In this document: piece after piece, positions 1-64,000 of the stretch
How positions within the stretch are numbered: position 1 is the first letter of the stretch
Layout of the letters: every line of letters begins with the position of its first letter
Assembly (NCBI GenBank): GCA_036006525.1
Contig: DASYPP010000062.1
Span: forward strand, 10,958 to 74,957
Source: Gemmatimonadales bacterium
Lineage (GTDB): Bacteria; Gemmatimonadota; Gemmatimonadetes; Gemmatimonadales; GWC2-71-9
DNA length: 64,000 nt
Reading direction: 5' to 3'
Notes under the pieces: generated by a model
What the model was told of the DNA's origin: nothing
The model's database searches: none
What the model saw: the letters and a program-made list of their open reading frames with translations, nothing else
Program-made: the position numbers and the translations under genes

Positions 1-1
1 G

Positions 2-604
2 GAAGATCCGCTCTCGGCGACGCTCGCCCTGCTGGGACCGTTGCCATCGATAGTGCGGGTAGTTCGTCGGGTGGCGAGCGCGGACGACTCGGCATGGGCG
101 CGAGGCGGCGGTGCGCTGGTGGTGTGGCCGGAGAATATGGAAAGGTCCAGCTGGAGCCGGCGCCGGCCGGACACGGCGAGCGCGGTGGCGACCAGGGAGA
201 TCGCGGTGGTCGCTCCGTTTCTCCGGACGGTGTCGCTGCCACCCGGGGCCGTCATCGCTCGCTGGAATGACGGCATTCCCGCAGCGGTGGAGCGCCCTCT
301 GGGGAGCGGCTGCCAGCGCGATGTCGCGATTCCGATCACCCCGGTAGGTGACTTCGTGCTGCGGCCGAGTGTACGCAAGCTGACTCGGCGGTTGCTGGCC
401 CCCTGCGGCGGTGAACGGGAATGGGACCGGGTAAGCGGTGCGCTGGTAGACAGCCTGCGGGGTCCGGCCATGCTCGCAAGCACCGCCGATCTCGGTCGGC
501 GCCAGGAGAAGAAGGTTCCCGCCCAGGGGATCCTGCTGATCGCCGCGCTGGCATTGCTGCTGCTGGAGGGTTTTCTGCGGCGGCGCGGGAAAACCGCGCA
601 ATGA
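2..604 (+). CDS. hypothetical membrane-anchored protein, C-terminal part (5' end lies left of the window)
   Basis: Frame is open from base 2 with no upstream stop. It ends in a hydrophobic helix (GILLIAALALLLLEGFL) followed by RRRGK. The TGA overlaps the next ATG (ATGA at 601-604), so it sits in the same operon as the DUF4159 gene. Confidence 0.5.
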   Translation, partial: EDPLSATLALLGPLPSIVRVVRRVASADDSAWARGGGALVVWPENMERSSWSRRRPDTASAVATREIAVVAPFLRTVSLPPGAVIARWNDGIPAAVERPLGSGCQRDVAIPITPVGDFVLRPSVRKLTRRLLAPCGGEREWDRVSGALVDSLRGPAMLASTADLGRRQEKKVPAQGILLIAALALLLLEGFLRRRGKTAQ

Positions 605-2649
605 ACGCCCGCGCGCGGGTATCCACTACCCGGCAGCAACTCTCGGCCGCGGTGATTGGCGCGAGCCTGGGCTGGGGCCTGGCCGTCGCGATGATCTTGC
701 TGCTGCTGGCGGCATTGGGTGACCTCGTCTTTGGACTGGCATATGAGATTCGGTTTGTCACCCGGATCGGTGCGATCGCGCTGGGAGTTGTAGCGGCGCT
801 CGTCGTCCTGCTCCGGAATCGCGGTGCGTGGCACATCGAGGGCGTCGCGCTCTGGCTGGAAGAGAAGGCTCCGAACCTCAACTACGCCCTGGTCACCCTG
901 ATCCAGGGCGCCGGCGGTTCCATCGCGGCATTGGAACAGCACGTCGCCCAGGTTGATTGGCGGGCACCGGTGCGGCGCCGGATCGGTCGAGGGACAGTGC
1001 CCCCGCTCCTGCTTGCGTCGATCGCGACCGGGGCATTCCTGCTGCTGCCGGCCAACGCGGTCACCCGGATACGAGCGCCGCGACCCGACGATGGGTTCCT
1101 GGCGCCGCGAGGTTCCGGTGAGTCAGCCGATCCATTCCGCCCGCTGCTGGTGCGCGTCATGCCACCGGCATATTCGGGTCAGGCCGAGCGCACCCTGGAG
1201 AACCCGATCGCCGTCGCCGGCCTCCAGGGCAGCCGCCTGCTGATAGAAGGGCCGGCCCGGCTCGAGGCTCTCGTTGCGGGGATTGGTGACTCGGGGTTGA
1301 GCGTGGCGACGAACGGGGACCACTGGTCGATCAGCCTCGAGATGCCGGCCAGTCCTCGAGTCCTTACCCTCACCAGCGGGACTCGGCATCATCTGCTGAC
1401 GTTGGAGCCGGAGCCAGATTCCATCCCCCAGGTTCAGCTCCTCTTGCCGTCGAGGGACACCGCGCGTCGAGCGGTGACCGGCGTTGTTCAACTCGACGCC
1501 CGCGCCGGTGACGATTTCGGTCTTGATTCCGCCTGGTTCGAATACATCATCAGCTCGGGGGAAGGGGAGAACTTCACCTTCCGCTCCGGGGTGCTGGGCC
1601 GGCATGCGGGCGATGACAACCGCTCGGTCGCCTTCACGGCCCTGCTCACGCTCGACTCGCTGCACCTGGCCGGTGGAAATGTCATCCATGTGCGCGCGGT
1701 TGCCCGGGACAGGAACACCACCACGGGGCCCGGCCTCGCGGCCTCGGAAACTCGCACCATCAGGATCCTGCGGGCCGATGAGGGCGACTCGGTCTCGGTG
1801 GACGCGATGGCGCCGGCCCAGGGAGACTCTTCCCTCCTGAGCCAGCGCATGCTGCTGCTGCTGACGGAGACGCTGCAACGACGCCGCCCTCGGCTCCGTC
1901 GCGATACGGTGGTCGAGGAATCGCGCGCCATCGCGCGGGACCAGTCCGCCCTCAGGCGCCGGGTCGCCGACGTGATCTTCATGCGCCTGGGCGGCGAGGG
2001 CAATGCCGAAGAGAGTGAAGGCGCGGAGGGAGAGTCGGAGCTGACCCCGGAAGCGCTGATGCGCGCGGCGTCCGACACCAACATGGCCAACGGCGGCCGT
2101 CCCCTGGACTTCAGCCAGGATGAAAGCCCGGTGGTGGCACTCAACCTGCCGTTGCTCGAGGCGTACAACGCGATGTGGGACGCGGGGCGCGAGCTGGAAA
2201 TCGGCGAGCCGGGCCGGGCGATTCCCCACATGCACGCCGCCCTGGACGCCATCCAGCGCGCGCGGCAGGCGGAGCGGCTCTACCTCCGGGGCCAACCGAA
2301 ACCAGTGGTGGTGGACCTGTCGCGCGTTCGCCTGGCGGGAAAGCTGACCGATGCGAGTCCGGCCCCGGAAAGCCGGCGGGAGACGAACGGCGAAGTCTCC
2401 GCCCGCCTGCTCGATCGATTCACCCTCGCGCTCGCACTGCTGCCCGACGAACGAGCGGTCGATTCCCTCACGGTCCTCCGGATCGACGCGCTCCATACAG
2501 CACCCGGCTTCGCCCAGGCGCTGGCGCAGGCGATCGCCGAGTTGCGAACCGGCCGCGATGCGACGGAGTCGCTGGTTCGCGCTCGCCGGCTCCTGGCCGG
2601 GGTGACCGCCACCACCGCCGACCTCCCGTCCTGGTCGGGCGCGCCATGA
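601..2649 (+). CDS. large membrane protein, DUF4175-like (Bat/MoxR-type cluster member)
   Basis: ATG 601 inside the listed 421..2649 ORF, chosen for its ATGA coupling to the upstream stop. Two N-terminal TM helices (AAVIGASLGWGLAVAMILLLLAALG; IGAIALGVVAALVVLL) and a long charged helical C-terminal half. The family name is recalled from architecture and not verified. Confidence 0.6.
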   Translation: MNARARVSTTRQQLSAAVIGASLGWGLAVAMILLLLAALGDLVFGLAYEIRFVTRIGAIALGVVAALVVLLRNRGAWHIEGVALWLEEKAPNLNYALVTLIQGAGGSIAALEQHVAQVDWRAPVRRRIGRGTVPPLLLASIATGAFLLLPANAVTRIRAPRPDDGFLAPRGSGESADPFRPLLVRVMPPAYSGQAERTLENPIAVAGLQGSRLLIEGPARLEALVAGIGDSGLSVATNGDHWSISLEMPASPRVLTLTSGTRHHLLTLEPEPDSIPQVQLLLPSRDTARRAVTGVVQLDARAGDDFGLDSAWFEYIISSGEGENFTFRSGVLGRHAGDDNRSVAFTALLTLDSLHLAGGNVIHVRAVARDRNTTTGPGLAASETRTIRILRADEGDSVSVDAMAPAQGDSSLLSQRMLLLLTETLQRRRPRLRRDTVVEESRAIARDQSALRRRVADVIFMRLGGEGNAEESEGAEGESELTPEALMRAASDTNMANGGRPLDFSQDESPVVALNLPLLEAYNAMWDAGRELEIGEPGRAIPHMHAALDAIQRARQAERLYLRGQPKPVVVDLSRVRLAGKLTDASPAPESRRETNGEVSARLLDRFTLALALLPDERAVDSLTVLRIDALHTAPGFAQALAQAIAELRTGRDATESLVRARRLLAGVTATTADLPSWSGAP

Positions 2650-3257
2650 GCGAGTTCGTCTTCGCCACCGCGCAATACGAATCCGGTGACTGGGATTCGG
2701 CGCCGCTGCTTCCAGCCAACATCATCGACTCGGTCGCCCGGTACACCGGGCTGGCCGTCGCACCGACCGGAATCATCGTTTCGCTCGGCTCGCAAGACCT
2801 GCTGCGATATCCCCTGGTGTTTCTCACCGGGCACCTGCCGGTGCGGTTCAGCCAGGAAGAGAGCAGGATGCTTCGTGAGCTGATCGCGCGGGGCGGCATG
2901 CTATTCGTGGACGATCACAATCACGACGTGGACGGCGTTTTCCACCGGACCGCGGTCGAGGAAATCACCCGGGTGGCCGGCCCGCTCCGCGACCTCCCCA
3001 ACGATCACCCGCTGTATTCGGCCTATTTCCATTTCACTGACGGTCCACCGACGACCAGCCACGAGCTGAACGGCTGGGGCGACAACCTGGTTCACAAGCA
3101 TCTCCAGGCGGTGGATCGGGACGGCCGGATCGCGGTGCTCTACAGCAGCAAGGACTACAGTTCCGAGTGGAACTATCACCCGGAGACCAAGCGCTTCAAT
3201 TCAGTCGACAATACCCGATTTGCCGTGAACCTGGTGGTATATGCGCTCACCCGCTGA
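2646..3257 (+). CDS. DUF4159 domain-containing protein
   Basis: ATG 2646 overlaps the upstream TGA (ATGA). The sequence (YESGDWDSAP...YPLVFLTGH...GGMLFVDDHNHD...NDHPLYSAYF...LYSSKDYSSEW) fits the DUF4159 pattern usually found next to MoxR/DUF58/BatA genes. Confidence 0.8.
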   Translation: MSEFVFATAQYESGDWDSAPLLPANIIDSVARYTGLAVAPTGIIVSLGSQDLLRYPLVFLTGHLPVRFSQEESRMLRELIARGGMLFVDDHNHDVDGVFHRTAVEEITRVAGPLRDLPNDHPLYSAYFHFTDGPPTTSHELNGWGDNLVHKHLQAVDRDGRIAVLYSSKDYSSEWNYHPETKRFNSVDNTRFAVNLVVYALTR

Positions 3258-4518
3258 CCGGCGCATTCTCGAGCTGTTGCTTCGCGCGGCCGGCCTGGCC
3301 GGCCTCGTGTGGCTCATTGCCGGCAGCTTCATGAGTCACCGGCCGGCCGGGCGGGTGAGTCTCGCCACCAGATGGCCGATGTCGCTCCCCGAGTGGTCGC
3401 TCAATCCGCCGGCCGACTCGCTCACGGTGAGGCTCGCCGCAATACCGGAGAGACCCGCACTGGACTGGCTGGTCGCGCTCCGGCGCGCGGGCACCCACGT
3501 TACCTGGTCCGGAGCTGGACTGACGGCGCTTGCCATCGAGGTGGAGCCGAGGGGAGACCCGGCGGGCGGGGTGCTGGTGCGGGCCGGGGGAGTCCCCGAC
3601 CGGACGCTCGCGCTGCGCGACCGGCTCGGAGCGCTCGACAGCCTGCGATTGGGACGCGTGGGTGGAACTGCCATCGTACCCGCGGCGGAAGGCGTGGTCG
3701 CCGCAACTATCCGCACCGGTGAGTCCGTCACCGCCGCGGTTGGGGCGGGCGATACACTCCGCCGGATCCTGGTGCTGGGGACCGCCGGTTGGGAATCGAA
3801 GTTCGTGGTGGCGGCGCTGAGCGAGCGAGGCTGGATGGTGGACGCCCGGCTCGCCGTGGCGCCGCGGCTGACAGTGCTGGCGGGTACTCCCACGACAATC
3901 GATACCAGCGTCTACACGGCTGTGATCGCGCTGGACTCGACCGCGGCACCCCAGGCGGACGCGATCACCCGGTATGTGCACTCCGGCGGCGGCCTCATCC
4001 TGGCTCCGGATGCTGTCGGTCTCCGGGCTTTTCGCAGTCTGCTTCCCGCCGGGCCAGGCCGTGCCGTGGCGCCTTCCGGCCTTCCAGTGGAACGGGTGAC
4101 GAGCCGTGCCGAACTGCCGATTCGGGACCTCGCTCCGCTCCAGCCGAACGCGGTGGCGCTGGAGCGGGTGAACGGGCATCTCGTCGCTGCCGCCGGCCGA
4201 GCCGGCAGTGGGCGAGTGCTTGCGCTCGGCCTGGGTGAGACCTGGCGCTGGCGCATGGAAGGCGATGAAAGCGCGATGGCGGCGCACCGGTCGTGGTGGG
4301 CCGCCAATGTCGCTGCTGTTGCCTATGTGCCGGTTCCTCGCGGGAAGGAAGCCACCGATCCCGCGCCTCTCGCCTCGCTGTACCAGTCGCTTGGCTCGCC
4401 GGTCAATGCAGGTTCGGGGGCCAACCCAGGAAATTCGCTTTCCTGGGTTGTGCTGCTCGGCGTGATGGCGTCACTGCTTGGCGAGTGGGCTTCCCGACGA
4501 CTGCGGGGGACCGCTTAG
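3241..4518 (+). CDS. membrane protein with N- and C-terminal TM helices (possible GATase1-like/DUF1355-type central domain)
   Basis: 425-aa ORF overlapping the DUF4159 gene by 17 nt. N-terminal TM LAGLVWLIAGSF and C-terminal TM WVVLLGVMASLLGEW. Central ILVLGTAGWESKFV...HSGGGLILAPD resembles class-I amidotransferase-like folds seen in Bat clusters. Confidence 0.6.
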   Translation: MRSPADRRILELLLRAAGLAGLVWLIAGSFMSHRPAGRVSLATRWPMSLPEWSLNPPADSLTVRLAAIPERPALDWLVALRRAGTHVTWSGAGLTALAIEVEPRGDPAGGVLVRAGGVPDRTLALRDRLGALDSLRLGRVGGTAIVPAAEGVVAATIRTGESVTAAVGAGDTLRRILVLGTAGWESKFVVAALSERGWMVDARLAVAPRLTVLAGTPTTIDTSVYTAVIALDSTAAPQADAITRYVHSGGGLILAPDAVGLRAFRSLLPAGPGRAVAPSGLPVERVTSRAELPIRDLAPLQPNAVALERVNGHLVAAAGRAGSGRVLALGLGETWRWRMEGDESAMAAHRSWWAANVAAVAYVPVPRGKEATDPAPLASLYQSLGSPVNAGSGANPGNSLSWVVLLGVMASLLGEWASRRLRGTA

Positions 4519-4622
4519 AGCAATCTCATCTCCTCGATTCCAATTTGTAATCAAACCCTCCCGTGCAACTTCATACCCATCGCGCATCCTTCTCGCTCCG
4601 CCACCCCCAACCAGGAGGAACC

Positions 4623-5528
4623 ATGTCCCGGCGGACGCGAACGACCCTGATGCTCCTTATTGCAGGCTTGAGCCTTGCGTGCGACACATTTCGCGAGGCG
4701 AAAGCTCCGTCGGACGCTTCAAACGAAGAGGTCAGCGACCCGGCAGCGCCGGCGCCCGCATACATCGCCGCAGGCGCTTCCGGCGGGATAGCCGCAGAGC
4801 GTGCCGTGGCTCTCCCATCCCCAGTCGAGTTTCGATTTCAACCGGTTCGCGACTCGATCGCACTCTCCATGATCATCCGCACCGGCCAGGCCTGGATCGA
4901 CGTGGATTCTCTCGATGCCGCCATTGCCGCCGTACACGCCATGGCCACACGGGTGGGCGGCTTCATCGCCAATACCACCATTCAATCCGGCGAAGGCCAG
5001 CAGCATGCCGCCACCCTGGAGATCAAGATTCCCTCGGCCAACTACGACCTGGCGATGAGCGGGCTGACTGGGATCGGCAAACTGCGCTCGTCAACCACGA
5101 CCGCGGAGGACGTGGGCGAGGAATACGTGGACGTGAACGCGCGGATGGCGAACTCGCGGCGGTTGGAGGAGCGCCTGGTGACGCTGCTGGCGAACCGCAC
5201 CGGTAAACTGGATGACGTGCTCGCGGTGGAGCGGGAGCTGGCCCGGGTGCGGGAAGAGATCGAACGCTACGAGGGCCGTTTGCGCTATCTCCGGACCCGG
5301 ACGGCGATGAGCACGCTGAGCGTGACGGTGTCCGAACCCGGTCCGGTCGTGGGCCAGCCGGGGTCCAACATCCTGGTGAATGCGGCGCTCGAGGCGTGGC
5401 GGAACTTCGTGAACATGGTGGCCGGATTGATCGCGGCGAGCGGTGTGGTGCTGCCCCTGCTGGCGGTCTTTGGGTTCGGGGTGTGGGTGTGGCGGCGCAA
5501 GCGGCAGCGGCTGGTCGCTGCGGCCTAG
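4623..5528 (+). CDS. DUF4349 domain-containing lipoprotein
   Basis: ATG 4623 is preceded by AGGAGGA (4612-4618). Lipobox-like LLIAGLSLAC, a coiled-coil segment (NSRRLEERL...ELARVREEIERYEGRLRYL) and a C-terminal TM helix give the typical DUF4349 layout. Confidence 0.75.
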   Translation: MSRRTRTTLMLLIAGLSLACDTFREAKAPSDASNEEVSDPAAPAPAYIAAGASGGIAAERAVALPSPVEFRFQPVRDSIALSMIIRTGQAWIDVDSLDAAIAAVHAMATRVGGFIANTTIQSGEGQQHAATLEIKIPSANYDLAMSGLTGIGKLRSSTTTAEDVGEEYVDVNARMANSRRLEERLVTLLANRTGKLDDVLAVERELARVREEIERYEGRLRYLRTRTAMSTLSVTVSEPGPVVGQPGSNILVNAALEAWRNFVNMVAGLIAASGVVLPLLAVFGFGVWVWRRKRQRLVAAA

Positions 5529-5539
5529 CTGAAACTCCT

Positions 5540-5568
5540 TTCCCTTTCTCATGTTTTCGTGGTAGAAT
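5540..5568 (+). promoter_or_regulatory. candidate promoter for the BI-1 gene (TTCCCT-N17-TAGAAT with upstream TGG)
   Basis: cgTGgTAGAAT resembles an extended -10. It lies 26 nt upstream of the ATG. Confidence 0.25.
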
Positions 5569-5593
5569 GGGTCATCCCATTCAGGAGTGAAGC

Positions 5594-6307
5594 ATGTCGA
5601 ACCCGTTCTCGACGACCAACGCACCAGCTCTGGGCGCCGAGGCTGTGCAGGCAGAGCGGATTACCGCTTTTCTGCGCAAGGTATACGGCTGGATGTTTCT
5701 CGGATTGGCGTTCACGGCGGTCGTCGCGTTTGTGACGGCCAGCTCGCCCGCCATCCTCGAGGCCGTGGTGGGCAATCGCCTGGTGTTCTACGGGATCCTG
5801 ATCGCCGAGCTGGGACTGGTCTGGTATCTCTCTGCGCGGGTCAGCCAGCTGGCTCCGACCACCGCCGGTGCGCTTTTCATGGTGTATTCCGGCCTGAACG
5901 GCTTGACCTTTTCGGTCATCCTGCTGGCCTACTCCGGCGCCTCGATCGCCAATGCCTTTCTGACCACCTCGGCCATGTTCGGGGCCCTCGCGGTCTACGG
6001 GACTGTCACCAAGCGGAGCCTCGCAGGAGTGGGCCAGTTTGCGTTCATGGGCCTTATCGGAGTCGTCATTGCCTCGATCGTCGGCTTGTTCTGGCAGAAC
6101 GACATGCTCCAGTTCGTGATCTCCATCTGCGGCGTGGTGGTGTTCACCGGGCTCACGATGTGGGACGCCCAGCGGCTCAAGGCGATGGCGCTTCGGGCCG
6201 AGGGACCCAGCGTGAGTTCCTATGCCATCGTGGGGGCGTTGGCCCTGTACCTGGACTTCATCAATCTTTTCCTGATGATCCTTCGGCTATTCGGGCGCCG
6301 GCGGTAG
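5594..6307 (+). CDS. Bax inhibitor-1/YccA family membrane protein
   Basis: 237 aa with about seven hydrophobic helices. BI-1/UPF0005-like C-terminus (GALALYLDFINLFLMILRLFG). GGAG lies 7 nt upstream of the ATG. Confidence 0.9.
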   Translation: MSNPFSTTNAPALGAEAVQAERITAFLRKVYGWMFLGLAFTAVVAFVTASSPAILEAVVGNRLVFYGILIAELGLVWYLSARVSQLAPTTAGALFMVYSGLNGLTFSVILLAYSGASIANAFLTTSAMFGALAVYGTVTKRSLAGVGQFAFMGLIGVVIASIVGLFWQNDMLQFVISICGVVVFTGLTMWDAQRLKAMALRAEGPSVSSYAIVGALALYLDFINLFLMILRLFGRRR

Positions 6308-7162
6308 CGAAGTCTTCCCGGGGGACCGTCGGGCGATCCAGGTATCCATGTCCCGCATCACATCGTCCTTCACGAGGTCGATGATGAGATTGTGAAGGGC
6401 GCCGGGATAGGTTTTGAGTGTCTTGTCGCTCGCTCCTATGTTCTCAAAAAACTCGCGGGTAGAATCGGGTGAGGTGACCTGGTCCGCCTCGCCTTGCAGC
6501 ACCAGCACCGGAAGCGTGAGCTCCGGTGCTTGCTGTTTCACCCTGGCGATGGCATCCTGCATCTCACTGCCCAGCCGGGCGGTCCCCAGGCTGTGCACCA
6601 GGGGATCGGCGTCGAGCCGGGCGATCGCGGCGGGATCCCGGGTAAGCCGGGATCGCTCGATTCCGGATTTCATGGTGAACGTCGGCCAGATACTCGACAA
6701 CAGCCGGCTCAGCCGGAGCAGGAATGCGGGGACACCGATCTCACCCACCGCCGGTGCCAGGAGGATGAGGCCGGAGAGTTCGTCGGAGTGGTGGATGGCA
6801 TAGTCGGCGGCGATGAGCCCGCCCATGCTGTTCCCCAGCAGGAAGACCGGAAGCTCCGGGGCGGCGCGCCGGAGCCTTCCGACCATGTCAGCGACATCTT
6901 CCCGGTAGTCCGACCAGCCTTGGATGTTACCTCGCCGCCCGGGAGAGAGGCCGTGGCCGCGCAAGTCACGGCAGACGACCGAGGAGCGGTGCGCAGCCAG
7001 GAATTCAGCGACTTCGGAATACAATCCGCCGTACTCGCCGAAACCGTGAACGATCGCGACGCTCGCGCGCGCTTTTCCCGAACGGGGCAACCAGTTGCGG
7101 ACGTTCGGCGGGTTCACTCGGTAATCCGGTCTTCCTCTTCCAGGGATCGATTGATCGCGCAC
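6287..7162 (-). CDS. alpha/beta hydrolase (lysophospholipase / monoacylglycerol-lipase-like)
   Basis: HGFGEY oxyanion region, GNSMGG nucleophile elbow, GEADQV and ALHNL acid/His regions. Its 3' end overlaps the BI-1 gene convergently by 21 nt. Its 5' 49 nt overlap the upstream gene, so the start is uncertain. Confidence 0.85.
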   Translation of the reverse strand: MRDQSIPGRGRPDYRVNPPNVRNWLPRSGKARASVAIVHGFGEYGGLYSEVAEFLAAHRSSVVCRDLRGHGLSPGRRGNIQGWSDYREDVADMVGRLRRAAPELPVFLLGNSMGGLIAADYAIHHSDELSGLILLAPAVGEIGVPAFLLRLSRLLSSIWPTFTMKSGIERSRLTRDPAAIARLDADPLVHSLGTARLGSEMQDAIARVKQQAPELTLPVLVLQGEADQVTSPDSTREFFENIGASDKTLKTYPGALHNLIIDLVKDDVMRDMDTWIARRSPGKTSLPPAPE

Positions 7163-8013
7163 GCCGCCTCGGCGCCTTCCGCAGCCGCGACGATCACGAA
7201 TTGAGTGGCCTTGGAGGCGTCGCCGGCGACGAAGAGCCCTGGCACGTCGGTGGTTTCGGCGGGCCCGGTGCGTACTACGCCCTTCTCATTGAATTGGCAT
7301 CCCAGTGCGGCGGGTATGGAAGACCGTTGCCGCTGGCCGGTACTGAAAAACAGGGCCCGGCACTCGAACGGCGTACCGCTGGCAAAGACGACCCGTTCGA
7401 TCTGCTCACCGGTTCCCTCCAGCCGCAGGACCCGGTCCTCGCGAATCGGAAACCCGTGGCGCTCGAGCATGGCCCGATCCGCCGCCTCCAGCTCCGCGGG
7501 ACCATCGGTGCATATCAGCAGGCGGGTGCTCCAGGTCCGGAGCGTCATGGCGAGCCCGCTCACCCGGGCACCGCGGCCATACACCGCGATCGGCTGATCG
7601 ACGTACTGGTATGCATCGCAGTAGGGGCAGTGATGAACACTGCGGCCATACATCGCCCCGATTCCCTGCAGGTCTGGCACCTCGTCCACGACGCCGGTGG
7701 CCAGCAACAGGCGGCGGCACCGCTCGGTACCGTCGGAGAAGCTGACTTCGAAACCGCCTTCCACCTGCCGCGCCGAGGTGGCGGTTCTTTGCTGGATGGT
7801 TACGGTGGTATACGCGACAAGGTCAGCGCGGGCGAGCTGCAGAAACTCGGTCGGGGGCACGCCGTCACGGGTGAGATAGCAGTTCATCGAGGCAGACCGC
7901 GCATTCCTGGGCGCGCCTTCGTCGGCCACCAGGACTTTCCGGCGACAGCGGCCCAGCACCAGCGCGGCGCTCAATCCTGCGGGGCCGGCTCCAAGGACAA
8001 TCGCGTCGTACAT
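7114..8013 (-). CDS. NAD(P)/FAD-dependent oxidoreductase, thioredoxin-reductase-like
   Basis: Start ATG at 8013 (MYDAIVLGAGPAGLSAAL, a GxGxxG FAD motif) overlaps the upstream TAA (TAATG). It carries a second dinucleotide motif (IAVYGRGARVSGLA) and a redox CxxC in HHCPYCDAY. The upstream part of the 7114..8376 ORF is Pro/Arg-rich and was rejected. Confidence 0.85.
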   Translation of the reverse strand: MYDAIVLGAGPAGLSAALVLGRCRRKVLVADEGAPRNARSASMNCYLTRDGVPPTEFLQLARADLVAYTTVTIQQRTATSARQVEGGFEVSFSDGTERCRRLLLATGVVDEVPDLQGIGAMYGRSVHHCPYCDAYQYVDQPIAVYGRGARVSGLAMTLRTWSTRLLICTDGPAELEAADRAMLERHGFPIREDRVLRLEGTGEQIERVVFASGTPFECRALFFSTGQRQRSSIPAALGCQFNEKGVVRTGPAETTDVPGLFVAGDASKATQFVIVAAAEGAEAACAINRSLEEEDRITE

Positions 8014-8537
8014 TATCGCCCGCCCAGCATCGTCAGCCGATTCTCGATGAGCCAGCCGGCCGGCGAGCTGGTGACCAGGCTGGCCGGCTCGGCGATCACC
8101 CGCTCCCCCCGGGGTATCTCCAGGGCGCCACGATGGCTGAATCCCAGGAAGTAGAGCGATGGCCCCGCGTTCCGGGCATGCTCCAGGGCAAATCCATTGA
8201 GCGCATTGGGCCAGTACCGGTCGGGCCGCTGGCGTTGCTCCGCGGCGCGGCGATGATTCTCCAGCGCGACGATGACCTGGTCCCGGGGCAATCCCAGCTC
8301 GCGGTAGCGGCTTCGCAGGTGGGCTTCGTCTTCCCGGGTCACCGGCAGCCGGGCCCGCACCAGGTCGCAGGAACAAGCGCCGCGAACGATCTGCACCACG
8401 GTCTGGGCGTCGGGATGGTGCTGCAGCAGCATGCCCTGCTCGACCTTGGAGAGGGGATCAGCCCGGAGGCCGGCCGGCAGCATGGAACGCACTTCGCTCA
8501 GGGTGAGCGGCGTGGCGAGATAGAGGAAGTAGCACAT
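8013..8537 (-). CDS. hypothetical protein (174 aa, Cys2 and a CxC motif)
   Basis: Tightly packed between the neighbouring genes: its start directly abuts the upstream stop, and its stop overlaps the downstream start. No family recognised. Begins MCYFLYLATP and contains GACSCD. Confidence 0.55.
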   Translation of the reverse strand: MCYFLYLATPLTLSEVRSMLPAGLRADPLSKVEQGMLLQHHPDAQTVVQIVRGACSCDLVRARLPVTREDEAHLRSRYRELGLPRDQVIVALENHRRAAEQRQRPDRYWPNALNGFALEHARNAGPSLYFLGFSHRGALEIPRGERVIAEPASLVTSSPAGWLIENRLTMLGGR

Positions 8538-8897
8538 CTACCGCAGCTCCCTCCGCCTCTGGAGCAGCAGCGCCGCGGCATCGCCCGCGGGACCTCCCTT
8601 CGTCGCGATGCTTTCCAGGGTCGCGTCGTCCTGGTGCTTCAGCATGCCCGCCATCATGACCAGCAATCCACTCGCGGCCGTCCGCTCCCGGTCCTCCAGG
8701 GCGGCCCGGCGGGCCCGAAGCCCGAACAGGAGCGCCACGAAGATACAGGCGAAGAAACCGGTGATGCCGAGCGCCCCTACCGCCGGGGGCACCAGGCGCT
8801 TGAGCCCCGCCAGGGCCAACGCGATGAGCGGCAGGCCCAGGACCAGGAATACCCACATTCCGATCCGGTAGGGGCGGGCTGAATCGGGAAGCGGCAT
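8538..8897 (-). CDS. small membrane protein (2 TM helices)
   Basis: ATG at 8897 inside the 8538..9086 ORF. MPLPDSARPYRIGMWVFLVLGLPLIALALAG and GITGFFACIFVALLFGL are hydrophobic helices. The stop abuts the next start. Confidence 0.5.
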   Translation of the reverse strand: MPLPDSARPYRIGMWVFLVLGLPLIALALAGLKRLVPPAVGALGITGFFACIFVALLFGLRARRAALEDRERTAASGLLVMMAGMLKHQDDATLESIATKGGPAGDAAALLLQRRRELR

Positions 8898-8920
8898 ATG
8901 AGGATCCGGCGAGTTTGGAC

Positions 8921-9283
8921 TTAAGCGCCGGGTCGGATCAGGACCAGGATGGCCGCTTGGGGAACCACGAGGTACTTCTGGCCTTCGAAGGTGATCTCGA
9001 CGGCCGCCTTGCGGAAAAAGATCGCGTGATCGCCGACCCGGGCCTGCATGGGACGGTACCGGGTCTCCCGCTCCGCGACCCGCCACGGCTCCTCGTCAAG
9101 ACTGGCCAGGTCGGGGACCGGGTCGCCCGGCCCCGTTGCGACGATCACCCCGCTCTGGACCTGCTGTGATTCCAGCGCGGTGGGCGGAAGGTACAGCCCG
9201 ACCCGGGTCCGCTCTTCCCCTTCCTCGGGAGTGATCAGGACCCGGTCTCCAACAACGGTCAACTGCTTCGCTGGATCATCCAT
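8921..9283 (-). CDS. GroES/Cpn10-like co-chaperonin family protein (orphan, with an insertion)
   Basis: VGDRVLITPEE...GLYLP...GVIVATGPG...ARVGDHAIFF...YLVVPQAAILVLI aligns by eye to the GroES beta-barrel. A roughly 25-aa insert follows GPG. No groEL lies nearby. Confidence 0.7.
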   Translation of the reverse strand: MDDPAKQLTVVGDRVLITPEEGEERTRVGLYLPPTALESQQVQSGVIVATGPGDPVPDLASLDEEPWRVAERETRYRPMQARVGDHAIFFRKAAVEITFEGQKYLVVPQAAILVLIRPGA

Positions 9284-9286
9284 AGA

Positions 9287-9395
9287 GTGACAAGTAACAA
9301 GTGACAGGTGACAAGGGCGCGGTGTTGTTGAGTGACGTGCCGAGCTGAGGGACCATACAGCGATTACTTGTCACTTGTCACCTGTCACTTGTCAC
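9287..9395. repeat. tandem-repeat-armed hairpin (heptamers GTGACAA x4 / TTGTCAC x4, ~51-nt loop) between the greA stop and the GroES-like start
   Basis: Left arm 9287-9315 is gtgacaagtaacaagtgacaggtgacaag. Right arm 9367-9395 is cttgtcacttgtcacctgtcacttgtcac. The right arm overlaps the last base of the greA TAG. Confidence 0.85.
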
Positions 9396-9868
9396 TAAAC
9401 TTTGGTCTGGTCGTGTACAGTCTGCAGTTCAACGATGCGGAGCCGGCGGGCCCCATTGGGCAGCCGGAGATCCACTTCGTCGCCCATCTTTCCGTCCTTG
9501 AGCGCCCGGCCCAGGGGAGAACCCACCGAAATGTGGCCCAGCTCGAAGTCCGCCATCTCGCCCAGTACCAGCACGTAGGTCTCGGTTTCGTCGGTCACCA
9601 GGTCAATCACCGTGACCTTGGAGCCCAGCCCGACCCGGTCGGTCGGGGAATGGCTGGACATTTCGCCCAGCTGGCTCAGGCGCTGATGCAACTGGCCGAG
9701 CCGCGCCTGGACAAACTGCTGCCGCTCCAGCGCCGCCTTATATTCGGAATTCTCCCGGAGATCGCCCAGCTCGACTGCCGTGGCGATGGCCTGGGGAAGA
9801 GTCACGTTGAGTTCATGGCTGAGCTGTTCTACTTCCCGGCTCAGCTTTTCACGCATTTCCTGAATCAT
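9395..9868 (-). CDS. greA: transcription elongation factor GreA
   Basis: 157 aa. N-terminal coiled coil with the conserved acidic tip (ELGDLRENSEYKAAL) and a C-terminal FKBP-like domain (VSVGSPLGRALKDGKMGDEV). Confidence 0.92.
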   Translation of the reverse strand: MIQEMREKLSREVEQLSHELNVTLPQAIATAVELGDLRENSEYKAALERQQFVQARLGQLHQRLSQLGEMSSHSPTDRVGLGSKVTVIDLVTDETETYVLVLGEMADFELGHISVGSPLGRALKDGKMGDEVDLRLPNGARRLRIVELQTVHDQTKV

Positions 9869-9891
9869 GTTTCGAGTAACGAAAAAGGTTG

Positions 9892-9917
9892 ACCCGGACG
9901 GGTAATTCCGCCCGGGT
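9892..9917 (-). promoter_or_regulatory. stem-loop plus U-run in the greA leader (attenuator/terminator-like)
   Basis: Minus-strand RNA ACCCGGGCGG-AAUUAC-CCGUCCGGGU forms a 10-bp stem with one G-U pair. It is followed by CAACCUUUUUCG and ends 23 nt before the greA ATG. Confidence 0.35.
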
Positions 9918-10216
9918 TCGAAGGGGTGTCACGAAACCTAAAATAGCACTAAACTTGAGAACGGGTGAGTGGCAGCCGAATACCCGATCCCTTGCTGGTT
10001 GCAGTGGTTGAGGATCCCGCAGTAACTGCCCAGATAGTCTACACTAATTCTGCCGCAGCCAAGATCTTTGTAATCAATTGTGAATAAACGATATACATAC
10101 GTAGTCCAGTCTGCTTGAAACTGAGCAAGTATTGTACAGTGGCCCCCTGGCCACTGGCACGTGACCTGCCCTTCTGGGACCTGGCTGGTTTTCGGTCCCT
10201 TGATCTGAGCGACACC

Positions 10217-11197
10217 ATGACGGTTTCCCGATTCCACGCGCTGTTCGCCTTTGCCGGCCTGATGGGGGCTGTTGTGCCCCGGGGCGGCGAAGTTGGCCGT
10301 CCGGTGGTGAAGCCCTCGGTGGTGATCCTGGGGTCCCGGTCGAGCGTCGGGTATTGGTCGCCCCAGATTCTTCGGGCAGAAGGGGACTTGAACGGTTCCC
10401 TGTACCGCTCCTTCGCGCTGGTCATTCCCGATTCCCTGCTGAACGCCCGGGAACGCCGGTACATGGCGTGGGAGATCGCCGACATTTTCCGCTGGCAGGC
10501 TGACTTCAGCCGGGAAATCCGTCCCGGGGATCATTTCCGGCTCATCTTCGAACGACTGATCTCGCGGGACGGGGAAGTCCGTTACGGCCGGCTGCTTGCC
10601 GCCGAAATCGTGCTTCGGGGCCAGCCGATCATGGCCTACGAATTCGACGATGCCCAGGGCCGGACCGCTTTCTACGACAGTGAAGGCCATTCGCTGCATC
10701 GCGACTTCCTCCGGGTTCCGGTGGAGTTCAAGCGGATCTCCTCTGAGTTCGGCTCCCGGTTTCATCCCATCCTTCAGCGCTGGCGCAATCACGAAGGCAT
10801 CGACTACGCGGCCAGCGCCGGCAGTCCCGTCATGTCGGTCGGCGATGGCGAAGTGATACGCGCCGGCAGCGCGGGCGGTTACGGTAACCTGGTGGAGATC
10901 GCTCACGGAAACGGCCTGGTCACCCGGTACGCGCACCTGCGCGGGTTCGCCCGCGGTATCCGGCGCGGTGCGCGGGTAACCCAGGGGCAGGTGGTAGGCT
11001 TCGTCGGCAAGACCGGCCTCGCCACGGGTCCCCACCTGCACTTCGAGTTCCGGGTCCGCGGCATCGCGCGGGACCCCAACGAGATCACCACCGGGGCAGG
11101 CGCCTCGGTGGCTTCACCCCAGTTGTCGTCGTTCCTCGGCACGGTGGCCGAGTACGGTCGGCTGCTCCAGATGGAGCCCTCGCTCGCCAGCCGCTAA
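10217..11197 (+). CDS. M23 family metallopeptidase (peptidoglycan DD-endopeptidase-like)
   Basis: HEGIDYAA, YGNLVEIAHGNG and GPHLHFEF give the HxxxD/HxH zinc site of LytM/M23. The start was put at ATG 10217 (signal-like MTVSRFHALFAFAGLMGA). The listed ORF starts at 10115, so the start is uncertain. Confidence 0.85.
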   Translation: MTVSRFHALFAFAGLMGAVVPRGGEVGRPVVKPSVVILGSRSSVGYWSPQILRAEGDLNGSLYRSFALVIPDSLLNARERRYMAWEIADIFRWQADFSREIRPGDHFRLIFERLISRDGEVRYGRLLAAEIVLRGQPIMAYEFDDAQGRTAFYDSEGHSLHRDFLRVPVEFKRISSEFGSRFHPILQRWRNHEGIDYAASAGSPVMSVGDGEVIRAGSAGGYGNLVEIAHGNGLVTRYAHLRGFARGIRRGARVTQGQVVGFVGKTGLATGPHLHFEFRVRGIARDPNEITTGAGASVASPQLSSFLGTVAEYGRLLQMEPSLASR

Positions 11198-11353
11198 AAC
11201 CATCAGCGAATAGCGAAACACGTCCTGTTCGAATCTTTTTCATCAACCCAACGGTATGATGACGCGTACAATCATCAGTTTGGCGCCCCCCGTCGTGCGG
11301 CCGTTCCTTCGCGCGACTCGCTACGCGCTGCTGGCTACTTCCCTGGAGTGTTC

Positions 11354-12670
11354 ATGCTTTCTCGCGCAGGATTTGCCTGCCTGGTGCTGCCGCTTGTGGT
11401 CGCTCCGCTCGCGGCGCAGGCAGGTTCACCCGCAGGTCCTGTCCCGGTAAGCCGGCTCGAGGCTCGCCGCGCCGCATTGCTCGACCGAATCGGGACCGGC
11501 GTGGCGATCGTTCGCTCGGCCGACGAGAAGGACATCGAAAGTGACTATCCCCAGGACAGCGACTTCCGCCAGGACAACGACTTTTTCTACCTGACGGGAC
11601 TGGAAACGGCCGGCTCCTGGCTGGTGCTGGTCGCCCATGACAGCCTGCCCGACCAGGTCATCCTCTATATCCCCGCGCGCGACAGTCTCCAGGAGGCGTG
11701 GACTGGTCCCACGCTGGGGCCCGGGCCCGACGCCACCAGCCTGACCGGCATCGCGGACACCAGGCCCAGTCGCTCGGCGAAGAAGGAGATTCGTGACCTG
11801 TTGAGCACACCGGGGACGATCTTCTACTATCCCCGCTACGGCGGCCAGAAGGACTCGACCTTACTCCGCGAGCTGGGCGTCAACGATTCGCTGGGCCGGG
11901 CCATCCAGAAGCGCAACCTGCGGGCGCTGACCGGGAATCTCCGGCTCATCAAGGACGACGACGAGATCGCCCGGATGCGCCGCGCCATCGATATCACGGC
12001 AGAAGCCGAGCGGGAGGCGATGAAGTCGGCGCGGCCTGGCATGTGGGAGTATGAGCTGGAAGCGCTGATCGAGTACACCTTCCGCCGCCATGGCGCCGAG
12101 CGGGTCGGCTTCCCCACCATCGTGGGTACCGGGATCAACTCCACCACGCTGCACTACGACAAGGGCCGCCGGCAGAGCCAGGCGGGCGACCTGGTGGTAA
12201 TGGATATCGGGGCGGAATACGGCTACTACACGGCGGATGTCACACGCACCATTCCCATCTCGGGGCACTTCACCCCGCGGCAGCGGGCGCTGTACGACCT
12301 GGTGCTCGGCACCCAGCAGGCCGCCATCGACTCGGTGCGTCCCGGCATCACCATCGGCCAGCTCAACGGGATCGCACGGAACTACATGAAGCAGCACTCC
12401 GGCGACCTCTGCGGCGGCGAATCGTGCGACCGGTATTTCATCCACGGGCTTTCGCACTGGCTGGGAATGGACGTGCACGACGTGGGGGACTACTCCAAGA
12501 AGCTGGCGCCCGGGATGGTCCTGACGGTGGAGCCGGGGATTTACATCCCGGCCGAGAAAACCGGCATCCGGATCGAGGATGACGTGCTGGTTACCGGCAC
12601 GGGGTACGACCTATTGTCGAAGGGGGCTCCCCGCACCGCATTGGAAATTGAAGCTCTGATGAGACAATAG
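11354..12670 (+). CDS. Xaa-Pro aminopeptidase (M24B family) with signal peptide
   Basis: N-terminal signal (LVLPLVVAPLAAQA), an aminopeptidase-P N-domain, then the pita-bread fold with metal-ligand contexts DLVVMDIGAEYGYYTADVTRT, HGLSHWLGMDVHD, LTVEPGIY and IRIEDDVLVT. GTG 11348 is an alternative start. Confidence 0.88.
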   Translation: MLSRAGFACLVLPLVVAPLAAQAGSPAGPVPVSRLEARRAALLDRIGTGVAIVRSADEKDIESDYPQDSDFRQDNDFFYLTGLETAGSWLVLVAHDSLPDQVILYIPARDSLQEAWTGPTLGPGPDATSLTGIADTRPSRSAKKEIRDLLSTPGTIFYYPRYGGQKDSTLLRELGVNDSLGRAIQKRNLRALTGNLRLIKDDDEIARMRRAIDITAEAEREAMKSARPGMWEYELEALIEYTFRRHGAERVGFPTIVGTGINSTTLHYDKGRRQSQAGDLVVMDIGAEYGYYTADVTRTIPISGHFTPRQRALYDLVLGTQQAAIDSVRPGITIGQLNGIARNYMKQHSGDLCGGESCDRYFIHGLSHWLGMDVHDVGDYSKKLAPGMVLTVEPGIYIPAEKTGIRIEDDVLVTGTGYDLLSKGAPRTALEIEALMRQ

Positions 12671-12750
12671 GGACGAGCGGTGAAGGCGGACGAGGCGGTC
12701 ACAATCAGAGAAGCCCGACCGCCCCGACCGCCTTGTCCGCCCCGACCGCC
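12671..12750. repeat. tandem-repeat-armed hairpin (9-mers) filling the whole convergent gap; probable bidirectional terminator
   Basis: Left arm ggacgagcggtgaaggcggacgaggcggtc (12671-12700). Right arm cccgaccgccccgaccgccttgtccgccccgaccgcc (12714-12750). ggcggac(g/a)aggcggtc pairs 15/16. The element abuts TAG 12668-70 and TAA 12751-53. Confidence 0.8.
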
Positions 12751-13233
12751 TTAGCGCCGAGCGCCTTTCCAGGCTTCTATGTTGCGCTCGATCTGCCGGC
12801 AGTGCACATCCAGGTGGCTGGCGTAGGTCTCCAGCCACTTCTCCATTCCATAGGTCGGGTGTTCCGAGTGGTGGCCGGTCCGCCGCCACGCCGCTTCAGA
12901 AAGGCCCTGGAGCAGGGGCACGGTATTGGCCCGGACCGCGTCGATGGTAGCCAGGGCCGGTTCCAGCGGCAGCTCGTGATAGTTCAGGGTCCTGGCCCAT
13001 TCGTCCTGGTCATAGCCCATGATCTGCGGATCCTTCTCGGCCAGGAGGTAGCGAACCCGCATGTGGGCATTGGCCTCGCTGTCCGCGCAGTGGACGATGA
13101 TCTCGTGGACCGACCATTTGCCCGGCGCGGGGCGCCATTTCATGGCTTCCGGCGGAACTTTGGCGAGGGCCTGGCGCAGTTTGGCCGGGCCTTCGGCGTA
13201 TTGACGGACCTGGGCTTCGCGGGAGGCTGGCAT
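12751..13233 (-). CDS. DinB family protein
   Basis: 160 aa with a four-helix DinB pattern and a His triad context (WSVHEIIVHCADSE ... ASHLDVHCRQI). Confidence 0.85.
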   Translation of the reverse strand: MPASREAQVRQYAEGPAKLRQALAKVPPEAMKWRPAPGKWSVHEIIVHCADSEANAHMRVRYLLAEKDPQIMGYDQDEWARTLNYHELPLEPALATIDAVRANTVPLLQGLSEAAWRRTGHHSEHPTYGMEKWLETYASHLDVHCRQIERNIEAWKGARR

Positions 13234-13280
13234 GGGTCACCCCAGAAGAATCAGTCGAACTGCGGATGTAGAATGAAAAG

Positions 13281-13419
13281 AAGGTGGGGCAGGATGAGGC
13301 AAGGTGGGGGAAGGAGAGCCAAAGGGAGCGGGGGTACGCCCGGGACCCTCTAAAACGCCTAAGGCAAGTCCTTGCCTCACCTTGACCCACTCTGCCTCGC
13401 TCTATCACCTTCTTGACTC
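13281..13419. repeat. tandem-repeat-armed hairpin (10-mers, 5+5 units) in the divergent dinB / ctaC region
   Basis: Left units: aaggtggggc aggatgaggc aaggtggggg aaggagagcc aaagggagcg (13281-13330). Right units: ccttgcctca ccttgaccca ctctgcctcg ctctatcacc ttcttgactc (13370-13419). The arms are imperfectly complementary. Confidence 0.7.
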
Positions 13420-13441
13420 GGGGCCTTCCACAGGCTATCCT
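13413..13441 (+). promoter_or_regulatory. candidate promoter of the cta operon (TTGACT-N17-TATCCT)
   Basis: -35 at 13413-18 overlaps the last unit of the repeat arm. -10 at 13436-41, 55 nt upstream of the ctaC ATG. Confidence 0.3.
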
Positions 13442-13495
13442 GCCCTCGCTTTTTCTAGCGTCTTACCTCGCTCTCTCTCGTCCGGGAAATTCCTA

Positions 13496-14599
13496 ATGCG
13501 CCTCCGGAAAATCATTTCCGGGCCTGCCTTCCGGGCATGCTTTCCGCTCATTCTGCTGCTGGTACTCGCGGGCTGTTCCTCGCGGGACTATCCCCAGTCC
13601 ACGCTGGATCCGAAGACCGATTTCACCCGGATGATCGACCACATCTTCATGACGACGGTCTGGTGGGCCGTCGTGGTGTTTGTGCTGGTCGAGGGTGCAT
13701 TGGTGTTCGCGATCTTCAAGTTCCGGGGGAAGCCGACCGATCCGGAACCGGTGCAGACTCACGGGAATACCGCGGTGGAGGTCGTCTGGACCATCATCCC
13801 GGCCGTGATCCTGGCCCTGATCGCGGTCCCCACGATCCGCGGCATCTTCGAAACCTCCGAGATTCCCACCGACGCGGTGCGGGTCGAGGTGATCGGGCAC
13901 CAGTGGTGGTGGGAGTTCCGCTATCCCGACCAGAAGGTGGTGACGGCGAACGAGTTGCACGTGCCGAGCGGGAAGAAGATCGCCCTGTATATGACGACGG
14001 CGGACGTCCTGCACAGCTTCTGGATGCCGCAGCTGGCGGCCAAGCGTGACGTCTTCCCCCGGCGGGCGACGACGCTGTGGTTCACGGCACCGGAGCCGGG
14101 GAACTTCACCGGGCAGTGCGCCGAGTTCTGCGGCATCCAGCACGGCCGCATGGGCTTCCGGGTATTCGTAGACACCCCCGGGGATTTCGACGCCTGGGTA
14201 GCGGACCAGCAGGTCGGCTCCCCGATGATGAACGGCGGAGTCGTGGCGCCCGACAGCAGCCGTCCGGCCGATTCGGCCACGGCCCAGGCGAAGGCCGCCC
14301 ACGACAGCCTGATGGCGGCGGGCAACGCGCTGTTCGTGTCCGGCGGCTGTATCGGGTGCCACGCGATGGTCGGCACTCCGATGGCGGGGGTGATGGCTGG
14401 CCTGGTGGGTCCCAACCTGAGCCACGTGGGAAGCCGCACCACCATCGTCGCCAACCTGCTGGAGAACACCCCGGAGAACGTGGCGAGGTGGCTGCACGAT
14501 CCCCAGGCGGTGAAGGCGGGCACGCTGATGAAGCTCCCTCGGAAGCTGACCGAGGATGAGATCAAGACCCTGGTCGCGTATCTCGAGGCGCACAAGTAG
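13496..14599 (+). CDS. ctaC: cytochrome c oxidase subunit II with fused C-terminal cytochrome c domain (caa3-type)
   Basis: ATG 13496 with lipobox LVLAGCSS, two TM helices, CuA site (HSFW ... CAEFCGIQHGRM) and a C-terminal heme-c CIGCH...M. Confidence 0.92.
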   Translation: MRLRKIISGPAFRACFPLILLLVLAGCSSRDYPQSTLDPKTDFTRMIDHIFMTTVWWAVVVFVLVEGALVFAIFKFRGKPTDPEPVQTHGNTAVEVVWTIIPAVILALIAVPTIRGIFETSEIPTDAVRVEVIGHQWWWEFRYPDQKVVTANELHVPSGKKIALYMTTADVLHSFWMPQLAAKRDVFPRRATTLWFTAPEPGNFTGQCAEFCGIQHGRMGFRVFVDTPGDFDAWVADQQVGSPMMNGGVVAPDSSRPADSATAQAKAAHDSLMAAGNALFVSGGCIGCHAMVGTPMAGVMAGLVGPNLSHVGSRTTIVANLLENTPENVARWLHDPQAVKAGTLMKLPRKLTEDEIKTLVAYLEAHK

Positions 14600-14716
14600 G
14601 TAAGAAGTAAGCAGTAAGAAGTAAGCGGGAAGGATTTCGAGATTGCGAGGAGTTGGCAGCATAAGCGACGATGTTGGCTACCAGTCCCGCTTACTGCTCA
14701 CTGCTTACTGCTCACG
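14597..14716. repeat. tandem-repeat-armed hairpin (heptamers GTAAGAA/GTAAGCA x4 versus CTTACTG/CTCACTG x4, ~54-nt loop) between ctaC and ctaD
   Basis: Left arm (ta)ggtaagaagtaagcagtaagaagtaagcggga starts at the ctaC TAG. Right arm tcccgcttactgctcactgcttactgctcac (14685-14715). 27 of 31 positions are complementary. Confidence 0.85.
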
Positions 14717-14733
14717 CTTTTAGAGGAAGACGA

Positions 14734-16554
14734 ATGGCGACCACCGTACTCGATCACGCTGAAACCCACGCCCACGCCAAGACCGGCCTGTGGAGCTGGA
14801 TCACGACCGTTGACCATAAGCGGATCGGCATCCTCTATGGCGCGACGGCGTTCCTGTTCTTCCTGATCGGCGGCCTCGAGGCACTGCTGCTCCGGATCCA
14901 GCTCGGGTCGCCCAACAACACATTCCTGTCGGCCGACACCTACAACCAGCTGTTCACCATGCACGGCACCACCATGATCTTCCTGGCGGTGATGCCGATC
15001 TCGGCGATGTACTTCAACTTCATGATCCCGCTCCAGATCGGAGCCCGGGACGTGGCGTTCCCCCGGCTGAATGCGTTCAGCTACTGGGTGTTTCTGTTCG
15101 GCGGGCTTTTCCTCAACATCAGCTTCCTGTTCCACGCCGCGCCCAACGCGGGCTGGTTCGGCTACGCCAACCTGACCACCAGGCCGTATTCGCCGGGCCC
15201 CAACGTCGATTTCTGGGTGATCGGGCTCCAGACCCTGGGCATCGCGTCGCTGGCCGCCGCGGTGAATTTCTTCGTGACCATCATCAATCTGCGCGGCCCC
15301 GGCATGAAGCTGATGCGGATGCCGATGTTCGTGTGGATGAGCTTCATAACCCAGATCCTGCTGCTGCTGGCCTTTCCGGTGATCACGGTCGCGCTGATCA
15401 TGCTGATGTTCGACCGGGTGTTCCACACCATGTTCTTTACCGTGGCCGGGGGCGGCGATCCCCAGCTCTGGCAGCACCTGTTCTGGATCTTCGGGCATCC
15501 CGAGGTCTACATCCTGATCCTGCCGGCCTTCGGCATCGTTTCCGAGATCCTCCCGGTGTTCTCCCGCAAACCGCTGTTCGGCTACGCGGCGATGGTATTC
15601 TCCGGCGCCTTCATCGCGTTCCTCGGCTTCGGGGTGTGGGCCCACCACATGTTCGCCACCGGGATGGGGCCGATCGCGGACTCGTTCTTCGCGATCTCCA
15701 CCATGCTGATCGCGGTGCCCACCGGGGTGAAGATCTTCAACTGGATCGGCACCATCTGGGGCGGCTCGATCCAGCTCAAGACCCCGATGTACTTCGCGCT
15801 CGCGTTCATCGCGATGTTCATCATGGGCGGGCTTTCCGGCGTCATGCACGCCTCGCCGCCGGCCGACCTGCAGCAGACCGACACCTATTTCGTGGTGGCC
15901 CACTTCCATTACGTCCTCTTCGGCGGGAGCATCTTCGCGCTCACCGCGGGTGCCTACTACTGGTTCCCCAAGATGTTCGGGAAGATGCTGAGCGAGAGTC
16001 TCGGCAAGGTGCACTTCTGGCTGATGCTGATCGGCTTCAACCTGACCTTCATGCCGATGCACTTCGTAGGGCTGAACGGCATGCCGCGGCGGGTGTACAC
16101 CTATCCGGCCGGCCTCGGCTTCGAGCTGCTGAACCGGCTGGAGACGATCGGCGCCTTCATCCTCGCGGTCGCCATGCTGGTTTTCGTATACAACATCTGG
16201 AAGAGTTTGCGGAGCCCGGTCCCCGCGCCGGCCGATCCCTGGAATGGCGCGACCCTGGAGTGGGCGATTCCTTCACCGCCCCAGGAGTTCAACTTCGCCG
16301 AGATCCCCACCGTGCACTCGCGGGATCCGCTGTGGGAGGCGAAGCGGGCCCGGGGCGGCCCGCTGCCGGAGCCGGCCCTGGTGAGCGGCAAGGGGATCCA
16401 CATGCCCAATCCGTCGTTCTGGCCGCTGGTGACGGCGATCGGGGTCATCACCACGCTGACCGGCTTCCTGGTCGGGTTCCCCTACGTCAACCTGGTCGGC
16501 GCCGCCATCCTGCTGACCGGCATTTTCAGCTGGGCGTTTGAACCTGCGGGCTAA
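14734..16554 (+). CDS. ctaD: cytochrome c oxidase subunit I
   Basis: ATG 14734 (MATTVLDH...WITTVDHKRIGILY). Canonical heme-copper oxidase signatures are present (GHPEVYILILP, WAHHMF, HFHYVL). Confidence 0.95.
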   Translation: MATTVLDHAETHAHAKTGLWSWITTVDHKRIGILYGATAFLFFLIGGLEALLLRIQLGSPNNTFLSADTYNQLFTMHGTTMIFLAVMPISAMYFNFMIPLQIGARDVAFPRLNAFSYWVFLFGGLFLNISFLFHAAPNAGWFGYANLTTRPYSPGPNVDFWVIGLQTLGIASLAAAVNFFVTIINLRGPGMKLMRMPMFVWMSFITQILLLLAFPVITVALIMLMFDRVFHTMFFTVAGGGDPQLWQHLFWIFGHPEVYILILPAFGIVSEILPVFSRKPLFGYAAMVFSGAFIAFLGFGVWAHHMFATGMGPIADSFFAISTMLIAVPTGVKIFNWIGTIWGGSIQLKTPMYFALAFIAMFIMGGLSGVMHASPPADLQQTDTYFVVAHFHYVLFGGSIFALTAGAYYWFPKMFGKMLSESLGKVHFWLMLIGFNLTFMPMHFVGLNGMPRRVYTYPAGLGFELLNRLETIGAFILAVAMLVFVYNIWKSLRSPVPAPADPWNGATLEWAIPSPPQEFNFAEIPTVHSRDPLWEAKRARGGPLPEPALVSGKGIHMPNPSFWPLVTAIGVITTLTGFLVGFPYVNLVGAAILLTGIFSWAFEPAG

Positions 16555-16557
16555 GAC

Positions 16558-16582
16558 AGGGACAGGTCTGAGACCTGTCCCT
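16558..16582 (+). other. perfect 11-bp hairpin between ctaD and ctaE
   Basis: agggacaggtc-tga-gacctgtccct, 4 nt after the ctaD TAA. No U-tract. Confidence 0.5.
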
Positions 16583-16628
16583 ACGGCCTTCGAGCCCGCG
16601 GGATGACCTACAGCGCAAGGAAATAAAC

Positions 16629-17258
16629 GTGTCCCAAGACGCACACGCGATGCACATGCCGACCACGACCGGCCTCGACAGCCGGAAGATGGCGATCTGG
16701 ACCTTCATCGGGTCGGAGTGCCTGTTCTTTGCATCCCTCATCAGCACCTACATGGTCTACCGGGGCAAGAGCCTGACCGGGCCCTATCCCCACGACTCCT
16801 GGGTCAATCCCGCGAACGGCGAGACGGTGAAGGGGATTCTGAACATCCCGCTGACCTCGTTCTCCACCTTCGTGCTGCTGATGAGCTCGTTCGCGGTGGT
16901 GCTGGCGCTGTATGGCGCGCAACGCGGCAAGCGGGGAATGCTGATCGGCTGGCTGTCGGCCACCATGGTGGGCGGGGCGATCTTCCTGGGCGGCCAGGTC
17001 TACGAGTTCAACCATTTCGTGCACGAAGGGCTGACCCTCCACACCAACCTGTTCGGGTCCACCTTCTTCACGCTGACCGGGTTCCATGGCGGCCACGTCA
17101 CGGTCGGCCTGATCTGGCTGGGCACCGTGCTGGTCACCGCCATCCGCGGCAAGCTGCCGCCGGAAAAGGCGCTCAACCTGGAGATCGCGGCGCTCTACTG
17201 GCACTTCGTGGACGTCATCTGGATCATCATCTTCACCCTGATCTACCTGATCAAATGA
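16629..17258 (+). CDS. ctaE: cytochrome c oxidase subunit III
   Basis: 209 aa, multi-TM, with FFTLTGFHGGHVTVG and LYWHFVDVIWIIIF motifs typical of COX3. Confidence 0.9.
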   Translation: MSQDAHAMHMPTTTGLDSRKMAIWTFIGSECLFFASLISTYMVYRGKSLTGPYPHDSWVNPANGETVKGILNIPLTSFSTFVLLMSSFAVVLALYGAQRGKRGMLIGWLSATMVGGAIFLGGQVYEFNHFVHEGLTLHTNLFGSTFFTLTGFHGGHVTVGLIWLGTVLVTAIRGKLPPEKALNLEIAALYWHFVDVIWIIIFTLIYLIK

Positions 17259-17584
17259 GCCATCCCGCCGAAGCACACGCGCACCCCGAGGAGCATGCGC
17301 ACCCGTCCGCCGGGACCTATGCCAAGATCGCGGTGACGCTGGTGATCCTCACCGCCCTCGAAGTCGCGGTGTACTATGTCGAGTCGATCCGTACCTACCT
17401 GGTGCCGATCCTGATCGTGTTGATGATCATCAAGTTCGCCCTGGTGGCGATGTACTACATGCACCTGAAGCAGGACAGCAAGCTGTTCAGCGGGCTCTTC
17501 GTCTTCCCGATCTTCATCGCCATCGTGGTCATCGTCGCGCTGATCCTGCTGTTCGGCATCAAGCACCCCCAGATGCCGCAGTAG
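17255..17584 (+). CDS. ctaF: cytochrome c oxidase subunit IV (small prokaryotic CtaF-type)
   Basis: ATG 17255 overlaps the ctaE TGA (ATGA). 109 aa with three TM helices and the MYYMHLK motif of bacterial caa3 subunit IV. It lies in a different frame from the long 16718..17584 ORF's upstream part. Confidence 0.75.
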   Translation: MSHPAEAHAHPEEHAHPSAGTYAKIAVTLVILTALEVAVYYVESIRTYLVPILIVLMIIKFALVAMYYMHLKQDSKLFSGLFVFPIFIAIVVIVALILLFGIKHPQMPQ

Positions 17585-17588
17585 GGTA

Positions 17589-17610
17589 GGGCGGGCCTCC
17601 GGGCCCGCCC
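17589..17610 (+). other. GC-rich 9-bp hairpin between ctaF and ctaG
   Basis: gggcgggcc-tccg-ggcccgccc, 5 nt after the ctaF TAG. No U-tract. Confidence 0.5.
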
Positions 17611-17631
17611 CCACCTGCCGCGCTCCCTCAC

Positions 17632-18456
17632 TTGTCTCACTTCCACCTGTTTCTGCTGTCCCCGGATCGCCCCCGACCCACCGGCCCCTTCGTTCCCAGC
17701 CTGTCACTCCATCCATCGGTACTGATCGGCGTTGCTCTGCTGGCTGGCATGTACCTCTACGGCATTACGGCCTGGCGCCGGCGCCGCGTACCCGAGGCGC
17801 CGCTCTCCTCCTGGCGGGTGGTGTCGTTCTTCGCCGGCCTGCTGGTCCTCCTGGGTTCGCTCAACGGCCCCATCCACGACCTGAGCGATTACTACCTCTT
17901 CTCGGCCCACATGGTGCAGCACCTGCTGCTGGTGTTCGTGGTGCCGCCGCTGCTCCTGGCCGGCATCCCGGGCTGGCTGCTCGGGCCGCTCTTCGCTCAC
18001 CGCCCGGTCCGCGCGACCATGCGCTTCCTGACCCGGCCCGTCGTCGCCGGCCTCTTCTTCACCGCGATGATGGTGCTCTGGCACCTGGTCCCGCTTTACG
18101 ACCTGATGATGCGGAACCATGACGTGCATATCGCCACCCACCTCCTCTTCATCGTCGCTGCCACCCTGATGTGGTGGCCGGTGCTGAGCCCCTCACCCGA
18201 GGTGCCCCGCCTGAGCCCCGGCCTCCAGATGCTTTATCTCTTCCTGATCGGGATCCCGATGCAGGCCGTCGCCGCCCCTATCAGCCTGGCCGATACGGTG
18301 CTGTATCACTGGTACGCCGAGGCCCCGCGCACCTGGGGGCTGACGGCGCTGCAGGATCAACAGACGGGCGGGTTGCTGATGTGGGTGCCGGGAGGTTTGT
18401 ATCTGGGCCTGGCGATCGGGGTGATCTTCTTCCAGTGGGCGGCCAAAGAGAAATAG
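17632..18456 (+). CDS. ctaG: cytochrome c oxidase assembly protein (Caa3_CtaG family)
   Basis: Polytopic protein with SAHMVQHLLL and WWPVLSP motifs, directly downstream of ctaF. The only in-frame start is TTG 17632, so the start is uncertain. Confidence 0.8.
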   Translation: MSHFHLFLLSPDRPRPTGPFVPSLSLHPSVLIGVALLAGMYLYGITAWRRRRVPEAPLSSWRVVSFFAGLLVLLGSLNGPIHDLSDYYLFSAHMVQHLLLVFVVPPLLLAGIPGWLLGPLFAHRPVRATMRFLTRPVVAGLFFTAMMVLWHLVPLYDLMMRNHDVHIATHLLFIVAATLMWWPVLSPSPEVPRLSPGLQMLYLFLIGIPMQAVAAPISLADTVLYHWYAEAPRTWGLTALQDQQTGGLLMWVPGGLYLGLAIGVIFFQWAAKEK

Positions 18457-18483
18457 TCGGCTAGTCCCAGCTGGTCGACCATT

Positions 18484-18582
18484 CCTCACGAAAAGCACGA
18501 ACTCCACGAAAACCGCGAAAGAAACGCTTCTTCATGGAATCCCTGTTCGTGGCTTCCGCGGGATTTCGTGACTTTCGTGAGG
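18484..18582. repeat. tandem-repeat-armed hairpin (CACGAAA-type 9-mers) between convergent ctaG and the ykgJ-like gene
   Basis: Left arm cctcacgaaaagcacgaactccacgaaaaccgcgaaagaaacg. Right arm cgtggcttccgcgggatttcgtgactttcgtgagg. The outer 10 bp are perfect. The right arm is inside the last codons of the ykgJ-like ORF. Confidence 0.75.
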
Positions 18583-19191
18583 ATATGTTATTGCTGCGGC
18601 GATCGTCGTTTCATAGTCCGTGCGCAGTGGCGAGCCAAACAGCTGCATCGATGCCGCCTCGAGGCAGGCCGATTCCACGTCTTCCAGGCTCTCCAGGCCG
18701 AACGGCTGGGCGGCCAGTCCGGCATACCCGGGGAATTCGTTCTGGATCGGACAAGCGTTCTCGATGATCCGGTCTCCCCGGGTTTGCATGGATAGTCCCA
18801 TGGTCCGGCAGACCAGCGGGCGATACTGGTAAATCAGGCAGGCGCCGTCCTCATCGAGGCAGGGGCAGGGCGCATCGGCCAGCCGGTCGGCCAGCGCATC
18901 GAACCGGTCCTCGCCGATGTCCCCGATCGCTCCGCCGTCCCAACCCGGTTCCGCTTCCCGCATTCGAGTCACCAGTGCAGCGGCCCGCTGCCGTACGGCG
19001 CGCTGCTGTTCATGGGGCAGGGCCTGGACGCCGGCCCGCACCAGGAGAACATCCGCCGTGCTGATGTCGAAGGGTCCGTGACAGCAGGCGGCGCAGCCCG
19101 GGCGACACGGAATGACGCCAGGAAATTGATCCCGGGCGGACTGGAACCATTGGTCAAGCTGCTCCAGCAGCTCGCGGTAGGCCTGCACCAC
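18532..19191 (-). CDS. YkgJ-family cysteine-cluster protein (UPF0153)
   Basis: CRPGCAACCHGPF plus a downstream CPCLDEDGACLIYQYRPLVCR, the YkgJ/zinc-iron chelating Cys cluster. The start was put at GTG 19191 because the upstream part of the 18532..19371 ORF overlaps the DUF423 gene. The last ~17 codons are encoded by a repeat arm. Confidence 0.7.
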   Translation of the reverse strand: MVQAYRELLEQLDQWFQSARDQFPGVIPCRPGCAACCHGPFDISTADVLLVRAGVQALPHEQQRAVRQRAAALVTRMREAEPGWDGGAIGDIGEDRFDALADRLADAPCPCLDEDGACLIYQYRPLVCRTMGLSMQTRGDRIIENACPIQNEFPGYAGLAAQPFGLESLEDVESACLEAASMQLFGSPLRTDYETTIAAAITYPHESHEIPRKPRTGIP

Positions 19192-19208
19192 GGGAGACTC
19201 GGGAATGG

Positions 19209-19577
19209 CTACGCCCGGCTCGCGGCGAGCGCGAGACAGATCCACCCGGCCAGCAACGCCACGCCGCCGAACGGCGTGACCAGGCCGAAACGGCCGATTC
19301 CGGTGAGGGCGATCAGGTAGAGGCTCCCGCTGAAGAGAACGGTACCGAGGAGGAACAGGCGGCCGGCCCAAAGTGCCGCATTATTGGGAGAGCGGCTCAC
19401 CAGCCAGGCGACCGCGAGGAGCGCGAGGGCGTGATACATCTGGTAGCGAGCGCCGGTTTCAAAGGCCTGGAGGTGTTCGGGGGAAATGCGATCGCGCAGT
19501 GCGTGAGCGCCGAAGGCCCCGGCGAGCACCGAGACGAAACCGGAGACTGCTCCGGCCCTGAGAAAAAAGCGATCCAA
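19209..19577 (-). CDS. DUF423 domain-containing membrane protein (YgdD/TMEM256-like)
   Basis: 122 aa with four TM helices. GAFGAHAL and YQMYHALALL are the DUF423 hallmarks. TTG start. Confidence 0.85.
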   Translation of the reverse strand: MDRFFLRAGAVSGFVSVLAGAFGAHALRDRISPEHLQAFETGARYQMYHALALLAVAWLVSRSPNNAALWAGRLFLLGTVLFSGSLYLIALTGIGRFGLVTPFGGVALLAGWICLALAASRA

Positions 19578-19612
19578 TGTGGTCTTCCTTCGATCGTGAT
19601 TGGGTCAGAACA

Positions 19613-19733
19613 GCAACATCCAACGCCGAGGCGCAGGGCCACGCAGAGTCATTCGCAGAGGAAAACTATTTCATGAGAATGAATCCTGGTCTCCGCGATA
19701 GCTCAGCGCCCTCTGCGACTCAGCGTTGGATGT
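19613..19733. repeat. GCAGAG-type hairpin element with termini GCAACATCCAACGC / GCGTTGGATGT
   Basis: Left arm gcaacatccaacgccgaggcgcagggccacgcagagtcattcgcagagg. Right arm ctccgcgatagctcagcgccctctgcgactcagcgttggatgt. The right arm overlaps the stop and last codons of the 19703..20431 gene. Confidence 0.8.
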
Positions 19734-20431
19734 TTTTCTCCGCTTTCTCCACCAGCACGGGCTCGATTCGGCAATGGCCGGTCCGCCCACGCCGCCAGCG
19801 CGACAAGCAGAATCACTCCGCCAATGTCCGCGATGGCGATGGCCCTGATGCTGGGAGGTGGGGGGCCGAAGGTGCTTGCGACGAAGAGAGCCAGGAGCAA
19901 ACCCGCCAATACCGCGACCCGCCAGGTGATACCGCTCGAGCCGCGCGACCGCCACCGGAAATAGACGAAGAGTCCGGCGCCGAACAGCAGTAGCTCCACC
20001 GCCATGGTAGCGGGGATGCTCCGCCAGAGACCGAAGCCGTACTTGGTGGAGTCGTCACCCACCAGGGGGAGGTCACGAACGTGGACCACCAGATCGAGGA
20101 ACCAGTGGGACGCCACCACCAGTGCCACGACCAGCGCCTTGAGCCAATGATGCTTGCTGGTGTCGCGGGTGGGCCACGAGTACACGATAACGGCGGCCAG
20201 CAGGCCCCACCCGAACGCTGCGGCCAGGCTGTGGGTGATCGGGTAGGAAATGAACTCGATCTGGTTCCCCGGGGTCGGAGCGGGGACAATGGCGGCCCGC
20301 TCCCATCCGGTGAGCAGAAACACCCCCCACAGCAAATCAACCAGCGCGGTGGCGAAGAAGAGGGTAGCCAGCGAAAGCTTGGGTTCCACCCGCTTCATGC
20401 CGAATGCGACGCCGAAGTGTCCCAGGAACAT
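19703..20431 (-). CDS. polytopic membrane protein (possibly YdjM/metal-dependent membrane hydrolase-like)
   Basis: 242 aa with about 7 hydrophobic helices. Conserved-looking His residues (MFLGHFG, ITHSLA, ASHWFLDLVVH). The 3' end runs into the repeat element at 19613-19733. Confidence 0.6.
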   Translation of the reverse strand: MFLGHFGVAFGMKRVEPKLSLATLFFATALVDLLWGVFLLTGWERAAIVPAPTPGNQIEFISYPITHSLAAAFGWGLLAAVIVYSWPTRDTSKHHWLKALVVALVVASHWFLDLVVHVRDLPLVGDDSTKYGFGLWRSIPATMAVELLLFGAGLFVYFRWRSRGSSGITWRVAVLAGLLLALFVASTFGPPPPSIRAIAIADIGGVILLVALAAWADRPLPNRARAGGESGEKHPTLSRRGR

Positions 20432-20436
20432 GAGCC

Positions 20437-20991
20437 TTATCCTTTCAATCTTTTCAGATCAGCCACGAGCTGGGGAATGCCATGGCTGAATTCATGATCT
20501 TCCCCATCCAGAACCCGGACAGCAGCACGGGGAAGCGCTTGGGCATACAGGACCTGATGGGAAACCGGCACATGGGGATCGTTCTTGCTGTGGTATAGAA
20601 ACAGTTTGGGTATGGCAGGAAGTCTGGTGGCGAAGTCCTCCGGGAGGATGAACGGTTGAACCCAGTCTTCATCACCGCTCCAGAACGGTACAGAAACAAG
20701 AAACATCCCGGCGATGGGATTCCTGAGCGGTTCCTGGGCGAGGTATTTGAGCAGGATCGACCCGCCCAGGGAATGCCCGATAAACACCACTTCGCCGGTG
20801 ACCTTCGCCAGCTCCTCTTTGAGTTTCGCCTTCCACAGGGCGTAATCCGGAGCTTCCGGACGCGGCATTGCTGGATGGATCAGCTGGTACCCGGAACCGA
20901 GCTCGCTCTTGAGCCACGCGACCAAGTCGCTGCTCCCCTCATGAGGCCCCTGGGGCCCGGCACTATGCAGGAAGAATATCTTTTTCTTCAC
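20437..20991 (-). CDS. serine hydrolase family protein (YdeN/RBBP9-like alpha/beta hydrolase)
   Basis: 184 aa. KIFFLHSAG, GHSLGG nucleophile elbow, NDPHVP and DHEF acid/His contexts. Confidence 0.8.
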   Translation of the reverse strand: MKKKIFFLHSAGPQGPHEGSSDLVAWLKSELGSGYQLIHPAMPRPEAPDYALWKAKLKEELAKVTGEVVFIGHSLGGSILLKYLAQEPLRNPIAGMFLVSVPFWSGDEDWVQPFILPEDFATRLPAIPKLFLYHSKNDPHVPVSHQVLYAQALPRAAVRVLDGEDHEFSHGIPQLVADLKRLKG

Positions 20992-21000
20992 CTGATTGTC

Positions 21001-21753
21001 TCAGCGCTTGAGCCAGGAGCCTCCATCCACGACAAAAATGGCGCCGGTAATCCAGTCGCCCGCGGGGCTTGCCAGGTAGGTTACCATCTCGCCGATGTCG
21101 TTGGGTTCTCCCCAGCGGCCGGCTGGGATCATGTCCCGGGCCTTTTCATCCGAGAAAAGGTCGGGGGCTCCCGGCGTGGGAGTGAAGGCCTTGCGAACCC
21201 CCTCGGTGGGAATCGGTCCCGGCGCGATCGCGTTGACCCGGACACCGTCTGCCGCCCACTCCAGCGCCAGGGTCCTGGTCAGGGCATCGATGCCGGCCTT
21301 GGCAGCGGTGGCGTGGGCCATCAGCGGCCAGCCCCGGTAGTGCAGAGTCATTGAAATCGAGATGATGCGCCCGCGCTGCTGCTGCTTCATTACCGGGTAG
21401 ACCGCCTGGGACAGGAAGAAGGAGCCGTAGAGATCGGTCTCCACCACGGCTTTCCAGGCGTTTTCCGAGAGGGTGGCCGAGGGGGCGTAGAAGTTTCCGG
21501 CGGCGTTGTTGACCAGGATGTCGAGCCGTCCCAAATCGGACACCACCGCTTCCACGGTGTGCCGCACGGTTTCGGCTTCACGAACGTTGGTGGCCAGGGC
21601 GCGGATCCGGGTCCCGTGTTGCTCCAGCTCGCGCCTGGCCGCCTCCAGGATTTCCGGTTTGCGGCTCGCGATGACGACATCCGCCCCGGCCCGGGCCAGC
21701 GAGTTGGCAATACCCCGGCCGATGCCGGTGCCGCCGCCGGTGACCAGGGCCAC
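21001..21753 (-). CDS. SDR family oxidoreductase, 2,4-dienoyl-CoA reductase (DECR)-like
   Basis: TGGGTGIG, NNAAGNF and AAKAGIDALTRTLALEW (S/K catalytic context without the classical YxxxK, as in DECR). The C-terminus is ASPAGDWITGAIFVVDGGSWL. GTG 21753 has AAAGG 5 nt upstream. The frame stays open and homologous-looking (FRPALLKGQ) upstream without a canonical start. Confidence 0.85.
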   Translation of the reverse strand: MALVTGGGTGIGRGIANSLARAGADVVIASRKPEILEAARRELEQHGTRIRALATNVREAETVRHTVEAVVSDLGRLDILVNNAAGNFYAPSATLSENAWKAVVETDLYGSFFLSQAVYPVMKQQQRGRIISISMTLHYRGWPLMAHATAAKAGIDALTRTLALEWAADGVRVNAIAPGPIPTEGVRKAFTPTPGAPDLFSDEKARDMIPAGRWGEPNDIGEMVTYLASPAGDWITGAIFVVDGGSWLKR

Positions 21754-21793
21754 CTGGCCTTTCAGGAGAGCGGGGCGAAAAATCGATGGGTGA

Positions 21794-22717
21794 CTAATGC
21801 GACTGTACCGGGCTTCCCGGGGTGTCGGCGCCCTCCACCGCCATTCCCATCACGTGGTACCCGGAGTCCACGTAGACCACGGTGCCGGTGATCGCGGCGG
21901 CCAACGGGCTGCAGAGGAAGGCCGCGGCATTGCCCACGTCAAACGAGTCGATTGGCTTGGGCAGGGGTGAGTTGGCGCTGGTGTACTTGATCATGGTGTC
22001 GATGAACCCGATGGCCGACGCGGCCCGGGATGCCCAGGGCCCGGCGGAGATGGAATTCACCCGGACCCCGTGCATGCGCCCCGCTTCAAAGGCGAGGGTG
22101 CGGGTGTCTGATTCCAGCGCCGCCTTGGCGCTCGACATGCCGCCGCCATATCCCGGGATGACCCGCTCACCCGCGATATAGGTGAGCGACAGGAATGAAC
22201 CGCCCGGGCGCATCAGGGGGGACAGGTCGCGGACCAGGGCCACGTTGCTGTACGCGCTCACGCTCAAGGCCGTGAGATAGCCGCTCCGGCTGGTTTGGAT
22301 CAGCGGCTTCCGGACTTCGGGCGCGTTGGCGAGGCTATGGACCACGATATCGATGCACTGGGGGCCGAAATCGGCCTTCAACCGCTCGACCATCCCGTGG
22401 ATGCTGAAATCGCCAATATCCTTGTAGCGTTTGTTCTCCCGCACGTCCGCCGGCGCATCCTCCAGCACGTCATACGCCGCATCGAGCGGATAGATCCGCT
22501 CGAACGCCATCTTCCGGCCGTCGGAGAGGGTAAGGGACTCGTCGATCTTGCCGCGCTCCAGCAGCTTCTGAAAAATACTCAGCGCCGGCGGCCAACTGCC
22601 CACGCAGATGCTGGCGCCGGCTTCGGCCATGGTCTTGGCGATGGCGAAACCGAACCCGCCGTCGTCGGACACGCCGGCGATGAGGGCCCGCTTACCGGTG
22701 AGATCTATCGCGAGCAT
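21794..22717 (-). CDS. fabI: enoyl-[acyl-carrier-protein] reductase (NADH), FabI (long plant/chlamydial-type)
   Basis: ATG 22717 ([28 protein letters not shown]). Contains [17 protein letters not shown] (Y/K catalytic pair) and SAGP. The rest of the listed 723-aa ORF upstream is antisense to the permease and was rejected. Confidence 0.9.
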
Positions 22718-22767
22718 GGGATCCCTTGCCTGGGTGAGGTTCCGAGGCTGGAAGATAACTGCGCCCG

Positions 22768-25335
22768 TCACTCGGTGCGCAGCACCTCCAGCGGTGTCTT
22801 GCCCAGCACCTCCAGGCTGCTGGCCAGGCCCACTGCGAGGGTCAATCCAACCACGCCGAGCGCCAGCCAGGCCAGGGCTCCCAGGGGAATCGCGAACGGC
22901 GTGTCGAACACCCATTTCATGATCACCCATCCGGCGCCGCCCGAGAGCAGCAACGCGGTGAGCACCGCCAGGCTGCCGAGCGCGAGATACTCCACCGCGA
23001 GAATCCCCCCGATCTGCCACCGCGTGGCACCCAGGGTCTTGAGCAGCACGCCCTCCCGCACCCGCTGATAGCGACTGGTCGCCACCGCGCCGACCAGGAC
23101 CACCGCGCCGGTGGCCAGGCTGAAGAGCGCCATGAACCGGATGACCAGCACGACCCGGTTGATCAATCGCTCCAGGGAGGCCTGGATCTGGGTCAGGTCG
23201 ATCGCGGTGACGTTGGGAAACCGCTCGATCACCTGGCGCTGCAGTCTCCCCAGCCCGGCAGGATCGGGCACCCGGGTCAGCACGACGTACATCTGGGGCG
23301 CGTCGCTGAGCGGTCCTCCAGGAAACACCACGAAGAAGTTGGGCTCGAAGCGGGCCCAATCCACCTTGCGCAGGTTGGCGATCCGGGTCGTAACCGGCAG
23401 GCCCTGGACGTCCCATACCATCGTGTCGCCCACGGTGACGCCGAGCTCTCCCGCCACTTCCACCTCGACCGAGATCGGGACCACCGCGGTGTCGGCCCGC
23501 CCCGGCGTCCACCATCGGCCCAGCACAATCCGCTCGGAAGCGACGGTAGTGTCGCGATAGGTGGAGCGAAATTCCCGGCGGAAGGCCCAGCGGCCCAGCG
23601 GCTGGCCGTCTTCGCCCACCAGGTTGGAATCCCGGAGGATCGCTGCCAGCGGGCGTCCCTTGACCGAGAGAATTCGCATGGGAACGATCGGCACCGCGGG
23701 TTGCAGGGCGTGGCCACCGGCCCGGATCTGGTCTTCGATGGTATGCCGCTGGTCGGGTTGGATGTCGAAGAACACGAGGTTGGCCCGGGGCCCGCTTGCC
23801 CCCACCCGGAATTCGTGCAGCAGGTTCGCCTGGACCAGGTAGAGAGTGCTGAGCAATACCGTTCCGAATCCCAGCGAGAGCAGGACCGAGAGGGTCTGGT
23901 TCGCCGGCCGGTAGAGATTGGCCAGCCCCTGCCGCCACAGGTAGGGCAAGCGGCGGGGAAACCACCGTCTGAGCGCCCGGCTGAGCAGAAAGGCCGCGAG
24001 CGCCAGTGTGCCGAGTATGATCCCGATCCCCACCGCGAAAGCCAGTCCGGAAACCAGGTTCCCGACCTGGAGCGCGGCCAGCCCGATTACGCTGGCGGCG
24101 AGCAGCAGGTACACCGGAAATTTCCAGAAATCGATGCCGGGCCGGCGTATTTCTTCAAACGGCCGGCGCAGGACCACGAGGGGGGACACCCGGCGAACGC
24201 CGAGCAGGGGCAACAGCGCGAAGAGAATCGAGACCAGGAAGCCGGTTCCCAGCCCGGTGAGCACGGCCGGCCAGGAGACCGAGAAGGCCACATCCACCGG
24301 GAGAAAATCGGCGAGCACCCGGGGCAACGCCAGCTGCAGGATGATCCCCGCCAGCGCGCCCAGCGTGCTTCCGATCAGGCCCATGCCGCCGGCCTGGAGC
24401 AGGTAGACCAGGAACAACTGCCCGGAACCGGCGCCAAGGCAGCGCAGGATCGCGATGGTCTCGAGCTTCCGCCGAATGAAGACGTGGACCGCGCTCGCCA
24501 CGCCGAGTCCGCCCAGCAGCAGCGCGATCAGGGCGACCAGCCCGAGATAGCGGCCCAGCTGGTCCAGCGCCCGGTCCATGTTGGCCTGGTCATCAGCGAC
24601 AGTGCGGACCGTGAGGAGTTCTTCGGCCAATGCCGGCCGGAGTCGATTCGCCATTGCCTGAGGATCGCCCGCGCCGATCTTGAGGTACTTCTCGTAATCG
24701 TAGCGGGATCCGGCGACCAGCAGCCCGGTGGCGGCGAGTTGCTGTCCTGCAACGTAGACGCGAGGACCAAAAGCGGTACGGACACCGACGTCGCCGGGGA
24801 CGTCCACGATGGTCCCCGTGATGACGAACCTCGCCTCGCCCAGCGCCAGCGAATCGCCCGCCCGGGCGTTGAGCGCGGCGAGCAGCGAGGGATCCACGAT
24901 CACGTTGCGGCCCGACTGGAGCCGCTCCCACGCCTCGCGCGGCTCGGTGCGGATCGAGCCGTAGAACGGATAGGTCCCTTCGATTCCCTCGACCTGGACC
25001 AGCCGGGTGCCCTCGGTACGGGGCACGTAGGCCATCGCGGCAAAGCTGATGACGGTGGAGACCGAGGGGCAGGGCAGGGCGGGACAACCGGCAACGCTGT
25101 CGACCATCTTCTCTGCCCGGGGAGAAAACGGTTTATGGCCCCGCACCTGGATGTCGGCACCGAGAAGAACCCGGGCCTGCGATTGCGCGGTGCTGCGCAG
25201 GTTGTCGGTGAAGGAGTTGATGGCGACCAGCGCGGCGACTCCCACGGTCACCGAAGCGGTGAGCAGCAGCAGTCGCCGGCGCGCCGCCCGGCTTTCCCGC
25301 CACGCCATCGCCAGCACGAACTTCGTGCGATTCAC
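22768..25335 (-). CDS. ABC transporter permease with two FtsX-like domains (YbbP/MacB-like)
   Basis: 855 aa. Two blocks of 4 TM helices, each preceded by a large extracytoplasmic domain. ATGA coupling to the ATPase gene. Confidence 0.88.
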
Positions 25336-26000
25336 GCGGTGCTGTCGGAAACGACCCGGCCATCCATCAGCCGGATCATCCGCCTTGCCCGGCCGGCGAG
25401 ATCGGAATCGTGGGTGACCAGGACCAGCGTGGTGCCCAGCTCGCGGTTCAACTGATCCATCAGCTCGATCACGCTCTGCCCGGTCGCCGCGTCGAGGTTG
25501 CCGGTGGGCTCATCGGCAAAGAGAATCCGGGGACGGTTGCTGAATGCCCGGGCCAGTGCCACCCGCTGCTGTTCACCCCCCGAGAGCTGTGCCGGATAGT
25601 GATGGGCCCGGGCCGCCAGTCCCACCCGGTCCAGCAGTTCGTCCGCCCGGGCCCGCGCTTCCTCGCCGCGGAGTTCCAGCGGCACCTGGACGTTCTCCCG
25701 CGCGGTGAGGGTCGGAATCAGGTGAAACGACTGGAAGACAAACCCGACCTTTTCTCCCCGCAGCCGGGCCCGCCCGTCCTCCGACAGGGTGGAGAGATCC
25801 TGGCCGTCCAGTATCACCCGACCGCTTCGGGGGCGGTCGAGGCCGGCCAGGAGCCCGAGCAACGTGCTCTTCCCGCTTCCCGACGGACCCACGATGGCCA
25901 GGAACTCACCGGCCGGGATGCTGAAAGTGACTTCGCGCAGGACGGTCAGCTCGCGTCCCCCGGAGAGGTACACCTGGGTCAGTGATTCGGAGGTCAACAT
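25332..26000 (-). CDS. ABC transporter ATP-binding protein (YbbA/LolD-like)
   Basis: Walker [10 protein letters not shown], signature [14 protein letters not shown], Walker [13 protein letters not shown] and H-loop THD. Confidence 0.92.
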
Positions 26001-26050
26001 GGCTCAATGATAACGGGAGTTTTTACTCCGGCACCCTTAGGTTCCAGGTC

Positions 26051-26740
26051 ATGAATCGACGCTGGCTCGAGACCATAACGCTCTGCGCCGCGGCATTGTT
26101 GCTCGCTCCGGCGTGTAAGAAAGAGCAGCCGTCCGCGGGTCCTCCAGCCGCGGCCCCCGCGGCCCGGCTGCCGGCCACTCAAAGGCCGGCCATCATTTTT
26201 CTGGGGACCAGTATTACCGCCGGACTCGGCGTGGACCTTTCGCAAGCCTACCCGGCGCTCATCGAGAAGCGGCTGGATTCCCTGCACCTCGACTACCAGG
26301 TGATCAACGCGGGGGTTTCAGGTGAGACTTCGGCGGGAGCCCGGCAGCGGATCGGCTGGTTATTGCGCCAGAAACCTGCCATCCTGGTGATCGAAACCGG
26401 CGCGAACGACGGCTTGAGAGGCCAGGACCCGGCATCGACCAAGGCCAACATCCAGGCGATCATTGACAGCGTGCGCGCCCGGTCGCCGGGAACCAGGATG
26501 GTGATTGCCGGCATGCAGACCCTGCCCAACATGGGAAGACGGTATCTGGAGGAGTTCGTGCGGATTTATCCGGAGCTGGCCGAGACTAATGGTCTTCCGC
26601 TGATCCCGTTCATTCTTGAAGGAGTCGGGGGCGTGGACTCGCTCAACCAGGCCGACGGAATCCACCCCACGCCGGCGGGGCACCGGATCGTGGCGGACAA
26701 TGTCTGGCGGGTGCTGGAGCCGTTGGTTACTCGCCGATAG
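26051..26740 (+). CDS. SGNH/GDSL hydrolase, arylesterase/thioesterase I (TesA-like), lipoprotein
   Basis: ATG 26051 with lipobox LLAPAC. Block [10 protein letters not shown], block III GANDG, block V DGIHP. Divergent from the ybbA/ybbP-like pair, as in E. coli tesA-ybbA-ybbP. Confidence 0.85.
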
Positions 26741-27161
26741 CCAGGCCAGGAACGTCGGTGTCTCCCCCGCCGCTACGGAGGTGCTCGCGGGCTTCTTTAG
26801 CCAGCCCCAGGTACAGCTTGTGAAATCGATGCAGTTCCTTTTCCGACAGTTCCTCCAGATCACAGAGCGCCGTGTGCGCGCCTTCATGGGACCGAAGCAG
26901 TTCGTCCAGCTTCAATTGTATCGCCTGGGTGTCCCGGTTCTGGGTATTCTGGATGAGGAATACCATGAGGAAAGTGATGACCGTAGTCCCGGTGTTGATC
27001 ACCAGTTGCCAGGTATCGCTGAAATGAAACACCGGCCCGGTGACAGCCCATGCCACGATGATGGACACGGCAAGAAGAAAGGCGGCCGGATGTCCCGTCG
27101 ACCGTGCCGCCAGTTTCGAGAAACGCGTGAAGAAGTCTCTACGACCCAGTTGCATCTTCAT
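26727..27161 (-). CDS. low-affinity iron permease family protein
   Basis: 144 aa. [55 protein letters not shown] matches the Iron_permease (PF04120-type) core. Confidence 0.8.
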
Positions 27162-27176
27162 GAGTGACTCCTATCG

Positions 27177-27605
27177 TTATTCCAGTTTCGCATCCATTGT
27201 TACCTCGACGTTCCCCTTGAGCGCGCCCGACACCGGGCAACCGTTCCTGGCGCCCTCGGCCGCCTGCTGAAAGCCGGCCTGGTCGAGCCCTGGAACCGTG
27301 CCGCGAACCTCGAGCTGCATCCTCGTGATCTTGAATCCATCTCCCACTTTCTCGATGGTGCATTGCGCCGTGGTCCTGATGCTGGTGGCCGGCTTGCCGG
27401 CCTTTTCCAGCCCGGCTGACAGCGCCATGCTGAAACAGGCGGCGTGTGCCGCCGCCAACAACTCCTCGGGGTTGGTACCGCCGGTTCCCTCGAAGCGGGT
27501 GGCAAAGGAGTAGCTCCCGCCGAACGCACCGGAGCCCGCCGTGAAGCTGCCTTTGCCGTTCTTCAATCCACCGTTCCACTCGGCGGAAGCTTTGCTCGTC
27601 GGCAT
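27177..27605 (-). CDS. osmC: OsmC family peroxiredoxin
   Basis: ATG 27605 (MPTSKASAEWNGGLKNGKG). Both conserved Cys contexts are present (AAAHAACFSMAL and NGCPVSGAL). Confidence 0.9.
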   Translation of the reverse strand: MPTSKASAEWNGGLKNGKGSFTAGSGAFGGSYSFATRFEGTGGTNPEELLAAAHAACFSMALSAGLEKAGKPATSIRTTAQCTIEKVGDGFKITRMQLEVRGTVPGLDQAGFQQAAEGARNGCPVSGALKGNVEVTMDAKLE

Positions 27606-27648
27606 GATGAACACCTGTATGTGAATGGTTATACAGCCTTCAGCTTCT

Positions 27649-27669
27649 CTGCACCCTGCACCCTGCACC
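27649..27669. repeat. single-arm heptamer array (CTGCACC x3)
   Basis: ctgcaccctgcaccctgcacc lies 3 nt from the TGA of the 27673..28152 gene. No complementary arm was found in the gap. Confidence 0.6.
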
Positions 27670-27672
27670 TTG

Positions 27673-28152
27673 TCAGAGTCGCCAGGCGGCGCCGAGCGAC
27701 ACGCGAAAAAATGATATCCCCTCGACTCTGGTCCAGCGGCCCTCGACGTAGATCTGGGTGCCGGGCCGGGGGATGGGCTTGAAGCCGATGAACAGGTTGA
27801 AGCCGGTGCGGGTCTCCTTGCCGCCGCCAAAGTCCCGGTGGAACCAGGCGGCACCGGCGCCAAGATAGGCCAGGTCGCGGGCGCCGTGGAGGGCGATGTC
27901 TCCGTTCAATTGATAGTTGTGGTCTCCGCCCAGGGCGACGTCACCGCTGGGGCGAAGGTCAATCGCGCCGAATATCGGCATCCGGAAATACCCTCCAGCG
28001 ATCCACTCGTCGTCTTTGAACTGGCGGCCGACCTGGATACCCACCTCGGGGCTCACCACCGGCCTGCTGTTCCGGCCGCCCTGGGCGTGGGCGATGGAAA
28101 CGAGGAGAGCGGGGAGCAGTGAAGGAAGCAACCACCTGGCGCATCGCGTCAT
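27673..28152 (-). CDS. small outer-membrane beta-barrel protein (putative)
   Basis: ATG 28152 with signal peptide (LLPSLLPALLVSIAHAQG). Alternating hydrophobic beta-strand pattern and an aromatic C-terminus (LGAAWRL). No family named. Confidence 0.6.
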   Translation of the reverse strand: MTRCARWLLPSLLPALLVSIAHAQGGRNSRPVVSPEVGIQVGRQFKDDEWIAGGYFRMPIFGAIDLRPSGDVALGGDHNYQLNGDIALHGARDLAYLGAGAAWFHRDFGGGKETRTGFNLFIGFKPIPRPGTQIYVEGRWTRVEGISFFRVSLGAAWRL

Positions 28153-28156
28153 GGAG

Positions 28157-30430
28157 TCAGTGCCCGCTTGCATTGTTGGGGCCGAGGACCTCGCGGACTC
28201 GCTGGGCGAGATCCTGCGGCGTGAATGGCTTCTGGAGAAACTGGACGCCGGTCTCCAGCACGCCATGGCGTCCGATGGCTTCGTCGGCGTAGCCCGACAT
28301 GTAGAGCACCCGCAGGCCGGGTTGTTCCCGGGACAGTCGCTCGGCCATCTCGGGGCCACTCATCCCCGGCATGACCACGTCGGTCAGCACCAGGTCCAGC
28401 GGGCCGGTATGCTCGGAGACCAACCGCAGGGCCTCCTGCCCGTTCGCCGCTTCCAGCACGACGTATCCCTTGCTGAGGAGGACCCGTCGCGCGAGCCGGC
28501 GGACCGAGACCTCGTCCTCCACCAGAAGAATAGTCTCGGACCCCCGTGCCGCGGTGCCCAGGCCGGGACCGGTGGTCGTCGAGTCCAGCGGTGCGTCCAC
28601 TCGAGGCAGGTAGATGCGGATCGCGGTCCCGTTGCCCGGCGCCGATTCTACCGTAATGTACCCGCCGCTCTGCTTGACGATCCCGTAGACCGTGGCGAGT
28701 CCCAGGCCGGTACCCTTGCCGATGTCCTTGGTGGTGAAGAACGGTTCGAAGAGGTGACCCCGGGTATGCTCGCTCATGCCATTGCCGGTGTCCGTCATGA
28801 CCAGCGCCACGCACGCCGGCGGCGGATCCTTCCATTCCGCCGGGGCGTCGGCGTTCTCGGTGGAGATGATCAGCGTGCCGCCCTCCGGCATGGCGTCACG
28901 GGAGTTGATGGCGAGGTTGAGCAGGATCTGCTCCAGCTGGGTCGGATCGGCCCGGACTCTCCCCAGCCGGGGATGCGAGCGGGTGATGAGTTCGATGTCC
29001 TCGCCGATCAGCCGCGCCAGCATTCGCCGGGTCCCCTCGATGACGGTGTTCAGGTCGAGGGTCTTGGGATTCAGCACCTGGCGGCGGCTGAAGGCGAGCA
29101 GCTGGTGGGTGAGAGACGCCGCGCGGGTAGCCGCCTTGCGAATCTCCTCGAGGTCTTCCCTGGCCGACCCCACGTCCTCCAGGTCCAGGGCCAGCAGCTC
29201 GGCGGATCCCAGGATGGCGGTGAGCAGGTTATTGAAATCGTGGGCGATACCGCCCGCCAGCCGGCCGACCGCTTCCATCTTCGCGCCCTGGCGGAGCCGC
29301 GCTTCCATCTCGTTCCGGTCGGTGACATCGCGAGCCACCAGCAGGTGGCGACCCGGGAGGACGTGCGCCCTCGCGCTCAGCTCGACCTCGCGCCGGGTAT
29401 GTTCATCCAGCCTCAGGGTAAAGTTTCCCTTGAACTCTCCCGCCTCGATGAACTCCGTCCATCTCTCGACCACGGGAAACTCCGGAGGGCAGAACCGGTC
29501 GATCACCTGCTGGATCAGTTGTTCCCGTGGCAGCCGGAACAGCTGGGCCGCGGCGGGATTGGCGTCGAGGAACCGGCGGTCGTCGCCGATCAGCACCATG
29601 GCGTCCAGTGCGGCGTCGAACAGCGCGCGGAACTGGCGTTCCCGCTCCAGGAGGTCCCGCTCGTTCTCCTTGCGTTCCGAGATGTCGCGGATCGTCGCCA
29701 CCACGGCACGCACCGCGGACTCGCCGAGCCGATTGACGGTGACGACCTCAAGGTGCTTCCAGCCTCCGTCCGCGCTCTTGTGGCGATACTGGCTCAGGAT
29801 GGCCGCTCCCGGCCGATTCAGGCATTCGGAAAACAGTCGCATCGCCCCCGGCCTGTCCTCGGGATGGATGAAGTCGAAGAGGCTGTGCCCGATCAGCTGC
29901 TCCACCTGGTAGCCCAGGATCGCGGTGGTGGACCGGCTGGCGTAGAGGATTGTCCCGTCCTGGCCCAGGCGCTTGATGCCGTCGGACAGGTTTTCGACCA
30001 GGGCGCGAAAGCGTTCTTCACTCTTCTGGAGTTCCTCGAAATGGAGGGCGCGGTCAATCGCGCCGCGGAGCGAGTGCTCGAGGGCGTATTCATCCAGGCG
30101 GGTCTTGTCGAGGTAGTCCGAGGAGCCGGCCAGCAGGGCGTCCAGCGTCAGGCCGTCCGCGTTCGCGCCGGTGAGGAGAATCATGGGGGCCACGCATCCG
30201 GCAGCCACTGCCGCCCGCACCAGGTCGAGGCCGGCGCGTTCCCCGATCCGATAATCGATGAGGTAGGCGTCGAACTTCTGGCCCTTCAGCGCATTCAGTC
30301 CTTCATCGAAACGGGGCGTCCATTCCAGTTGAAACCGGTCGAAGCGGGCCGACTGGAGCAGACGCCGGGTCTGGACGAAGTCATCCTCGTTGTCGTCAAT
30401 CAACAATACCCGAATGAACCGTTCGGTCAT
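28157..30430 (-). CDS. hybrid sensor histidine kinase/response regulator (REC-PAS-PAS-HisKA-HATPase-REC)
   Basis: N-terminal receiver (VLLIDDNEDD), PAS-like segments, H-box [16 protein letters not shown] boxes (LNLAINSRDAMPEGG, DTGNGM, GTGLGLATVYG) and a C-terminal receiver (ILLVEDE...LVLTDVVMPGMSG). Confidence 0.9.
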   Translation of the reverse strand: MTERFIRVLLIDDNEDDFVQTRRLLQSARFDRFQLEWTPRFDEGLNALKGQKFDAYLIDYRIGERAGLDLVRAAVAAGCVAPMILLTGANADGLTLDALLAGSSDYLDKTRLDEYALEHSLRGAIDRALHFEELQKSEERFRALVENLSDGIKRLGQDGTILYASRSTTAILGYQVEQLIGHSLFDFIHPEDRPGAMRLFSECLNRPGAAILSQYRHKSADGGWKHLEVVTVNRLGESAVRAVVATIRDISERKENERDLLERERQFRALFDAALDAMVLIGDDRRFLDANPAAAQLFRLPREQLIQQVIDRFCPPEFPVVERWTEFIEAGEFKGNFTLRLDEHTRREVELSARAHVLPGRHLLVARDVTDRNEMEARLRQGAKMEAVGRLAGGIAHDFNNLLTAILGSAELLALDLEDVGSAREDLEEIRKAATRAASLTHQLLAFSRRQVLNPKTLDLNTVIEGTRRMLARLIGEDIELITRSHPRLGRVRADPTQLEQILLNLAINSRDAMPEGGTLIISTENADAPAEWKDPPPACVALVMTDTGNGMSEHTRGHLFEPFFTTKDIGKGTGLGLATVYGIVKQSGGYITVESAPGNGTAIRIYLPRVDAPLDSTTTGPGLGTAARGSETILLVEDEVSVRRLARRVLLSKGYVVLEAANGQEALRLVSEHTGPLDLVLTDVVMPGMSGPEMAERLSREQPGLRVLYMSGYADEAIGRHGVLETGVQFLQKPFTPQDLAQRVREVLGPNNASGH

Positions 30431-30482
30431 GTACTGGACTATGGCGGGATAAGAGGCTCCGCGCCAGAGCAGCACAGAAACA

Positions 30483-30573
30483 GGACAGAGGACTAAGGAC
30501 TAAGGACTAAGGACTAAGGACTAAAGGGCCGAGGCGGGTTAGTCCTTAGTCCATAGTCCTTAGTCCTTTGTTC
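30483..30573. repeat. tandem-repeat-armed hairpin (GGACTAA x5-6 / TTAGTCC x5, 13-nt loop)
   Basis: aggactaaggactaaggactaaggactaa pairs with ttagtccttagtccatagtccttagtcct, giving 29 bp with one mismatch. The right arm abuts TAA 30574-76. Confidence 0.9.
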
Positions 30574-31182
30574 TTAGCGCCGGCGCAGCATTCGAGCGGC
30601 GGGGATGCCAAGGACCAGCCCGAGACCGGCAACCAGCAGGGCGCCATCGGCTCCCCGGTCACCCGGCTCGTTACCGCCCAGCATGGCCGTCTGCTGCCGC
30701 AGCGCGGCGTCCACGTCTTCACTGGTGACCCTGCGCGGTACGATCCACCGCCCGCCTTCCACTTCCCGGCTCGGTACCTGGACCGACGCAACCTGGCCTT
30801 GCTTGCCCAGTGTCACCAGCATGCCGCAACCCTCGTGTCCCTCGCCCATGTTCAGGGCGAGAACCCACACGCCCTGCGCCGCGGGGCTGTAGCGCACGGC
30901 GAATACGCCGGGCTTGTCGGTCGCAGTGATTTCCAGCCGAATGGTCTGGCGGCGGCCGTTCAGGATTCCTTCCGCGGTGCCGCTCAGCTGATACTGGGTC
31001 GGAGTCCCGTGATGATAGGTGTGGACCAGGAAGAAGGCGCCGCGAGTGGAGGCCTCGTGAGGATTGGCCGGCATCTCGAGTGATATCCAGGGCGGGCCGG
31101 CGTGAGCGGGAGTCGCGGCGGCCAGTCCGCCGGTGAGGACCAGGGCCGTGGCAACGGTCCAGCGAAGTAGGGGAGCAGACAT
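30574..31182 (-). CDS. hypothetical secreted protein with C-terminal membrane anchor
   Basis: Signal peptide (ALVLTGGLAAATPAHA). C-terminal GALLVAGLGLVLGIPAARMLRRR. Last gene of the minus-strand ECF operon. GAGGA lies 8 nt upstream of the ATG. Confidence 0.55.
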   Translation of the reverse strand: MSAPLLRWTVATALVLTGGLAAATPAHAGPPWISLEMPANPHEASTRGAFFLVHTYHHGTPTQYQLSGTAEGILNGRRQTIRLEITATDKPGVFAVRYSPAAQGVWVLALNMGEGHEGCGMLVTLGKQGQVASVQVPSREVEGGRWIVPRRVTSEDVDAALRQQTAMLGGNEPGDRGADGALLVAGLGLVLGIPAARMLRRR

Positions 31183-31188
31183 TGGAAT

Positions 31189-31224
31189 ATCCTCGTGTGA
31201 AAGGAGCGGGCGATTGACGAGGAT
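31189..31224 (-). promoter_or_regulatory. hairpin that can sequester the SD of the 30574..31182 gene
   Basis: Minus-strand RNA AUCCUCGU-N20-ACGAGGAU. The 3' arm contains GAGGA, 8 nt upstream of the ATG. Confidence 0.3.
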
Positions 31225-31254
31225 GAGATGCCGCGGCAGGAGGCAGGGTTGGGA

Positions 31255-32157
31255 CTATTTCTTTCGCAGGAAAATGGGACCCTTGAATGTCCGCACGATC
31301 ACGTTGGCGGTTCCCGGCTGGACCGTGAAGTGGAGCTCCTGTCCCTCGCCTTGCCTGAGGGGTCGCCGCTCCGGAGCAAACCCGTTGCTGATCGTACCCT
31401 GGTAGGTCGTGAGGTCGAACTCGGCGGCGAGATCGGCGGAGAGCAGCAGGTCAACCGGGCCGCTATGACTCTCGGCGCTCAGCGCTCCGTCCCGCGCCAG
31501 CGGGCCGGAAAAATTGACCCTCCCGCTCACCGTCTCCATGCGAAGCCGTCGCATGCCGGAGGAAAGCAGGGTAATGTCGCCGCTCACCGTCGTGGCGCCC
31601 ACGTCTTCTCCGCTGCCTCGCAACGTGATGGTCCCGCTCGCGGTCTTGGCCCGGATCCACGGCCCGGTGGCCGTGATATTGATACTGCCATCCATGGTTT
31701 CAAGGTTGAGCTGATCGGGGTTGCCGTCGAACTGGATGTTGCCGCTGGTGCTGGAGACATCGACGCCACCTTCCAGGCCGGACAAGGTGATGGTGGCAGT
31801 CGCCGCCTTGATCCAGAGCCGGGCCCGGGTGGGGACCTTCACGACCAGGTGCGCCGGAGCCTGATCCAGCTCCATGGGAGACTCGATTCCCATCTTGACC
31901 CCCTGGGCACCACCGCCGAAGAAGAAGCGGTTCTTCAGCGGGTCACCGATGGTCGCCACCACCGAAATGGTATCCCGGTCCCAGCCTTCCACCCGCACCG
32001 ACCCATTCAGGTTGTAGATCCGGATCGAGGCATCCGGGTCGATCGCAATCTTCCGCTCCACTCGTTGCTCGCTGGTGGCCTGCGCCTGCGCGGCGCCACC
32101 GGGGAGAGCCGCCAGGGCGATCATGAGGGTCAGTGGAATCGAGCGCATGGTGCGCAT
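31255..32157 (-). CDS. DUF4097 (Toastrack) beta-strand-repeat protein, secreted
   Basis: Signal peptide, then repeated G-x-I/V-x-V/L strand motifs (NGSVRVEG, SGNIQFDG, DGSINITA, SGTITLRG, SGDITLLS, SGRVNFSG) typical of DUF4097. Confidence 0.8.
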   Translation of the reverse strand: MRTMRSIPLTLMIALAALPGGAAQAQATSEQRVERKIAIDPDASIRIYNLNGSVRVEGWDRDTISVVATIGDPLKNRFFFGGGAQGVKMGIESPMELDQAPAHLVVKVPTRARLWIKAATATITLSGLEGGVDVSSTSGNIQFDGNPDQLNLETMDGSINITATGPWIRAKTASGTITLRGSGEDVGATTVSGDITLLSSGMRRLRMETVSGRVNFSGPLARDGALSAESHSGPVDLLLSADLAAEFDLTTYQGTISNGFAPERRPLRQGEGQELHFTVQPGTANVIVRTFKGPIFLRKK

Positions 32158-32783
32158 CAGCTCTCCACGTTGTGAGCGGCGCGCTGCAGCAGGTCGATCT
32201 TTTTTTCGTACGAGGCCCAGAGCAGCTGGGTGACCTGCTGGTTATGCGGGTCACTGGCCAGCGCGGCCTGGGTCTCCTGAATTGCCTGGTCGATGATGTG
32301 CAGATTTTGCTCGATGACCTTAAAGGCGGGCTCGCCCAATTCCTTCCGGTGAGCTTGAAGGGAGCGCAGCAGCTCGTCGGCCGCCTGGCGATACCCTACC
32401 TCGGTGGACTGGAAGTCCTGGGTGCCAACGTATGGCTGTGGATTGCCGGTGCGAGTGAGCAGCATCGTGACCGCGGATGACAGCCCCATGAGCGCAATCG
32501 TCGCCGCGATGAGCCAGGGAGTGCGCTGCCACCGGGGCCGGACACCGGCAGCAACGGCTGCAGTTCCCCGGATCTGGTCCCGGATCCCGGGCCATAGCTC
32601 GTGCTCCGGAGCGATAGCACCGGGAAGCGCCACGGTCTTGCCCTTGAGCAAGCGTTGAAACCGGAAATCGGCGGCGCAATCGGCACAGCCGAGCAGGTGC
32701 TGCTCCACCGCTTCGGCTTCGGGGCGACTCAGGGTGCCGGCGTGGTACCGGTCGAGGTAGTCGAACAGTTCGAGGCAGGTCAT
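32157..32783 (-). CDS. anti-sigma factor (zf-HC2 type, single TM)
   Basis: N-terminal H-x3-C-x2-C (EQHLLGCADCAADF) and TM helix WLIAATIALMGLSSAVTMLL. 4-nt overlap with the sigma gene and 1-nt overlap with the DUF4097 gene. Confidence 0.8.
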   Translation of the reverse strand: MTCLELFDYLDRYHAGTLSRPEAEAVEQHLLGCADCAADFRFQRLLKGKTVALPGAIAPEHELWPGIRDQIRGTAAVAAGVRPRWQRTPWLIAATIALMGLSSAVTMLLTRTGNPQPYVGTQDFQSTEVGYRQAADELLRSLQAHRKELGEPAFKVIEQNLHIIDQAIQETQAALASDPHNQQVTQLLWASYEKKIDLLQRAAHNVES

Positions 32784-33430
32784 CGGTCCAGCATCTCCCG
32801 GAGCAGGCGGCGGGCACGGAACAACTGGGCTTTGGATGTTCCCGGAGCGACACCGCTCAGTTCAGCGATCTCTTCGTGGCGGTACCCTTCGACATCGTGC
32901 AGGACGAACACGGCCCGGGCCCCGGCGGGCAACGCGGCTATGGCGGCGTCCAGGTCCATCCGGAGACCCGGCCGAGGTGCCCGCCCCGGGGACTCCAGAT
33001 CCTCGAGTCCCTCGACCGGCCGCACCCTGCGTTCCCGTCGGCCGGTAGCTCGCTTCTCGGCCAGGACCACGTTGACGGCCAGCCGGTGCAGCCAGGTGGA
33101 GAAGGCGCTCTCACCCCGAAACGTGGCCAGCTTCCTCCAGGCCTGAACAAAGACGTCCTGGGTCAGCTCCTCGGCATGTCCCGGATCGGCGGACAGCCGC
33201 AGGCAGAGGGCGTAGATCCTCTCCACCGTCCGGTCGTACAGAGACCGGAAGGCATTCTCGTCGCCGCCCTGCGCCGCCAGAACAAGGTCGTTCACGTCGG
33301 GGACGCTGCCCTCCGAACGGCCCGGCTTGCGGCGCGGACCTGCATTGGTAAGAAGGGAGAGAGAAGGTTGCGTCGCCACACTGACTACGATGCCGGTCGG
33401 CGGCTGCGGGTTGGGATGGTACGGGCGCAC
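32780..33430 (-). CDS. RNA polymerase ECF sigma factor
   Basis: Region 2 (DVFVQAWRKLATFRGESAFSTWLHRLAVN) and region 4 (ARAVFVLHDVEGYRHEEIAELSGVAPGTSKAQLFRAR). The start is uncertain; GTG 33295 would remove a ~45-aa N-terminal extension. Confidence 0.88.
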   Translation of the reverse strand: MRPYHPNPQPPTGIVVSVATQPSLSLLTNAGPRRKPGRSEGSVPDVNDLVLAAQGGDENAFRSLYDRTVERIYALCLRLSADPGHAEELTQDVFVQAWRKLATFRGESAFSTWLHRLAVNVVLAEKRATGRRERRVRPVEGLEDLESPGRAPRPGLRMDLDAAIAALPAGARAVFVLHDVEGYRHEEIAELSGVAPGTSKAQLFRARRLLREMLDR

Positions 33431-33442
33431 GGCAGTGCGCCC

Positions 33443-33805
33443 CTACGATTCAACCTTCACCACCTCGACGATCGGGCCGATCATGCAGGTGCTCATGAGG
33501 TCGGGCCGGGCCCGGAGCTCCAGGGTGGCCTGCTTCCCGTCCTGGAGCAGGCCTTCGGGGACTCCGGACCGCGAGATCTCGAAGTGCCGGCCGTCATCGG
33601 CGTCAAAACGCCAGCAGCCGCCCTCGATTCCCACGGCCCGCACGGTTCCTGTGACTCGCATCTGGGTGGTGTCCGCAGGTTGGCCCGCCGCAGGCGTGGC
33701 GGGCTTGGTGGCATCGTCGTTCCCCGCCGAACGGCAGGCCAGGGTAACGGCCGAAGCCAGCAGCAGGGTTCCGAAGCTTCGAATCATGGTGCGCATAAGG
33801 GTCAC
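33443..33805 (-). CDS. hypothetical lipoprotein
   Basis: Lipobox AVTLAC. 120 aa with conserved-looking Cys (EGGCWRF, STCMIG). No family recognised. Confidence 0.55.
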   Translation of the reverse strand: MTLMRTMIRSFGTLLLASAVTLACRSAGNDDATKPATPAAGQPADTTQMRVTGTVRAVGIEGGCWRFDADDGRHFEISRSGVPEGLLQDGKQATLELRARPDLMSTCMIGPIVEVVKVES

Positions 33806-33808
33806 CGG

Positions 33809-34192
33809 TTACTGTCCCTGAAACTCGGCCAGCACCACACTGGTACCACAGGGCGCCCGGACGCCAAACTCCAAGGCTCCATAGAATGTAGTCCGCTTGG
33901 GGACTGTCACCTGGAGACCCTCGAGTCCGGGCAGAAACTCCTGAAGGTTCTCAACCTCGATGAACAGGTTGGCTCGGGAGACAAACGGCTCAGCCGCCAG
34001 GGCGGGAACATCCTTGGTCACGCTGGCCCGGCTCTGGTACATCACCTCTACGTTGTCCCGGGCCAGGATGACGAACCCCAGGCTGTCGCCTTCGGGAACC
34101 TCGACCGTGGCCGTGAACCCCAACCGCTCGGTCCAGAAGGGGAGGACTGGCTCGATGCGGTCCACAAAGATCACCGGCGTAAGTTTTTTCAT
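33809..34192 (-). CDS. VOC (glyoxalase/bleomycin-resistance fold) family protein
   Basis: 127 aa. A beta-alpha-beta-beta-beta module pattern (VIFVDRIEPVLPFWTERLGF ... FIEVENLQE ...), typical size and layout of single-domain VOC proteins. Confidence 0.75.
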   Translation of the reverse strand: MKKLTPVIFVDRIEPVLPFWTERLGFTATVEVPEGDSLGFVILARDNVEVMYQSRASVTKDVPALAAEPFVSRANLFIEVENLQEFLPGLEGLQVTVPKRTTFYGALEFGVRAPCGTSVVLAEFQGQ

Positions 34193-34217
34193 GAGACCCT
34201 CCTGGTCGGTTTGGTGC

Positions 34218-34247
34218 TTGACTATCTTGACTAGTCTAAATTAGACT
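34218..34247 (+). promoter_or_regulatory. candidate sigma-70-type promoter for padR (TTGACT-N18-TAGACT), implying a near-leaderless mRNA
   Basis: -35 TTGACT at 34218-23 and -10 TAGACT at 34242-47. The ATG at 34256 is only ~9 nt after the -10, and no SD is visible. Confidence 0.3.
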
Positions 34248-34249
34248 AG
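34231..34249. promoter_or_regulatory. perfect 9-1-9 palindrome CTAGTCTAA-A-TTAGACTAG, candidate PadR operator
   Basis: Lies 7 nt upstream of the padR ATG in the 63-bp AT-rich gap shared with the divergent VOC-led operon. Flanked by a direct repeat of CTTGACTA (34217-24, 34226-33). Confidence 0.5.
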
Positions 34250-34255
34250 CAGCAT

Positions 34256-34870
34256 ATGAAGCGCAACCCCCCGAGTAAATCCAAGGTCATTGGCCTCACC
34301 ACTCCGGACCTGGTGGTGCTGACGTTGCTTGCCGAGCGGCCGATGCATGGGTACGAGCTCAATGCGGAGCTGGAGCGGCGGGATGTGCGGGATTGGGCCG
34401 GGATCTCCCGGCCGCAGGTATACTATTCCATAAACAAACTCGCCGACCTTGGACTCCTCGAAACCGTGGAGTCCGCAGCCCCCGCTACCGGCCCCGACCG
34501 CCGCACCTATCGCCCCACCCCGCTGGGCCAGCGGGCCTTGGCCGATACCCTCGAGCGGTCGGAGTGGGCAACGCAACGTCCACCGCCGCCTTTCCTCACT
34601 TGGCTAGCCATGGCCTGGCAGGCCCGTCCCGGTGTGATGGAGCGGATGCTCCGGACCCGCCGCGAGTTTGTCACTGGAGAGTTGGCCCGGGAGAGGTCAA
34701 CTCTCGAGGCCATCCGGGCCGAACCAGGCGGCCCTCATACTGCTGCCCTCCTCATGGTCGAATTCGCCATCCGGCAATTCGAGCTGGAGCTGGATTGGCT
34801 GGCGGAGGCCGAGAGGCGGATGGTCTCTACCGGCCCCCAGGACTCATCCCGAACTGCACCGCAACCTTAG
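34256..34870 (+). CDS. PadR family transcriptional regulator (with C-terminal dimerisation extension)
   Basis: Winged HTH LVVLTLLAERPMHGYELNAELERRDVRDWAGISRPQVYYSINKLADLGLLE. A perfect palindrome lies immediately upstream. Confidence 0.85.
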   Translation: MKRNPPSKSKVIGLTTPDLVVLTLLAERPMHGYELNAELERRDVRDWAGISRPQVYYSINKLADLGLLETVESAAPATGPDRRTYRPTPLGQRALADTLERSEWATQRPPPPFLTWLAMAWQARPGVMERMLRTRREFVTGELARERSTLEAIRAEPGGPHTAALLMVEFAIRQFELELDWLAEAERRMVSTGPQDSSRTAPQP

Positions 34871-34898
34871 GCCCCCCTTTGCTATCCAAGTTCCCGCA

Positions 34899-35474
34899 AT
34901 GGATGACATGGGCCGCGGAGTCACGAATCTGAACCCAAAACGCGATGTGCTTCCGGCGGAGAATGACGCCGTAGACGCCGTGCTGGCCGCGGCTGGGGAC
35001 TCCCACGCCTTTGAGCGGCTCTACCGTCGCCACCTGGGCCGGATCCACAGCCTGGCTCGGCGGATGATCAATCCGGAAGAGGCCGACGATGCGACCCAGG
35101 CCGTGTTCATCCGGGCCTGGGAGAAGTTGGGGACGTTTCGAGGGGAAGCGGCGTTCGGAACCTGGCTTCACCGGCTTGCCATCAACGTGATGCTGGCCCG
35201 GCGGACCACCATCGGAACCGAACGAGGCCGGTTCAGCGAGGCCGAGGGCGTGGTGGAGCGGATGACCGGCCGGCCATCGCAGAAGGACCTCTCGATGGAC
35301 TTCGAGGAAGCCATCGAGCGGCTGCCCAACGGGGCCAGAGAAGTGTTCGTGCTGCATGACGTCGAAGGCTACAAGCACGAAGAAATCGCGGGGATGCTGG
35401 GGATCGTGACCGGGACCTCGAAAGCGCAATTACACCGTGCCCGCATGGCACTCCGCGGATATCTCGAGCGGTAG
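34899..35474 (+). CDS. RNA polymerase ECF sigma factor (paralog of 32780..33430)
   Basis: ATG 34899. Region 2 AVFIRAWEKLGTFRGEAAFGTWLHRLAIN and region 4 AREVFVLHDVEGYKHEEIAGMLGIVTGTSKAQLHRAR. Long identical runs are shared with the other sigma. Confidence 0.88.
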   Translation: MDDMGRGVTNLNPKRDVLPAENDAVDAVLAAAGDSHAFERLYRRHLGRIHSLARRMINPEEADDATQAVFIRAWEKLGTFRGEAAFGTWLHRLAINVMLARRTTIGTERGRFSEAEGVVERMTGRPSQKDLSMDFEEAIERLPNGAREVFVLHDVEGYKHEEIAGMLGIVTGTSKAQLHRARMALRGYLER

Positions 35475-35483
35475 GAGCGACTG

Positions 35484-36146
35484 ATGACCGACCAATGGAT
35501 GCACCGGCTCTCGGAATACCTCGATGGCGACCTCACCCCGGTGGAACGGAGCGAGCTGGAAGAACATCTCGCCGCCTGTGAGACCTGCCGGCGAGTGCTC
35601 GACGAGCTGCGGATCGTGATGGCGCAGGCCGCCGTGCTGCCCGACCGGGACCCCGAGGCGGATCTCTGGCCCGCCGTGCGGGACGCCATCGCCCAGGGGC
35701 GTGTGGTTCCGATCCAGGCCGCCCGGACCGCGCGCCGCTTCAGTTTCTCGCTGGCCCAGGTGCTGGCCGCCGCCGCAACGCTGGCATTGGTGTCCGCCAC
35801 GGCGATCTGGCTCGCGGTGGGAAAGCGCTCGGTCGCGGCTGGCCCATCCGTCGACACCGCCAGGATTCGACCGGTGTCCGTGAGCTTCGATCCCCGCGGC
35901 CGGGCCGACTCCGCGATCACCGAGCTGGAGCGGATCCTCGCCGAGGAGCATGGCCGGCTCGATTCCAGCACCGTCCGGATCCTGGCCGAGAACCTGGCTC
36001 TGATCGATCGGGCGATCGACCAGGCGCGCAAGGCCCTCGAGTCGGATCCCGGCAATGCCTATCTCAACGACCACCTTGCGCGGACCATGCGCAAGAAAAT
36101 TGATGTCCTTCGCCGCGCCGCCGACCTGGCGGCCGTGGCCAGCTGA
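35484..36146 (+). CDS. anti-sigma factor (zf-HC2 type, single TM; paralog of 32157..32783)
   Basis: H-x3-C-x2-C (EEHLAACETCRRV) and TM helix LAQVLAAAATLALVSATAIWL. The C-terminal helical domain resembles the other anti-sigma (LIDRAIDQARKALESDPGN versus IIDQAIQETQAALASDPHN). Confidence 0.8.
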   Translation: MTDQWMHRLSEYLDGDLTPVERSELEEHLAACETCRRVLDELRIVMAQAAVLPDRDPEADLWPAVRDAIAQGRVVPIQAARTARRFSFSLAQVLAAAATLALVSATAIWLAVGKRSVAAGPSVDTARIRPVSVSFDPRGRADSAITELERILAEEHGRLDSSTVRILAENLALIDRAIDQARKALESDPGNAYLNDHLARTMRKKIDVLRRAADLAAVAS

Positions 36147-36167
36147 TATGGAAAGGTCTGCAAACCG

Positions 36168-37031
36168 ATGATTCTCGCACTCGCTGTGGGAGCTCTGCTC
36201 CTCACACCAATTCAACAGGACACCACGGTGGCGGTGTCCCCGGGTACCCGGCTCGAACTCAGCTCGCATTCGGGCGAGATCGTGGTGCGGACCTGGAACC
36301 GGAATGCCATCCAGGTTTCGGCGGACCTCCCCTACCGGGAACGGCTGGAGGTCGAGGTCTCCCGCGGGGTTGCCGAAGTGCGCCGGAGTTCGCACAATGG
36401 CGACGATGATGAAACGATAGACTACCGGCTCACGGTGCCCGCCTGGATGGAGTTGGAGCTGTCGACGATCGAAGGGGACATCACCGTGGAAGGCACCCAG
36501 GCCAAGTTGACCCTCACGTCCGTGGAAGGCAACGTTACGGTCCGCGGCGGCAAGGAGTTCGTCTCGGTGCATTCCGTCGAGGGCGATATCAGCGTGGACG
36601 GCGCCACCGGCAGGGTCGAGGTGAACTCGGTGGACGGCGGGATCACCGTCACCAGCGTGCAGGGCGCCGTCTACGCCGAAACCGTCGATGGCGACATTAC
36701 CCTGGACGACATCGTGTCGGCGGACATCGAAACCACCACGGTGGATGGAAACATCCTCTACCGGGGCAACATCGACCAGAGCGGGCGCTACCGGTTCGAC
36801 TCCCACGACGGAGACATCACCCTGGAAGCGCCGGATATCAATGCGACGCTCTCGGTGTCCACTTTCGACGGTGAGTTCCAGGCCTGCGGCTACCAGGTCA
36901 CGCTGGCAACCAAAGGCGGCATTCGGACCAACCACAAGCGGTTTCGAGCGACGGTCGGCAATGGCGCCGCCCAGATCGATCTCGAGTCGTTCGACGGAAA
37001 CATTTACCTGGTAAAACCGGGCTGCCGCTAG
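36168..37031 (+). CDS. DUF4097 (Toastrack) beta-strand-repeat protein
   Basis: Repeated EGDITVEG, EGNVTVRG, EGDISVDG, DGGITVTS, DGDITLDD, DGNILYRG, DGDITLEA and DGNIYLV strand units. Confidence 0.8.
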   Translation: MILALAVGALLLTPIQQDTTVAVSPGTRLELSSHSGEIVVRTWNRNAIQVSADLPYRERLEVEVSRGVAEVRRSSHNGDDDETIDYRLTVPAWMELELSTIEGDITVEGTQAKLTLTSVEGNVTVRGGKEFVSVHSVEGDISVDGATGRVEVNSVDGGITVTSVQGAVYAETVDGDITLDDIVSADIETTTVDGNILYRGNIDQSGRYRFDSHDGDITLEAPDINATLSVSTFDGEFQACGYQVTLATKGGIRTNHKRFRATVGNGAAQIDLESFDGNIYLVKPGCR

Positions 37032-37068
37032 GCCCGCGAGATCCACTCTCAACTGAAGGGCTCTTACG

Positions 37069-37905
37069 ATGAAGACACTTTCCCTCTTTGCGCTGGCCGG
37101 CATGCTGGCGGCATTCCCGGTAGGCACCATGGACATGGCACCGGTCGGCCTGGCGCCGGCCGCCGCCGTCGGGTCCCAGTCACAGCAGGGTCCGGACTTC
37201 TCCTGGCGCAAGGCGCTGGCGGCCGGCAAGACACTGGAGATCAAGGGCGTCAACGGTGAGATTCGCGCCACCCTGGCCAGCGGGAACGAAGCCTCGGTGA
37301 CCGCGACCAAGACCGCCCGGCGCAGCGACCCCGACCAGGTCGAGATCAAGGTGCTGGAGGACGCGGAAGGCGTGACGATCTGCGTGCTCTATCCCTCGCC
37401 CCGTCGCGGGGCGCCCAACGAGTGCGGCGCCGGCGACCATGGCCGGATGAACACCGAAAACAACGACGTCACCGTGAACTTCACGGTTGCGGTGCCGGCC
37501 GGCGTCCACTTCGTAGCCAACACGGTGAACGGTGAGATCCGCATCGCGGCGCTCAAGTCTGATGTGGAAGCGGAGACAGTGAATGGCTCGATCCGGATCT
37601 CGACCAGCGGGCGGGCAGAGGCCCGGACGGTAAATGGCTCGATCGACGCGACCATGGGGAACGCCGACTGGGAGGACGACGTGGCCTTTACCACGGTCAA
37701 TGGCGGGATCACCCTCGAGCTGCCCTCCGAGGTGAATGCCGTGCTCAAGGCCTCGACCGTGAACGGTGAAATCTCCACTGAATTCCCGCTGACGGTGCAG
37801 GGTAGATTCGGGCCCCGGTCAATGCGGGGAACCCTGGGCCGCGGCGGGCACGAGCTGGCGCTGGAGACGGTGAACGGCAGCATCGAGTTGCACAAGGCGC
37901 AGTAG
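37069..37905 (+). CDS. DUF4097 (Toastrack) beta-strand-repeat protein
   Basis: Signal peptide, then NGEIRATL, NGEIRIAA, NGSIRIST, NGSIDATM, NGGITLEL, NGEISTEF and NGSIELHK units. Confidence 0.8.
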   Translation: MKTLSLFALAGMLAAFPVGTMDMAPVGLAPAAAVGSQSQQGPDFSWRKALAAGKTLEIKGVNGEIRATLASGNEASVTATKTARRSDPDQVEIKVLEDAEGVTICVLYPSPRRGAPNECGAGDHGRMNTENNDVTVNFTVAVPAGVHFVANTVNGEIRIAALKSDVEAETVNGSIRISTSGRAEARTVNGSIDATMGNADWEDDVAFTTVNGGITLELPSEVNAVLKASTVNGEISTEFPLTVQGRFGPRSMRGTLGRGGHELALETVNGSIELHKAQ

Positions 37906-37923
37906 GCCTCGGCGGTTTCCGAC

Positions 37924-37953
37924 AAGGGGGCGGCCGCGATGGCCGCCCTTCTT
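37924..37953 (+). terminator. intrinsic terminator after the second ECF/DUF4097 operon
   Basis: aagggggcggcc-gcgat-ggccgccctt followed by cttgcgtt, 19 nt after TAG 37903-05. Confidence 0.55.
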
Positions 37954-38011
37954 GCGTTCCCCAACCGAATGGGGATAGGAGGGGCCGGGCCTCGGGATTA
38001 CTCTCCTTTCC

Positions 38012-39037
38012 ATGCGTCTTCTCGACACCAAGCATCAACGCGCCGCGTTTCTGATCTCACTGCTGGGGCTGGCGCTCCTGATCGCGCTGCTTCCGTTTGC
38101 CACCGGGCTGATAGGGATCCCCGTCCTCTACGTGATCTTTGCCCCGGTCTACAAGTGGCTGGTCCCCAAGATTCGCCCCCAGGGCGCCGCGGCGGTTGCC
38201 GTGGCCCTGGCCCTGTCCCTCCTGCTGGTTCTTACACTTGTTCTCACCCTGGTGCTGGTTAACCAGGCCCCGGATATCGTTCAGGGTATTGCCAAGAGCC
38301 CGCTGCTGGCCAAGATCTCGAATATCAGCGTCGGCGGCTATCGGCTGAGCCCGAAGCTGGCATCCATGTCGGAAGGAATCGTCGGCTGGCTCGGCAACAG
38401 TGCCATCGGTCTCATCGGCACGGCCACCCGGCTCTCGCTCAATCTCACCATCTCCCTGTTCGGCATGTTCTACCTGCTGCTGCGGGGCGAGGAAACCTGG
38501 GGTGTCGTCGAGCCCTATATCCCGTTCTCGACCGAGAACAGCGAGCTGCTCCAGGAGCGCTTCAGGCTGGTGACCATCTCCACCGTGATCGGGACCGGAC
38601 TGACCGCCCTGGTCCAGGGCATTCTCGTCGGGGTCGCCTTCATGATCGTGGGATTGTCCCATGCGATGTTCTGGGGCGTCGTCACCGTGATCCTGGCAAT
38701 CCTGCCGGTGGTGGGGAGTGGGCTGGTATGGCTGCCCGGCGTGCTGGTGCTGGTGCTCCAGGAGGACTACGTGCGGGCGGTCGGTCTCGCGCTCTGGGGC
38801 GTCATCGTCGTGGCCAACGTCGACAACGTCATCCGTCCCATCGTGTTTCGCCGCTACGCCCAGATCCACCCGTTGGTTACCCTGGTGGGCGCCTTTGCCG
38901 GGATCCGCTACTTCGGATTGCTGGGGCTCTTGGTCGGCCCGCTCGCCTTGTCGTACTTCTTCGAACTGATCCGGATGTACCGCGAGGAATACCTCAGACC
39001 TCGAGTCCGGCACCCCGTCGACCGGCGCTCGGCCTGA
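38012..39037 (+). CDS. AI-2E family transporter (PerM/UPF0118)
   Basis: 341 aa with about 8 TM helices. Characteristic C-terminal region (VANVDNVIRPIVFRRYAQIHPLVTLVGAFAGIRYFGLLGLLVGPL). Confidence 0.88.
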   Translation: MRLLDTKHQRAAFLISLLGLALLIALLPFATGLIGIPVLYVIFAPVYKWLVPKIRPQGAAAVAVALALSLLLVLTLVLTLVLVNQAPDIVQGIAKSPLLAKISNISVGGYRLSPKLASMSEGIVGWLGNSAIGLIGTATRLSLNLTISLFGMFYLLLRGEETWGVVEPYIPFSTENSELLQERFRLVTISTVIGTGLTALVQGILVGVAFMIVGLSHAMFWGVVTVILAILPVVGSGLVWLPGVLVLVLQEDYVRAVGLALWGVIVVANVDNVIRPIVFRRYAQIHPLVTLVGAFAGIRYFGLLGLLVGPLALSYFFELIRMYREEYLRPRVRHPVDRRSA

Positions 39038-39050
39038 TCCAACTGCTTAC

Positions 39051-39123
39051 CACGAAACCACGAACTGGCGAAAACACGAAATAGATAGTTGTTCTCGTGC
39101 TTTCAGGATTTCGTGTTTTCGTG
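39051..39123. repeat. tandem-repeat-armed hairpin (CACGAAA-type) filling the convergent gap; probable bidirectional terminator
   Basis: Left arm cacgaaaccacgaactggcgaaaacacgaaat. Right arm gttctcgtgctttcaggatttcgtgttttcgtg. The right arm abuts TGA 39124-26. Confidence 0.8.
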
Positions 39124-40524
39124 TCAAGCAGTTTGTCGTCTGGAACGCCAGAATAGAAAGACCGGAATCCCCAGCCCGATCAGCGCCGCTCCCTTGAGCG
39201 TGTTGGTCGGGTTGCTGCGTACTGAGCTCAACACAACGTATGCCGCGGCCAGGCAGAAGAGTGCCGGTGTCACCGGGTAGCCCAGGGTGCGGAAGCTGCC
39301 CGGCGGAGCAGGATCGATTCCGGCCTGGACATCACGGGCGCGGAAGACGTAAAGCGTGGCAGCAGTCAGGCCAAAGAATATCCAGTCACCGAAGACGACG
39401 TAGTCCACCAGGTCGCCGTACTTGCCGGTCAAGGTGAGCACGATGGCCCAGCCGGCCTGGAAGAGAATGGCCGCGGTCGGAGTGCGATAACGCGGGTGAA
39501 GCCGGGCCATCCGGGGAAAGAAGAGACCGTCGGCCGCCATGGCCTGATAGACCCGGGGAGAGACCAGGATCACCAGGTTCAGGAAGCCGAAGGTGGAGAT
39601 CGCGATGCCGGCGGCGATGATGGTGCCGCCGGTGGGCCCCAGGGTGCGGGTCATTGCGTCGGCGGCCGGCGCCGTGCTGGCGGCAAGACCGGTAATGCCG
39701 AGGGCGCGGATGTAGGCCACGTTGGCCAGCAGGTAGATCGTGACCACCGCGAGCACGCCGAGCAGGATGGCCCGGGGCAGGTTCCGGGGGGCATCGATGA
39801 TCTCCTCTCCAATGAAGTTGGTCTGTTGCCATCCCCCGTACGAAAAGAGGATCGGCACCAGCGCCCACCCGATCGCCACGACGATTCCAACCGCGCCTGA
39901 TGGTACGGCGAGCGGCTCGGCGGCTGCGGGAGCCGGTATCGCGGCATGATGGGAGAGGAAAATCCCGGCGATGATCAGGATGGCGAGGGGAACCAGCTTC
40001 AGGACGGTGAAGATGTTCTGGGTGATCGCGCCGGGTTTGACCCCCAGGTAATTGACGGCGGAGAGAAGGAGAATGGCGCCGATCGCCAGCGGCACGGTGG
40101 TACTGGTGCTCAACCCGAACAGGGCGACCGTATAGTTAGCGAAGGTAACCGCCACGCCGGCAATGGCGCCGGTCGCAATGACCAGTAACAGGGTCCAGGC
40201 GTATAGAAAGGCCGGCAACTCGCCGAACGCATCACGCAGGTATACGTAGCCGCCCCCCGCCTGGGGGTTCCGCGCTCCCAGCTCTCCATAGCAGAACGCG
40301 CCGATCAACGCGATGACGCCGCCGATGACCCAGGCCAGCAGAGTGAATTCGGTGGTCACCACCCGGTGGGCGACTTCGGCCGGATTCCGGAAGATGCCGG
40401 CGCCGATGATCCCGCCGATGACCATCATGACACCGGAAAAGAGACCGATGCGTCGGGCGTAGCTCACGGGTTGGGACAAGGCGGCTCCAGGCGGAGGTCG
40501 TGGAGGCAACTGGGGCAGGAACAT
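39124..40524 (-). CDS. APC family amino acid permease
   Basis: About 12 TM helices with an N-terminal GLFSGVMMVIGGIIGAGIF signature. ATG 40524 was preferred over 40575 and 40746, which would collide with the divergent lrp-like gene. Confidence 0.88.
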   Translation of the reverse strand: MFLPQLPPRPPPGAALSQPVSYARRIGLFSGVMMVIGGIIGAGIFRNPAEVAHRVVTTEFTLLAWVIGGVIALIGAFCYGELGARNPQAGGGYVYLRDAFGELPAFLYAWTLLLVIATGAIAGVAVTFANYTVALFGLSTSTTVPLAIGAILLLSAVNYLGVKPGAITQNIFTVLKLVPLAILIIAGIFLSHHAAIPAPAAAEPLAVPSGAVGIVVAIGWALVPILFSYGGWQQTNFIGEEIIDAPRNLPRAILLGVLAVVTIYLLANVAYIRALGITGLAASTAPAADAMTRTLGPTGGTIIAAGIAISTFGFLNLVILVSPRVYQAMAADGLFFPRMARLHPRYRTPTAAILFQAGWAIVLTLTGKYGDLVDYVVFGDWIFFGLTAATLYVFRARDVQAGIDPAPPGSFRTLGYPVTPALFCLAAAYVVLSSVRSNPTNTLKGAALIGLGIPVFLFWRSRRQTA

Positions 40525-40585
40525 AAGGTTAGCAGGGGGCGCAAGCACGGGTTGCGAGCCAAAAGACACAGTCATATATTCTGGA

Positions 40586-41080
40586 ATGACCGACAACGAC
40601 CGCCTTATTGACGACATTGATCGTACAATACTGGAAATCATTCGGAAAAATGCCAGGGTTTCCAACGTTGAGATCGCCCGAAAGGTCGGCATGGCGCCCT
40701 CCGCCATCCTGGAGCGGATCCGGAAGTTGGAGAACAAGGGCGTCATCGAAGGCTATGAGACCCGGCTTTCACCCAAGGCGCTGGGGTTGGGGCTCCTTGC
40801 CTTTGTCTTTGTCAAAGCGCAGAACGATCGGGCGGGAGAATCCAAGACCGCGAACGCGCTGGTGAGCATCCCGGAAGTCCTCGAGGTGCACCATGTGGCC
40901 GGGGAGGACTGCTTCCTGGTGAAGGTGCGGACGGCGGACACCGAATCGCTGGGGCGGTTGCTCCGGGAGAAGTTCGGGAAAATCCCGACCATAACCTCCA
41001 CCCGCAGCACGATCGTGCTCAACACCATGAAAGAGACGGGCCAGTTGCCGCTGGCGCCGTCCGGGAACGGCATTCCCTGA
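40586..41080 (+). CDS. Lrp/AsnC family transcriptional regulator
   Basis: HTH (DDIDRTILEIIRKNARVSNVEIARKVGMAPSAILERIRKLENKGVI) plus a RAM/ACT-like C-domain. Confidence 0.92.
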   Translation: MTDNDRLIDDIDRTILEIIRKNARVSNVEIARKVGMAPSAILERIRKLENKGVIEGYETRLSPKALGLGLLAFVFVKAQNDRAGESKTANALVSIPEVLEVHHVAGEDCFLVKVRTADTESLGRLLREKFGKIPTITSTRSTIVLNTMKETGQLPLAPSGNGIP

Positions 41081-42045
41081 TGACCCCGACCGACGCTGCC
41101 CCCCGCTGGAAAGTGGTCGCCGCCTTTGCGGCGGTCTATATCATCTGGGGTTCGACCTACCTCGCCATCCGGTTCGCGATCGAGACCATGCCGCCGTTCC
41201 TCATGGCCGGGGTCCGGTTCGTGATTGCGGGGGCGCTGCTCTATTGGTGGGCGCGCTGGAAAGGCGCGCCAAGACCGGAGCGGGCCCACTGGAAGGCGAC
41301 GACGATCATCGGCGGTCTCCTTCTGCTGGGCGGGAACGGTGGCGTGGTCTGGGCGGAACAGCGGGTTCCGTCCGGTATCGCCGCCCTGATCGTGGCCATC
41401 GTGCCGGTGTGGATCGCCTTGATGGAATGGCGGATGCCTGGCGGCAGGCGACCCGGGTGGCAGGTGACGGCCGGATTGGCGCTGGGAAGTCTTGGCCTCC
41501 TCCTCCTGGCGGCTCCGGGTGCGGCCTCCCTCGGCGCCCGGGTAGACCTGATAGGCGTGGGGGCCTTGCTGATCGCGACGCTCTGCTGGTCGCTCGGATC
41601 CGTCCTGTCCAAGCGTTTCTCGCTCCCGGCCTCGCCTCTGGTGACGACCGGCATGGAGATGCTGATGGGTGGCGTCCTGCTCCTGGTGGCCGGTCTGGTC
41701 ACCGGCGAGCTCCCCAAGGTTCACCTGGCCGAAATATCATTCCGTTCCGGCATGGCGCTGGTCTACCTGATCACCTTCGGCGCCCTGATCGGATTCACCG
41801 CCTATCTCTGGCTGCTCCGGGTAGGTTCACCGACCCGCGCGGCGACCTACGCGTACGTGAATCCAGTGGTCGCCGTCTTCCTGGGATGGTCGCTGGCCGG
41901 AGAGGCGATTTCGGCGCGAACCATCATTGCGATGGCGGTGATCGTGGGTGCCGTCGTGCTGATCACCAGTTCGAAACCCAGGGTACCCAAGCTCGAACCG
42001 GCATCCAAGCAAGCGCCGGAAGGAGCGTTGAGCTCGGAGTACTAA
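41080..42045 (+). CDS. EamA family (DMT superfamily) transporter
   Basis: Ten TM helices in two EamA repeats (IIWGSTYLAIRFAI...; FGALIGFTAYLWLL...). The start overlaps the lrp-like stop by 1 nt. Confidence 0.88.
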   Translation: MTPTDAAPRWKVVAAFAAVYIIWGSTYLAIRFAIETMPPFLMAGVRFVIAGALLYWWARWKGAPRPERAHWKATTIIGGLLLLGGNGGVVWAEQRVPSGIAALIVAIVPVWIALMEWRMPGGRRPGWQVTAGLALGSLGLLLLAAPGAASLGARVDLIGVGALLIATLCWSLGSVLSKRFSLPASPLVTTGMEMLMGGVLLLVAGLVTGELPKVHLAEISFRSGMALVYLITFGALIGFTAYLWLLRVGSPTRAATYAYVNPVVAVFLGWSLAGEAISARTIIAMAVIVGAVVLITSSKPRVPKLEPASKQAPEGALSSEY

Positions 42046-42124
42046 GGGATGGGGGAATGTGGGAATAAGGGAATGTGGGAACAGGCGCGGAGTCGTTCCC
42101 ACATTCACATATTCCCCCATTCCC
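42046..42124. repeat. tandem-repeat-armed hairpin (GGGAATGT-type 8-mers) after the EamA gene
   Basis: Left arm gggatgggggaatgtgggaataagggaatgtgggaac starts right after TAA 42043-45. Right arm gttcccacattcacatattcccccattccc. The inner 12 bp are perfect. The sequence gcattttt follows. Confidence 0.8.
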
Positions 42125-42152
42125 GCATTTTTCACCAGCAGGGAGCCGATCA

Positions 42153-42647
42153 ATGGGCAAGGAAACGAGCGACCTGCTCGAAATGTTGCGCCAAGCCTGG
42201 GGCCCCCGGAGCTGGCACGGGACCGGGCTATCGGGCGCCGTTCGCGGCATAGCTATAGAAGAGGCGTTGTGGCGGCCGGGAACCGGGCGGCACAACATCT
42301 GGGAACTGGTCCTTCACCTGGCGTACTGGAAATACGCCGTGGTACGCCGGCTCCAGAGCGGGCCCAAGGGTGGGTTTCCGCGAGATGGCTCCGACTGGAT
42401 CGAGATCGCTGACCGTACCGAAGCGGCCTGGAAAGCGGATGTCAGGCTGCTCCAGGCCCAGCACAAGTCACTGGTCGAGACGGTCAGCCGCTTCCCCGCC
42501 CGGCGGCTCAACTTGCGGGAGAAGACCCGGTGGACCAACCGGGAGCAGATCGTGGGGATCGCGTCGCATGATCTGTATCATACCGGCCAGATCCAGCTGC
42601 TGAAGAAGCTTCATGCGATGGGAGAGCGGTCACTGGTCTTCGGCTGA
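42153..42647 (+). CDS. DinB family protein
   Basis: ATG 42153 with GGGAG 8 nt upstream. WELVLHLAYWKY ... ASHDLYHTGQIQLL matches the DinB_2-like His pattern. Confidence 0.8.
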   Translation: MGKETSDLLEMLRQAWGPRSWHGTGLSGAVRGIAIEEALWRPGTGRHNIWELVLHLAYWKYAVVRRLQSGPKGGFPRDGSDWIEIADRTEAAWKADVRLLQAQHKSLVETVSRFPARRLNLREKTRWTNREQIVGIASHDLYHTGQIQLLKKLHAMGERSLVFG

Positions 42648-42653
42648 AAACGC

Positions 42654-42764
42654 GTAAGCAGTAAGCGGGACCTGATGGTGGCATCCATTGCGATGACTCG
42701 CTCCGGAGTGCCGCGACCAGGTCCCGCTTACTGCTTACAGCTTACAGCTTACAGCTTACTGCTG
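42654..42764. repeat. asymmetric tandem-repeat-armed hairpin (GTAAGCA x2 versus CTTACAG/CTTACTG x5) in a convergent gap
   Basis: gtaagcagtaagcgggacctg (42654-74) pairs perfectly (21 bp) with caggtcccgcttactgcttac (42718-38). The right arm continues with three extra cttacag units up to 3 nt from the OmpA TAG. Confidence 0.85.
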
Positions 42765-42767
42765 TTG

Positions 42768-44234
42768 CTAGTTCCCTCCGTCGGTGCGAACCAGCTCGAC
42801 TCGACGGTTCTGCTTCCGTCCATCTTCTGTCGCGTTGTCCGCGATCGGCATGGTTTCGCCATATCCCTTCGCGGTCATCCGGCTGGCAGCAACCCCCTTG
42901 GAAATCAGGTAGGCCCGCACCGACTCGGCGCGGCGCTGCGACAGGTTCATGTTGTAGGAATCGCTGCCTTCGCTGCTGGCATGCCCCTGGACTTCAAACG
43001 TCACTTCGGCGTTGGCATTCAGCGACTGGGCCACGAAATCGAGAATCTTCTTGGCATCGATCGTGAGCTCCGCCTTGTTGACCACGAAGTTCACGCCCTG
43101 CAGCACGACGTTCTTCTTCCCTTCCACGAAGAGAATCAGGCAGCCGTTGGCACTGACCAGCATACCCTTGGGGGTATCCGGGCAGCGGTCGGCGCTATCC
43201 AGCACGCCGTCGCCATCGGTATCGACCGCGGGGCAGCCGTTACCGTCCACCTTGGTTCCGCGCGGAGTATTGGGACACCGGTCCGCCGCATCGGTTACGC
43301 CGTCACCGTCGGAATCGATCGGGCAACCAGTGGAATCCACCCGGGTCCCGGCGGCGGTGTTGGGGCAGCGATCGTCCTTATCGACGACGCCATCCTTGTC
43401 GGCATCCAGGACCAGCGTGCACCCGGTGCTGTCCACCTGGGTACCGGCCGGGGTGTTGGGACACTTGTCCGTGTCGTCCAGCACGCCGTCCTTGTCGCTG
43501 TCCTTGATCGGACACCCGGTGCTATCCACCCGGGTTCCGCCCGGAGTATTGGGACAACGATCCACGTTGTCTCGCACCCCGTCCTTGTCGGTGTCCGGGC
43601 AGCCGTTGCTGTCTACCGCTTCGCCCTTGGGCGTATCGGGGCAGAGATCCGCGGCATCCAGGACGCCGTCTCCGTCCTTGTCCTTGGGTCCGTAGCCGCC
43701 GAACAGCAGGCTCAAGCCGGCCCGGGCACCGTAATTGATGTTATGACTGACCGTGGGATCCTGGTTCAGCGCATCGAAGAGGTAGTCGAAGGTGCCTTCC
43801 ACGTGGAGGGAGACGTGCTCTCCCATCCCGATCTTGAATCCAGCCAGGGCGGTGGCCCCGCTTTCGTTGTTGACGGGGAAGTCGCCGCCTAGCCGGGTCC
43901 GGACGTAACCCAATCCCAGCTGGAACCGGGAATAGCCGCCAATCGGGACGTGGAAGGTCAGCCGAGCCCGCATCGGCATCACGGAATACTCAGGCTGGAC
44001 ACCCACTTCGCTGTGACCCGAGTACCGGGTGACATCGGCGTCCAGTGACACGTTGTTGGCGATGTAAAGCCCCAACTGCCCACCGAATCCGAACTTGTTG
44101 TTGAACTGGTAGCTCTCATCGAGGTGGGGGTAAGCTCCGTAACCCAGGAGCTCGACGCTACCTCCCCGTTGGGCGGCAGCCGGCGTGGCTAGCACGAGTG
44201 TGGCAAACGCCGCGACGATTCCAAAATGCTTCAT
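42768..44234 (-). CDS. OmpA family outer-membrane protein with N-terminal beta-barrel and six thrombospondin-type-3 Ca-binding repeats
   Basis: ATG 44234 with signal (VAAFATLVLATPAAAQ), a beta-barrel-like N-domain, six D-x-D-x-D-G-x-x-D-x-x-D-x-C-P repeats and a C-terminal OmpA_C (NLSQRRAESVRAYL...NRRVEL). Confidence 0.88.
   Translation of the reverse strand: MKHFGIVAAFATLVLATPAAAQRGGSVELLGYGAYPHLDESYQFNNKFGFGGQLGLYIANNVSLDADVTRYSGHSEVGVQPEYSVMPMRARLTFHVPIGGYSRFQLGLGYVRTRLGGDFPVNNESGATALAGFKIGMGEHVSLHVEGTFDYLFDALNQDPTVSHNINYGARAGLSLLFGGYGPKDKDGDGVLDAADLCPDTPKGEAVDSNGCPDTDKDGVRDNVDRCPNTPGGTRVDSTGCPIKDSDKDGVLDDTDKCPNTPAGTQVDSTGCTLVLDADKDGVVDKDDRCPNTAAGTRVDSTGCPIDSDGDGVTDAADRCPNTPRGTKVDGNGCPAVDTDGDGVLDSADRCPDTPKGMLVSANGCLILFVEGKKNVVLQGVNFVVNKAELTIDAKKILDFVAQSLNANAEVTFEVQGHASSEGSDSYNMNLSQRRAESVRAYLISKGVAASRMTAKGYGETMPIADNATEDGRKQNRRVELVRTDGGN
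43140..43685 (-). repeat. six in-frame thrombospondin-type-3-like repeats within the OmpA-family gene
   Basis: Protein repeats (D/K)DGDGVxDxxDxCPxTPxGxxVDxxGCP x6, for example DKDGVLDDTDKCPNTPAGTQVDSTGC. Confidence 0.8.
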
Positions 44235-44405
44235 GATGAGTTTCCTCGGACTCAGGGATATTGACCTTCTGCCGGCTGGCGTGCCCGGCCCGGGACGCAA
44301 CCTTCTTTGAGGTCATCTCTGTACCATTTTGAGCGGTTATTGGCCGTGACGATGGTCACGGGAGGCCACCGGTGTGCGTTGCGTCACCCGCACGGATCAG
44401 CCAAA

Positions 44406-44482
44406 GGATTGAGGGGATTGAGGGGATTGAAGGGATTGATGGGATTGAGGGGATTGAGGGGATTGAAGGGATTGAAGGGATT
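44406..44482 (+). repeat. direct 9-bp tandem array (GGATTGAGG-type, ~8.5 copies), G-quadruplex-compatible, no inverted partner
   Basis: Units: ggattgagg x2, ggattgaag, ggattgatg, ggattgagg x2, ggattgaag x2, then ggatt. This is a 36-bp higher-order duplication. Eight G3-4 tracts are separated by 5-6 nt. It lies in the divergent ompA-like / macroglobulin gap. Confidence 0.9.
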
Positions 44483-44522
44483 CGTACATTAGGGCTCCGC
44501 CCTCCGACCAAGGCAATTCCCT

Positions 44523-47500
44523 ATGCATCCGGCGCGTTTGCTGCTGCTGCTCGGCGTCACCGCCTACCTGGCAGACCCCGGCGACCCGCTGCACGTCCTG
44601 CGCGCGACTCCGTCCGGAGAAGCCGGTCCCGGCACCGTCATCACGGTGTCGTTCGACCGGCCGGTCGCCGGCTCGCTCGACCGTTCGGTGGACCCGGCGA
44701 CGATCTTCCAGGTCTCACCCCAAGTGGCCGGCCGGCTGGAGTGGCGCGACCCGATCACCATTCGCTTCACCCCGGCCCGGTTGCTGATACCGGGGACGAC
44801 CTACACGGTGACCATCCGGCCAGACTTCGAGGCGATGGATGGAAGCCGGCTTGACCAGCCTTACGGGTTCTCCTTCCGGGTGCGGGGACCGGAGGTGCTC
44901 AACAGTTCGATCGTCAGCTCGGGAAACAGCAGCTATCTCAAGCCGGATGCGAGATTTGCGCTAGTGGCGAGTGCTCCGGTCGATCCGGTGCTGGTGTCCC
45001 GGCTGGCCTACCTGGAGTTCGAGGCCGATTGCCCGGTCCGGGTCGTCCGGCTCAAGGCGACCGGCCAGCGCGGCGTTACCGACCAGGATACCTGGGAATT
45101 CCGGGAAGCTGGTGGGTGGGAACGGAACCGGGCGCTGGATTCGTTGCGTCGGGTCGTGGAGCTGACGCCGGTCGCCCGGCTCCCGCGCGGCTGCTCCGGT
45201 TACCTCGTGGTGCCGCCGGTCCTGGACGAGGAGAGCGATACCGGGAAGCCGCGCCGGTTCGCCCTTGCCACGTACGGCGACTTCCGGCTCAAGCGCACGG
45301 CGTGCTCCTATCCCGAGTGCCCGACCGGTCCGATCGACCTGGAATTCAGTACCCCGGTAAGCGGTGCCGAGGTGCTGCGCCGGGTTCGGCTGCAACCGGG
45401 AGTGGCGTTCACCCTGAGCGACAGTACCGAGGAGCGGGCCAGCTGGACGCTCGACGCGGAACTCAAGCCCCGAACCGGGTATGCGATCGTGGTGGATCCC
45501 GCGATCCGCGATGTCTTCGGCCAGAGCCTCACTGGCAACCCGGTCGGCACCATGGTCACCACCGGCTATGCCCCGACGGTCGACTACGAGTATGGGCGAA
45601 TGGTGGTGGAGCGGGTCGGCTTCCGCACTCTTGCAGTGCGGCACATCAACGTAGACACCCTGGTGGTGCTGATCGCGCCGGTGCCGGATTCGCTGGAGGC
45701 GGAGTTCCTCGCCCGCTCCGAGTGGGGGTGGGACGATCTCTGGGCCAAGATCGCCCCCGGGGCCAGCACCCGCCGCATCGCGGTCAAGAACGAACAGGAT
45801 CACGCCCGGATCTACGGCGTTCAGCTCCCGGTCAGCAACGCCGGCCGTCCCGGCAGCCGGACGCTGCTGGCCGTCCGGATCACCTCGCCCCAGCTGCCGC
45901 CGGTACAAAAGGGCGCCGACCGCCCCATGGGTCCCCTGGCCCTGGTCCAGGTGACCGACCTTGGGGTGCACGCCAAGATCGGAGTCCAGGAAGGAGCGGT
46001 CTGGGTGACCGGCCTGAGTGACGGAATGCCGCGGACGGGAGCGCAGGTAACGCTCCGCGACCTGAAGGGGAGACTACTCGCATCCGGTGCGACCGACAGC
46101 ACCGGCCTGGTGCGGCTCCGCAACTACCAGGCGGTACCCAACGGCTACGAGGAAGGCGAAGAAAGCGGGGGAAACCTCGAGGCGTTCATCGCGGTGCGGT
46201 ACGGCACCGATCGCTCGCTGGTGGGCATCAACCAGTACGATCCCGATCTCAGTCCGTGGCGGTTCGACGTGGGCGGCGCCTGGGGCGAAGAGCGGCTGCC
46301 GGTGGCCGCGGCGGTCTTCACCGAACGCGGCATCTACCGGCCTGGCGAGCCGGTCTACACCAAGGCCATTATCCGGCGGGGCTCCCTCGGATCGCTGCGC
46401 GCACCGGCTCGCACCGACTCAATCAACTGGGTCTTCAGCGACCGGGAGAACGGAGTCCTCTTCCAGAAGACGGTCGCACCTTCCCGGTTCGGCACTTCGG
46501 ATCAGACTTTGAGGCTGCCCGCCGATCTCCCGCTCGGCACCTACAACGTCACCGTCCAGTACAAGTGGCTCAACAAGTGGCGCGACGTAGCCCAGACATC
46601 CTACCGGGTGGCGGAGTACCGGCCTCCCGAATTCCTGGTCAACATCTCGGCCGACTCCGGCACCCGTTATCCGGGCGACAAAATCAGGACGCAACTGGAG
46701 GCGCGCTATCTCTTCGGCGCGCCGATGGCCCGGGCCGCGTTGACCTGGACCGCGCGGCTCTCGCCGATCACCGGGTGGGAGTTCCAGGTTCCCGGCTCGG
46801 AGGGCTATTACACCGGCGAGACCGGGTACTGGTGGGATGACAGCAACCAGCAGCCCGGCGTGACGATACTCGCCACCGGCACCGACACGCTCGATGCCGC
46901 CGGACGCTTCGTGCTGGAAGTTCCCATCACCCAGGTTCCCAAAGGCCGGGCCGCCCGCGCCACAGTCGAGGCGGTGGTCACCGACGTCAACCGGCAGGCG
47001 GTGGGGGCGGCGGCCTCCGTTATCGTGCACCCGGCCGAGTTCTATATAGGGGCCAAACCGCTGGGCAAGGACTACTTCTGGGTCGCCGGCAGCAGCCAGG
47101 CCATCGCCGTGGTCGCGCTGACGCCGGAAGGACGCCGGGTCAGCAATGTGAAGGTCCGGGGTTCGGTGATCCGTCGGGAGTGGCACCAGGTGCACCGGGA
47201 GCGGGACGGCATGGCGGAGCAGATCGGGGACTGGGTGATGGACACGGTCGCCAGCTGCAATGTGACCACGGCGGACAGTCCGGTCTCCTGCACCTTCACC
47301 CCGCCCAGCGGAGGGATTTACATCGTCTCGCTCACGGCCGAGGATCGAAAGGGTCGTTCCGTGCTTACCACCTTCGCCCGCTGGGCCTCCGGCACCGACT
47401 GGGTCCCGTGGAACGACGAGAACCAGTTCAAGATGGACGTCATCGCGGACCGGGAGCGCTACTCCGTGGGCGACACCGCCACGGTGCTGTTCGCTTCGCC

Positions 47501-50240
47501 GTTTACCGATGCCGAGGCGTGGATCACGGTGGAGCGGGAGGGACTGATCCAGCAGCGCCGGATGCGGCTTACCTCCGGCTCGACCATGCTGAAGCTCCCG
47601 ATCACCGAAGCCTTTGCGCCCAATGCCTACGTGGGGATCGTGGTGGCGCGGGGCCGGAGCGCGGCGCCGGGCCCGCTGGACGATCCGGGCCGCCCGACCA
47701 TGCGGGTGGGATATGCCCAGCTCCGGGTAACGCCGGAGATCAAGCGGCTGGCGCTGGAAGTCGAGCCGCTCAAGGTAGAGTACCGCCCGGGGGACACCGC
47801 GCGGGTGCGAATCCGGATGCGAGACGGCCGGGGGACCGGGCAGCAGGGCGAGGTCACCCTGTGGGCGGTGGACGAAGGAGTGCTGGCGCTCACCGGATAC
47901 CAGACGCCGGATCCGCTCGACCTGATCTACCGCGAACGCGGACTCGGCGTCCGCCTGGCCAGCAACGTCGTGACGGTTGCCCCCCAGGTGCCGGAGGGCG
48001 AGAAGGGGCAGCGTCACCCGGGCGGTGGGGGCGGCGGGGAGAACGCCGACATCCTGCGCTCGAGGTTCCAGACCACCGCGTTCTTCCTGGGTTCGGTGGT
48101 GACCGATTCCCTCGGTGTGGCTATTGCCCGGGCCAGGCTGCCGGACAATCTCACCACATTCCGGATCATGGCGGTCGCCGTGACCTCGGGAGACCGCTAC
48201 GGCAAGGGGCAGTCGAGCGTGCTGGTGACCCGGCCGCTCATTGCCCGGCCGGCGTTGCCGAGGTTCGTGAGAGCCGGGGATGATTTCACGGCGGGCGTCG
48301 TGGTAAACCAGCGGGCCGGCGGCACGCCCATGGCCACGGTCACGTCGCGCGCCCGCGGCGTGGAGCAGATCGGTGACTCCACTCAGCAGGCGACCCTGGA
48401 AGCCGGCCGGGGCCGCGAGGTCCGGTTCCATTTCCGCGGACTTGCCGGCGATACGGCGACTTTCCGGTTCCGTGTCAGCGGGGCGGGGGATTCCGACGCG
48501 GTGCAAACCAAGCTGCCGATACGCGAGGCGTTCCGGCCCCGCTTCCACACGGTCGCGGGCGTGCTCTACGATACGACGACCGCCGAATTCCAACTCCCCT
48601 CCGACATCGATCCGGACCGGTCCGAACTGCTGCTCAGTCTCGGCGCATCGCCGCTCAGCGTCATCAAGGGCGCGTTCCAATCGCTCCGAGTCTATCCCTA
48701 CTACTGCACCGAACAGATCTCCAGTTCCGCCCTCCCCCTGATCGCGCTGTACCAGGCCCAGCGGCGGACCGGGGCGGCCGACCTGGCGCCGAAGAACGCC
48801 AGGGCCGACATCGAGCTGGCGGTGGCCACCATCATCCGGCGGCAGCGGGAGGATGGCGGGATCGGTTACTGGAGCTCGTCGGACTGGACCACGCCCTGGC
48901 TCAGCGCCTACGCCGGCATCGTGCTGCTGGAGGCGCGGAGCGCCGGGATCGCCGTAAGCGATACCGCACTCCACAAGCTGGCGGACTACCTGAGCGATGC
49001 GATCGACAACGAGGAGCCGGTGTTCTCGCTGATTTCCTCCTGGTACGACAAGCGCACTCTTACCCTGGCCGAGCGCGTGGCGGCGGCTGACCTGTTGAGC
49101 CGCCTGGGCCGGCCCGATGTCGCCCAGGAGAACGAGCTGTTTCGCCTGGCGGCCCAGATGGACTGGGAAGACAGAACGCGGCTGGTGGAAGTGCTCTCCC
49201 GCCGCCGTGACAAGGCGCCGGCCCGGGTGCTGCTCAACGCGGTCATCGCACCGGTAAAAGTCGAAGGCCGGGTCGCGGTGGTCCCCGACTCGTTGGCCCG
49301 GGGCTTCTACTTCTACTCCCAGGTCCGGCCGACAGCGCAGCTGCTCCGGTCGGTGCTGGCCGTGGATTCGATCCATCCGCTGATCGGGCCACTGGTCGAG
49401 GCGCTGGTTGAGCAGGGCAGGAACGCGCGGCCCTGGGAATGGAACACCCAGGACTACGGGTCGGTGGTCTATGCGCTGGCCGCCTTTGAGCAGCGGCAGC
49501 GAGCCGCATCGGCCGGCGGGATCCTAGTCCGGTCGAACAACCGGGTACTGATCCGGGTGGATTCGCTGGGCGGCGTCCGGGACTCGAGCACCACGCTGCA
49601 CGGTTTGCTGGGCGCCGCCAGCGGACCCCAGCGCCCGCTCCGGGTCTCATTGAGCGGCGGCCATGGCAACACCCCGGTCTACTACTACCTCACGGTCAGG
49701 GAAATTCCGCTTAACCGGCCGGTGCGACCGGACGACAACGGCATCAGCGTCGAGCGCTGGTACGAGTCGTACGCCGACGGCAAACCGATCGTCGAGGTGA
49801 ACGAAGGTGACCTGGTGCGGGTGCGGCTCCGGATTACGGTGCCCAACACCCGGCACTTCGTCATCCTGGACGATGCCCTGCCGGCTGGCCTCGAGGCCAT
49901 TGACCTGTCGCTCCGGACCGCGGCGCCACCCGGCATCGGTACCACGATGCCGGAGGAGGCCCAGCCGGACGAGGGTTCCGAGCAGGGGCCCGGCTACCAC
50001 TGGTACTACGGCAGCTGGGACTCGGGCTGGTGGTCACCGTTCGATCATCGCGAGCTCCGGGACGACCGGGTGCTCTACTTCGCGGCGATCCTCTGGAAAG
50101 GCAGCTACACGGCGACCTATGTCGCCCGGGCGACCACACCAGGGGTCTTCATGCGCCCCCCGGCCCATGCCGAGGAGATGTATAACCCGGATGTGCACGG
50201 GCGGAGCGATGGAGGGATTTTCACAGTAAACAGACGGTAG
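44523..50240 (+). CDS. alpha-2-macroglobulin family protein (bacterial, thioester-containing, YfhM-like)
   Basis: 1905 aa, multi-MG-domain beta-rich sequence. Thioester motif YYCTEQ (Cys codon 48705-48707). Followed directly by pbpC, the canonical partner. Confidence 0.92.
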   Translation: MHPARLLLLLGVTAYLADPGDPLHVLRATPSGEAGPGTVITVSFDRPVAGSLDRSVDPATIFQVSPQVAGRLEWRDPITIRFTPARLLIPGTTYTVTIRPDFEAMDGSRLDQPYGFSFRVRGPEVLNSSIVSSGNSSYLKPDARFALVASAPVDPVLVSRLAYLEFEADCPVRVVRLKATGQRGVTDQDTWEFREAGGWERNRALDSLRRVVELTPVARLPRGCSGYLVVPPVLDEESDTGKPRRFALATYGDFRLKRTACSYPECPTGPIDLEFSTPVSGAEVLRRVRLQPGVAFTLSDSTEERASWTLDAELKPRTGYAIVVDPAIRDVFGQSLTGNPVGTMVTTGYAPTVDYEYGRMVVERVGFRTLAVRHINVDTLVVLIAPVPDSLEAEFLARSEWGWDDLWAKIAPGASTRRIAVKNEQDHARIYGVQLPVSNAGRPGSRTLLAVRITSPQLPPVQKGADRPMGPLALVQVTDLGVHAKIGVQEGAVWVTGLSDGMPRTGAQVTLRDLKGRLLASGATDSTGLVRLRNYQAVPNGYEEGEESGGNLEAFIAVRYGTDRSLVGINQYDPDLSPWRFDVGGAWGEERLPVAAAVFTERGIYRPGEPVYTKAIIRRGSLGSLRAPARTDSINWVFSDRENGVLFQKTVAPSRFGTSDQTLRLPADLPLGTYNVTVQYKWLNKWRDVAQTSYRVAEYRPPEFLVNISADSGTRYPGDKIRTQLEARYLFGAPMARAALTWTARLSPITGWEFQVPGSEGYYTGETGYWWDDSNQQPGVTILATGTDTLDAAGRFVLEVPITQVPKGRAARATVEAVVTDVNRQAVGAAASVIVHPAEFYIGAKPLGKDYFWVAGSSQAIAVVALTPEGRRVSNVKVRGSVIRREWHQVHRERDGMAEQIGDWVMDTVASCNVTTADSPVSCTFTPPSGGIYIVSLTAEDRKGRSVLTTFARWASGTDWVPWNDENQFKMDVIADRERYSVGDTATVLFASPFTDAEAWITVEREGLIQQRRMRLTSGSTMLKLPITEAFAPNAYVGIVVARGRSAAPGPLDDPGRPTMRVGYAQLRVTPEIKRLALEVEPLKVEYRPGDTARVRIRMRDGRGTGQQGEVTLWAVDEGVLALTGYQTPDPLDLIYRERGLGVRLASNVVTVAPQVPEGEKGQRHPGGGGGGENADILRSRFQTTAFFLGSVVTDSLGVAIARARLPDNLTTFRIMAVAVTSGDRYGKGQSSVLVTRPLIARPALPRFVRAGDDFTAGVVVNQRAGGTPMATVTSRARGVEQIGDSTQQATLEAGRGREVRFHFRGLAGDTATFRFRVSGAGDSDAVQTKLPIREAFRPRFHTVAGVLYDTTTAEFQLPSDIDPDRSELLLSLGASPLSVIKGAFQSLRVYPYYCTEQISSSALPLIALYQAQRRTGAADLAPKNARADIELAVATIIRRQREDGGIGYWSSSDWTTPWLSAYAGIVLLEARSAGIAVSDTALHKLADYLSDAIDNEEPVFSLISSWYDKRTLTLAERVAAADLLSRLGRPDVAQENELFRLAAQMDWEDRTRLVEVLSRRRDKAPARVLLNAVIAPVKVEGRVAVVPDSLARGFYFYSQVRPTAQLLRSVLAVDSIHPLIGPLVEALVEQGRNARPWEWNTQDYGSVVYALAAFEQRQRAASAGGILVRSNNRVLIRVDSLGGVRDSSTTLHGLLGAASGPQRPLRVSLSGGHGNTPVYYYLTVREIPLNRPVRPDDNGISVERWYESYADGKPIVEVNEGDLVRVRLRITVPNTRHFVILDDALPAGLEAIDLSLRTAAPPGIGTTMPEEAQPDEGSEQGPGYHWYYGSWDSGWWSPFDHRELRDDRVLYFAAILWKGSYTATYVARATTPGVFMRPPAHAEEMYNPDVHGRSDGGIFTVNRR
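48705..48716 (+). other. thioester motif codons (Cys-Thr-Glu-Gln) of the alpha-2-macroglobulin
   Basis: tgc acc gaa cag, in frame with 44523 (offset 4182 = 3 x 1394), within RVYPYYCTEQISSS. Confidence 0.8.
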
Positions 50241-50266
50241 GATGGTAGGACGGTAAGACGGTAGGG
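50234..50266. repeat. single-arm 8-mer array (ACGGTAGG-type x4) spanning the macroglobulin stop codon
   Basis: acggtagg atggtagg acggtaag acggtagg. TAG 50238-40 lies inside unit 1. No complementary arm precedes pbpC. Confidence 0.65.
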
Positions 50267-50299
50267 GAATAGAAACCCTTGGAGATCGCCGTGAAGAGA

Positions 50300-52564
50300 A
50301 TGCTCAAACGCGTCATGTGGTGCCTGGTGGCCGGCGTGGTGCTGGCCACTGTCGGCGCGTTCACCTATGTCCTGTGGCCGTTGCCAGGCGGATTGGTGAC
50401 CCGGTCGGCGGGGACCGGTGTCCGGCTGGAAGACCGGCATGGGCTGGTGCTTCGCACGACTCGGGCTGAGGACGGGAGCCTGCAGCGCTGGGTGGCCCTG
50501 GGCGACATCGATCCCGATATCATCGCCGCATTCCTGGCGGTGGAGGATCATCGATTCTATCGCCATTCCGGGGTCGATCTTCGCGCGATCGGGCGGGCGA
50601 TCCGGGACAACCTGCGCGGTGGCCGGGGACTGTCGGGCGGATCCACGATCACCATGCAGCTGGCGCGGCTTTACTACGGAACTCCGCGGAGTGTCTCCGG
50701 AAAAGTGCGCCAGGCGCTCCAGGCGTGGCGGCTGGAATGGCACCTCGACAAGGCGACCATCCTGGAGCAGTACCTGAACCGGGTGCCGCTGGGCCAGGGA
50801 GCAGTCGGCGTACCCGCCGCGGCGGCACTCTACTTCAATCGCGGCGCCACCGACATCAGCCTGGGGCAGGCCGCGCTGCTGGCAGGGCTGGCCCGCGCAC
50901 CGTCATCCAACAATCCGCTGGTCTCGCAGAGCGGGGCCGCCGGGCGGCGCCAGGTCGGGCTGATGCGATTGGCGGCGGTTGGCTATGCCGCGGCGGCGGA
51001 CATCCAGCGGGCCGGCCAGGAGCCACTACTGGTCCCGGCTCGGAGCGGTTCGTTTCAGGCCCCGCACTTCACCTCGCGACTGCTCGCGCACGAGAGCACC
51101 GTGCCCCCCGACGGGGTGCTGCACACCTCGCTCGACCTGGGGCTGCAGACCGCGCTGGAAGCCGAGGTCCGGCACACGGTGGACCTGCTCAAGACATCGG
51201 GCGCGCGCCAGGCGGCGGCGGTCGTGCTGGACAACCGGACGGGTGAGATTCTCGCGTGGGTTGGGTCTCCCGATTTCTGGGCCGACACGGCCGGCCAGGT
51301 CGACATGGTGATCTCGCCCCGGCAGCCGGGCTCGGCGCTCAAGCCGTTTCTCTATGGGCTGGCCTTCGATCGAGGCTATTCGCCGGCGTCGGTGCTGCCC
51401 GACGTCGCGCACGCTTACGCGACCTCGCTGGGTCCGTATCGTCCCCGTAACTACGACCGCCGGTTCCACGGACCGGTGCGGGCCCGGGAGGCGCTGGCCA
51501 GCTCCTACAATGTGCCGGCGGTGGAGCTGACCGACCGACTGAGTGCCGCATCGCTACTCGATGTGCTGCACCGGGCGGGCTTCGAGAGCCTGGCGCGCAC
51601 CCCGGGGTACTATGGGCTGGGACTCGCGCTCGGCAATGGCGACGTCTCCCTGCTCGAACTGGCCAACGGGTATCGCGCATTGGCCAACGGCGGCGAATGG
51701 CAGCCCACTACGTGGCGGAAGGCCGGCGATCCGCGGCAGACGACGACCGGGGAACCGCGCCGGGTGATGACCCCGAGCTCGGCCGCCCTGGTGACGGACA
51801 TTCTATCCGATCCGGTGGCGCGGATCCCCGGGTTCGGCCTGGAGACGCCGTTCGACTTTGCGTTTCCGGTCGCCGCCAAGACCGGCACCAGCCGGCACTT
51901 CACCGATAACTGGGCGGTGGGGACGACCCGGAACTTCACGGTGGCGGTATGGGTCGGGAACTTCAATGGCCAGCCCATGGATCGGGTGAGTGGAATTACC
52001 GGCGCCGGCCCGCTGCTGCACCGCGCCGTCCTGCTCACTGCCCAGCGGTATCCGCCCGGAGTGCTTACCCGGCCCGAGGACGCCGGGGCGGTCCCGGTGA
52101 CGATTTGCGCGCTATCGGGTCTCCGGGCCGGCCCGCGGTGTCCCCACCAGGTGGAATGGTTCGCGCTGGGCACGGCGCCGGAGCGGGAATGCGACTGGCA
52201 CCGGCCCGGCGGCCTGGCCCTACCGGCGGAGTACCAGGAGTGGGCGGATCAGACCCACGCGGTGCATGCGGAGTTCAGTGCCGGGCTGACGAGCGCCGGC
52301 GATTCGTCAAGCGGCGGTTTCAGGATTTCTTCTCCCCGGGATGGTGATGTGTACCAGGTCCCACCCGGCGTCGAGCCCCGCTACGCAACGCTGTCCCTGC
52401 GCGCGTCCGGCGCCGGTGCCGATGGGCGCGTCAGCTGGTCGATCAACGGTCGGCCATACCGGGAACGACGCTGGGGCCTGGAGCCGGGCCGGTACGTCTT
52501 CGTGGCCCGGACGCCGGGCGGGTCGGTGGACAGCGTACAGATCGAGGTAGCTCGAGATCGGTAG
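50300..52564 (+). CDS. pbpC: penicillin-binding protein 1C (bifunctional glycosyltransferase/transpeptidase)
   Basis: GT51 motifs (AVEDHRFYRHSGVD, GGSTITMQLAR) and transpeptidase SxxK (PGSALKP), SYN and KTGTS. C-terminal PBP1C-specific beta domain. The start is ambiguous (TTG 50279, GTG 50291, ATG 50300). Confidence 0.9.
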   Translation: MLKRVMWCLVAGVVLATVGAFTYVLWPLPGGLVTRSAGTGVRLEDRHGLVLRTTRAEDGSLQRWVALGDIDPDIIAAFLAVEDHRFYRHSGVDLRAIGRAIRDNLRGGRGLSGGSTITMQLARLYYGTPRSVSGKVRQALQAWRLEWHLDKATILEQYLNRVPLGQGAVGVPAAAALYFNRGATDISLGQAALLAGLARAPSSNNPLVSQSGAAGRRQVGLMRLAAVGYAAAADIQRAGQEPLLVPARSGSFQAPHFTSRLLAHESTVPPDGVLHTSLDLGLQTALEAEVRHTVDLLKTSGARQAAAVVLDNRTGEILAWVGSPDFWADTAGQVDMVISPRQPGSALKPFLYGLAFDRGYSPASVLPDVAHAYATSLGPYRPRNYDRRFHGPVRAREALASSYNVPAVELTDRLSAASLLDVLHRAGFESLARTPGYYGLGLALGNGDVSLLELANGYRALANGGEWQPTTWRKAGDPRQTTTGEPRRVMTPSSAALVTDILSDPVARIPGFGLETPFDFAFPVAAKTGTSRHFTDNWAVGTTRNFTVAVWVGNFNGQPMDRVSGITGAGPLLHRAVLLTAQRYPPGVLTRPEDAGAVPVTICALSGLRAGPRCPHQVEWFALGTAPERECDWHRPGGLALPAEYQEWADQTHAVHAEFSAGLTSAGDSSSGGFRISSPRDGDVYQVPPGVEPRYATLSLRASGAGADGRVSWSINGRPYRERRWGLEPGRYVFVARTPGGSVDSVQIEVARDR

Positions 52565-52587
52565 AATATCACCCGGGTGATATTCTA
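52562..52587 (+). terminator. perfect 26-bp palindrome at the pbpC stop (terminator or operator)
   Basis: tagaatatcaccc/gggtgatattcta. It includes the TAG, is AT-rich at the ends and is followed by ttcaagttctt. Confidence 0.5.
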
Positions 52588-52622
52588 TTCAAGTTCTTGC
52601 CTTGCCCGCCGATAAACCGGGG

Positions 52623-55139
52623 ATGAATCATAAGTCGGGACGGCGCAAGGGTTGGCGAGGGGCGCTCAGTTCTATCCGGGGGAAAATCACGTTCCTCGGT
52701 ACCCTGGGGTTGTTAGCGGTCCTGGCGGTATCACTGATTGAGCTGTTCACCATCCACCGTATGTTGACCCGGGTCGAGGCCGAAGACGCATCACAGCGCG
52801 TTGTCCGGGCCAGGCGCGCGCTGGAGCGGCTCAAGCAGAACAAGGCGAACATTGTTACGGAGTTCGCCATGTGGGATGAGGCCTACGATTTTGCTTCCGA
52901 TCCCACGGCCCGGCGCTTCAATCATTTCCTGCGCGACAATTACACCGAGTGGCTTCCCCGCCGCTACGGCGACCGGATTATCAGGATCTGGAACCGGAAA
53001 CACGAGTCACTGCTCGACTGGGCGGATTCCAGCCTGGGTGCCAGTGCCCCGCGGATGCCAGCCGAAGACCTGATTGCCGCCACCGCGCGGCTCCGCACGT
53101 TGGGCGCCTTCGTTTCCACCTCCCACGGCGTATTCCTGGTCGGAGCTTCGGTCATTCTGCGCGCATCGGACGATGCTGCGACCGGCGAACCCAACGGATT
53201 TGTCCTCGCCGCGCAGCCGGTGGACGCGGCGTTGACCAGAGAATTGGGCAAGGACCTCCAGGAGTCGATCCGCATCCTTCCGGCCAGCAACCGGGTGGCC
53301 GTGGACACCACGGTCAGCAGCTTCGTGGCCGGAGGTGACTCCATCAGCATTCGCTTCCCGCTGGTCGGGTTGCACGGCGACGCGGTCGGCGTCATCGAGC
53401 TCCGTGATTCGCGGCAGGAGATGCGGCACCTCTACTCCTTCGCCTACTTCATCCTCGTTGCGACCCTGCTCGGCGGCACCCTGGTCCTGGCGGTGCTGTG
53501 GCGGGCCATGAAGCGCATGGTCATCCAGCCGGTGGGCGACTTTTCCGCCGAGTTGACGGCCATGCAGCAGGCAGGGGAGATGCGGACGCTCACCAGCGAG
53601 CACTCTGCCACCGAGTGGCAGCTGTTTGCCGGCGCGTTCAACCGGACGGTCAAGGCCCTCAAGCACTCCGAGGAGCGGTACCAGGTCCTGTTCCAGAGTG
53701 CGGTCGACGCCTACATCCTCATCGACTCGATCACCAGGATCGTTCTCGAGGCCAACCCGGCCGCCGAGAAGCTGGCGGGCTCGGCTGCGGCAGACATGGT
53801 GGGGCGCCCAATGGGCTCGTTCATCGATTTCTCGATGGCTTCCGAGCAGGCAGGGGCCTGCATCCTGCGCCGGCCTGATGGCAACACCAGCACTGTGGGG
53901 GTGGTGAGCACCGACATCCAGTTTGGCGGCATCTCCCGCACCCTGGTGTCGATCCGCGACCTGTCTCACTACGAGAAGATTCAGACCCAGCTGCGCCAGG
54001 CCCAGAAGATGGACGCGATCGGTTCGCTGGCTGGCGGCGTGGCGCATGACTTCAACAACCTGCTGGGCGCCATTCTGGTGGCGAACTCTTCGCTTCGGGC
54101 CGACCTGGAAGACCGATCCGACGTTGCCGATTCTCTGGACACCATCGATCAGGCGACTCGGCGAGCAGCAGAGCTTACCCGGCAGCTGCTCCGGCTGGCG
54201 CGCCGGGAGCAGCCGCGCAACGTGCCTCTGGTCCTGAACGAGGTGGTCGAGCGGGTGGTCGCCCTGTGCCGGCGCACCTTCACCCCGGTAATTCGGATTG
54301 AGACCCGGCTGGATCCGGCTTTGCCCTCGTTGATTGGCGACGCCAGCCAGCTGGAGCAGGCGGTGCTCAGTCTCTGCATCAACGCGCGGGACGCCATGCC
54401 CGACGGCGGCACCCTGACTCTGACCACCCGGGTGCGGATGGTGACCGAGGAGGAAGCCGAGCGCGACCACCACCCGGCCGGTCTGCATGTCTCGCTGGTG
54501 GTGGACGATACCGGGCCCGGGCTTACCGCCGAGGCCGAGGTGCACCTGTTCGAGCCGTTCTTCACTACCAAGGGTCGAGGCGAAGGTACCGGGCTCGGCC
54601 TGCCCACTGCGTACGGGACGGTCCGCGCGCACGGCGGCACCATTCGCTTCACCAACCGGCCGGGCAGCGGGGTGAGTTTCGAGCTCCTGTTCCTGCCTGC
54701 CAGCGCGGTGACCCAGGCCCGCGAGGCTGACCGCCCGGCCCGGTTGGCCGGAGGGACGGAACGAATCCTGGTCATCGATGACGACGCCTCGCTTCGTTCG
54801 GCGATGACCCGCTCGCTGCAGCGGCTGGGGTATTCCGTGCAAGCCGCCACGGGCGGATGGGAGGGCGTCAAGGCAGTCGAGCAGGACCAGGCCGGGTTCG
54901 ACCTCGTCCTGCTCGATATGATCATGCCTGACTTGAGCGGGGTGGAAACCTTCAAGCGACTTCGGGAGCTCCGGCCCGACCTTCCAGTGCTGGTCTGCTC
55001 CGGCTATACGGCCGAAGCTGACCGGCAACAACTCATGAGCGCCGGCGCCGAAGCCTTTCTGCCCAAGCCGTTCGATGTTGCCGAGCTGGCCCGGGCAGTG
55101 CGAGAGGTCCTGGGTCGGGTTACCGTTTCGAGTCCATGA
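52623..55139 (+). CDS. hybrid sensor histidine kinase/response regulator with large N-terminal extracytoplasmic sensor domain
   Basis: TM1 ([19 protein letters not shown]), a ~250-aa loop, TM2 ([21 protein letters not shown]), a PAS domain, H-box [13 protein letters not shown], HATPase ([17 protein letters not shown]) and a C-terminal receiver (ILVIDDD...[13 protein letters not shown]). Confidence 0.9.
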
Positions 55140-57615
55140 TCCGGTCGATCCGCGCGACCACGTCCTGAAGGTGCAGGCGGGTCGCCCGGTCAATGACCCG
55201 GGGCAACGCCGCCTGGGCCTCCCGCCGCACGTCCATCAGGTCTCCCCTCGCGAACGCCGGAATATCGGACTGGCTCATGTCCACATTGGTGACGGTCACG
55301 AACGCCTGGATGGCCGGCGGGATTGGCGGCAGCTCCTGGGTCATCAGGTACTCCATCCGCTCGATGTAGCCGCGCTGGAGATTGCGCCGATACTCGTCGA
55401 TGACCCGCCCATTCGGCAGCTCGGTCCAGATTGCCCGGTGCACGTCACCGAACAGGTCGGCCAGGGTATAGGCGCCGCGGCCCAGGGCCGCCTCTGATTC
55501 GATCAACCGCTGGAGCCGGCGGGGCTCCAGGACATTGTTGAGCACCGAGACCTGGCGGGCGCGGATCCGGTCCACGATCCCGGCATGCTCGATCCGGGAA
55601 AGGATGTCGCGGTCGATCATCCAGTCCGGGGTCTGGAAGGCCTGGGCCGACAGGAAGCCCATTGCCTGCTGCTGGCGGAGTTTGGGAATGCTGGTATACA
55701 CCGCTCCATCCTGGCCCTGCGCCTTCCGGGTCTGGTCCACTCCGCCGATGATCGTCGTCACGTGGCCCATGTACCGGCCCCACTGGATGATCACCTGGTT
55801 GTACAGCTCGGCGAGCTGGCTGTAGTCGTCTCCTTCCCGAAAACTCCAGCGCGGCAGCTCCACCATGATTCGCTTCAGGTTGGCGATGCCATAGGTGCTT
55901 GCCTTGACCCCGTCGTCGCCCAGGTCCTCGGTTTGTGACCCGGGATCGATGGAGCTGGGATCGCCGAAGCGGTACATCGGGTCCCCGGCGTGCTCCCGGA
56001 TCCACCCGTCCAGCGTGCTCCGCTCGGAGTCGGGAGAGACCTTGCCGATGATGGGCCGGTATCCCCACCGGATCGAGTAGAGATCGTAGACCCCGATGTT
56101 GGGAGTAAACGAGACGCCGCTGTCGCCCGGCTGCGCGATGTAGTTGAAACGGGCGTAATCCATGATCGACGGCGCGGTCCCCATCCGCCGGGTGAAGCCG
56201 GGCGAGCGAAGGGAATCCACCGGATAGGACGAGCTGGCCTTCATGTTGTGGGGCAGCCCGAGGGTATGTCCCACTTCGTGGGCCGCGACAAACCGGATCA
56301 GTTGCCCCATGACCGAGTCCTGGAACCGGATATTCCGGGCGTTGGGGTTCACGGCCGCTGTCTGGATGAGATACCAGTCCCGCAGCAGGTTCATCACGTT
56401 GTGGTACCACCCGATGTCGCTTTCGAGGATTTCGCCGGTCCGGGGATCGGAAACGTGGGGGCCGTAGGCGTTCTCGACATCCGAGGGGAAGTAACGGATC
56501 ACCGAATAGCGGACGTCCTCGGGGCTGAACTCGGGATCTTCCGCGGCGGTCGGCGGGTCCTTGGCCACGATGGCGTTCTTGAACCCGGCGGCCTCGAAGG
56601 CGCGGTTCCAGTCGTTGACTCCCTGCTTGATGTAGGGCCGCCACTTCATCGGGGTGGCCGGGTCGATGTAATACACGATCTGGTGCACCGGCTCGACCAG
56701 CTCGCCGCGGTTGAACGCCGCCGTATCCTTCGGTTCCAGGCGCCAGCGGGTGATGTATCGGCGCCGGTCGGCCCGCTGCTCGTCGCGGCCATAGTCGGTC
56801 TGCTCGATCCGGAAGAAGCCAACCCGCTCGTCGTAAAGCCGGGCCTGCATCGGGCGGTCGGGCAGCAGGATCATCGAGTGCGCCATCTCCAGCGAGATCG
56901 TCCCGGTCTCGGTGTTGGAGGGCGCCTTGGTCGCTTCGTAGGTCAGGACGGTACGGACTTCGATGTTGCGGGGATAGCTGTGGGCCGAGGAGAGGAACGA
57001 GCGGCCCTCGTCGAGGCGGCGGACTCCGTACGCCTCTCGCCGATCCTGGCTCAGGCCGACGACCGGGACGTCCTTGGTGAACAGGGCGGTCACGTCAATG
57101 ACGACGTTGCTGGAGTCCTGGTTGTACGCCAGGATCGGATAGGCCGCGACGATCGGCTCGAAGTTGGAATTGTGCACCGCGGTCGCGATGGGCAGGGAAT
57201 CGTCCGCGACGTTCACGTAGCTCACGGTGCGGACCAGGATGCGATCGCCCTGGCGCTGCCAGCGCACCACTTCCTCGTTCGCTTCCTCGCCGCCATAGCC
57301 GATGGCGGTGGCGGTCCGGGAGATCCGGCTCACCAGGAGCATCTCCCGGTTGAGCATGGCGGTGGGGATTTCGTACAGCAGGGAATCCCCGATCCGATGC
57401 ACGATGAACAGGCCGGAGTCGGTCTTGGCGCGGTCGGTCACCACATCTTTATAGGGCCGGATGCGGGGCTTGGCATGGGTAGTGTCGCGGCCGGAGGGTG
57501 CTGCGCCCGGCCCGGCGCCGGCGGGGGAAGCGGCCGTGGTCGGAGAAGAATGGGAGCAACCCGAGGCGAGCAGGCCGCCGGCCAGGAGCCAGGTGAAGAC
57601 AGACACCGGTTTCAT
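55120..57615 (-). CDS. zinc-dependent metalloprotease lipoprotein (DUF4953/DUF5117-type met-zincin)
   Basis: Lipobox LLASGC and HExxH in FVAAHEVGHTLGLPHN. 831 aa. The 3' end overlaps the kinase gene convergently by 20 nt. Confidence 0.88.
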   Translation of the reverse strand: MKPVSVFTWLLAGGLLASGCSHSSPTTAASPAGAGPGAAPSGRDTTHAKPRIRPYKDVVTDRAKTDSGLFIVHRIGDSLLYEIPTAMLNREMLLVSRISRTATAIGYGGEEANEEVVRWQRQGDRILVRTVSYVNVADDSLPIATAVHNSNFEPIVAAYPILAYNQDSSNVVIDVTALFTKDVPVVGLSQDRREAYGVRRLDEGRSFLSSAHSYPRNIEVRTVLTYEATKAPSNTETGTISLEMAHSMILLPDRPMQARLYDERVGFFRIEQTDYGRDEQRADRRRYITRWRLEPKDTAAFNRGELVEPVHQIVYYIDPATPMKWRPYIKQGVNDWNRAFEAAGFKNAIVAKDPPTAAEDPEFSPEDVRYSVIRYFPSDVENAYGPHVSDPRTGEILESDIGWYHNVMNLLRDWYLIQTAAVNPNARNIRFQDSVMGQLIRFVAAHEVGHTLGLPHNMKASSSYPVDSLRSPGFTRRMGTAPSIMDYARFNYIAQPGDSGVSFTPNIGVYDLYSIRWGYRPIIGKVSPDSERSTLDGWIREHAGDPMYRFGDPSSIDPGSQTEDLGDDGVKASTYGIANLKRIMVELPRWSFREGDDYSQLAELYNQVIIQWGRYMGHVTTIIGGVDQTRKAQGQDGAVYTSIPKLRQQQAMGFLSAQAFQTPDWMIDRDILSRIEHAGIVDRIRARQVSVLNNVLEPRRLQRLIESEAALGRGAYTLADLFGDVHRAIWTELPNGRVIDEYRRNLQRGYIERMEYLMTQELPPIPPAIQAFVTVTNVDMSQSDIPAFARGDLMDVRREAQAALPRVIDRATRLHLQDVVARIDRIMDSKR

Positions 57616-57719
57616 GTAAAGGCCTTTTGAGGAGTCGATGGGAGCTTGTGGGGGCTATATCTTAGTCCGGCCCCAATTGAGACGGAAGAGGCCCACCCGA
57701 TGGAGAAAGGACGCCACGC

Positions 57720-58988
57720 ATGAAGCGCCTCCCCCTGGTCCTGGCAGCGCTGTGGGTATGCATCTCGACGCCAGCCCCTGCCCAAGACTCGGTGACGGTC
57801 ATTCGGGCCGCCCGGATGCTCGATGTCGTCAGGGGCGTCATCGTCGCGAACCCGGTCGTCGCCGTGCAATCCGGGAGGATACTGTCGGTTGAATCGGGAC
57901 AGGCGCCGGCCGGTGCCCGGGTGATCGACCTGGGCGATGTGACCCTGTTGCCCGGCCTGATCGACATGCACGTGCACCTGACCGGCGATCTCTCGGGCGA
58001 CTGGGTGACGCGGGATGTGCGGGAAGGCCCAGCCGACGAAGCCCTTCGCGGTGCCCACAATGCCCGGCTCACCTTGCGCGCCGGATTCACCACGGTGCGA
58101 AACCTGGGCGCGGGCGGGTTCAGTGACGTGGCGCTCATGCACGCGATCGACCGGGGAGACGTCGAAGGGCCGCGGATCATTCCAGCCGGCCACGCCATTG
58201 GGATCACCGGCGGGCATTGCGACGTCACCGGGTATGCGCCGGGGATTCTGGAAGGCGGAATTGAGTCGGGGGTGGCGGATGGGGTGGACGCGGTCGTGCG
58301 AGCGGTACGCTACCAGATCAAGCACGGCGCCCAGGTCATCAAGATCTGCGCGACCGCCGGTGTCTTGTCATTCGAGGGCCCGGTTGGGGCGCAGCAACTC
58401 TCCGAGGAGGAGATGCGGGCCATCGTGGAGGAGGCCCATCGCCACGGGCTCCGGGTCGCGGCCCACGCCCATGGGACCGAGGGCATCCTCGCGGCCGTCC
58501 GGGCGGGAGTCAATTCCATCGAGCATGGGTCCATGTTGAGCGATGAAGCGATCGCCCTCATGAAAGCCCAGGGGACCTACCTGGTGCCCACGACCAGCCT
58601 CGCCGATCGCATTGATCTCAACAACCTCCCCCCTCCGATCCGGTCCAAGGCGGAGCGCCTGATCCCGCTCGCGAGGGAGAGCGTGAGCCGCGCCATCCGG
58701 GCCGGCGTCAAGATCGCGTTCGGCACCGACGCCGCGGTTATCCCCCATGGCACCAACGCAACCGAGTTTGCCGCGCTGGTCCGCCGGGGGATGAAGCCCG
58801 TCGACGCGATTCGCGCCGCCACGCTGTACGCGGCCGACCTGCTCGGCGTGGATGATCGTGGGGTGATCGCCCCGGGAAAACTGGCTGATTTGGTTGCGGT
58901 CCCGGGTAATCCGCTGGAGGATATCAGGGTGACGGAGCGAGTGAGCTGGGTGATGAAAGCTGGAGTTGAGTACTTGCCGAATCACTAG
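57720..58988 (+). CDS. amidohydrolase family protein (secreted; imidazolonepropionase/prolidase-like)
   Basis: Signal peptide (LVLAALWVCISTPAPAQ). Metal site HxH (LIDMHVHL), later AHAHG and SIEHG, and the final Asp context FGTDAAV. Confidence 0.88.
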   Translation: MKRLPLVLAALWVCISTPAPAQDSVTVIRAARMLDVVRGVIVANPVVAVQSGRILSVESGQAPAGARVIDLGDVTLLPGLIDMHVHLTGDLSGDWVTRDVREGPADEALRGAHNARLTLRAGFTTVRNLGAGGFSDVALMHAIDRGDVEGPRIIPAGHAIGITGGHCDVTGYAPGILEGGIESGVADGVDAVVRAVRYQIKHGAQVIKICATAGVLSFEGPVGAQQLSEEEMRAIVEEAHRHGLRVAAHAHGTEGILAAVRAGVNSIEHGSMLSDEAIALMKAQGTYLVPTTSLADRIDLNNLPPPIRSKAERLIPLARESVSRAIRAGVKIAFGTDAAVIPHGTNATEFAALVRRGMKPVDAIRAATLYAADLLGVDDRGVIAPGKLADLVAVPGNPLEDIRVTERVSWVMKAGVEYLPNH

Positions 58989-59023
58989 CGGGGTCGTTGA
59001 CAACTGCGCGGCTGCCGAGCTTT

Positions 59024-59169
59024 GCCACATCCAACGCGGAGACGCAGAGGCGCAGAGTATCGCAGAACAAATACTGTTTGTCTCTTCTGGTGTTCGGTTT
59101 CCTTGGCGTAAGGTCAGTAGACCAGCTCCGCGAATCTCGGCGCCTCCGCGGCTCTGCGTTGGATGTTGC
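59024..59169. repeat. GCAGAG-type hairpin element (same family as 19613-19733), ~57-nt loop, convergent gap
   Basis: Left arm gccacatccaacgcggagacgcagaggcgcagagtatcgcagaac. Right arm ctccgcgaatctcggcgcctccgcggctctgcgttggatgttgc. The terminal 14-mers pair 13/14. It ends 5 nt from TGA 59175-77. Confidence 0.85.
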
Positions 59170-59174
59170 AGTTC

Positions 59175-60851
59175 TCAATTGCTCGTCTGGTACCCGGGGC
59201 CGCGCACAAATCTCCCCGGCATGGCCCCGGTATGTTCTCCGTTCTTGAGGACCTGCACGCCGTTCACGAACACGTCCACCATACCGGTGGCGTACTGGTG
59301 AGGCTGCTCGAAGGTCGCGTGGTCCTGGATAGTGGCCGGGTCGAACACCACAACGTCCGCGAAGTTCCCCGGCACCAGGCTGCCGCGCCGCTGGATCCGG
59401 AGGTTGGACGCCGGCAGCGAAGTGAGCCGGCGGATTGCCTCCGGCAACGGCACCAGGTGCTCATCGCGCACGTACCTGGCCAGCAGCCGGGCGAAGTTCC
59501 CGTAAGTCCGGGGGTGCGGGTTGCTGTTGAGGAAGACGCCTTCGGTCGAGTTGGAGGCGCCATCCGACCCGAAACTCACCCAGGGTAGCTGCACTTGCTT
59601 CCGCACGTTGTCTTCCGACATCGTGAAAAAGACGCAATCGACCCGGCTGTCGTCCTGGATTACCAGGTCCATGGCTGTCTCTTCGGGTGAGGTGCCCCGC
59701 ATCGCCGCGACCTGGGCCAGCGTCCTCCCCGTGAGGTAACGCAGGCTGTCGGTCTTGAACCCGGCGAGCAGGATGCCGCCGGGCCCGCCGCTGTTGGCGA
59801 AGAAGTTGTCGTAGTCGCCGCCTTCGCCCCGCATCTCGCGGCCCAGCCGGACGCGAATCGCCGGGTCCTTGAGCCGTTCCACCCAGGCCCGGTGGCCGCC
59901 TTCCTGGACCCAGGTCGGCATCGTCGCATCGAGCCCCGTGCTGCTGGCGGGGTAGGTGTACATGTCGGCGGTGATCGCCAGCCCACGGGCCCGTGCCGCC
60001 TCCACCCGCGCGATGAGCGTGTCCATCTTGCCCCAGTTGGGCCGCCCCGAGGCCTTCACGTGATAGATCTCGGCGCGGATACCCGCCTCCCGCGCGATGG
60101 TCATCAATTCGTCCAGCGCTTCAAGCAGGTGGCGCCCTTCGTCCCGCATGTGGGAGATGTACATCCCGTTGTATTGCGCCGCGACCCGCGACATCGCGAT
60201 CAGCTCGTCGGTGCGGGCATAGTTGGCCGGCGCATAGATCAGCGAGGATCCGACACCCAGGGCGCCTTCTTCCATTGCCCGGCGCACCAGCGCCTCCATT
60301 CGAGTCAGCTCCGACGCCGTGGGCGGGCGGTTATCCCAGCCGATCACGTTCTCCCGGATCGTCGCCGCGCCGACGAAGGAGGCGACGTTGGTTGAGATCC
60401 CCCGGTGCTCCAGCCAGCTGAGGTACTCTCCCAGCGTGGTCCAGGACACGTCGTACTTGATGTCGCCCTGCTCGAGCGGCGCCAGCTTCTTCATCGAATC
60501 ACTGAGCGGGCCCATTGATTCGCCCTCGCCCATGACCTCGAGGGTCACTCCCTGCCGGATATCGCTTTGGGAACGCCCGTCCTGGATCAGCGACTCGTTG
60601 GCCCAGCTCAGCATGTTGATGAACCCGGGAGCCACGGCCAGGCCCCGGGCGTCCACCTCGGTCGTGCCTCGTCCACCGACTGCTCCGACCTGCACAATGC
60701 TATCTCCCCTGATCGCGATATCGCCGACAAACGGCGCGCCGCCCCGGCCATCGTAGATGGTGCCGTTCCTGATGACGATATCGAACTCGGCCCTTGGCAG
60801 TGAACCTAGGGCGAGGAAGGGCAAGAGCGATAGAAAAAGGAGTCGGCGCAT
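59175..60851 (-). CDS. N-acyl-D-amino-acid deacylase (D-aminoacylase)-family amidohydrolase, secreted
   Basis: Signal peptide and 558 aa with a D-aminoacylase-like layout (VIRNGTIYDG...; GMYISHMRDEG; SFGSDG). The usual N-terminal HxH and Cys metal ligands appear replaced (GFINMLSW; GEGESMGP), suggesting a divergent subfamily. Confidence 0.85.
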   Translation of the reverse strand: MRRLLFLSLLPFLALGSLPRAEFDIVIRNGTIYDGRGGAPFVGDIAIRGDSIVQVGAVGGRGTTEVDARGLAVAPGFINMLSWANESLIQDGRSQSDIRQGVTLEVMGEGESMGPLSDSMKKLAPLEQGDIKYDVSWTTLGEYLSWLEHRGISTNVASFVGAATIRENVIGWDNRPPTASELTRMEALVRRAMEEGALGVGSSLIYAPANYARTDELIAMSRVAAQYNGMYISHMRDEGRHLLEALDELMTIAREAGIRAEIYHVKASGRPNWGKMDTLIARVEAARARGLAITADMYTYPASSTGLDATMPTWVQEGGHRAWVERLKDPAIRVRLGREMRGEGGDYDNFFANSGGPGGILLAGFKTDSLRYLTGRTLAQVAAMRGTSPEETAMDLVIQDDSRVDCVFFTMSEDNVRKQVQLPWVSFGSDGASNSTEGVFLNSNPHPRTYGNFARLLARYVRDEHLVPLPEAIRRLTSLPASNLRIQRRGSLVPGNFADVVVFDPATIQDHATFEQPHQYATGMVDVFVNGVQVLKNGEHTGAMPGRFVRGPGYQTSN

Positions 60852-60900
60852 TATCAGCCTGTGCGTAGGGATCCAGTGCGATTGAATCTTTGGCGCGCTT

Positions 60901-60976
60901 CACCGCAGAGCCGCGGAGCGCGCAGAGGTTTCGCAGAGGACAAACTTACCGCCTTACCGCCGTACCGCCCTGCCGC
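60901..60976. repeat. chimeric double array: GCAGAG-type left arm followed by CTTACCGC 8-mers x4, no complementary arms
   Basis: caccgcagagccgcggagcgcgcagaggtttcgcagaggacaaa is homologous to the left arms at 19613 and 59024. It is followed by cttaccgc cttaccgc cgtaccgc cctgccgc, which abuts TAG 60977-79. Confidence 0.7.
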
Positions 60977-61717
60977 CTAGCTATGACACCATCCCTTGCC
61001 GCACACAATCCACAGCTGCCGCCCCTTCGCGTCGTCCCCGATCCACCAGGCATCCTTGCCGGGCGGGATTTCCGCGGGGGCGCGGGGAGAATAGGCGAGC
61101 AGGATTTGTCGCGGGGAGGCCAGGGCGGACGTCGTCCAGAGTTCGCCGGGCAGGGTGTTGCCCAGTGTGCCGCGGACCCAGAGAAAGTTGTCGCCGCTTC
61201 GCAAGCCCAGCGAGGCGAAGGGGACGTCGCTCCGCATCCGCGCCAGGATCCGACCCTGGGACAGGGCGAGAGAATCCAGGCGGCGGAGTCCGGCGAGTGG
61301 TTCCAGGTGGATCATGGGCTCGCGTCCGAAGGAGTCCGCGGGGAGCTGGAGATCCTGGCCCCGAGACGGATCGAACTGCATCTGGCGCGCATAGTCGAGG
61401 AAGTTTCCCATGGGAACTGCGCTGGGATTCTGGAACGTCGGTGCCGGGGCAGTAAAGACCTCCGGAGTCACCGGCACCGGCACCGGGCCCGGCAACCGAT
61501 TGTTGTCGTCACCGGTCACGATCGCCGACTCGGGAACACTGATGACTCCGCTGGAGTCGGCCTCGGCTGCCGCGATGGCACGGGCCTGCCCGGGCGGCTT
61601 CTCCCGCCGTTCGCTCCAGAGCCAGACCCCGGCGGCGCCGATCAGCACCAGGACAACGATCCATAAACCCGGGCCGGACCTGGCTCGTGCGAAGTAGAGG
61701 CCTTCAGGTGGAGTCAT
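60977..61717 (-). CDS. hypothetical membrane-anchored protein
   Basis: N-terminal TM (LWIVVLVLIGAAGVWLW), a Pro-rich linker and a ~150-aa C-terminal domain ending GKGWCHS. The ATG overlaps the upstream TGA (ATGA). No family recognised. Confidence 0.55.
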   Translation of the reverse strand: MTPPEGLYFARARSGPGLWIVVLVLIGAAGVWLWSERREKPPGQARAIAAAEADSSGVISVPESAIVTGDDNNRLPGPVPVPVTPEVFTAPAPTFQNPSAVPMGNFLDYARQMQFDPSRGQDLQLPADSFGREPMIHLEPLAGLRRLDSLALSQGRILARMRSDVPFASLGLRSGDNFLWVRGTLGNTLPGELWTTSALASPRQILLAYSPRAPAEIPPGKDAWWIGDDAKGRQLWIVCGKGWCHS

Positions 61718-62385
61718 ATGGCCTGAAAATCTAACGCCGCCCGAATCTCCGGCACCTCCATCACCCGGAGTCCATCGCTCGGTGCTTCCACCGCATACAC
61801 CAGCGCGCTCACCATTTGACGCCAGGTGACCAGCCCCAACCGGAGCGCGCCGGCGCGAGTGGGTGGCAGGAGCTTGAGGAGCCAGTACACCGGGACCATG
61901 GCGTAGGGCCAGCGATGCCCGGGGCCGAGGACGTACCAGGGTCGGATCATCGTCGCGGCCAGTCCGCTGCTTCGAATGATCTCCTCGGCCCGCATCCGGG
62001 CCGCCACGTACGCCCGCATAACCGGAGCGGGGTGGGCGACACTCACGTACACGAAGTTTCGAATCCCGGCCACGACCGCCGCCGGCACGGCGGCCTGCAC
62101 CGAGGCAAGGTCGATCCGGAGGAAGTCCTGGGCCTTGGCCGGCGAGGGATGGGAGACGCCCACCAGGTGGACGAAGGTGTCGGATGGCGGGACCTGGCCG
62201 GCGTAGCTGATACCGTGCAGCGCATCGCCGGTGACGGGCACCGCGCCAGCCGGGAGTTTCCGTTCCGAGCCCTGGCGGGCCAGCGCCCTGACCTGGTGAC
62301 CGCGCCGAAGCAGCGCTTTGATCAGCCGGGTGCCGATGTAGCCGGTGCCGCCGGCTATGAAGACGTTACGCGGGGAGCTTCCCAT
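61714..62385 (-). CDS. NAD(P)H-binding protein (atypical SDR/NmrA-like)
   Basis: Rossmann motif VFIAGGTGYIGTRLIKALLRRGHQVRALAR. 223 aa. Confidence 0.8.
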   Translation of the reverse strand: MGSSPRNVFIAGGTGYIGTRLIKALLRRGHQVRALARQGSERKLPAGAVPVTGDALHGISYAGQVPPSDTFVHLVGVSHPSPAKAQDFLRIDLASVQAAVPAAVVAGIRNFVYVSVAHPAPVMRAYVAARMRAEEIIRSSGLAATMIRPWYVLGPGHRWPYAMVPVYWLLKLLPPTRAGALRLGLVTWRQMVSALVYAVEAPSDGLRVMEVPEIRAALDFQAI

Positions 62386-63388
62386 ACCGCACCATGGTCA
62401 TCTCCGCGAGAATGGCGAGTGCGATTTCGGCCGGTTCCCGGCCGCCCAGGTCGAGTCCTATCGGTCCGTGCAGCCGGGCCAGGTCCGGGGGGCCAAACCC
62501 CGCCGCAATGAGCCGGTCGCGGCGGGCGGCCTGGGTCTTCCGGGATCCGATAGCGCCGATATACGCCGCCTTCGACCGGAGCGCCAGATCGAGCGCCGGC
62601 TCATCGAACTTGGGATCGTGAGAAAGTACGCAGACATAGGTGGCGGCATCCACGCCGACCCGGGGGAACACCTGGTCGGGCCAGTCCTGGATCAGCTCGT
62701 CGGCGTCGGGGAAACGCTGGCGATTGAGGAACTCCTCCCGGCCGTCGGCCACGATGGTGTAGTAGCCCAGCTGCTTCGCGATCGGGACCAGCGCCGCGGC
62801 GACCTGGACGGCGCCCACGATAAGGAGCCGGGGCCGGCGAGGAAACACTTCGAGGAAGTACGAGGTGCGCTGCGCTTCCTTGCCAATGACGACGACCTGG
62901 CTGATGCGGTCTCGCAGCGCTCCCTGGGCTGCAGCTCGAAGGTCCGAGTCGGGTTCTCCCGGTCCGGCCTCCCCGCCGTCTTCCTTGAACAGCCACGCAA
63001 GGCCGATCGGCTGGACACCTGCGACGACGGTAGCGACGACCGCTGACTCGGGGTCGTCGAGCACGCCCCGCACCATGCTCGTCACCCTGGGTTCGATCAG
63101 CACCTCGATGGTGCCGCCGCAGGCCAGGCCGACGCTCCACGCCATTTCATCGCTGACGCCGTAGCGCCGGACTCGCGACTCGCCGGCCTTTATCGCCTCC
63201 ATCACTTCACCGGCCACCGCGGTCTCCACGCACCCGCCGGACACGGAGCCCGCCATGGCGCCATCCTCCCGCACCAGCAGTGTGGCGCCGGGCTGGCGGG
63301 GGGCCGACCCGCTGAGGCCGATGACCACCGCCCTCCCGATTTTCCCTCCGGTTCCCAGCGCCTGGAGCGCGGTCACCAGGTCCCGCAT
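62366..63388 (-). CDS. XdhC/CoxI family molybdoenzyme accessory protein
   Basis: ATG 63388 overlaps the coxG-like stop (TGATG). N-domain (SAPRQPGATLLVREDGAMAGSVSGGCVE) and a Rossmann-like C-domain (LLIVGAVQVAAALVPIAKQLGY). Confidence 0.85.
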   Translation of the reverse strand: MRDLVTALQALGTGGKIGRAVVIGLSGSAPRQPGATLLVREDGAMAGSVSGGCVETAVAGEVMEAIKAGESRVRRYGVSDEMAWSVGLACGGTIEVLIEPRVTSMVRGVLDDPESAVVATVVAGVQPIGLAWLFKEDGGEAGPGEPDSDLRAAAQGALRDRISQVVVIGKEAQRTSYFLEVFPRRPRLLIVGAVQVAAALVPIAKQLGYYTIVADGREEFLNRQRFPDADELIQDWPDQVFPRVGVDAATYVCVLSHDPKFDEPALDLALRSKAAYIGAIGSRKTQAARRDRLIAAGFGPPDLARLHGPIGLDLGGREPAEIALAILAEMTMVRYGKLPA

Positions 63389-63840
63389 CAGGCGGCGGCC
63401 TCGGTTGCCGCGACGAAGCGCTGCCAAAAGCGCTCGGTCAGGTCCCGGGCCAGGACCTCAAGCCGCTTGCCCGCGATACGGGCGAGAAATCCGCTGATGT
63501 CGGTGGTCGCGTTCCAATTGAGCTGAGTGTGGCCGTCGGCGAGAGGTTCCAGGTGCACCCGGGAGTCGACCTGGATGGAAGAGGCCGTCGCCTTGCCCCG
63601 GGCTTTCATCTTGAATTCCTGCTCGGGGACCAGGTCGTGCAGCTCGACGTGCATGGTGAAATCCACTTTGAACGAGCCCAGCTTGATGCCGGTGATGACC
63701 TGGAAGTGGTTGGGATCCTGGACCACGACGCGCTGGACTCCGGGGCCGGAGGCCCCGACCACCTGGGGGTCGGTAAGCCGTTGCCACACGGTGGAAATCG
63801 GTGCCCTGGTTTCGGCGGTTCCGCTGAAAGAAAAATTCAT
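63388..63840 (-). CDS. SRPBCC family protein, CoxG-like (carbon monoxide dehydrogenase subunit G family)
   Basis: ATG 63840 (MNFSFSGTAETRAPISTVWQRLTDP). About 150 aa in a START/Bet-v1-like pattern typical of CoxG. Confidence 0.8.
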   Translation of the reverse strand: MNFSFSGTAETRAPISTVWQRLTDPQVVGASGPGVQRVVVQDPNHFQVITGIKLGSFKVDFTMHVELHDLVPEQEFKMKARGKATASSIQVDSRVHLEPLADGHTQLNWNATTDISGFLARIAGKRLEVLARDLTERFWQRFVAATEAAA

Positions 63841-64000
63841 TGCGCTGGCGAGGATTGCAGGAGATCCAAGGGGGTGTCCATGTCCGGGTTGCGGCCGGCC
63901 ACGTCGATAGTAGTGACCAGCTCGGGATGCTCGCGAAAGATGGAGGCAAAGCCGGAGTCGCCGGCGAGTCGGGACACCAGCGGCCACAGGGTAGCGTCGA
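63837..64000 (-). CDS. C-terminal fragment of an unidentified protein (5' end lies right of the window)
   Basis: Not in the ORF track because it has no start in the window. The minus-strand frame is open from 63998 to TGA 63839-63837 and reads ...DATLWPLVSRLAGDSGFASIFREHPELVTTIDVAGRNPDMDTPLDLLQSSPAQ. The TGA overlaps the coxG-like ATG (ATGA). Confidence 0.45.
   Translation of the reverse strand, partial: DATLWPLVSRLAGDSGFASIFREHPELVTTIDVAGRNPDMDTPLDLLQSSPAQ

Follow-up and report, generated by a model that had tools for sequence, protein, structure and literature searches.

A Gemmatimonadales-wide class of small hairpin-forming repeats with arms of short tandem units

Gemmatimonadales DNA harbours a previously undescribed, order-wide class of small hairpin-forming repeats, which we found at no fewer than 11 loci in the 64,000-nucleotide stretch analysed here (hereafter, the window). 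The elements form long imperfect hairpins, with arms that are arrays of 7-10-nt direct repeats at most of the loci. An ungapped inverted-repeat scan recovered all 11 loci of the preliminary description as strong inverted repeats, with arms of 21-44 nt and ungapped-core loops of 12-76 nt. At a cut-off score of ≥12, the window contained 37 inverted repeats, whereas 30 dinucleotide shuffles gave a mean of 4.4 and a maximum of 8. For those with periodic arms, the count was 6 versus 0.23 in the shuffles. Folding with ViennaRNA yielded minimum free energies of -24 to -76 kcal/mol, corresponding to z-scores of -3.8 to -11 for at least one strand and, in most cases, for both. Among all intergenic gaps of the window, z ≤ -4 was reached only by those bearing an element. 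Tandem Repeats Finder (TRF) independently detected paired arrays with reverse-complementary units at 9286/9366, 14600/14688, 30489/30539, 39049/39090, and 42049/42096. Two independent metagenome assemblies (L081 and L082) matched the window at 99.93% identity and showed no indels throughout two of the hairpins; thus, the elements are not an assembly artefact. We conclude that this is a genuine architecture that recurs far more often than expected by chance. No Rfam family matched the elements, in line with the earlier remark that they were not recognised as CRISPR, REP/BIME, or a known MITE, and we found no description of them in the literature. Most copies also lacked T-runs, both by sequence and in the scan, as had been claimed.

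The element at 9286..9396, with arms (GTGACAA)x4 and (TTGTCAC)x4 (z -5.9/-7.2, TRF, inverted-repeat scan), occupies the whole minus-strand gap between greA and a cpn10-like gene, and the greA stop codon falls in its "unit 0". The convergent pepP/DinB gap is likewise filled by the element at 12671..12750, composed of the 9-mers GGCGGWCGR and CCGACCGCC (fold, inverted-repeat scan). The divergent DinB/ctaC gap contains the element at 13281..13419 (fold), whose 10/20-mer units AAGGTGGGGC and AGGRTGAGGC are moderately periodic (70-82% matches) and whose right end extends into the predicted -35 hexamer of ctaC (TTGACT, 13413). Two loci belong to the GTAAGC family: 14597..14716 between ctaC and ctaD, with 4+4 heptamers (TRF, fold), and 42654..42764 in a convergent gap, with two left and five right units (z -11/-9.5, TRF). 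CACGAAA-family elements are located at 18483..18583, in the convergent gap after ctaG (fold, inverted-repeat scan), with a homologue at L001 13667-13730, and at 39041..39133, where the element fills a convergent gap (TRF, fold, inverted-repeat scan). The element at 30482..30577, with arms (GGACTAA)x6 and (TTAGTCC)x5 (z -10/-9, TRF, inverted-repeat scan), takes up an entire co-directional minus-strand gap, and that at 42046..42129, built of (GGGAATGT)-type 8-mers (TRF, fold, inverted-repeat scan), begins directly 3' of the stop codon of an EamA-family gene. The ACATCCAACGC...GCGTTGGATGT family is represented at 19613..19734 and, in a convergent gap, the ACATCCAACGC family at 59023..59170 (both fold and inverted-repeat scan). 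At these two loci, periodicity is weak or irregular, with GCAGAG at 8-12 nt spacing, so that the claim of tandem-unit arms stands for most loci only. The same applies to the intergenic location: the minus-strand ORF 18532-19371 extends 17 codons into the 18483 element, and ORF 19703-20431(-) extends 10 codons into the 19613 element.

The preliminary description stated that the unit sequence differs between loci. Several unit types do coexist, but they form dispersed families, and three pairs of window loci are alike (14597 and 42654, 18484 and 39051, 19613 and 59024). An exact-core metagenome scan returned 74 stretches, about 25 of which were high-GC contigs with (GGTRAGC)n arms, and this family is spread over many soil metagenome contigs. 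Seven of its copies, of which five come from a single metagenome, share not only the arms but also the terminal sequences GGGAACTGCAAC/GTTGCAGTTCCC and, in the loop, the motif CCATTGATC, while their flanks differ; at least three copies lie on one 3.4-kb contig. The loop of the 42654 element contains CCATTGCGAT, which is near the family motif. Complementary array pairs were counted with one strict detector. Their density was 2.6 per 100 kb in Gemmatimonadota ctaD loci (696 kb) versus 0.13 in 775 kb from other phyla, a roughly 20-fold excess of the repeat-armed architecture in Gemmatimonadota loci; the window itself reached 7.8 per 100 kb. Dimers of GTRARC heptamers occurred 5 times in the window, 16 times in Gemmatimonadota loci, and not at all in other-phyla loci. 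The arms also have a defined polarity. The purine-rich arm came first in all 23 strict complementary pairs, and among all inverted repeats the purine-first to pyrimidine-first ratio was 10:1 for the window and 38:7 for the Gemmatimonadota loci, compared with 30:20 for controls. This order, a purine-rich array followed by its pyrimidine-rich complement, holds when read on either strand.

Comparison with relatives revealed differences both in the presence of elements and in unit number (12671, 13281, 14597). The pepP/DinB element is absent in the 85% and 79% relatives, where the two genes overlap by CTAG, and a 98% relative carries a different, unrelated palindrome at this site. Its right arm comprises four units in the window versus two in L084, the 91% relative. 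Four relatives, L084, L085, and L091 among them, retain the 13281 hairpin, which is absent in L001; L091 lacks one 10-mer of it. These unit gains and losses are in agreement with the proposal that the arms evolve by slippage. L091 has an orthologous copy of the ctaC-ctaD element and L001 a degenerate one, whereas L002-L012 have none. What fills the greA gap depends on the relative: GTGACAA, GAGTAGC, or one-armed arrays. Thus, gene boundaries have acquired, exchanged, and lost elements over species/genus divergence, and at least one gap (pepP/DinB) exists only owing to its element.

Taken together, we read the elements as behaving more like REP/MITE-type families than like dedicated terminators. 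We give about even odds to the specific view that the loci all belong to a Gemmatimonadales-specific superfamily of extragenic palindromic elements of 75-150 bp with REP/REPIN- or MITE-like behaviour. New copies would arise through a copy-and-paste or recombinational process, and the arms would then expand and homogenise through replication slippage. As neither strand is favoured in folding, the inverted symmetry is presumably maintained at the DNA level. As RNA, the elements are predicted to form hairpins (-40 to -75 kcal/mol) that could block 3' exonucleases and, where genes converge, insulate their ends, while hairpins within operons would be read through. The purine-first polarity may represent a survival filter: with a C-poor leading arm, and a C-rich arm that is paired once made, there would be no loading site for Rho. 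The non-random occurrence, the lineage specificity, the dispersed families, the turnover among relatives, the lack of a strand preference, the polarity, and the two ORFs extended into elements (18532-19371 and 19703-20431) speak for the superfamily. On the other side, several arrays look like an extension of the sequence around the upstream gene's stop codon (TAGTGAC precedes (AAGTGAC)n, and in L091 AAGTAG precedes (CGAGTAG)n), which fits in-situ growth rather than insertion. Gene conversion instead of transposition could in principle spread families. A search short of genome-wide scope found no transposase or other mobilising gene, and no consistent target-site duplication was found around the elements, TAG...TAG flanks being confined to 12671 and 14597.

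REP/BIME/REPIN sequences of Proteobacteria, which are RAYT-associated (PMC3116915, PMC3733652), are likewise extragenic and hairpin-forming, measure about 100 bp overall as REPINs, form multi-copy families per genome, are passed on at orthologous positions although copies are also gained and lost, often lie at the 3' ends of genes and where genes converge, and can give stable hairpins upon transcription. Here, however, the arms are direct 7-10-nt repeat arrays instead of a 20-40-nt palindrome, stems span 25-45 bp with many coexisting unit types, no consistent GTAG or CGTC head occurs, polarity is strictly purine-rich arm first, and no RAYT gene was seen within a scope short of genome-wide; the phylum is Gemmatimonadota. 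Bacterial MITEs (Correia/CREE, ERIC, RUP) are also small, non-coding, and dispersed in families with inverted ends, and can extend ORFs or provide promoter hexamers. They differ in that here the entire element is a hairpin of short tandem units, no consistent target-site duplication occurs, and a related insertion sequence was not identified. Eukaryotic Foldback elements (Drosophila FB, Galileo; PMC3688188) have inverted arms of tandem sub-repeats whose number varies among copies and arms, a likeness of architecture only, as they are kilobase-scale and have known transposases and target-site duplications.

The preliminary description had proposed dedicated, U-tract-independent, bidirectional terminators or 3'-end stabilisers, which we consider unlikely. 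The hairpin would form in the nascent RNA, periodic arms would allow closure in several registers, and the pyrimidine-rich 3' arm would leave a weak RNA:DNA hybrid; pyrimidine-rich RNA gives a weaker hybrid, and the purine-then-pyrimidine order would place U/C-rich RNA there in both directions. All five non-overlapping convergent gaps in the window carry an element, which fits terminator function as well as the superfamily. Elements abut or overlap stop codons, starting 0-14 nt past the upstream stop with the next start codon farther away. Folds are stable on both strands, no other window gap has strong structure, and canonical hairpin-plus-T-run terminators were not enriched in the scan (11 found versus 7.2 expected). 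Long inverted-repeat terminators without a U-tail are known from high-GC bacteria (Streptomyces, actinophage phiC31, and the "TRIT" motif of M. tuberculosis), reportedly since 1995 and 2011. They share the high-GC genome, the long imperfect hairpins at convergent ends, and the missing U-tract, and TRIT is a conserved motif used at many loci; those hairpins, however, have no tandem units, whereas the present elements also lie within an operon and in divergent gaps. Against the terminator reading, mycobacterial RNA polymerase reportedly requires a U-tract in vitro, according to work from 2014. The ctaC-ctaD copy, conserved in the window and L091, must be read through, because the 19 nt left before the ctaD start leave no room for a promoter. 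Divergent gaps hold the 13281 copy, conserved in relatives, and L138 748-825. GGTRAGC-family copies in co-directional, divergent, and convergent gaps (11:5:3) roughly follow gap availability (202:83:44). Relatives manage without the 12671 element, and since their convergent genes overlap by CTAG, the filled convergent gaps may reflect reverse causation. Compensatory changes were found at 0 of 39 pairs in the one alignable hairpin (four sequences only). In E. coli, finally, the ribosome represses terminators that lie only a few bp past the stop codon (PMC4824070).

Equally doubtful appears a neutral by-product made in place, in which a stop-proximal heptamer slips and is then copied in inverted form by template switching (fold-back synthesis). 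The elements would have neither mobility nor function, and apparent families would be convergent or spread by gene conversion. This agrees with arrays that begin at and resemble the upstream stop-codon context, with arms that are often unequal and neighbouring units that can be 100% identical (30489-30524), with the missing target-site duplication, and with the lack of strand preference (the sense-strand fold was favoured at only 2/5 co-directional loci). It is also consistent with one-armed arrays, purine-rich on the sense strand, in the window (27646, 44402, 50232), L001, L003, and L091. However, unlinked copies have common non-periodic ends and a common loop motif, so that independent slippage cannot have made them. 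The order-wide conservation of the GGTRAGC unit, the ORF extensions, as expected after insertion, and the unrelated palindrome at the pepP/DinB site of the 98% relative likewise argue against it.

Least probable are binding-site arrays for a Gemmatimonadales protein (nucleoid, regulatory, or RNA-binding) reading short motifs such as GGTRAGC in DNA or RNA: this heptamer is conserved across the order, the conserved 13281 hairpin adjoins and overlaps a promoter -35 hexamer, and GTGACA units look like -35 hexamers, but units are very different between families (GGACTAA, CACGAAA, GGGAATGT, GCGGGGC), the 7-10-nt period is out of DNA-helix phase and too short for every unit to bind a protein of its own, the greA-gap unit changes between relatives at constant position, and no excess of complementarity to the anti-Shine-Dalgarno tail was seen but rather, if anything, a deficit (mean z +1.0).

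Beyond the 11 loci, the window contains three one-armed arrays and one non-complementary two-array locus that the preliminary description had missed. The array (GGTGCAG)x3 at 27646..27673 (minus strand) lies between two minus-strand genes. On the plus strand, (GGATTGAGG)x8.6 at 44402..44485 (TRF, 94% matches) sits about 40-55 nt upstream of an alpha-2-macroglobulin gene, and (GACGGTAG)x4 at 50232..50266 lies in the 38 nt that separate this gene from pbpC. At 60903..60978, TRF detected two adjacent arrays, (CCGCAGAG)x3-4 followed by (CTTACCGC)x4, which are probably a chimera of two elements and keep the order of purine-rich first and pyrimidine-rich second.

The inverted-repeat architecture reported for eleven intergenic loci, here named by their start coordinates (9287, 12671, 13281, 14597, 18484, 19613, 30483, 39051, 42046, 42654, and 59024), is real and striking, and it reaches across a whole order. 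An ungapped inverted-repeat scan recovered 11 of the 11 loci, with stems of 21-44 nt and loops of 12-76 nt. The window contained 37 inverted repeats with a score of at least 12; 30 dinucleotide shuffles averaged 4.4 and gave at most 8. In 6 inverted repeats both arms were periodic, compared with 0.23 in the shuffles. RNA folding of the loci yielded −24 to −76 kcal/mol and z-scores of −3.8 to −11, mostly on both strands. Folding of all intergenic gaps across the window gave a z-score of −4 or below only in element-bearing gaps, while the remaining gaps ranged from about −3.5 to +2.7. TRF independently found the arm arrays, and the paired arrays were reverse complements of each other, as stated in the preliminary description. 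Arm periodicity was clear at 9287, 12671, 14597, 18484, 30483, 39051, 42046, and in the 42654 right arm. Element 13281 showed moderate periodicity, and that of 19613 and 59024 was weak or irregular. Three one-armed arrays (27646, 44402, and 50232) had been overlooked, as had a locus at 60903-60978 made of two arrays that are not complementary to each other. The reported scarcity of U-tracts also held, T-runs following only a few hairpin ends. Two metagenome contigs (L081 and L082) matched window positions 3129-12873 with 99.93% identity and 0 indels, indicating that the sequence, including two hairpins, is reproducible across independent assemblies.

The window has a G+C content of ~65% and carries genes for GreA, aminopeptidase P, DinB-family proteins, histidine kinases, and others, a caa3-type ctaCDE-ctaG cluster, and an alpha-2-macroglobulin/PbpC pair. 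In the species-representative genome collection, the best match of CtaD (87% identity) came from an uncultured Gemmatimonadales MAG, and the nearest matches were mostly from Gemmatimonadota. We applied a strict detector of complementary array pairs to 80 ctaD-centred loci of the genome collection, which revealed 18 pairs in 696 kb of Gemmatimonadota versus 1 in 775 kb of other phyla; the window holds 5 in 64 kb. The relatives show a like architecture built from other units, including GCGGGGC, GGGGCTA, GGTGAAC, GGGACAT, and GGCGGAC, and frequently located in different gaps. Purine-first hairpins with periodic arms, that is, with the purine-rich arm at the 5' side, were also seen as single cases in an Opitutae MAG (L075, 1162-1235) and a Rokubacteria MAG (L039, 20663-20797), with TTCACAGGAGGTAACGGAGGAAACAGAG as an example, and the architecture may not be strictly limited to one phylum.

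According to the preliminary description, the repeat unit differs between loci. Units do vary across families, but three pairs of loci share sequence and belong to dispersed families. Elements 14597 and 42654 share AGTAAGCGGGA...TCCCGCTTACT, CACGAA units are common to 18484, 39051, and position 13667 of the comparison sequence L001, and 19613 and 59024 share 20-nt ends. Within the 64 kb of the window, each of these families was seen in 2 copies. When metagenome contigs were scanned for exact occurrences of the GTAAGC core, 74 stretches were retrieved, ~25 of them high-GC contigs with (GGTRAGC)n arms. Seven (GGTRAGC)n copies, five from one metagenome, align in their ends, arms, and loop motif and differ in their flanks, and a single 3.4-kb contig carries at least 3 copies. 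The window contained 5 GTRARC-heptamer dimers and the Gemmatimonadota loci 16; the controls had 0. Together, these observations point to dispersed families of repeats that are conserved throughout the order, as is the GGTRAGC heptamer. A further ~16 of the 74 metagenome matches (L092-L165) represent another, unrelated palindromic repeat of small size, GTCATTCCCGC-GTAAGCGGGAATCC..GGATTCCCGCTTAC-GCGGGAATGAC, whose host contigs have very different G+C contents (0.37-0.70); it was caught by chance because it has the GTAAGCGGGA core.

In 23 of 23 strict pairs, purines dominated the 5' arm (0.53-0.93) and pyrimidines the 3' arm. This order is identical on either strand and hence an intrinsic property of the element. 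Among all strong inverted repeats, the ratio of purine-first to pyrimidine-first was 10:1 in the window, 38:7 in the Gemmatimonadota loci, and 30:20 in other phyla. Probable chimeric loci with non-complementary halves (60903-60978 in the window; 6150-6245 in the comparison sequence L091) retain the purine-first order, and the sense strand of the one-armed arrays is the purine-rich one. A Shine-Dalgarno-like role of the purine-rich arrays was rejected: their duplexes with the 16S 3'-tail were weaker than those of composition-matched shuffles (mean z +1.0), and anti-Shine-Dalgarno complementarity does not explain the polarity. Two candidate explanations seem plausible. One is the avoidance of Rho loading, with a leading arm that is C-poor and a C-rich arm that would pair immediately once made; in the other, the RNA:DNA hybrid formed by the 3' arm would be weak. 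The strict purine-then-pyrimidine order is a clean rule, open to testing; it could expose a Rho/RNA polymerase constraint on the non-coding DNA tolerated in a compact high-GC genome or, instead, the mechanism producing these palindromes.

Gene context was derived from a codon-usage gene call of the window. Three of the 8 convergent gene pairs overlap by 14-21 nt, and each of the other five gaps (5/5) is almost entirely taken up by an element. Co-directional genes, ctaC-ctaD among them, flank another five elements, and one (13281) resides between the divergent DinB gene and ctaC, its right end overlapping a −35 hexamer predicted there. The elements are located 0-14 nt from the upstream stop codon, with the next start codon farther off. 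The homology of ORF 18532-19371(−) to relatives ends 17 codons ahead of its stop codon and that of ORF 19703-20431(−) ~10 codons ahead, and the surplus 3' codons of both are hairpin sequence. The elements therefore matter to genome annotation, because ORF ends run into them. An exact look-up of a CtaD start at ATG 14671 gave no match; the true start of ctaD is probably 14734, downstream of the 14597 hairpin. Repeat units also provide −35-like hexamers at 9352-9381 (minus strand) and 13413-13441 (plus strand): GTGACA-18 nt-TATGGT lies within the 9287 hairpin and points at a cpn10-like gene, and TTGACT-17 nt-TATCCT, whose −35 hexamer lies in the last unit of the 13281 hairpin, points at ctaC.

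Stop-codon anchoring, polarity, and the occupation of convergent gaps agree with the earlier proposal that the elements are terminators, but this is probably not their primary nature. The presence of an element in every convergent gap can reflect reverse causation, since without the element there may be no gap. The conserved ctaC-ctaD copy leaves only 19 nt up to ctaD and must be read through, copies are present in divergent gaps, and relatives do without the elements. Copies of the GGTRAGC family split 11:5:3 among co-directional, divergent, and convergent gaps, near the gap availability of 202:83:44. Unlike canonical intrinsic terminators, the elements lack the 5-14 bp GC-rich stem, the 3-8 nt loop, and, at all but a few hairpin ends, the U-tract, and a scan of the window for the canonical terminator consensus revealed no enrichment. 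The sense strand was favoured in MFE at only 2 of the 5 co-directional loci, which is no signal, and RNAalifold found 0 of 39 compensatory pairs in the 13281 hairpin across only 4 relatives. The absence of both strand preference and covariation is consistent with symmetry kept at the DNA level. The elements are relevant to the question of how insulation of operons and convergent genes is achieved in a lineage without evident canonical terminators.

With about one copy every 6 kb, this repeat class occupies the majority of longer structured gaps and differs among close relatives. In relatives with 85% and 79% identical DinB, pepP and dinB overlap by CTAG; in the window, the 80-nt element 12671 lies between TAG and TTAG. 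The same element has two right-arm units in the 91% relative versus four in the window, which supports the suggested evolution by slippage. The relative with 98% identical DinB (L083) has an unrelated palindrome at the 12671 site, downstream of dinB; it is a different, widespread, REP-like sequence (TCATCCCGAGCGAAGCGAGGGATC ... GATTCCTCGGGCTTCGCCCTCGGAATGA). The greA gap is occupied by a GTGACAA hairpin in the window, by a GAGTAGC hairpin in L085, and by one-armed purine-rich arrays in L091, L001, and L003. Element 14597 has an ortholog with 4+4 units in L091 and a decayed counterpart in L001; L002-L012, whose ctaC-ctaD gap measures 6-25 nt, lack it. Element 13281 is common to four relatives and absent in L001. 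The ctaD/ctaE gap of the window contains a plain perfect 12-bp hairpin at 16558-16582 (AGGGACAGGTCT-G-AGACCTGTCCCT) with neither periodic arms nor a T-run; L005 and L003 have repeat-armed hairpins in its place. Since unit number and presence vary, the elements matter to strain typing. They are also relevant to MAG assembly, and they reshape gene ends and promoter-proximal DNA.

We read the elements as extragenic palindromic repeats that behave most like REP/REPIN and MITE families and are closest in anatomy to eukaryotic Foldback elements. They resemble REPINs in that two inverted halves make a ~100-nt extragenic hairpin. However, they are not built on an imperfect palindrome of 20-40 nt headed by a conserved GTAG or CGTC, and their arms, unlike REPs, are direct-repeat arrays without self-complementarity. 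GTAG is only sporadic, for example, in the left foot of 14597 and the GAGTAGC units of L085 and L091. Among the genome fragments examined, a single gene with a copy on either side was found (L138, 259-729); it was read by eye as a pyrimidine-dimer glycosylase-like ORF and not a transposase. The terminal inverted repeats are MITE-like (ACATCCAACGC/GCGTTGGATGT in the 19613/59024 family, GGGAACTGCAAC/GTTGCAGTTCCC in GGTRAGC-family copies), but the fixed-length target-site duplication of MITEs was not seen. No consistent duplication emerged: TAG...TAG flanks were confined to 12671 and 14597, the other loci having none, and the empty sites had diverged too far for comparison with the filled ones. 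A scan of the limited sequence sampled for complementary arrays 200-4000 nt apart returned neighbouring small elements only and no larger autonomous element with the same arms. The 19613/59024 family has attC-like cores (RYYYAAC...GTTRRRY) in the form ATCCAAC...GTTGGAT, which the other families lack; an integron attC reading of the ACATCCAACGC family is ruled out because the flanking genes keep their synteny in at least 8 relatives and so are not mobile cassettes. By sequence inspection only, a G-quadruplex suits the G-run families and not GTGACAA, GTAAGCA, GGACTAA, or CACGAAA. A CRISPR array, in which repeats alternate with unique spacers of similar length, was dismissed because the units, of just 7-10 nt, directly adjoin one another. 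Rfam gave 0 matches at the gathering score, and sub-threshold matches were solely eukaryotic miRNA hairpins. In the literature searched, we found no relevant account of Gemmatimonadota repeats, terminators, or REPIN/RAYT and none of prokaryotic foldback-like elements.

It seems rather unlikely that these extragenic repeats are prokaryotic 'foldback' elements and, as such, a novel type of bacterial replicator or a means of producing DNA de novo. Slippage would then expand a stop-proximal heptamer at a gene end, the expanded array would be copied back on itself, and the product would spread among loci without a classical transposase, with the universal purine-first polarity imposed by transcription-Rho interplay. 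If true, Gemmatimonadales would continuously make and remodel intergenic DNA by a mechanism undescribed in bacteria, in a phylum that is abundant in soil and whose molecular genetics is nearly nil.

Three further repeats of the window deserve mention. The array at 44402-44485, (GGATTGAGG)x8.6 with 94% matches, lies ~40-55 nt upstream of the bacterial alpha-2-macroglobulin gene (44538-50240, 1900 aa), which is followed by pbpC; length changes in this young, long, promoter-near array could modulate expression. A perfect 13+13 palindrome without a loop at 52562-52587 (TAGAATATCACCC directly followed by GGGTGATATTCTA), situated just past pbpC with a gene for a CHASE4 hybrid histidine kinase downstream, looks like a putative operator site rather than a repeat-armed element. 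The 93-nt tandem duplication at 43420-43596 (1.9 copies, 79% matches), within the OmpA/thrombospondin-type-3-repeat gene 42768-44300(−), is a coding repeat with no relation to the hairpins.
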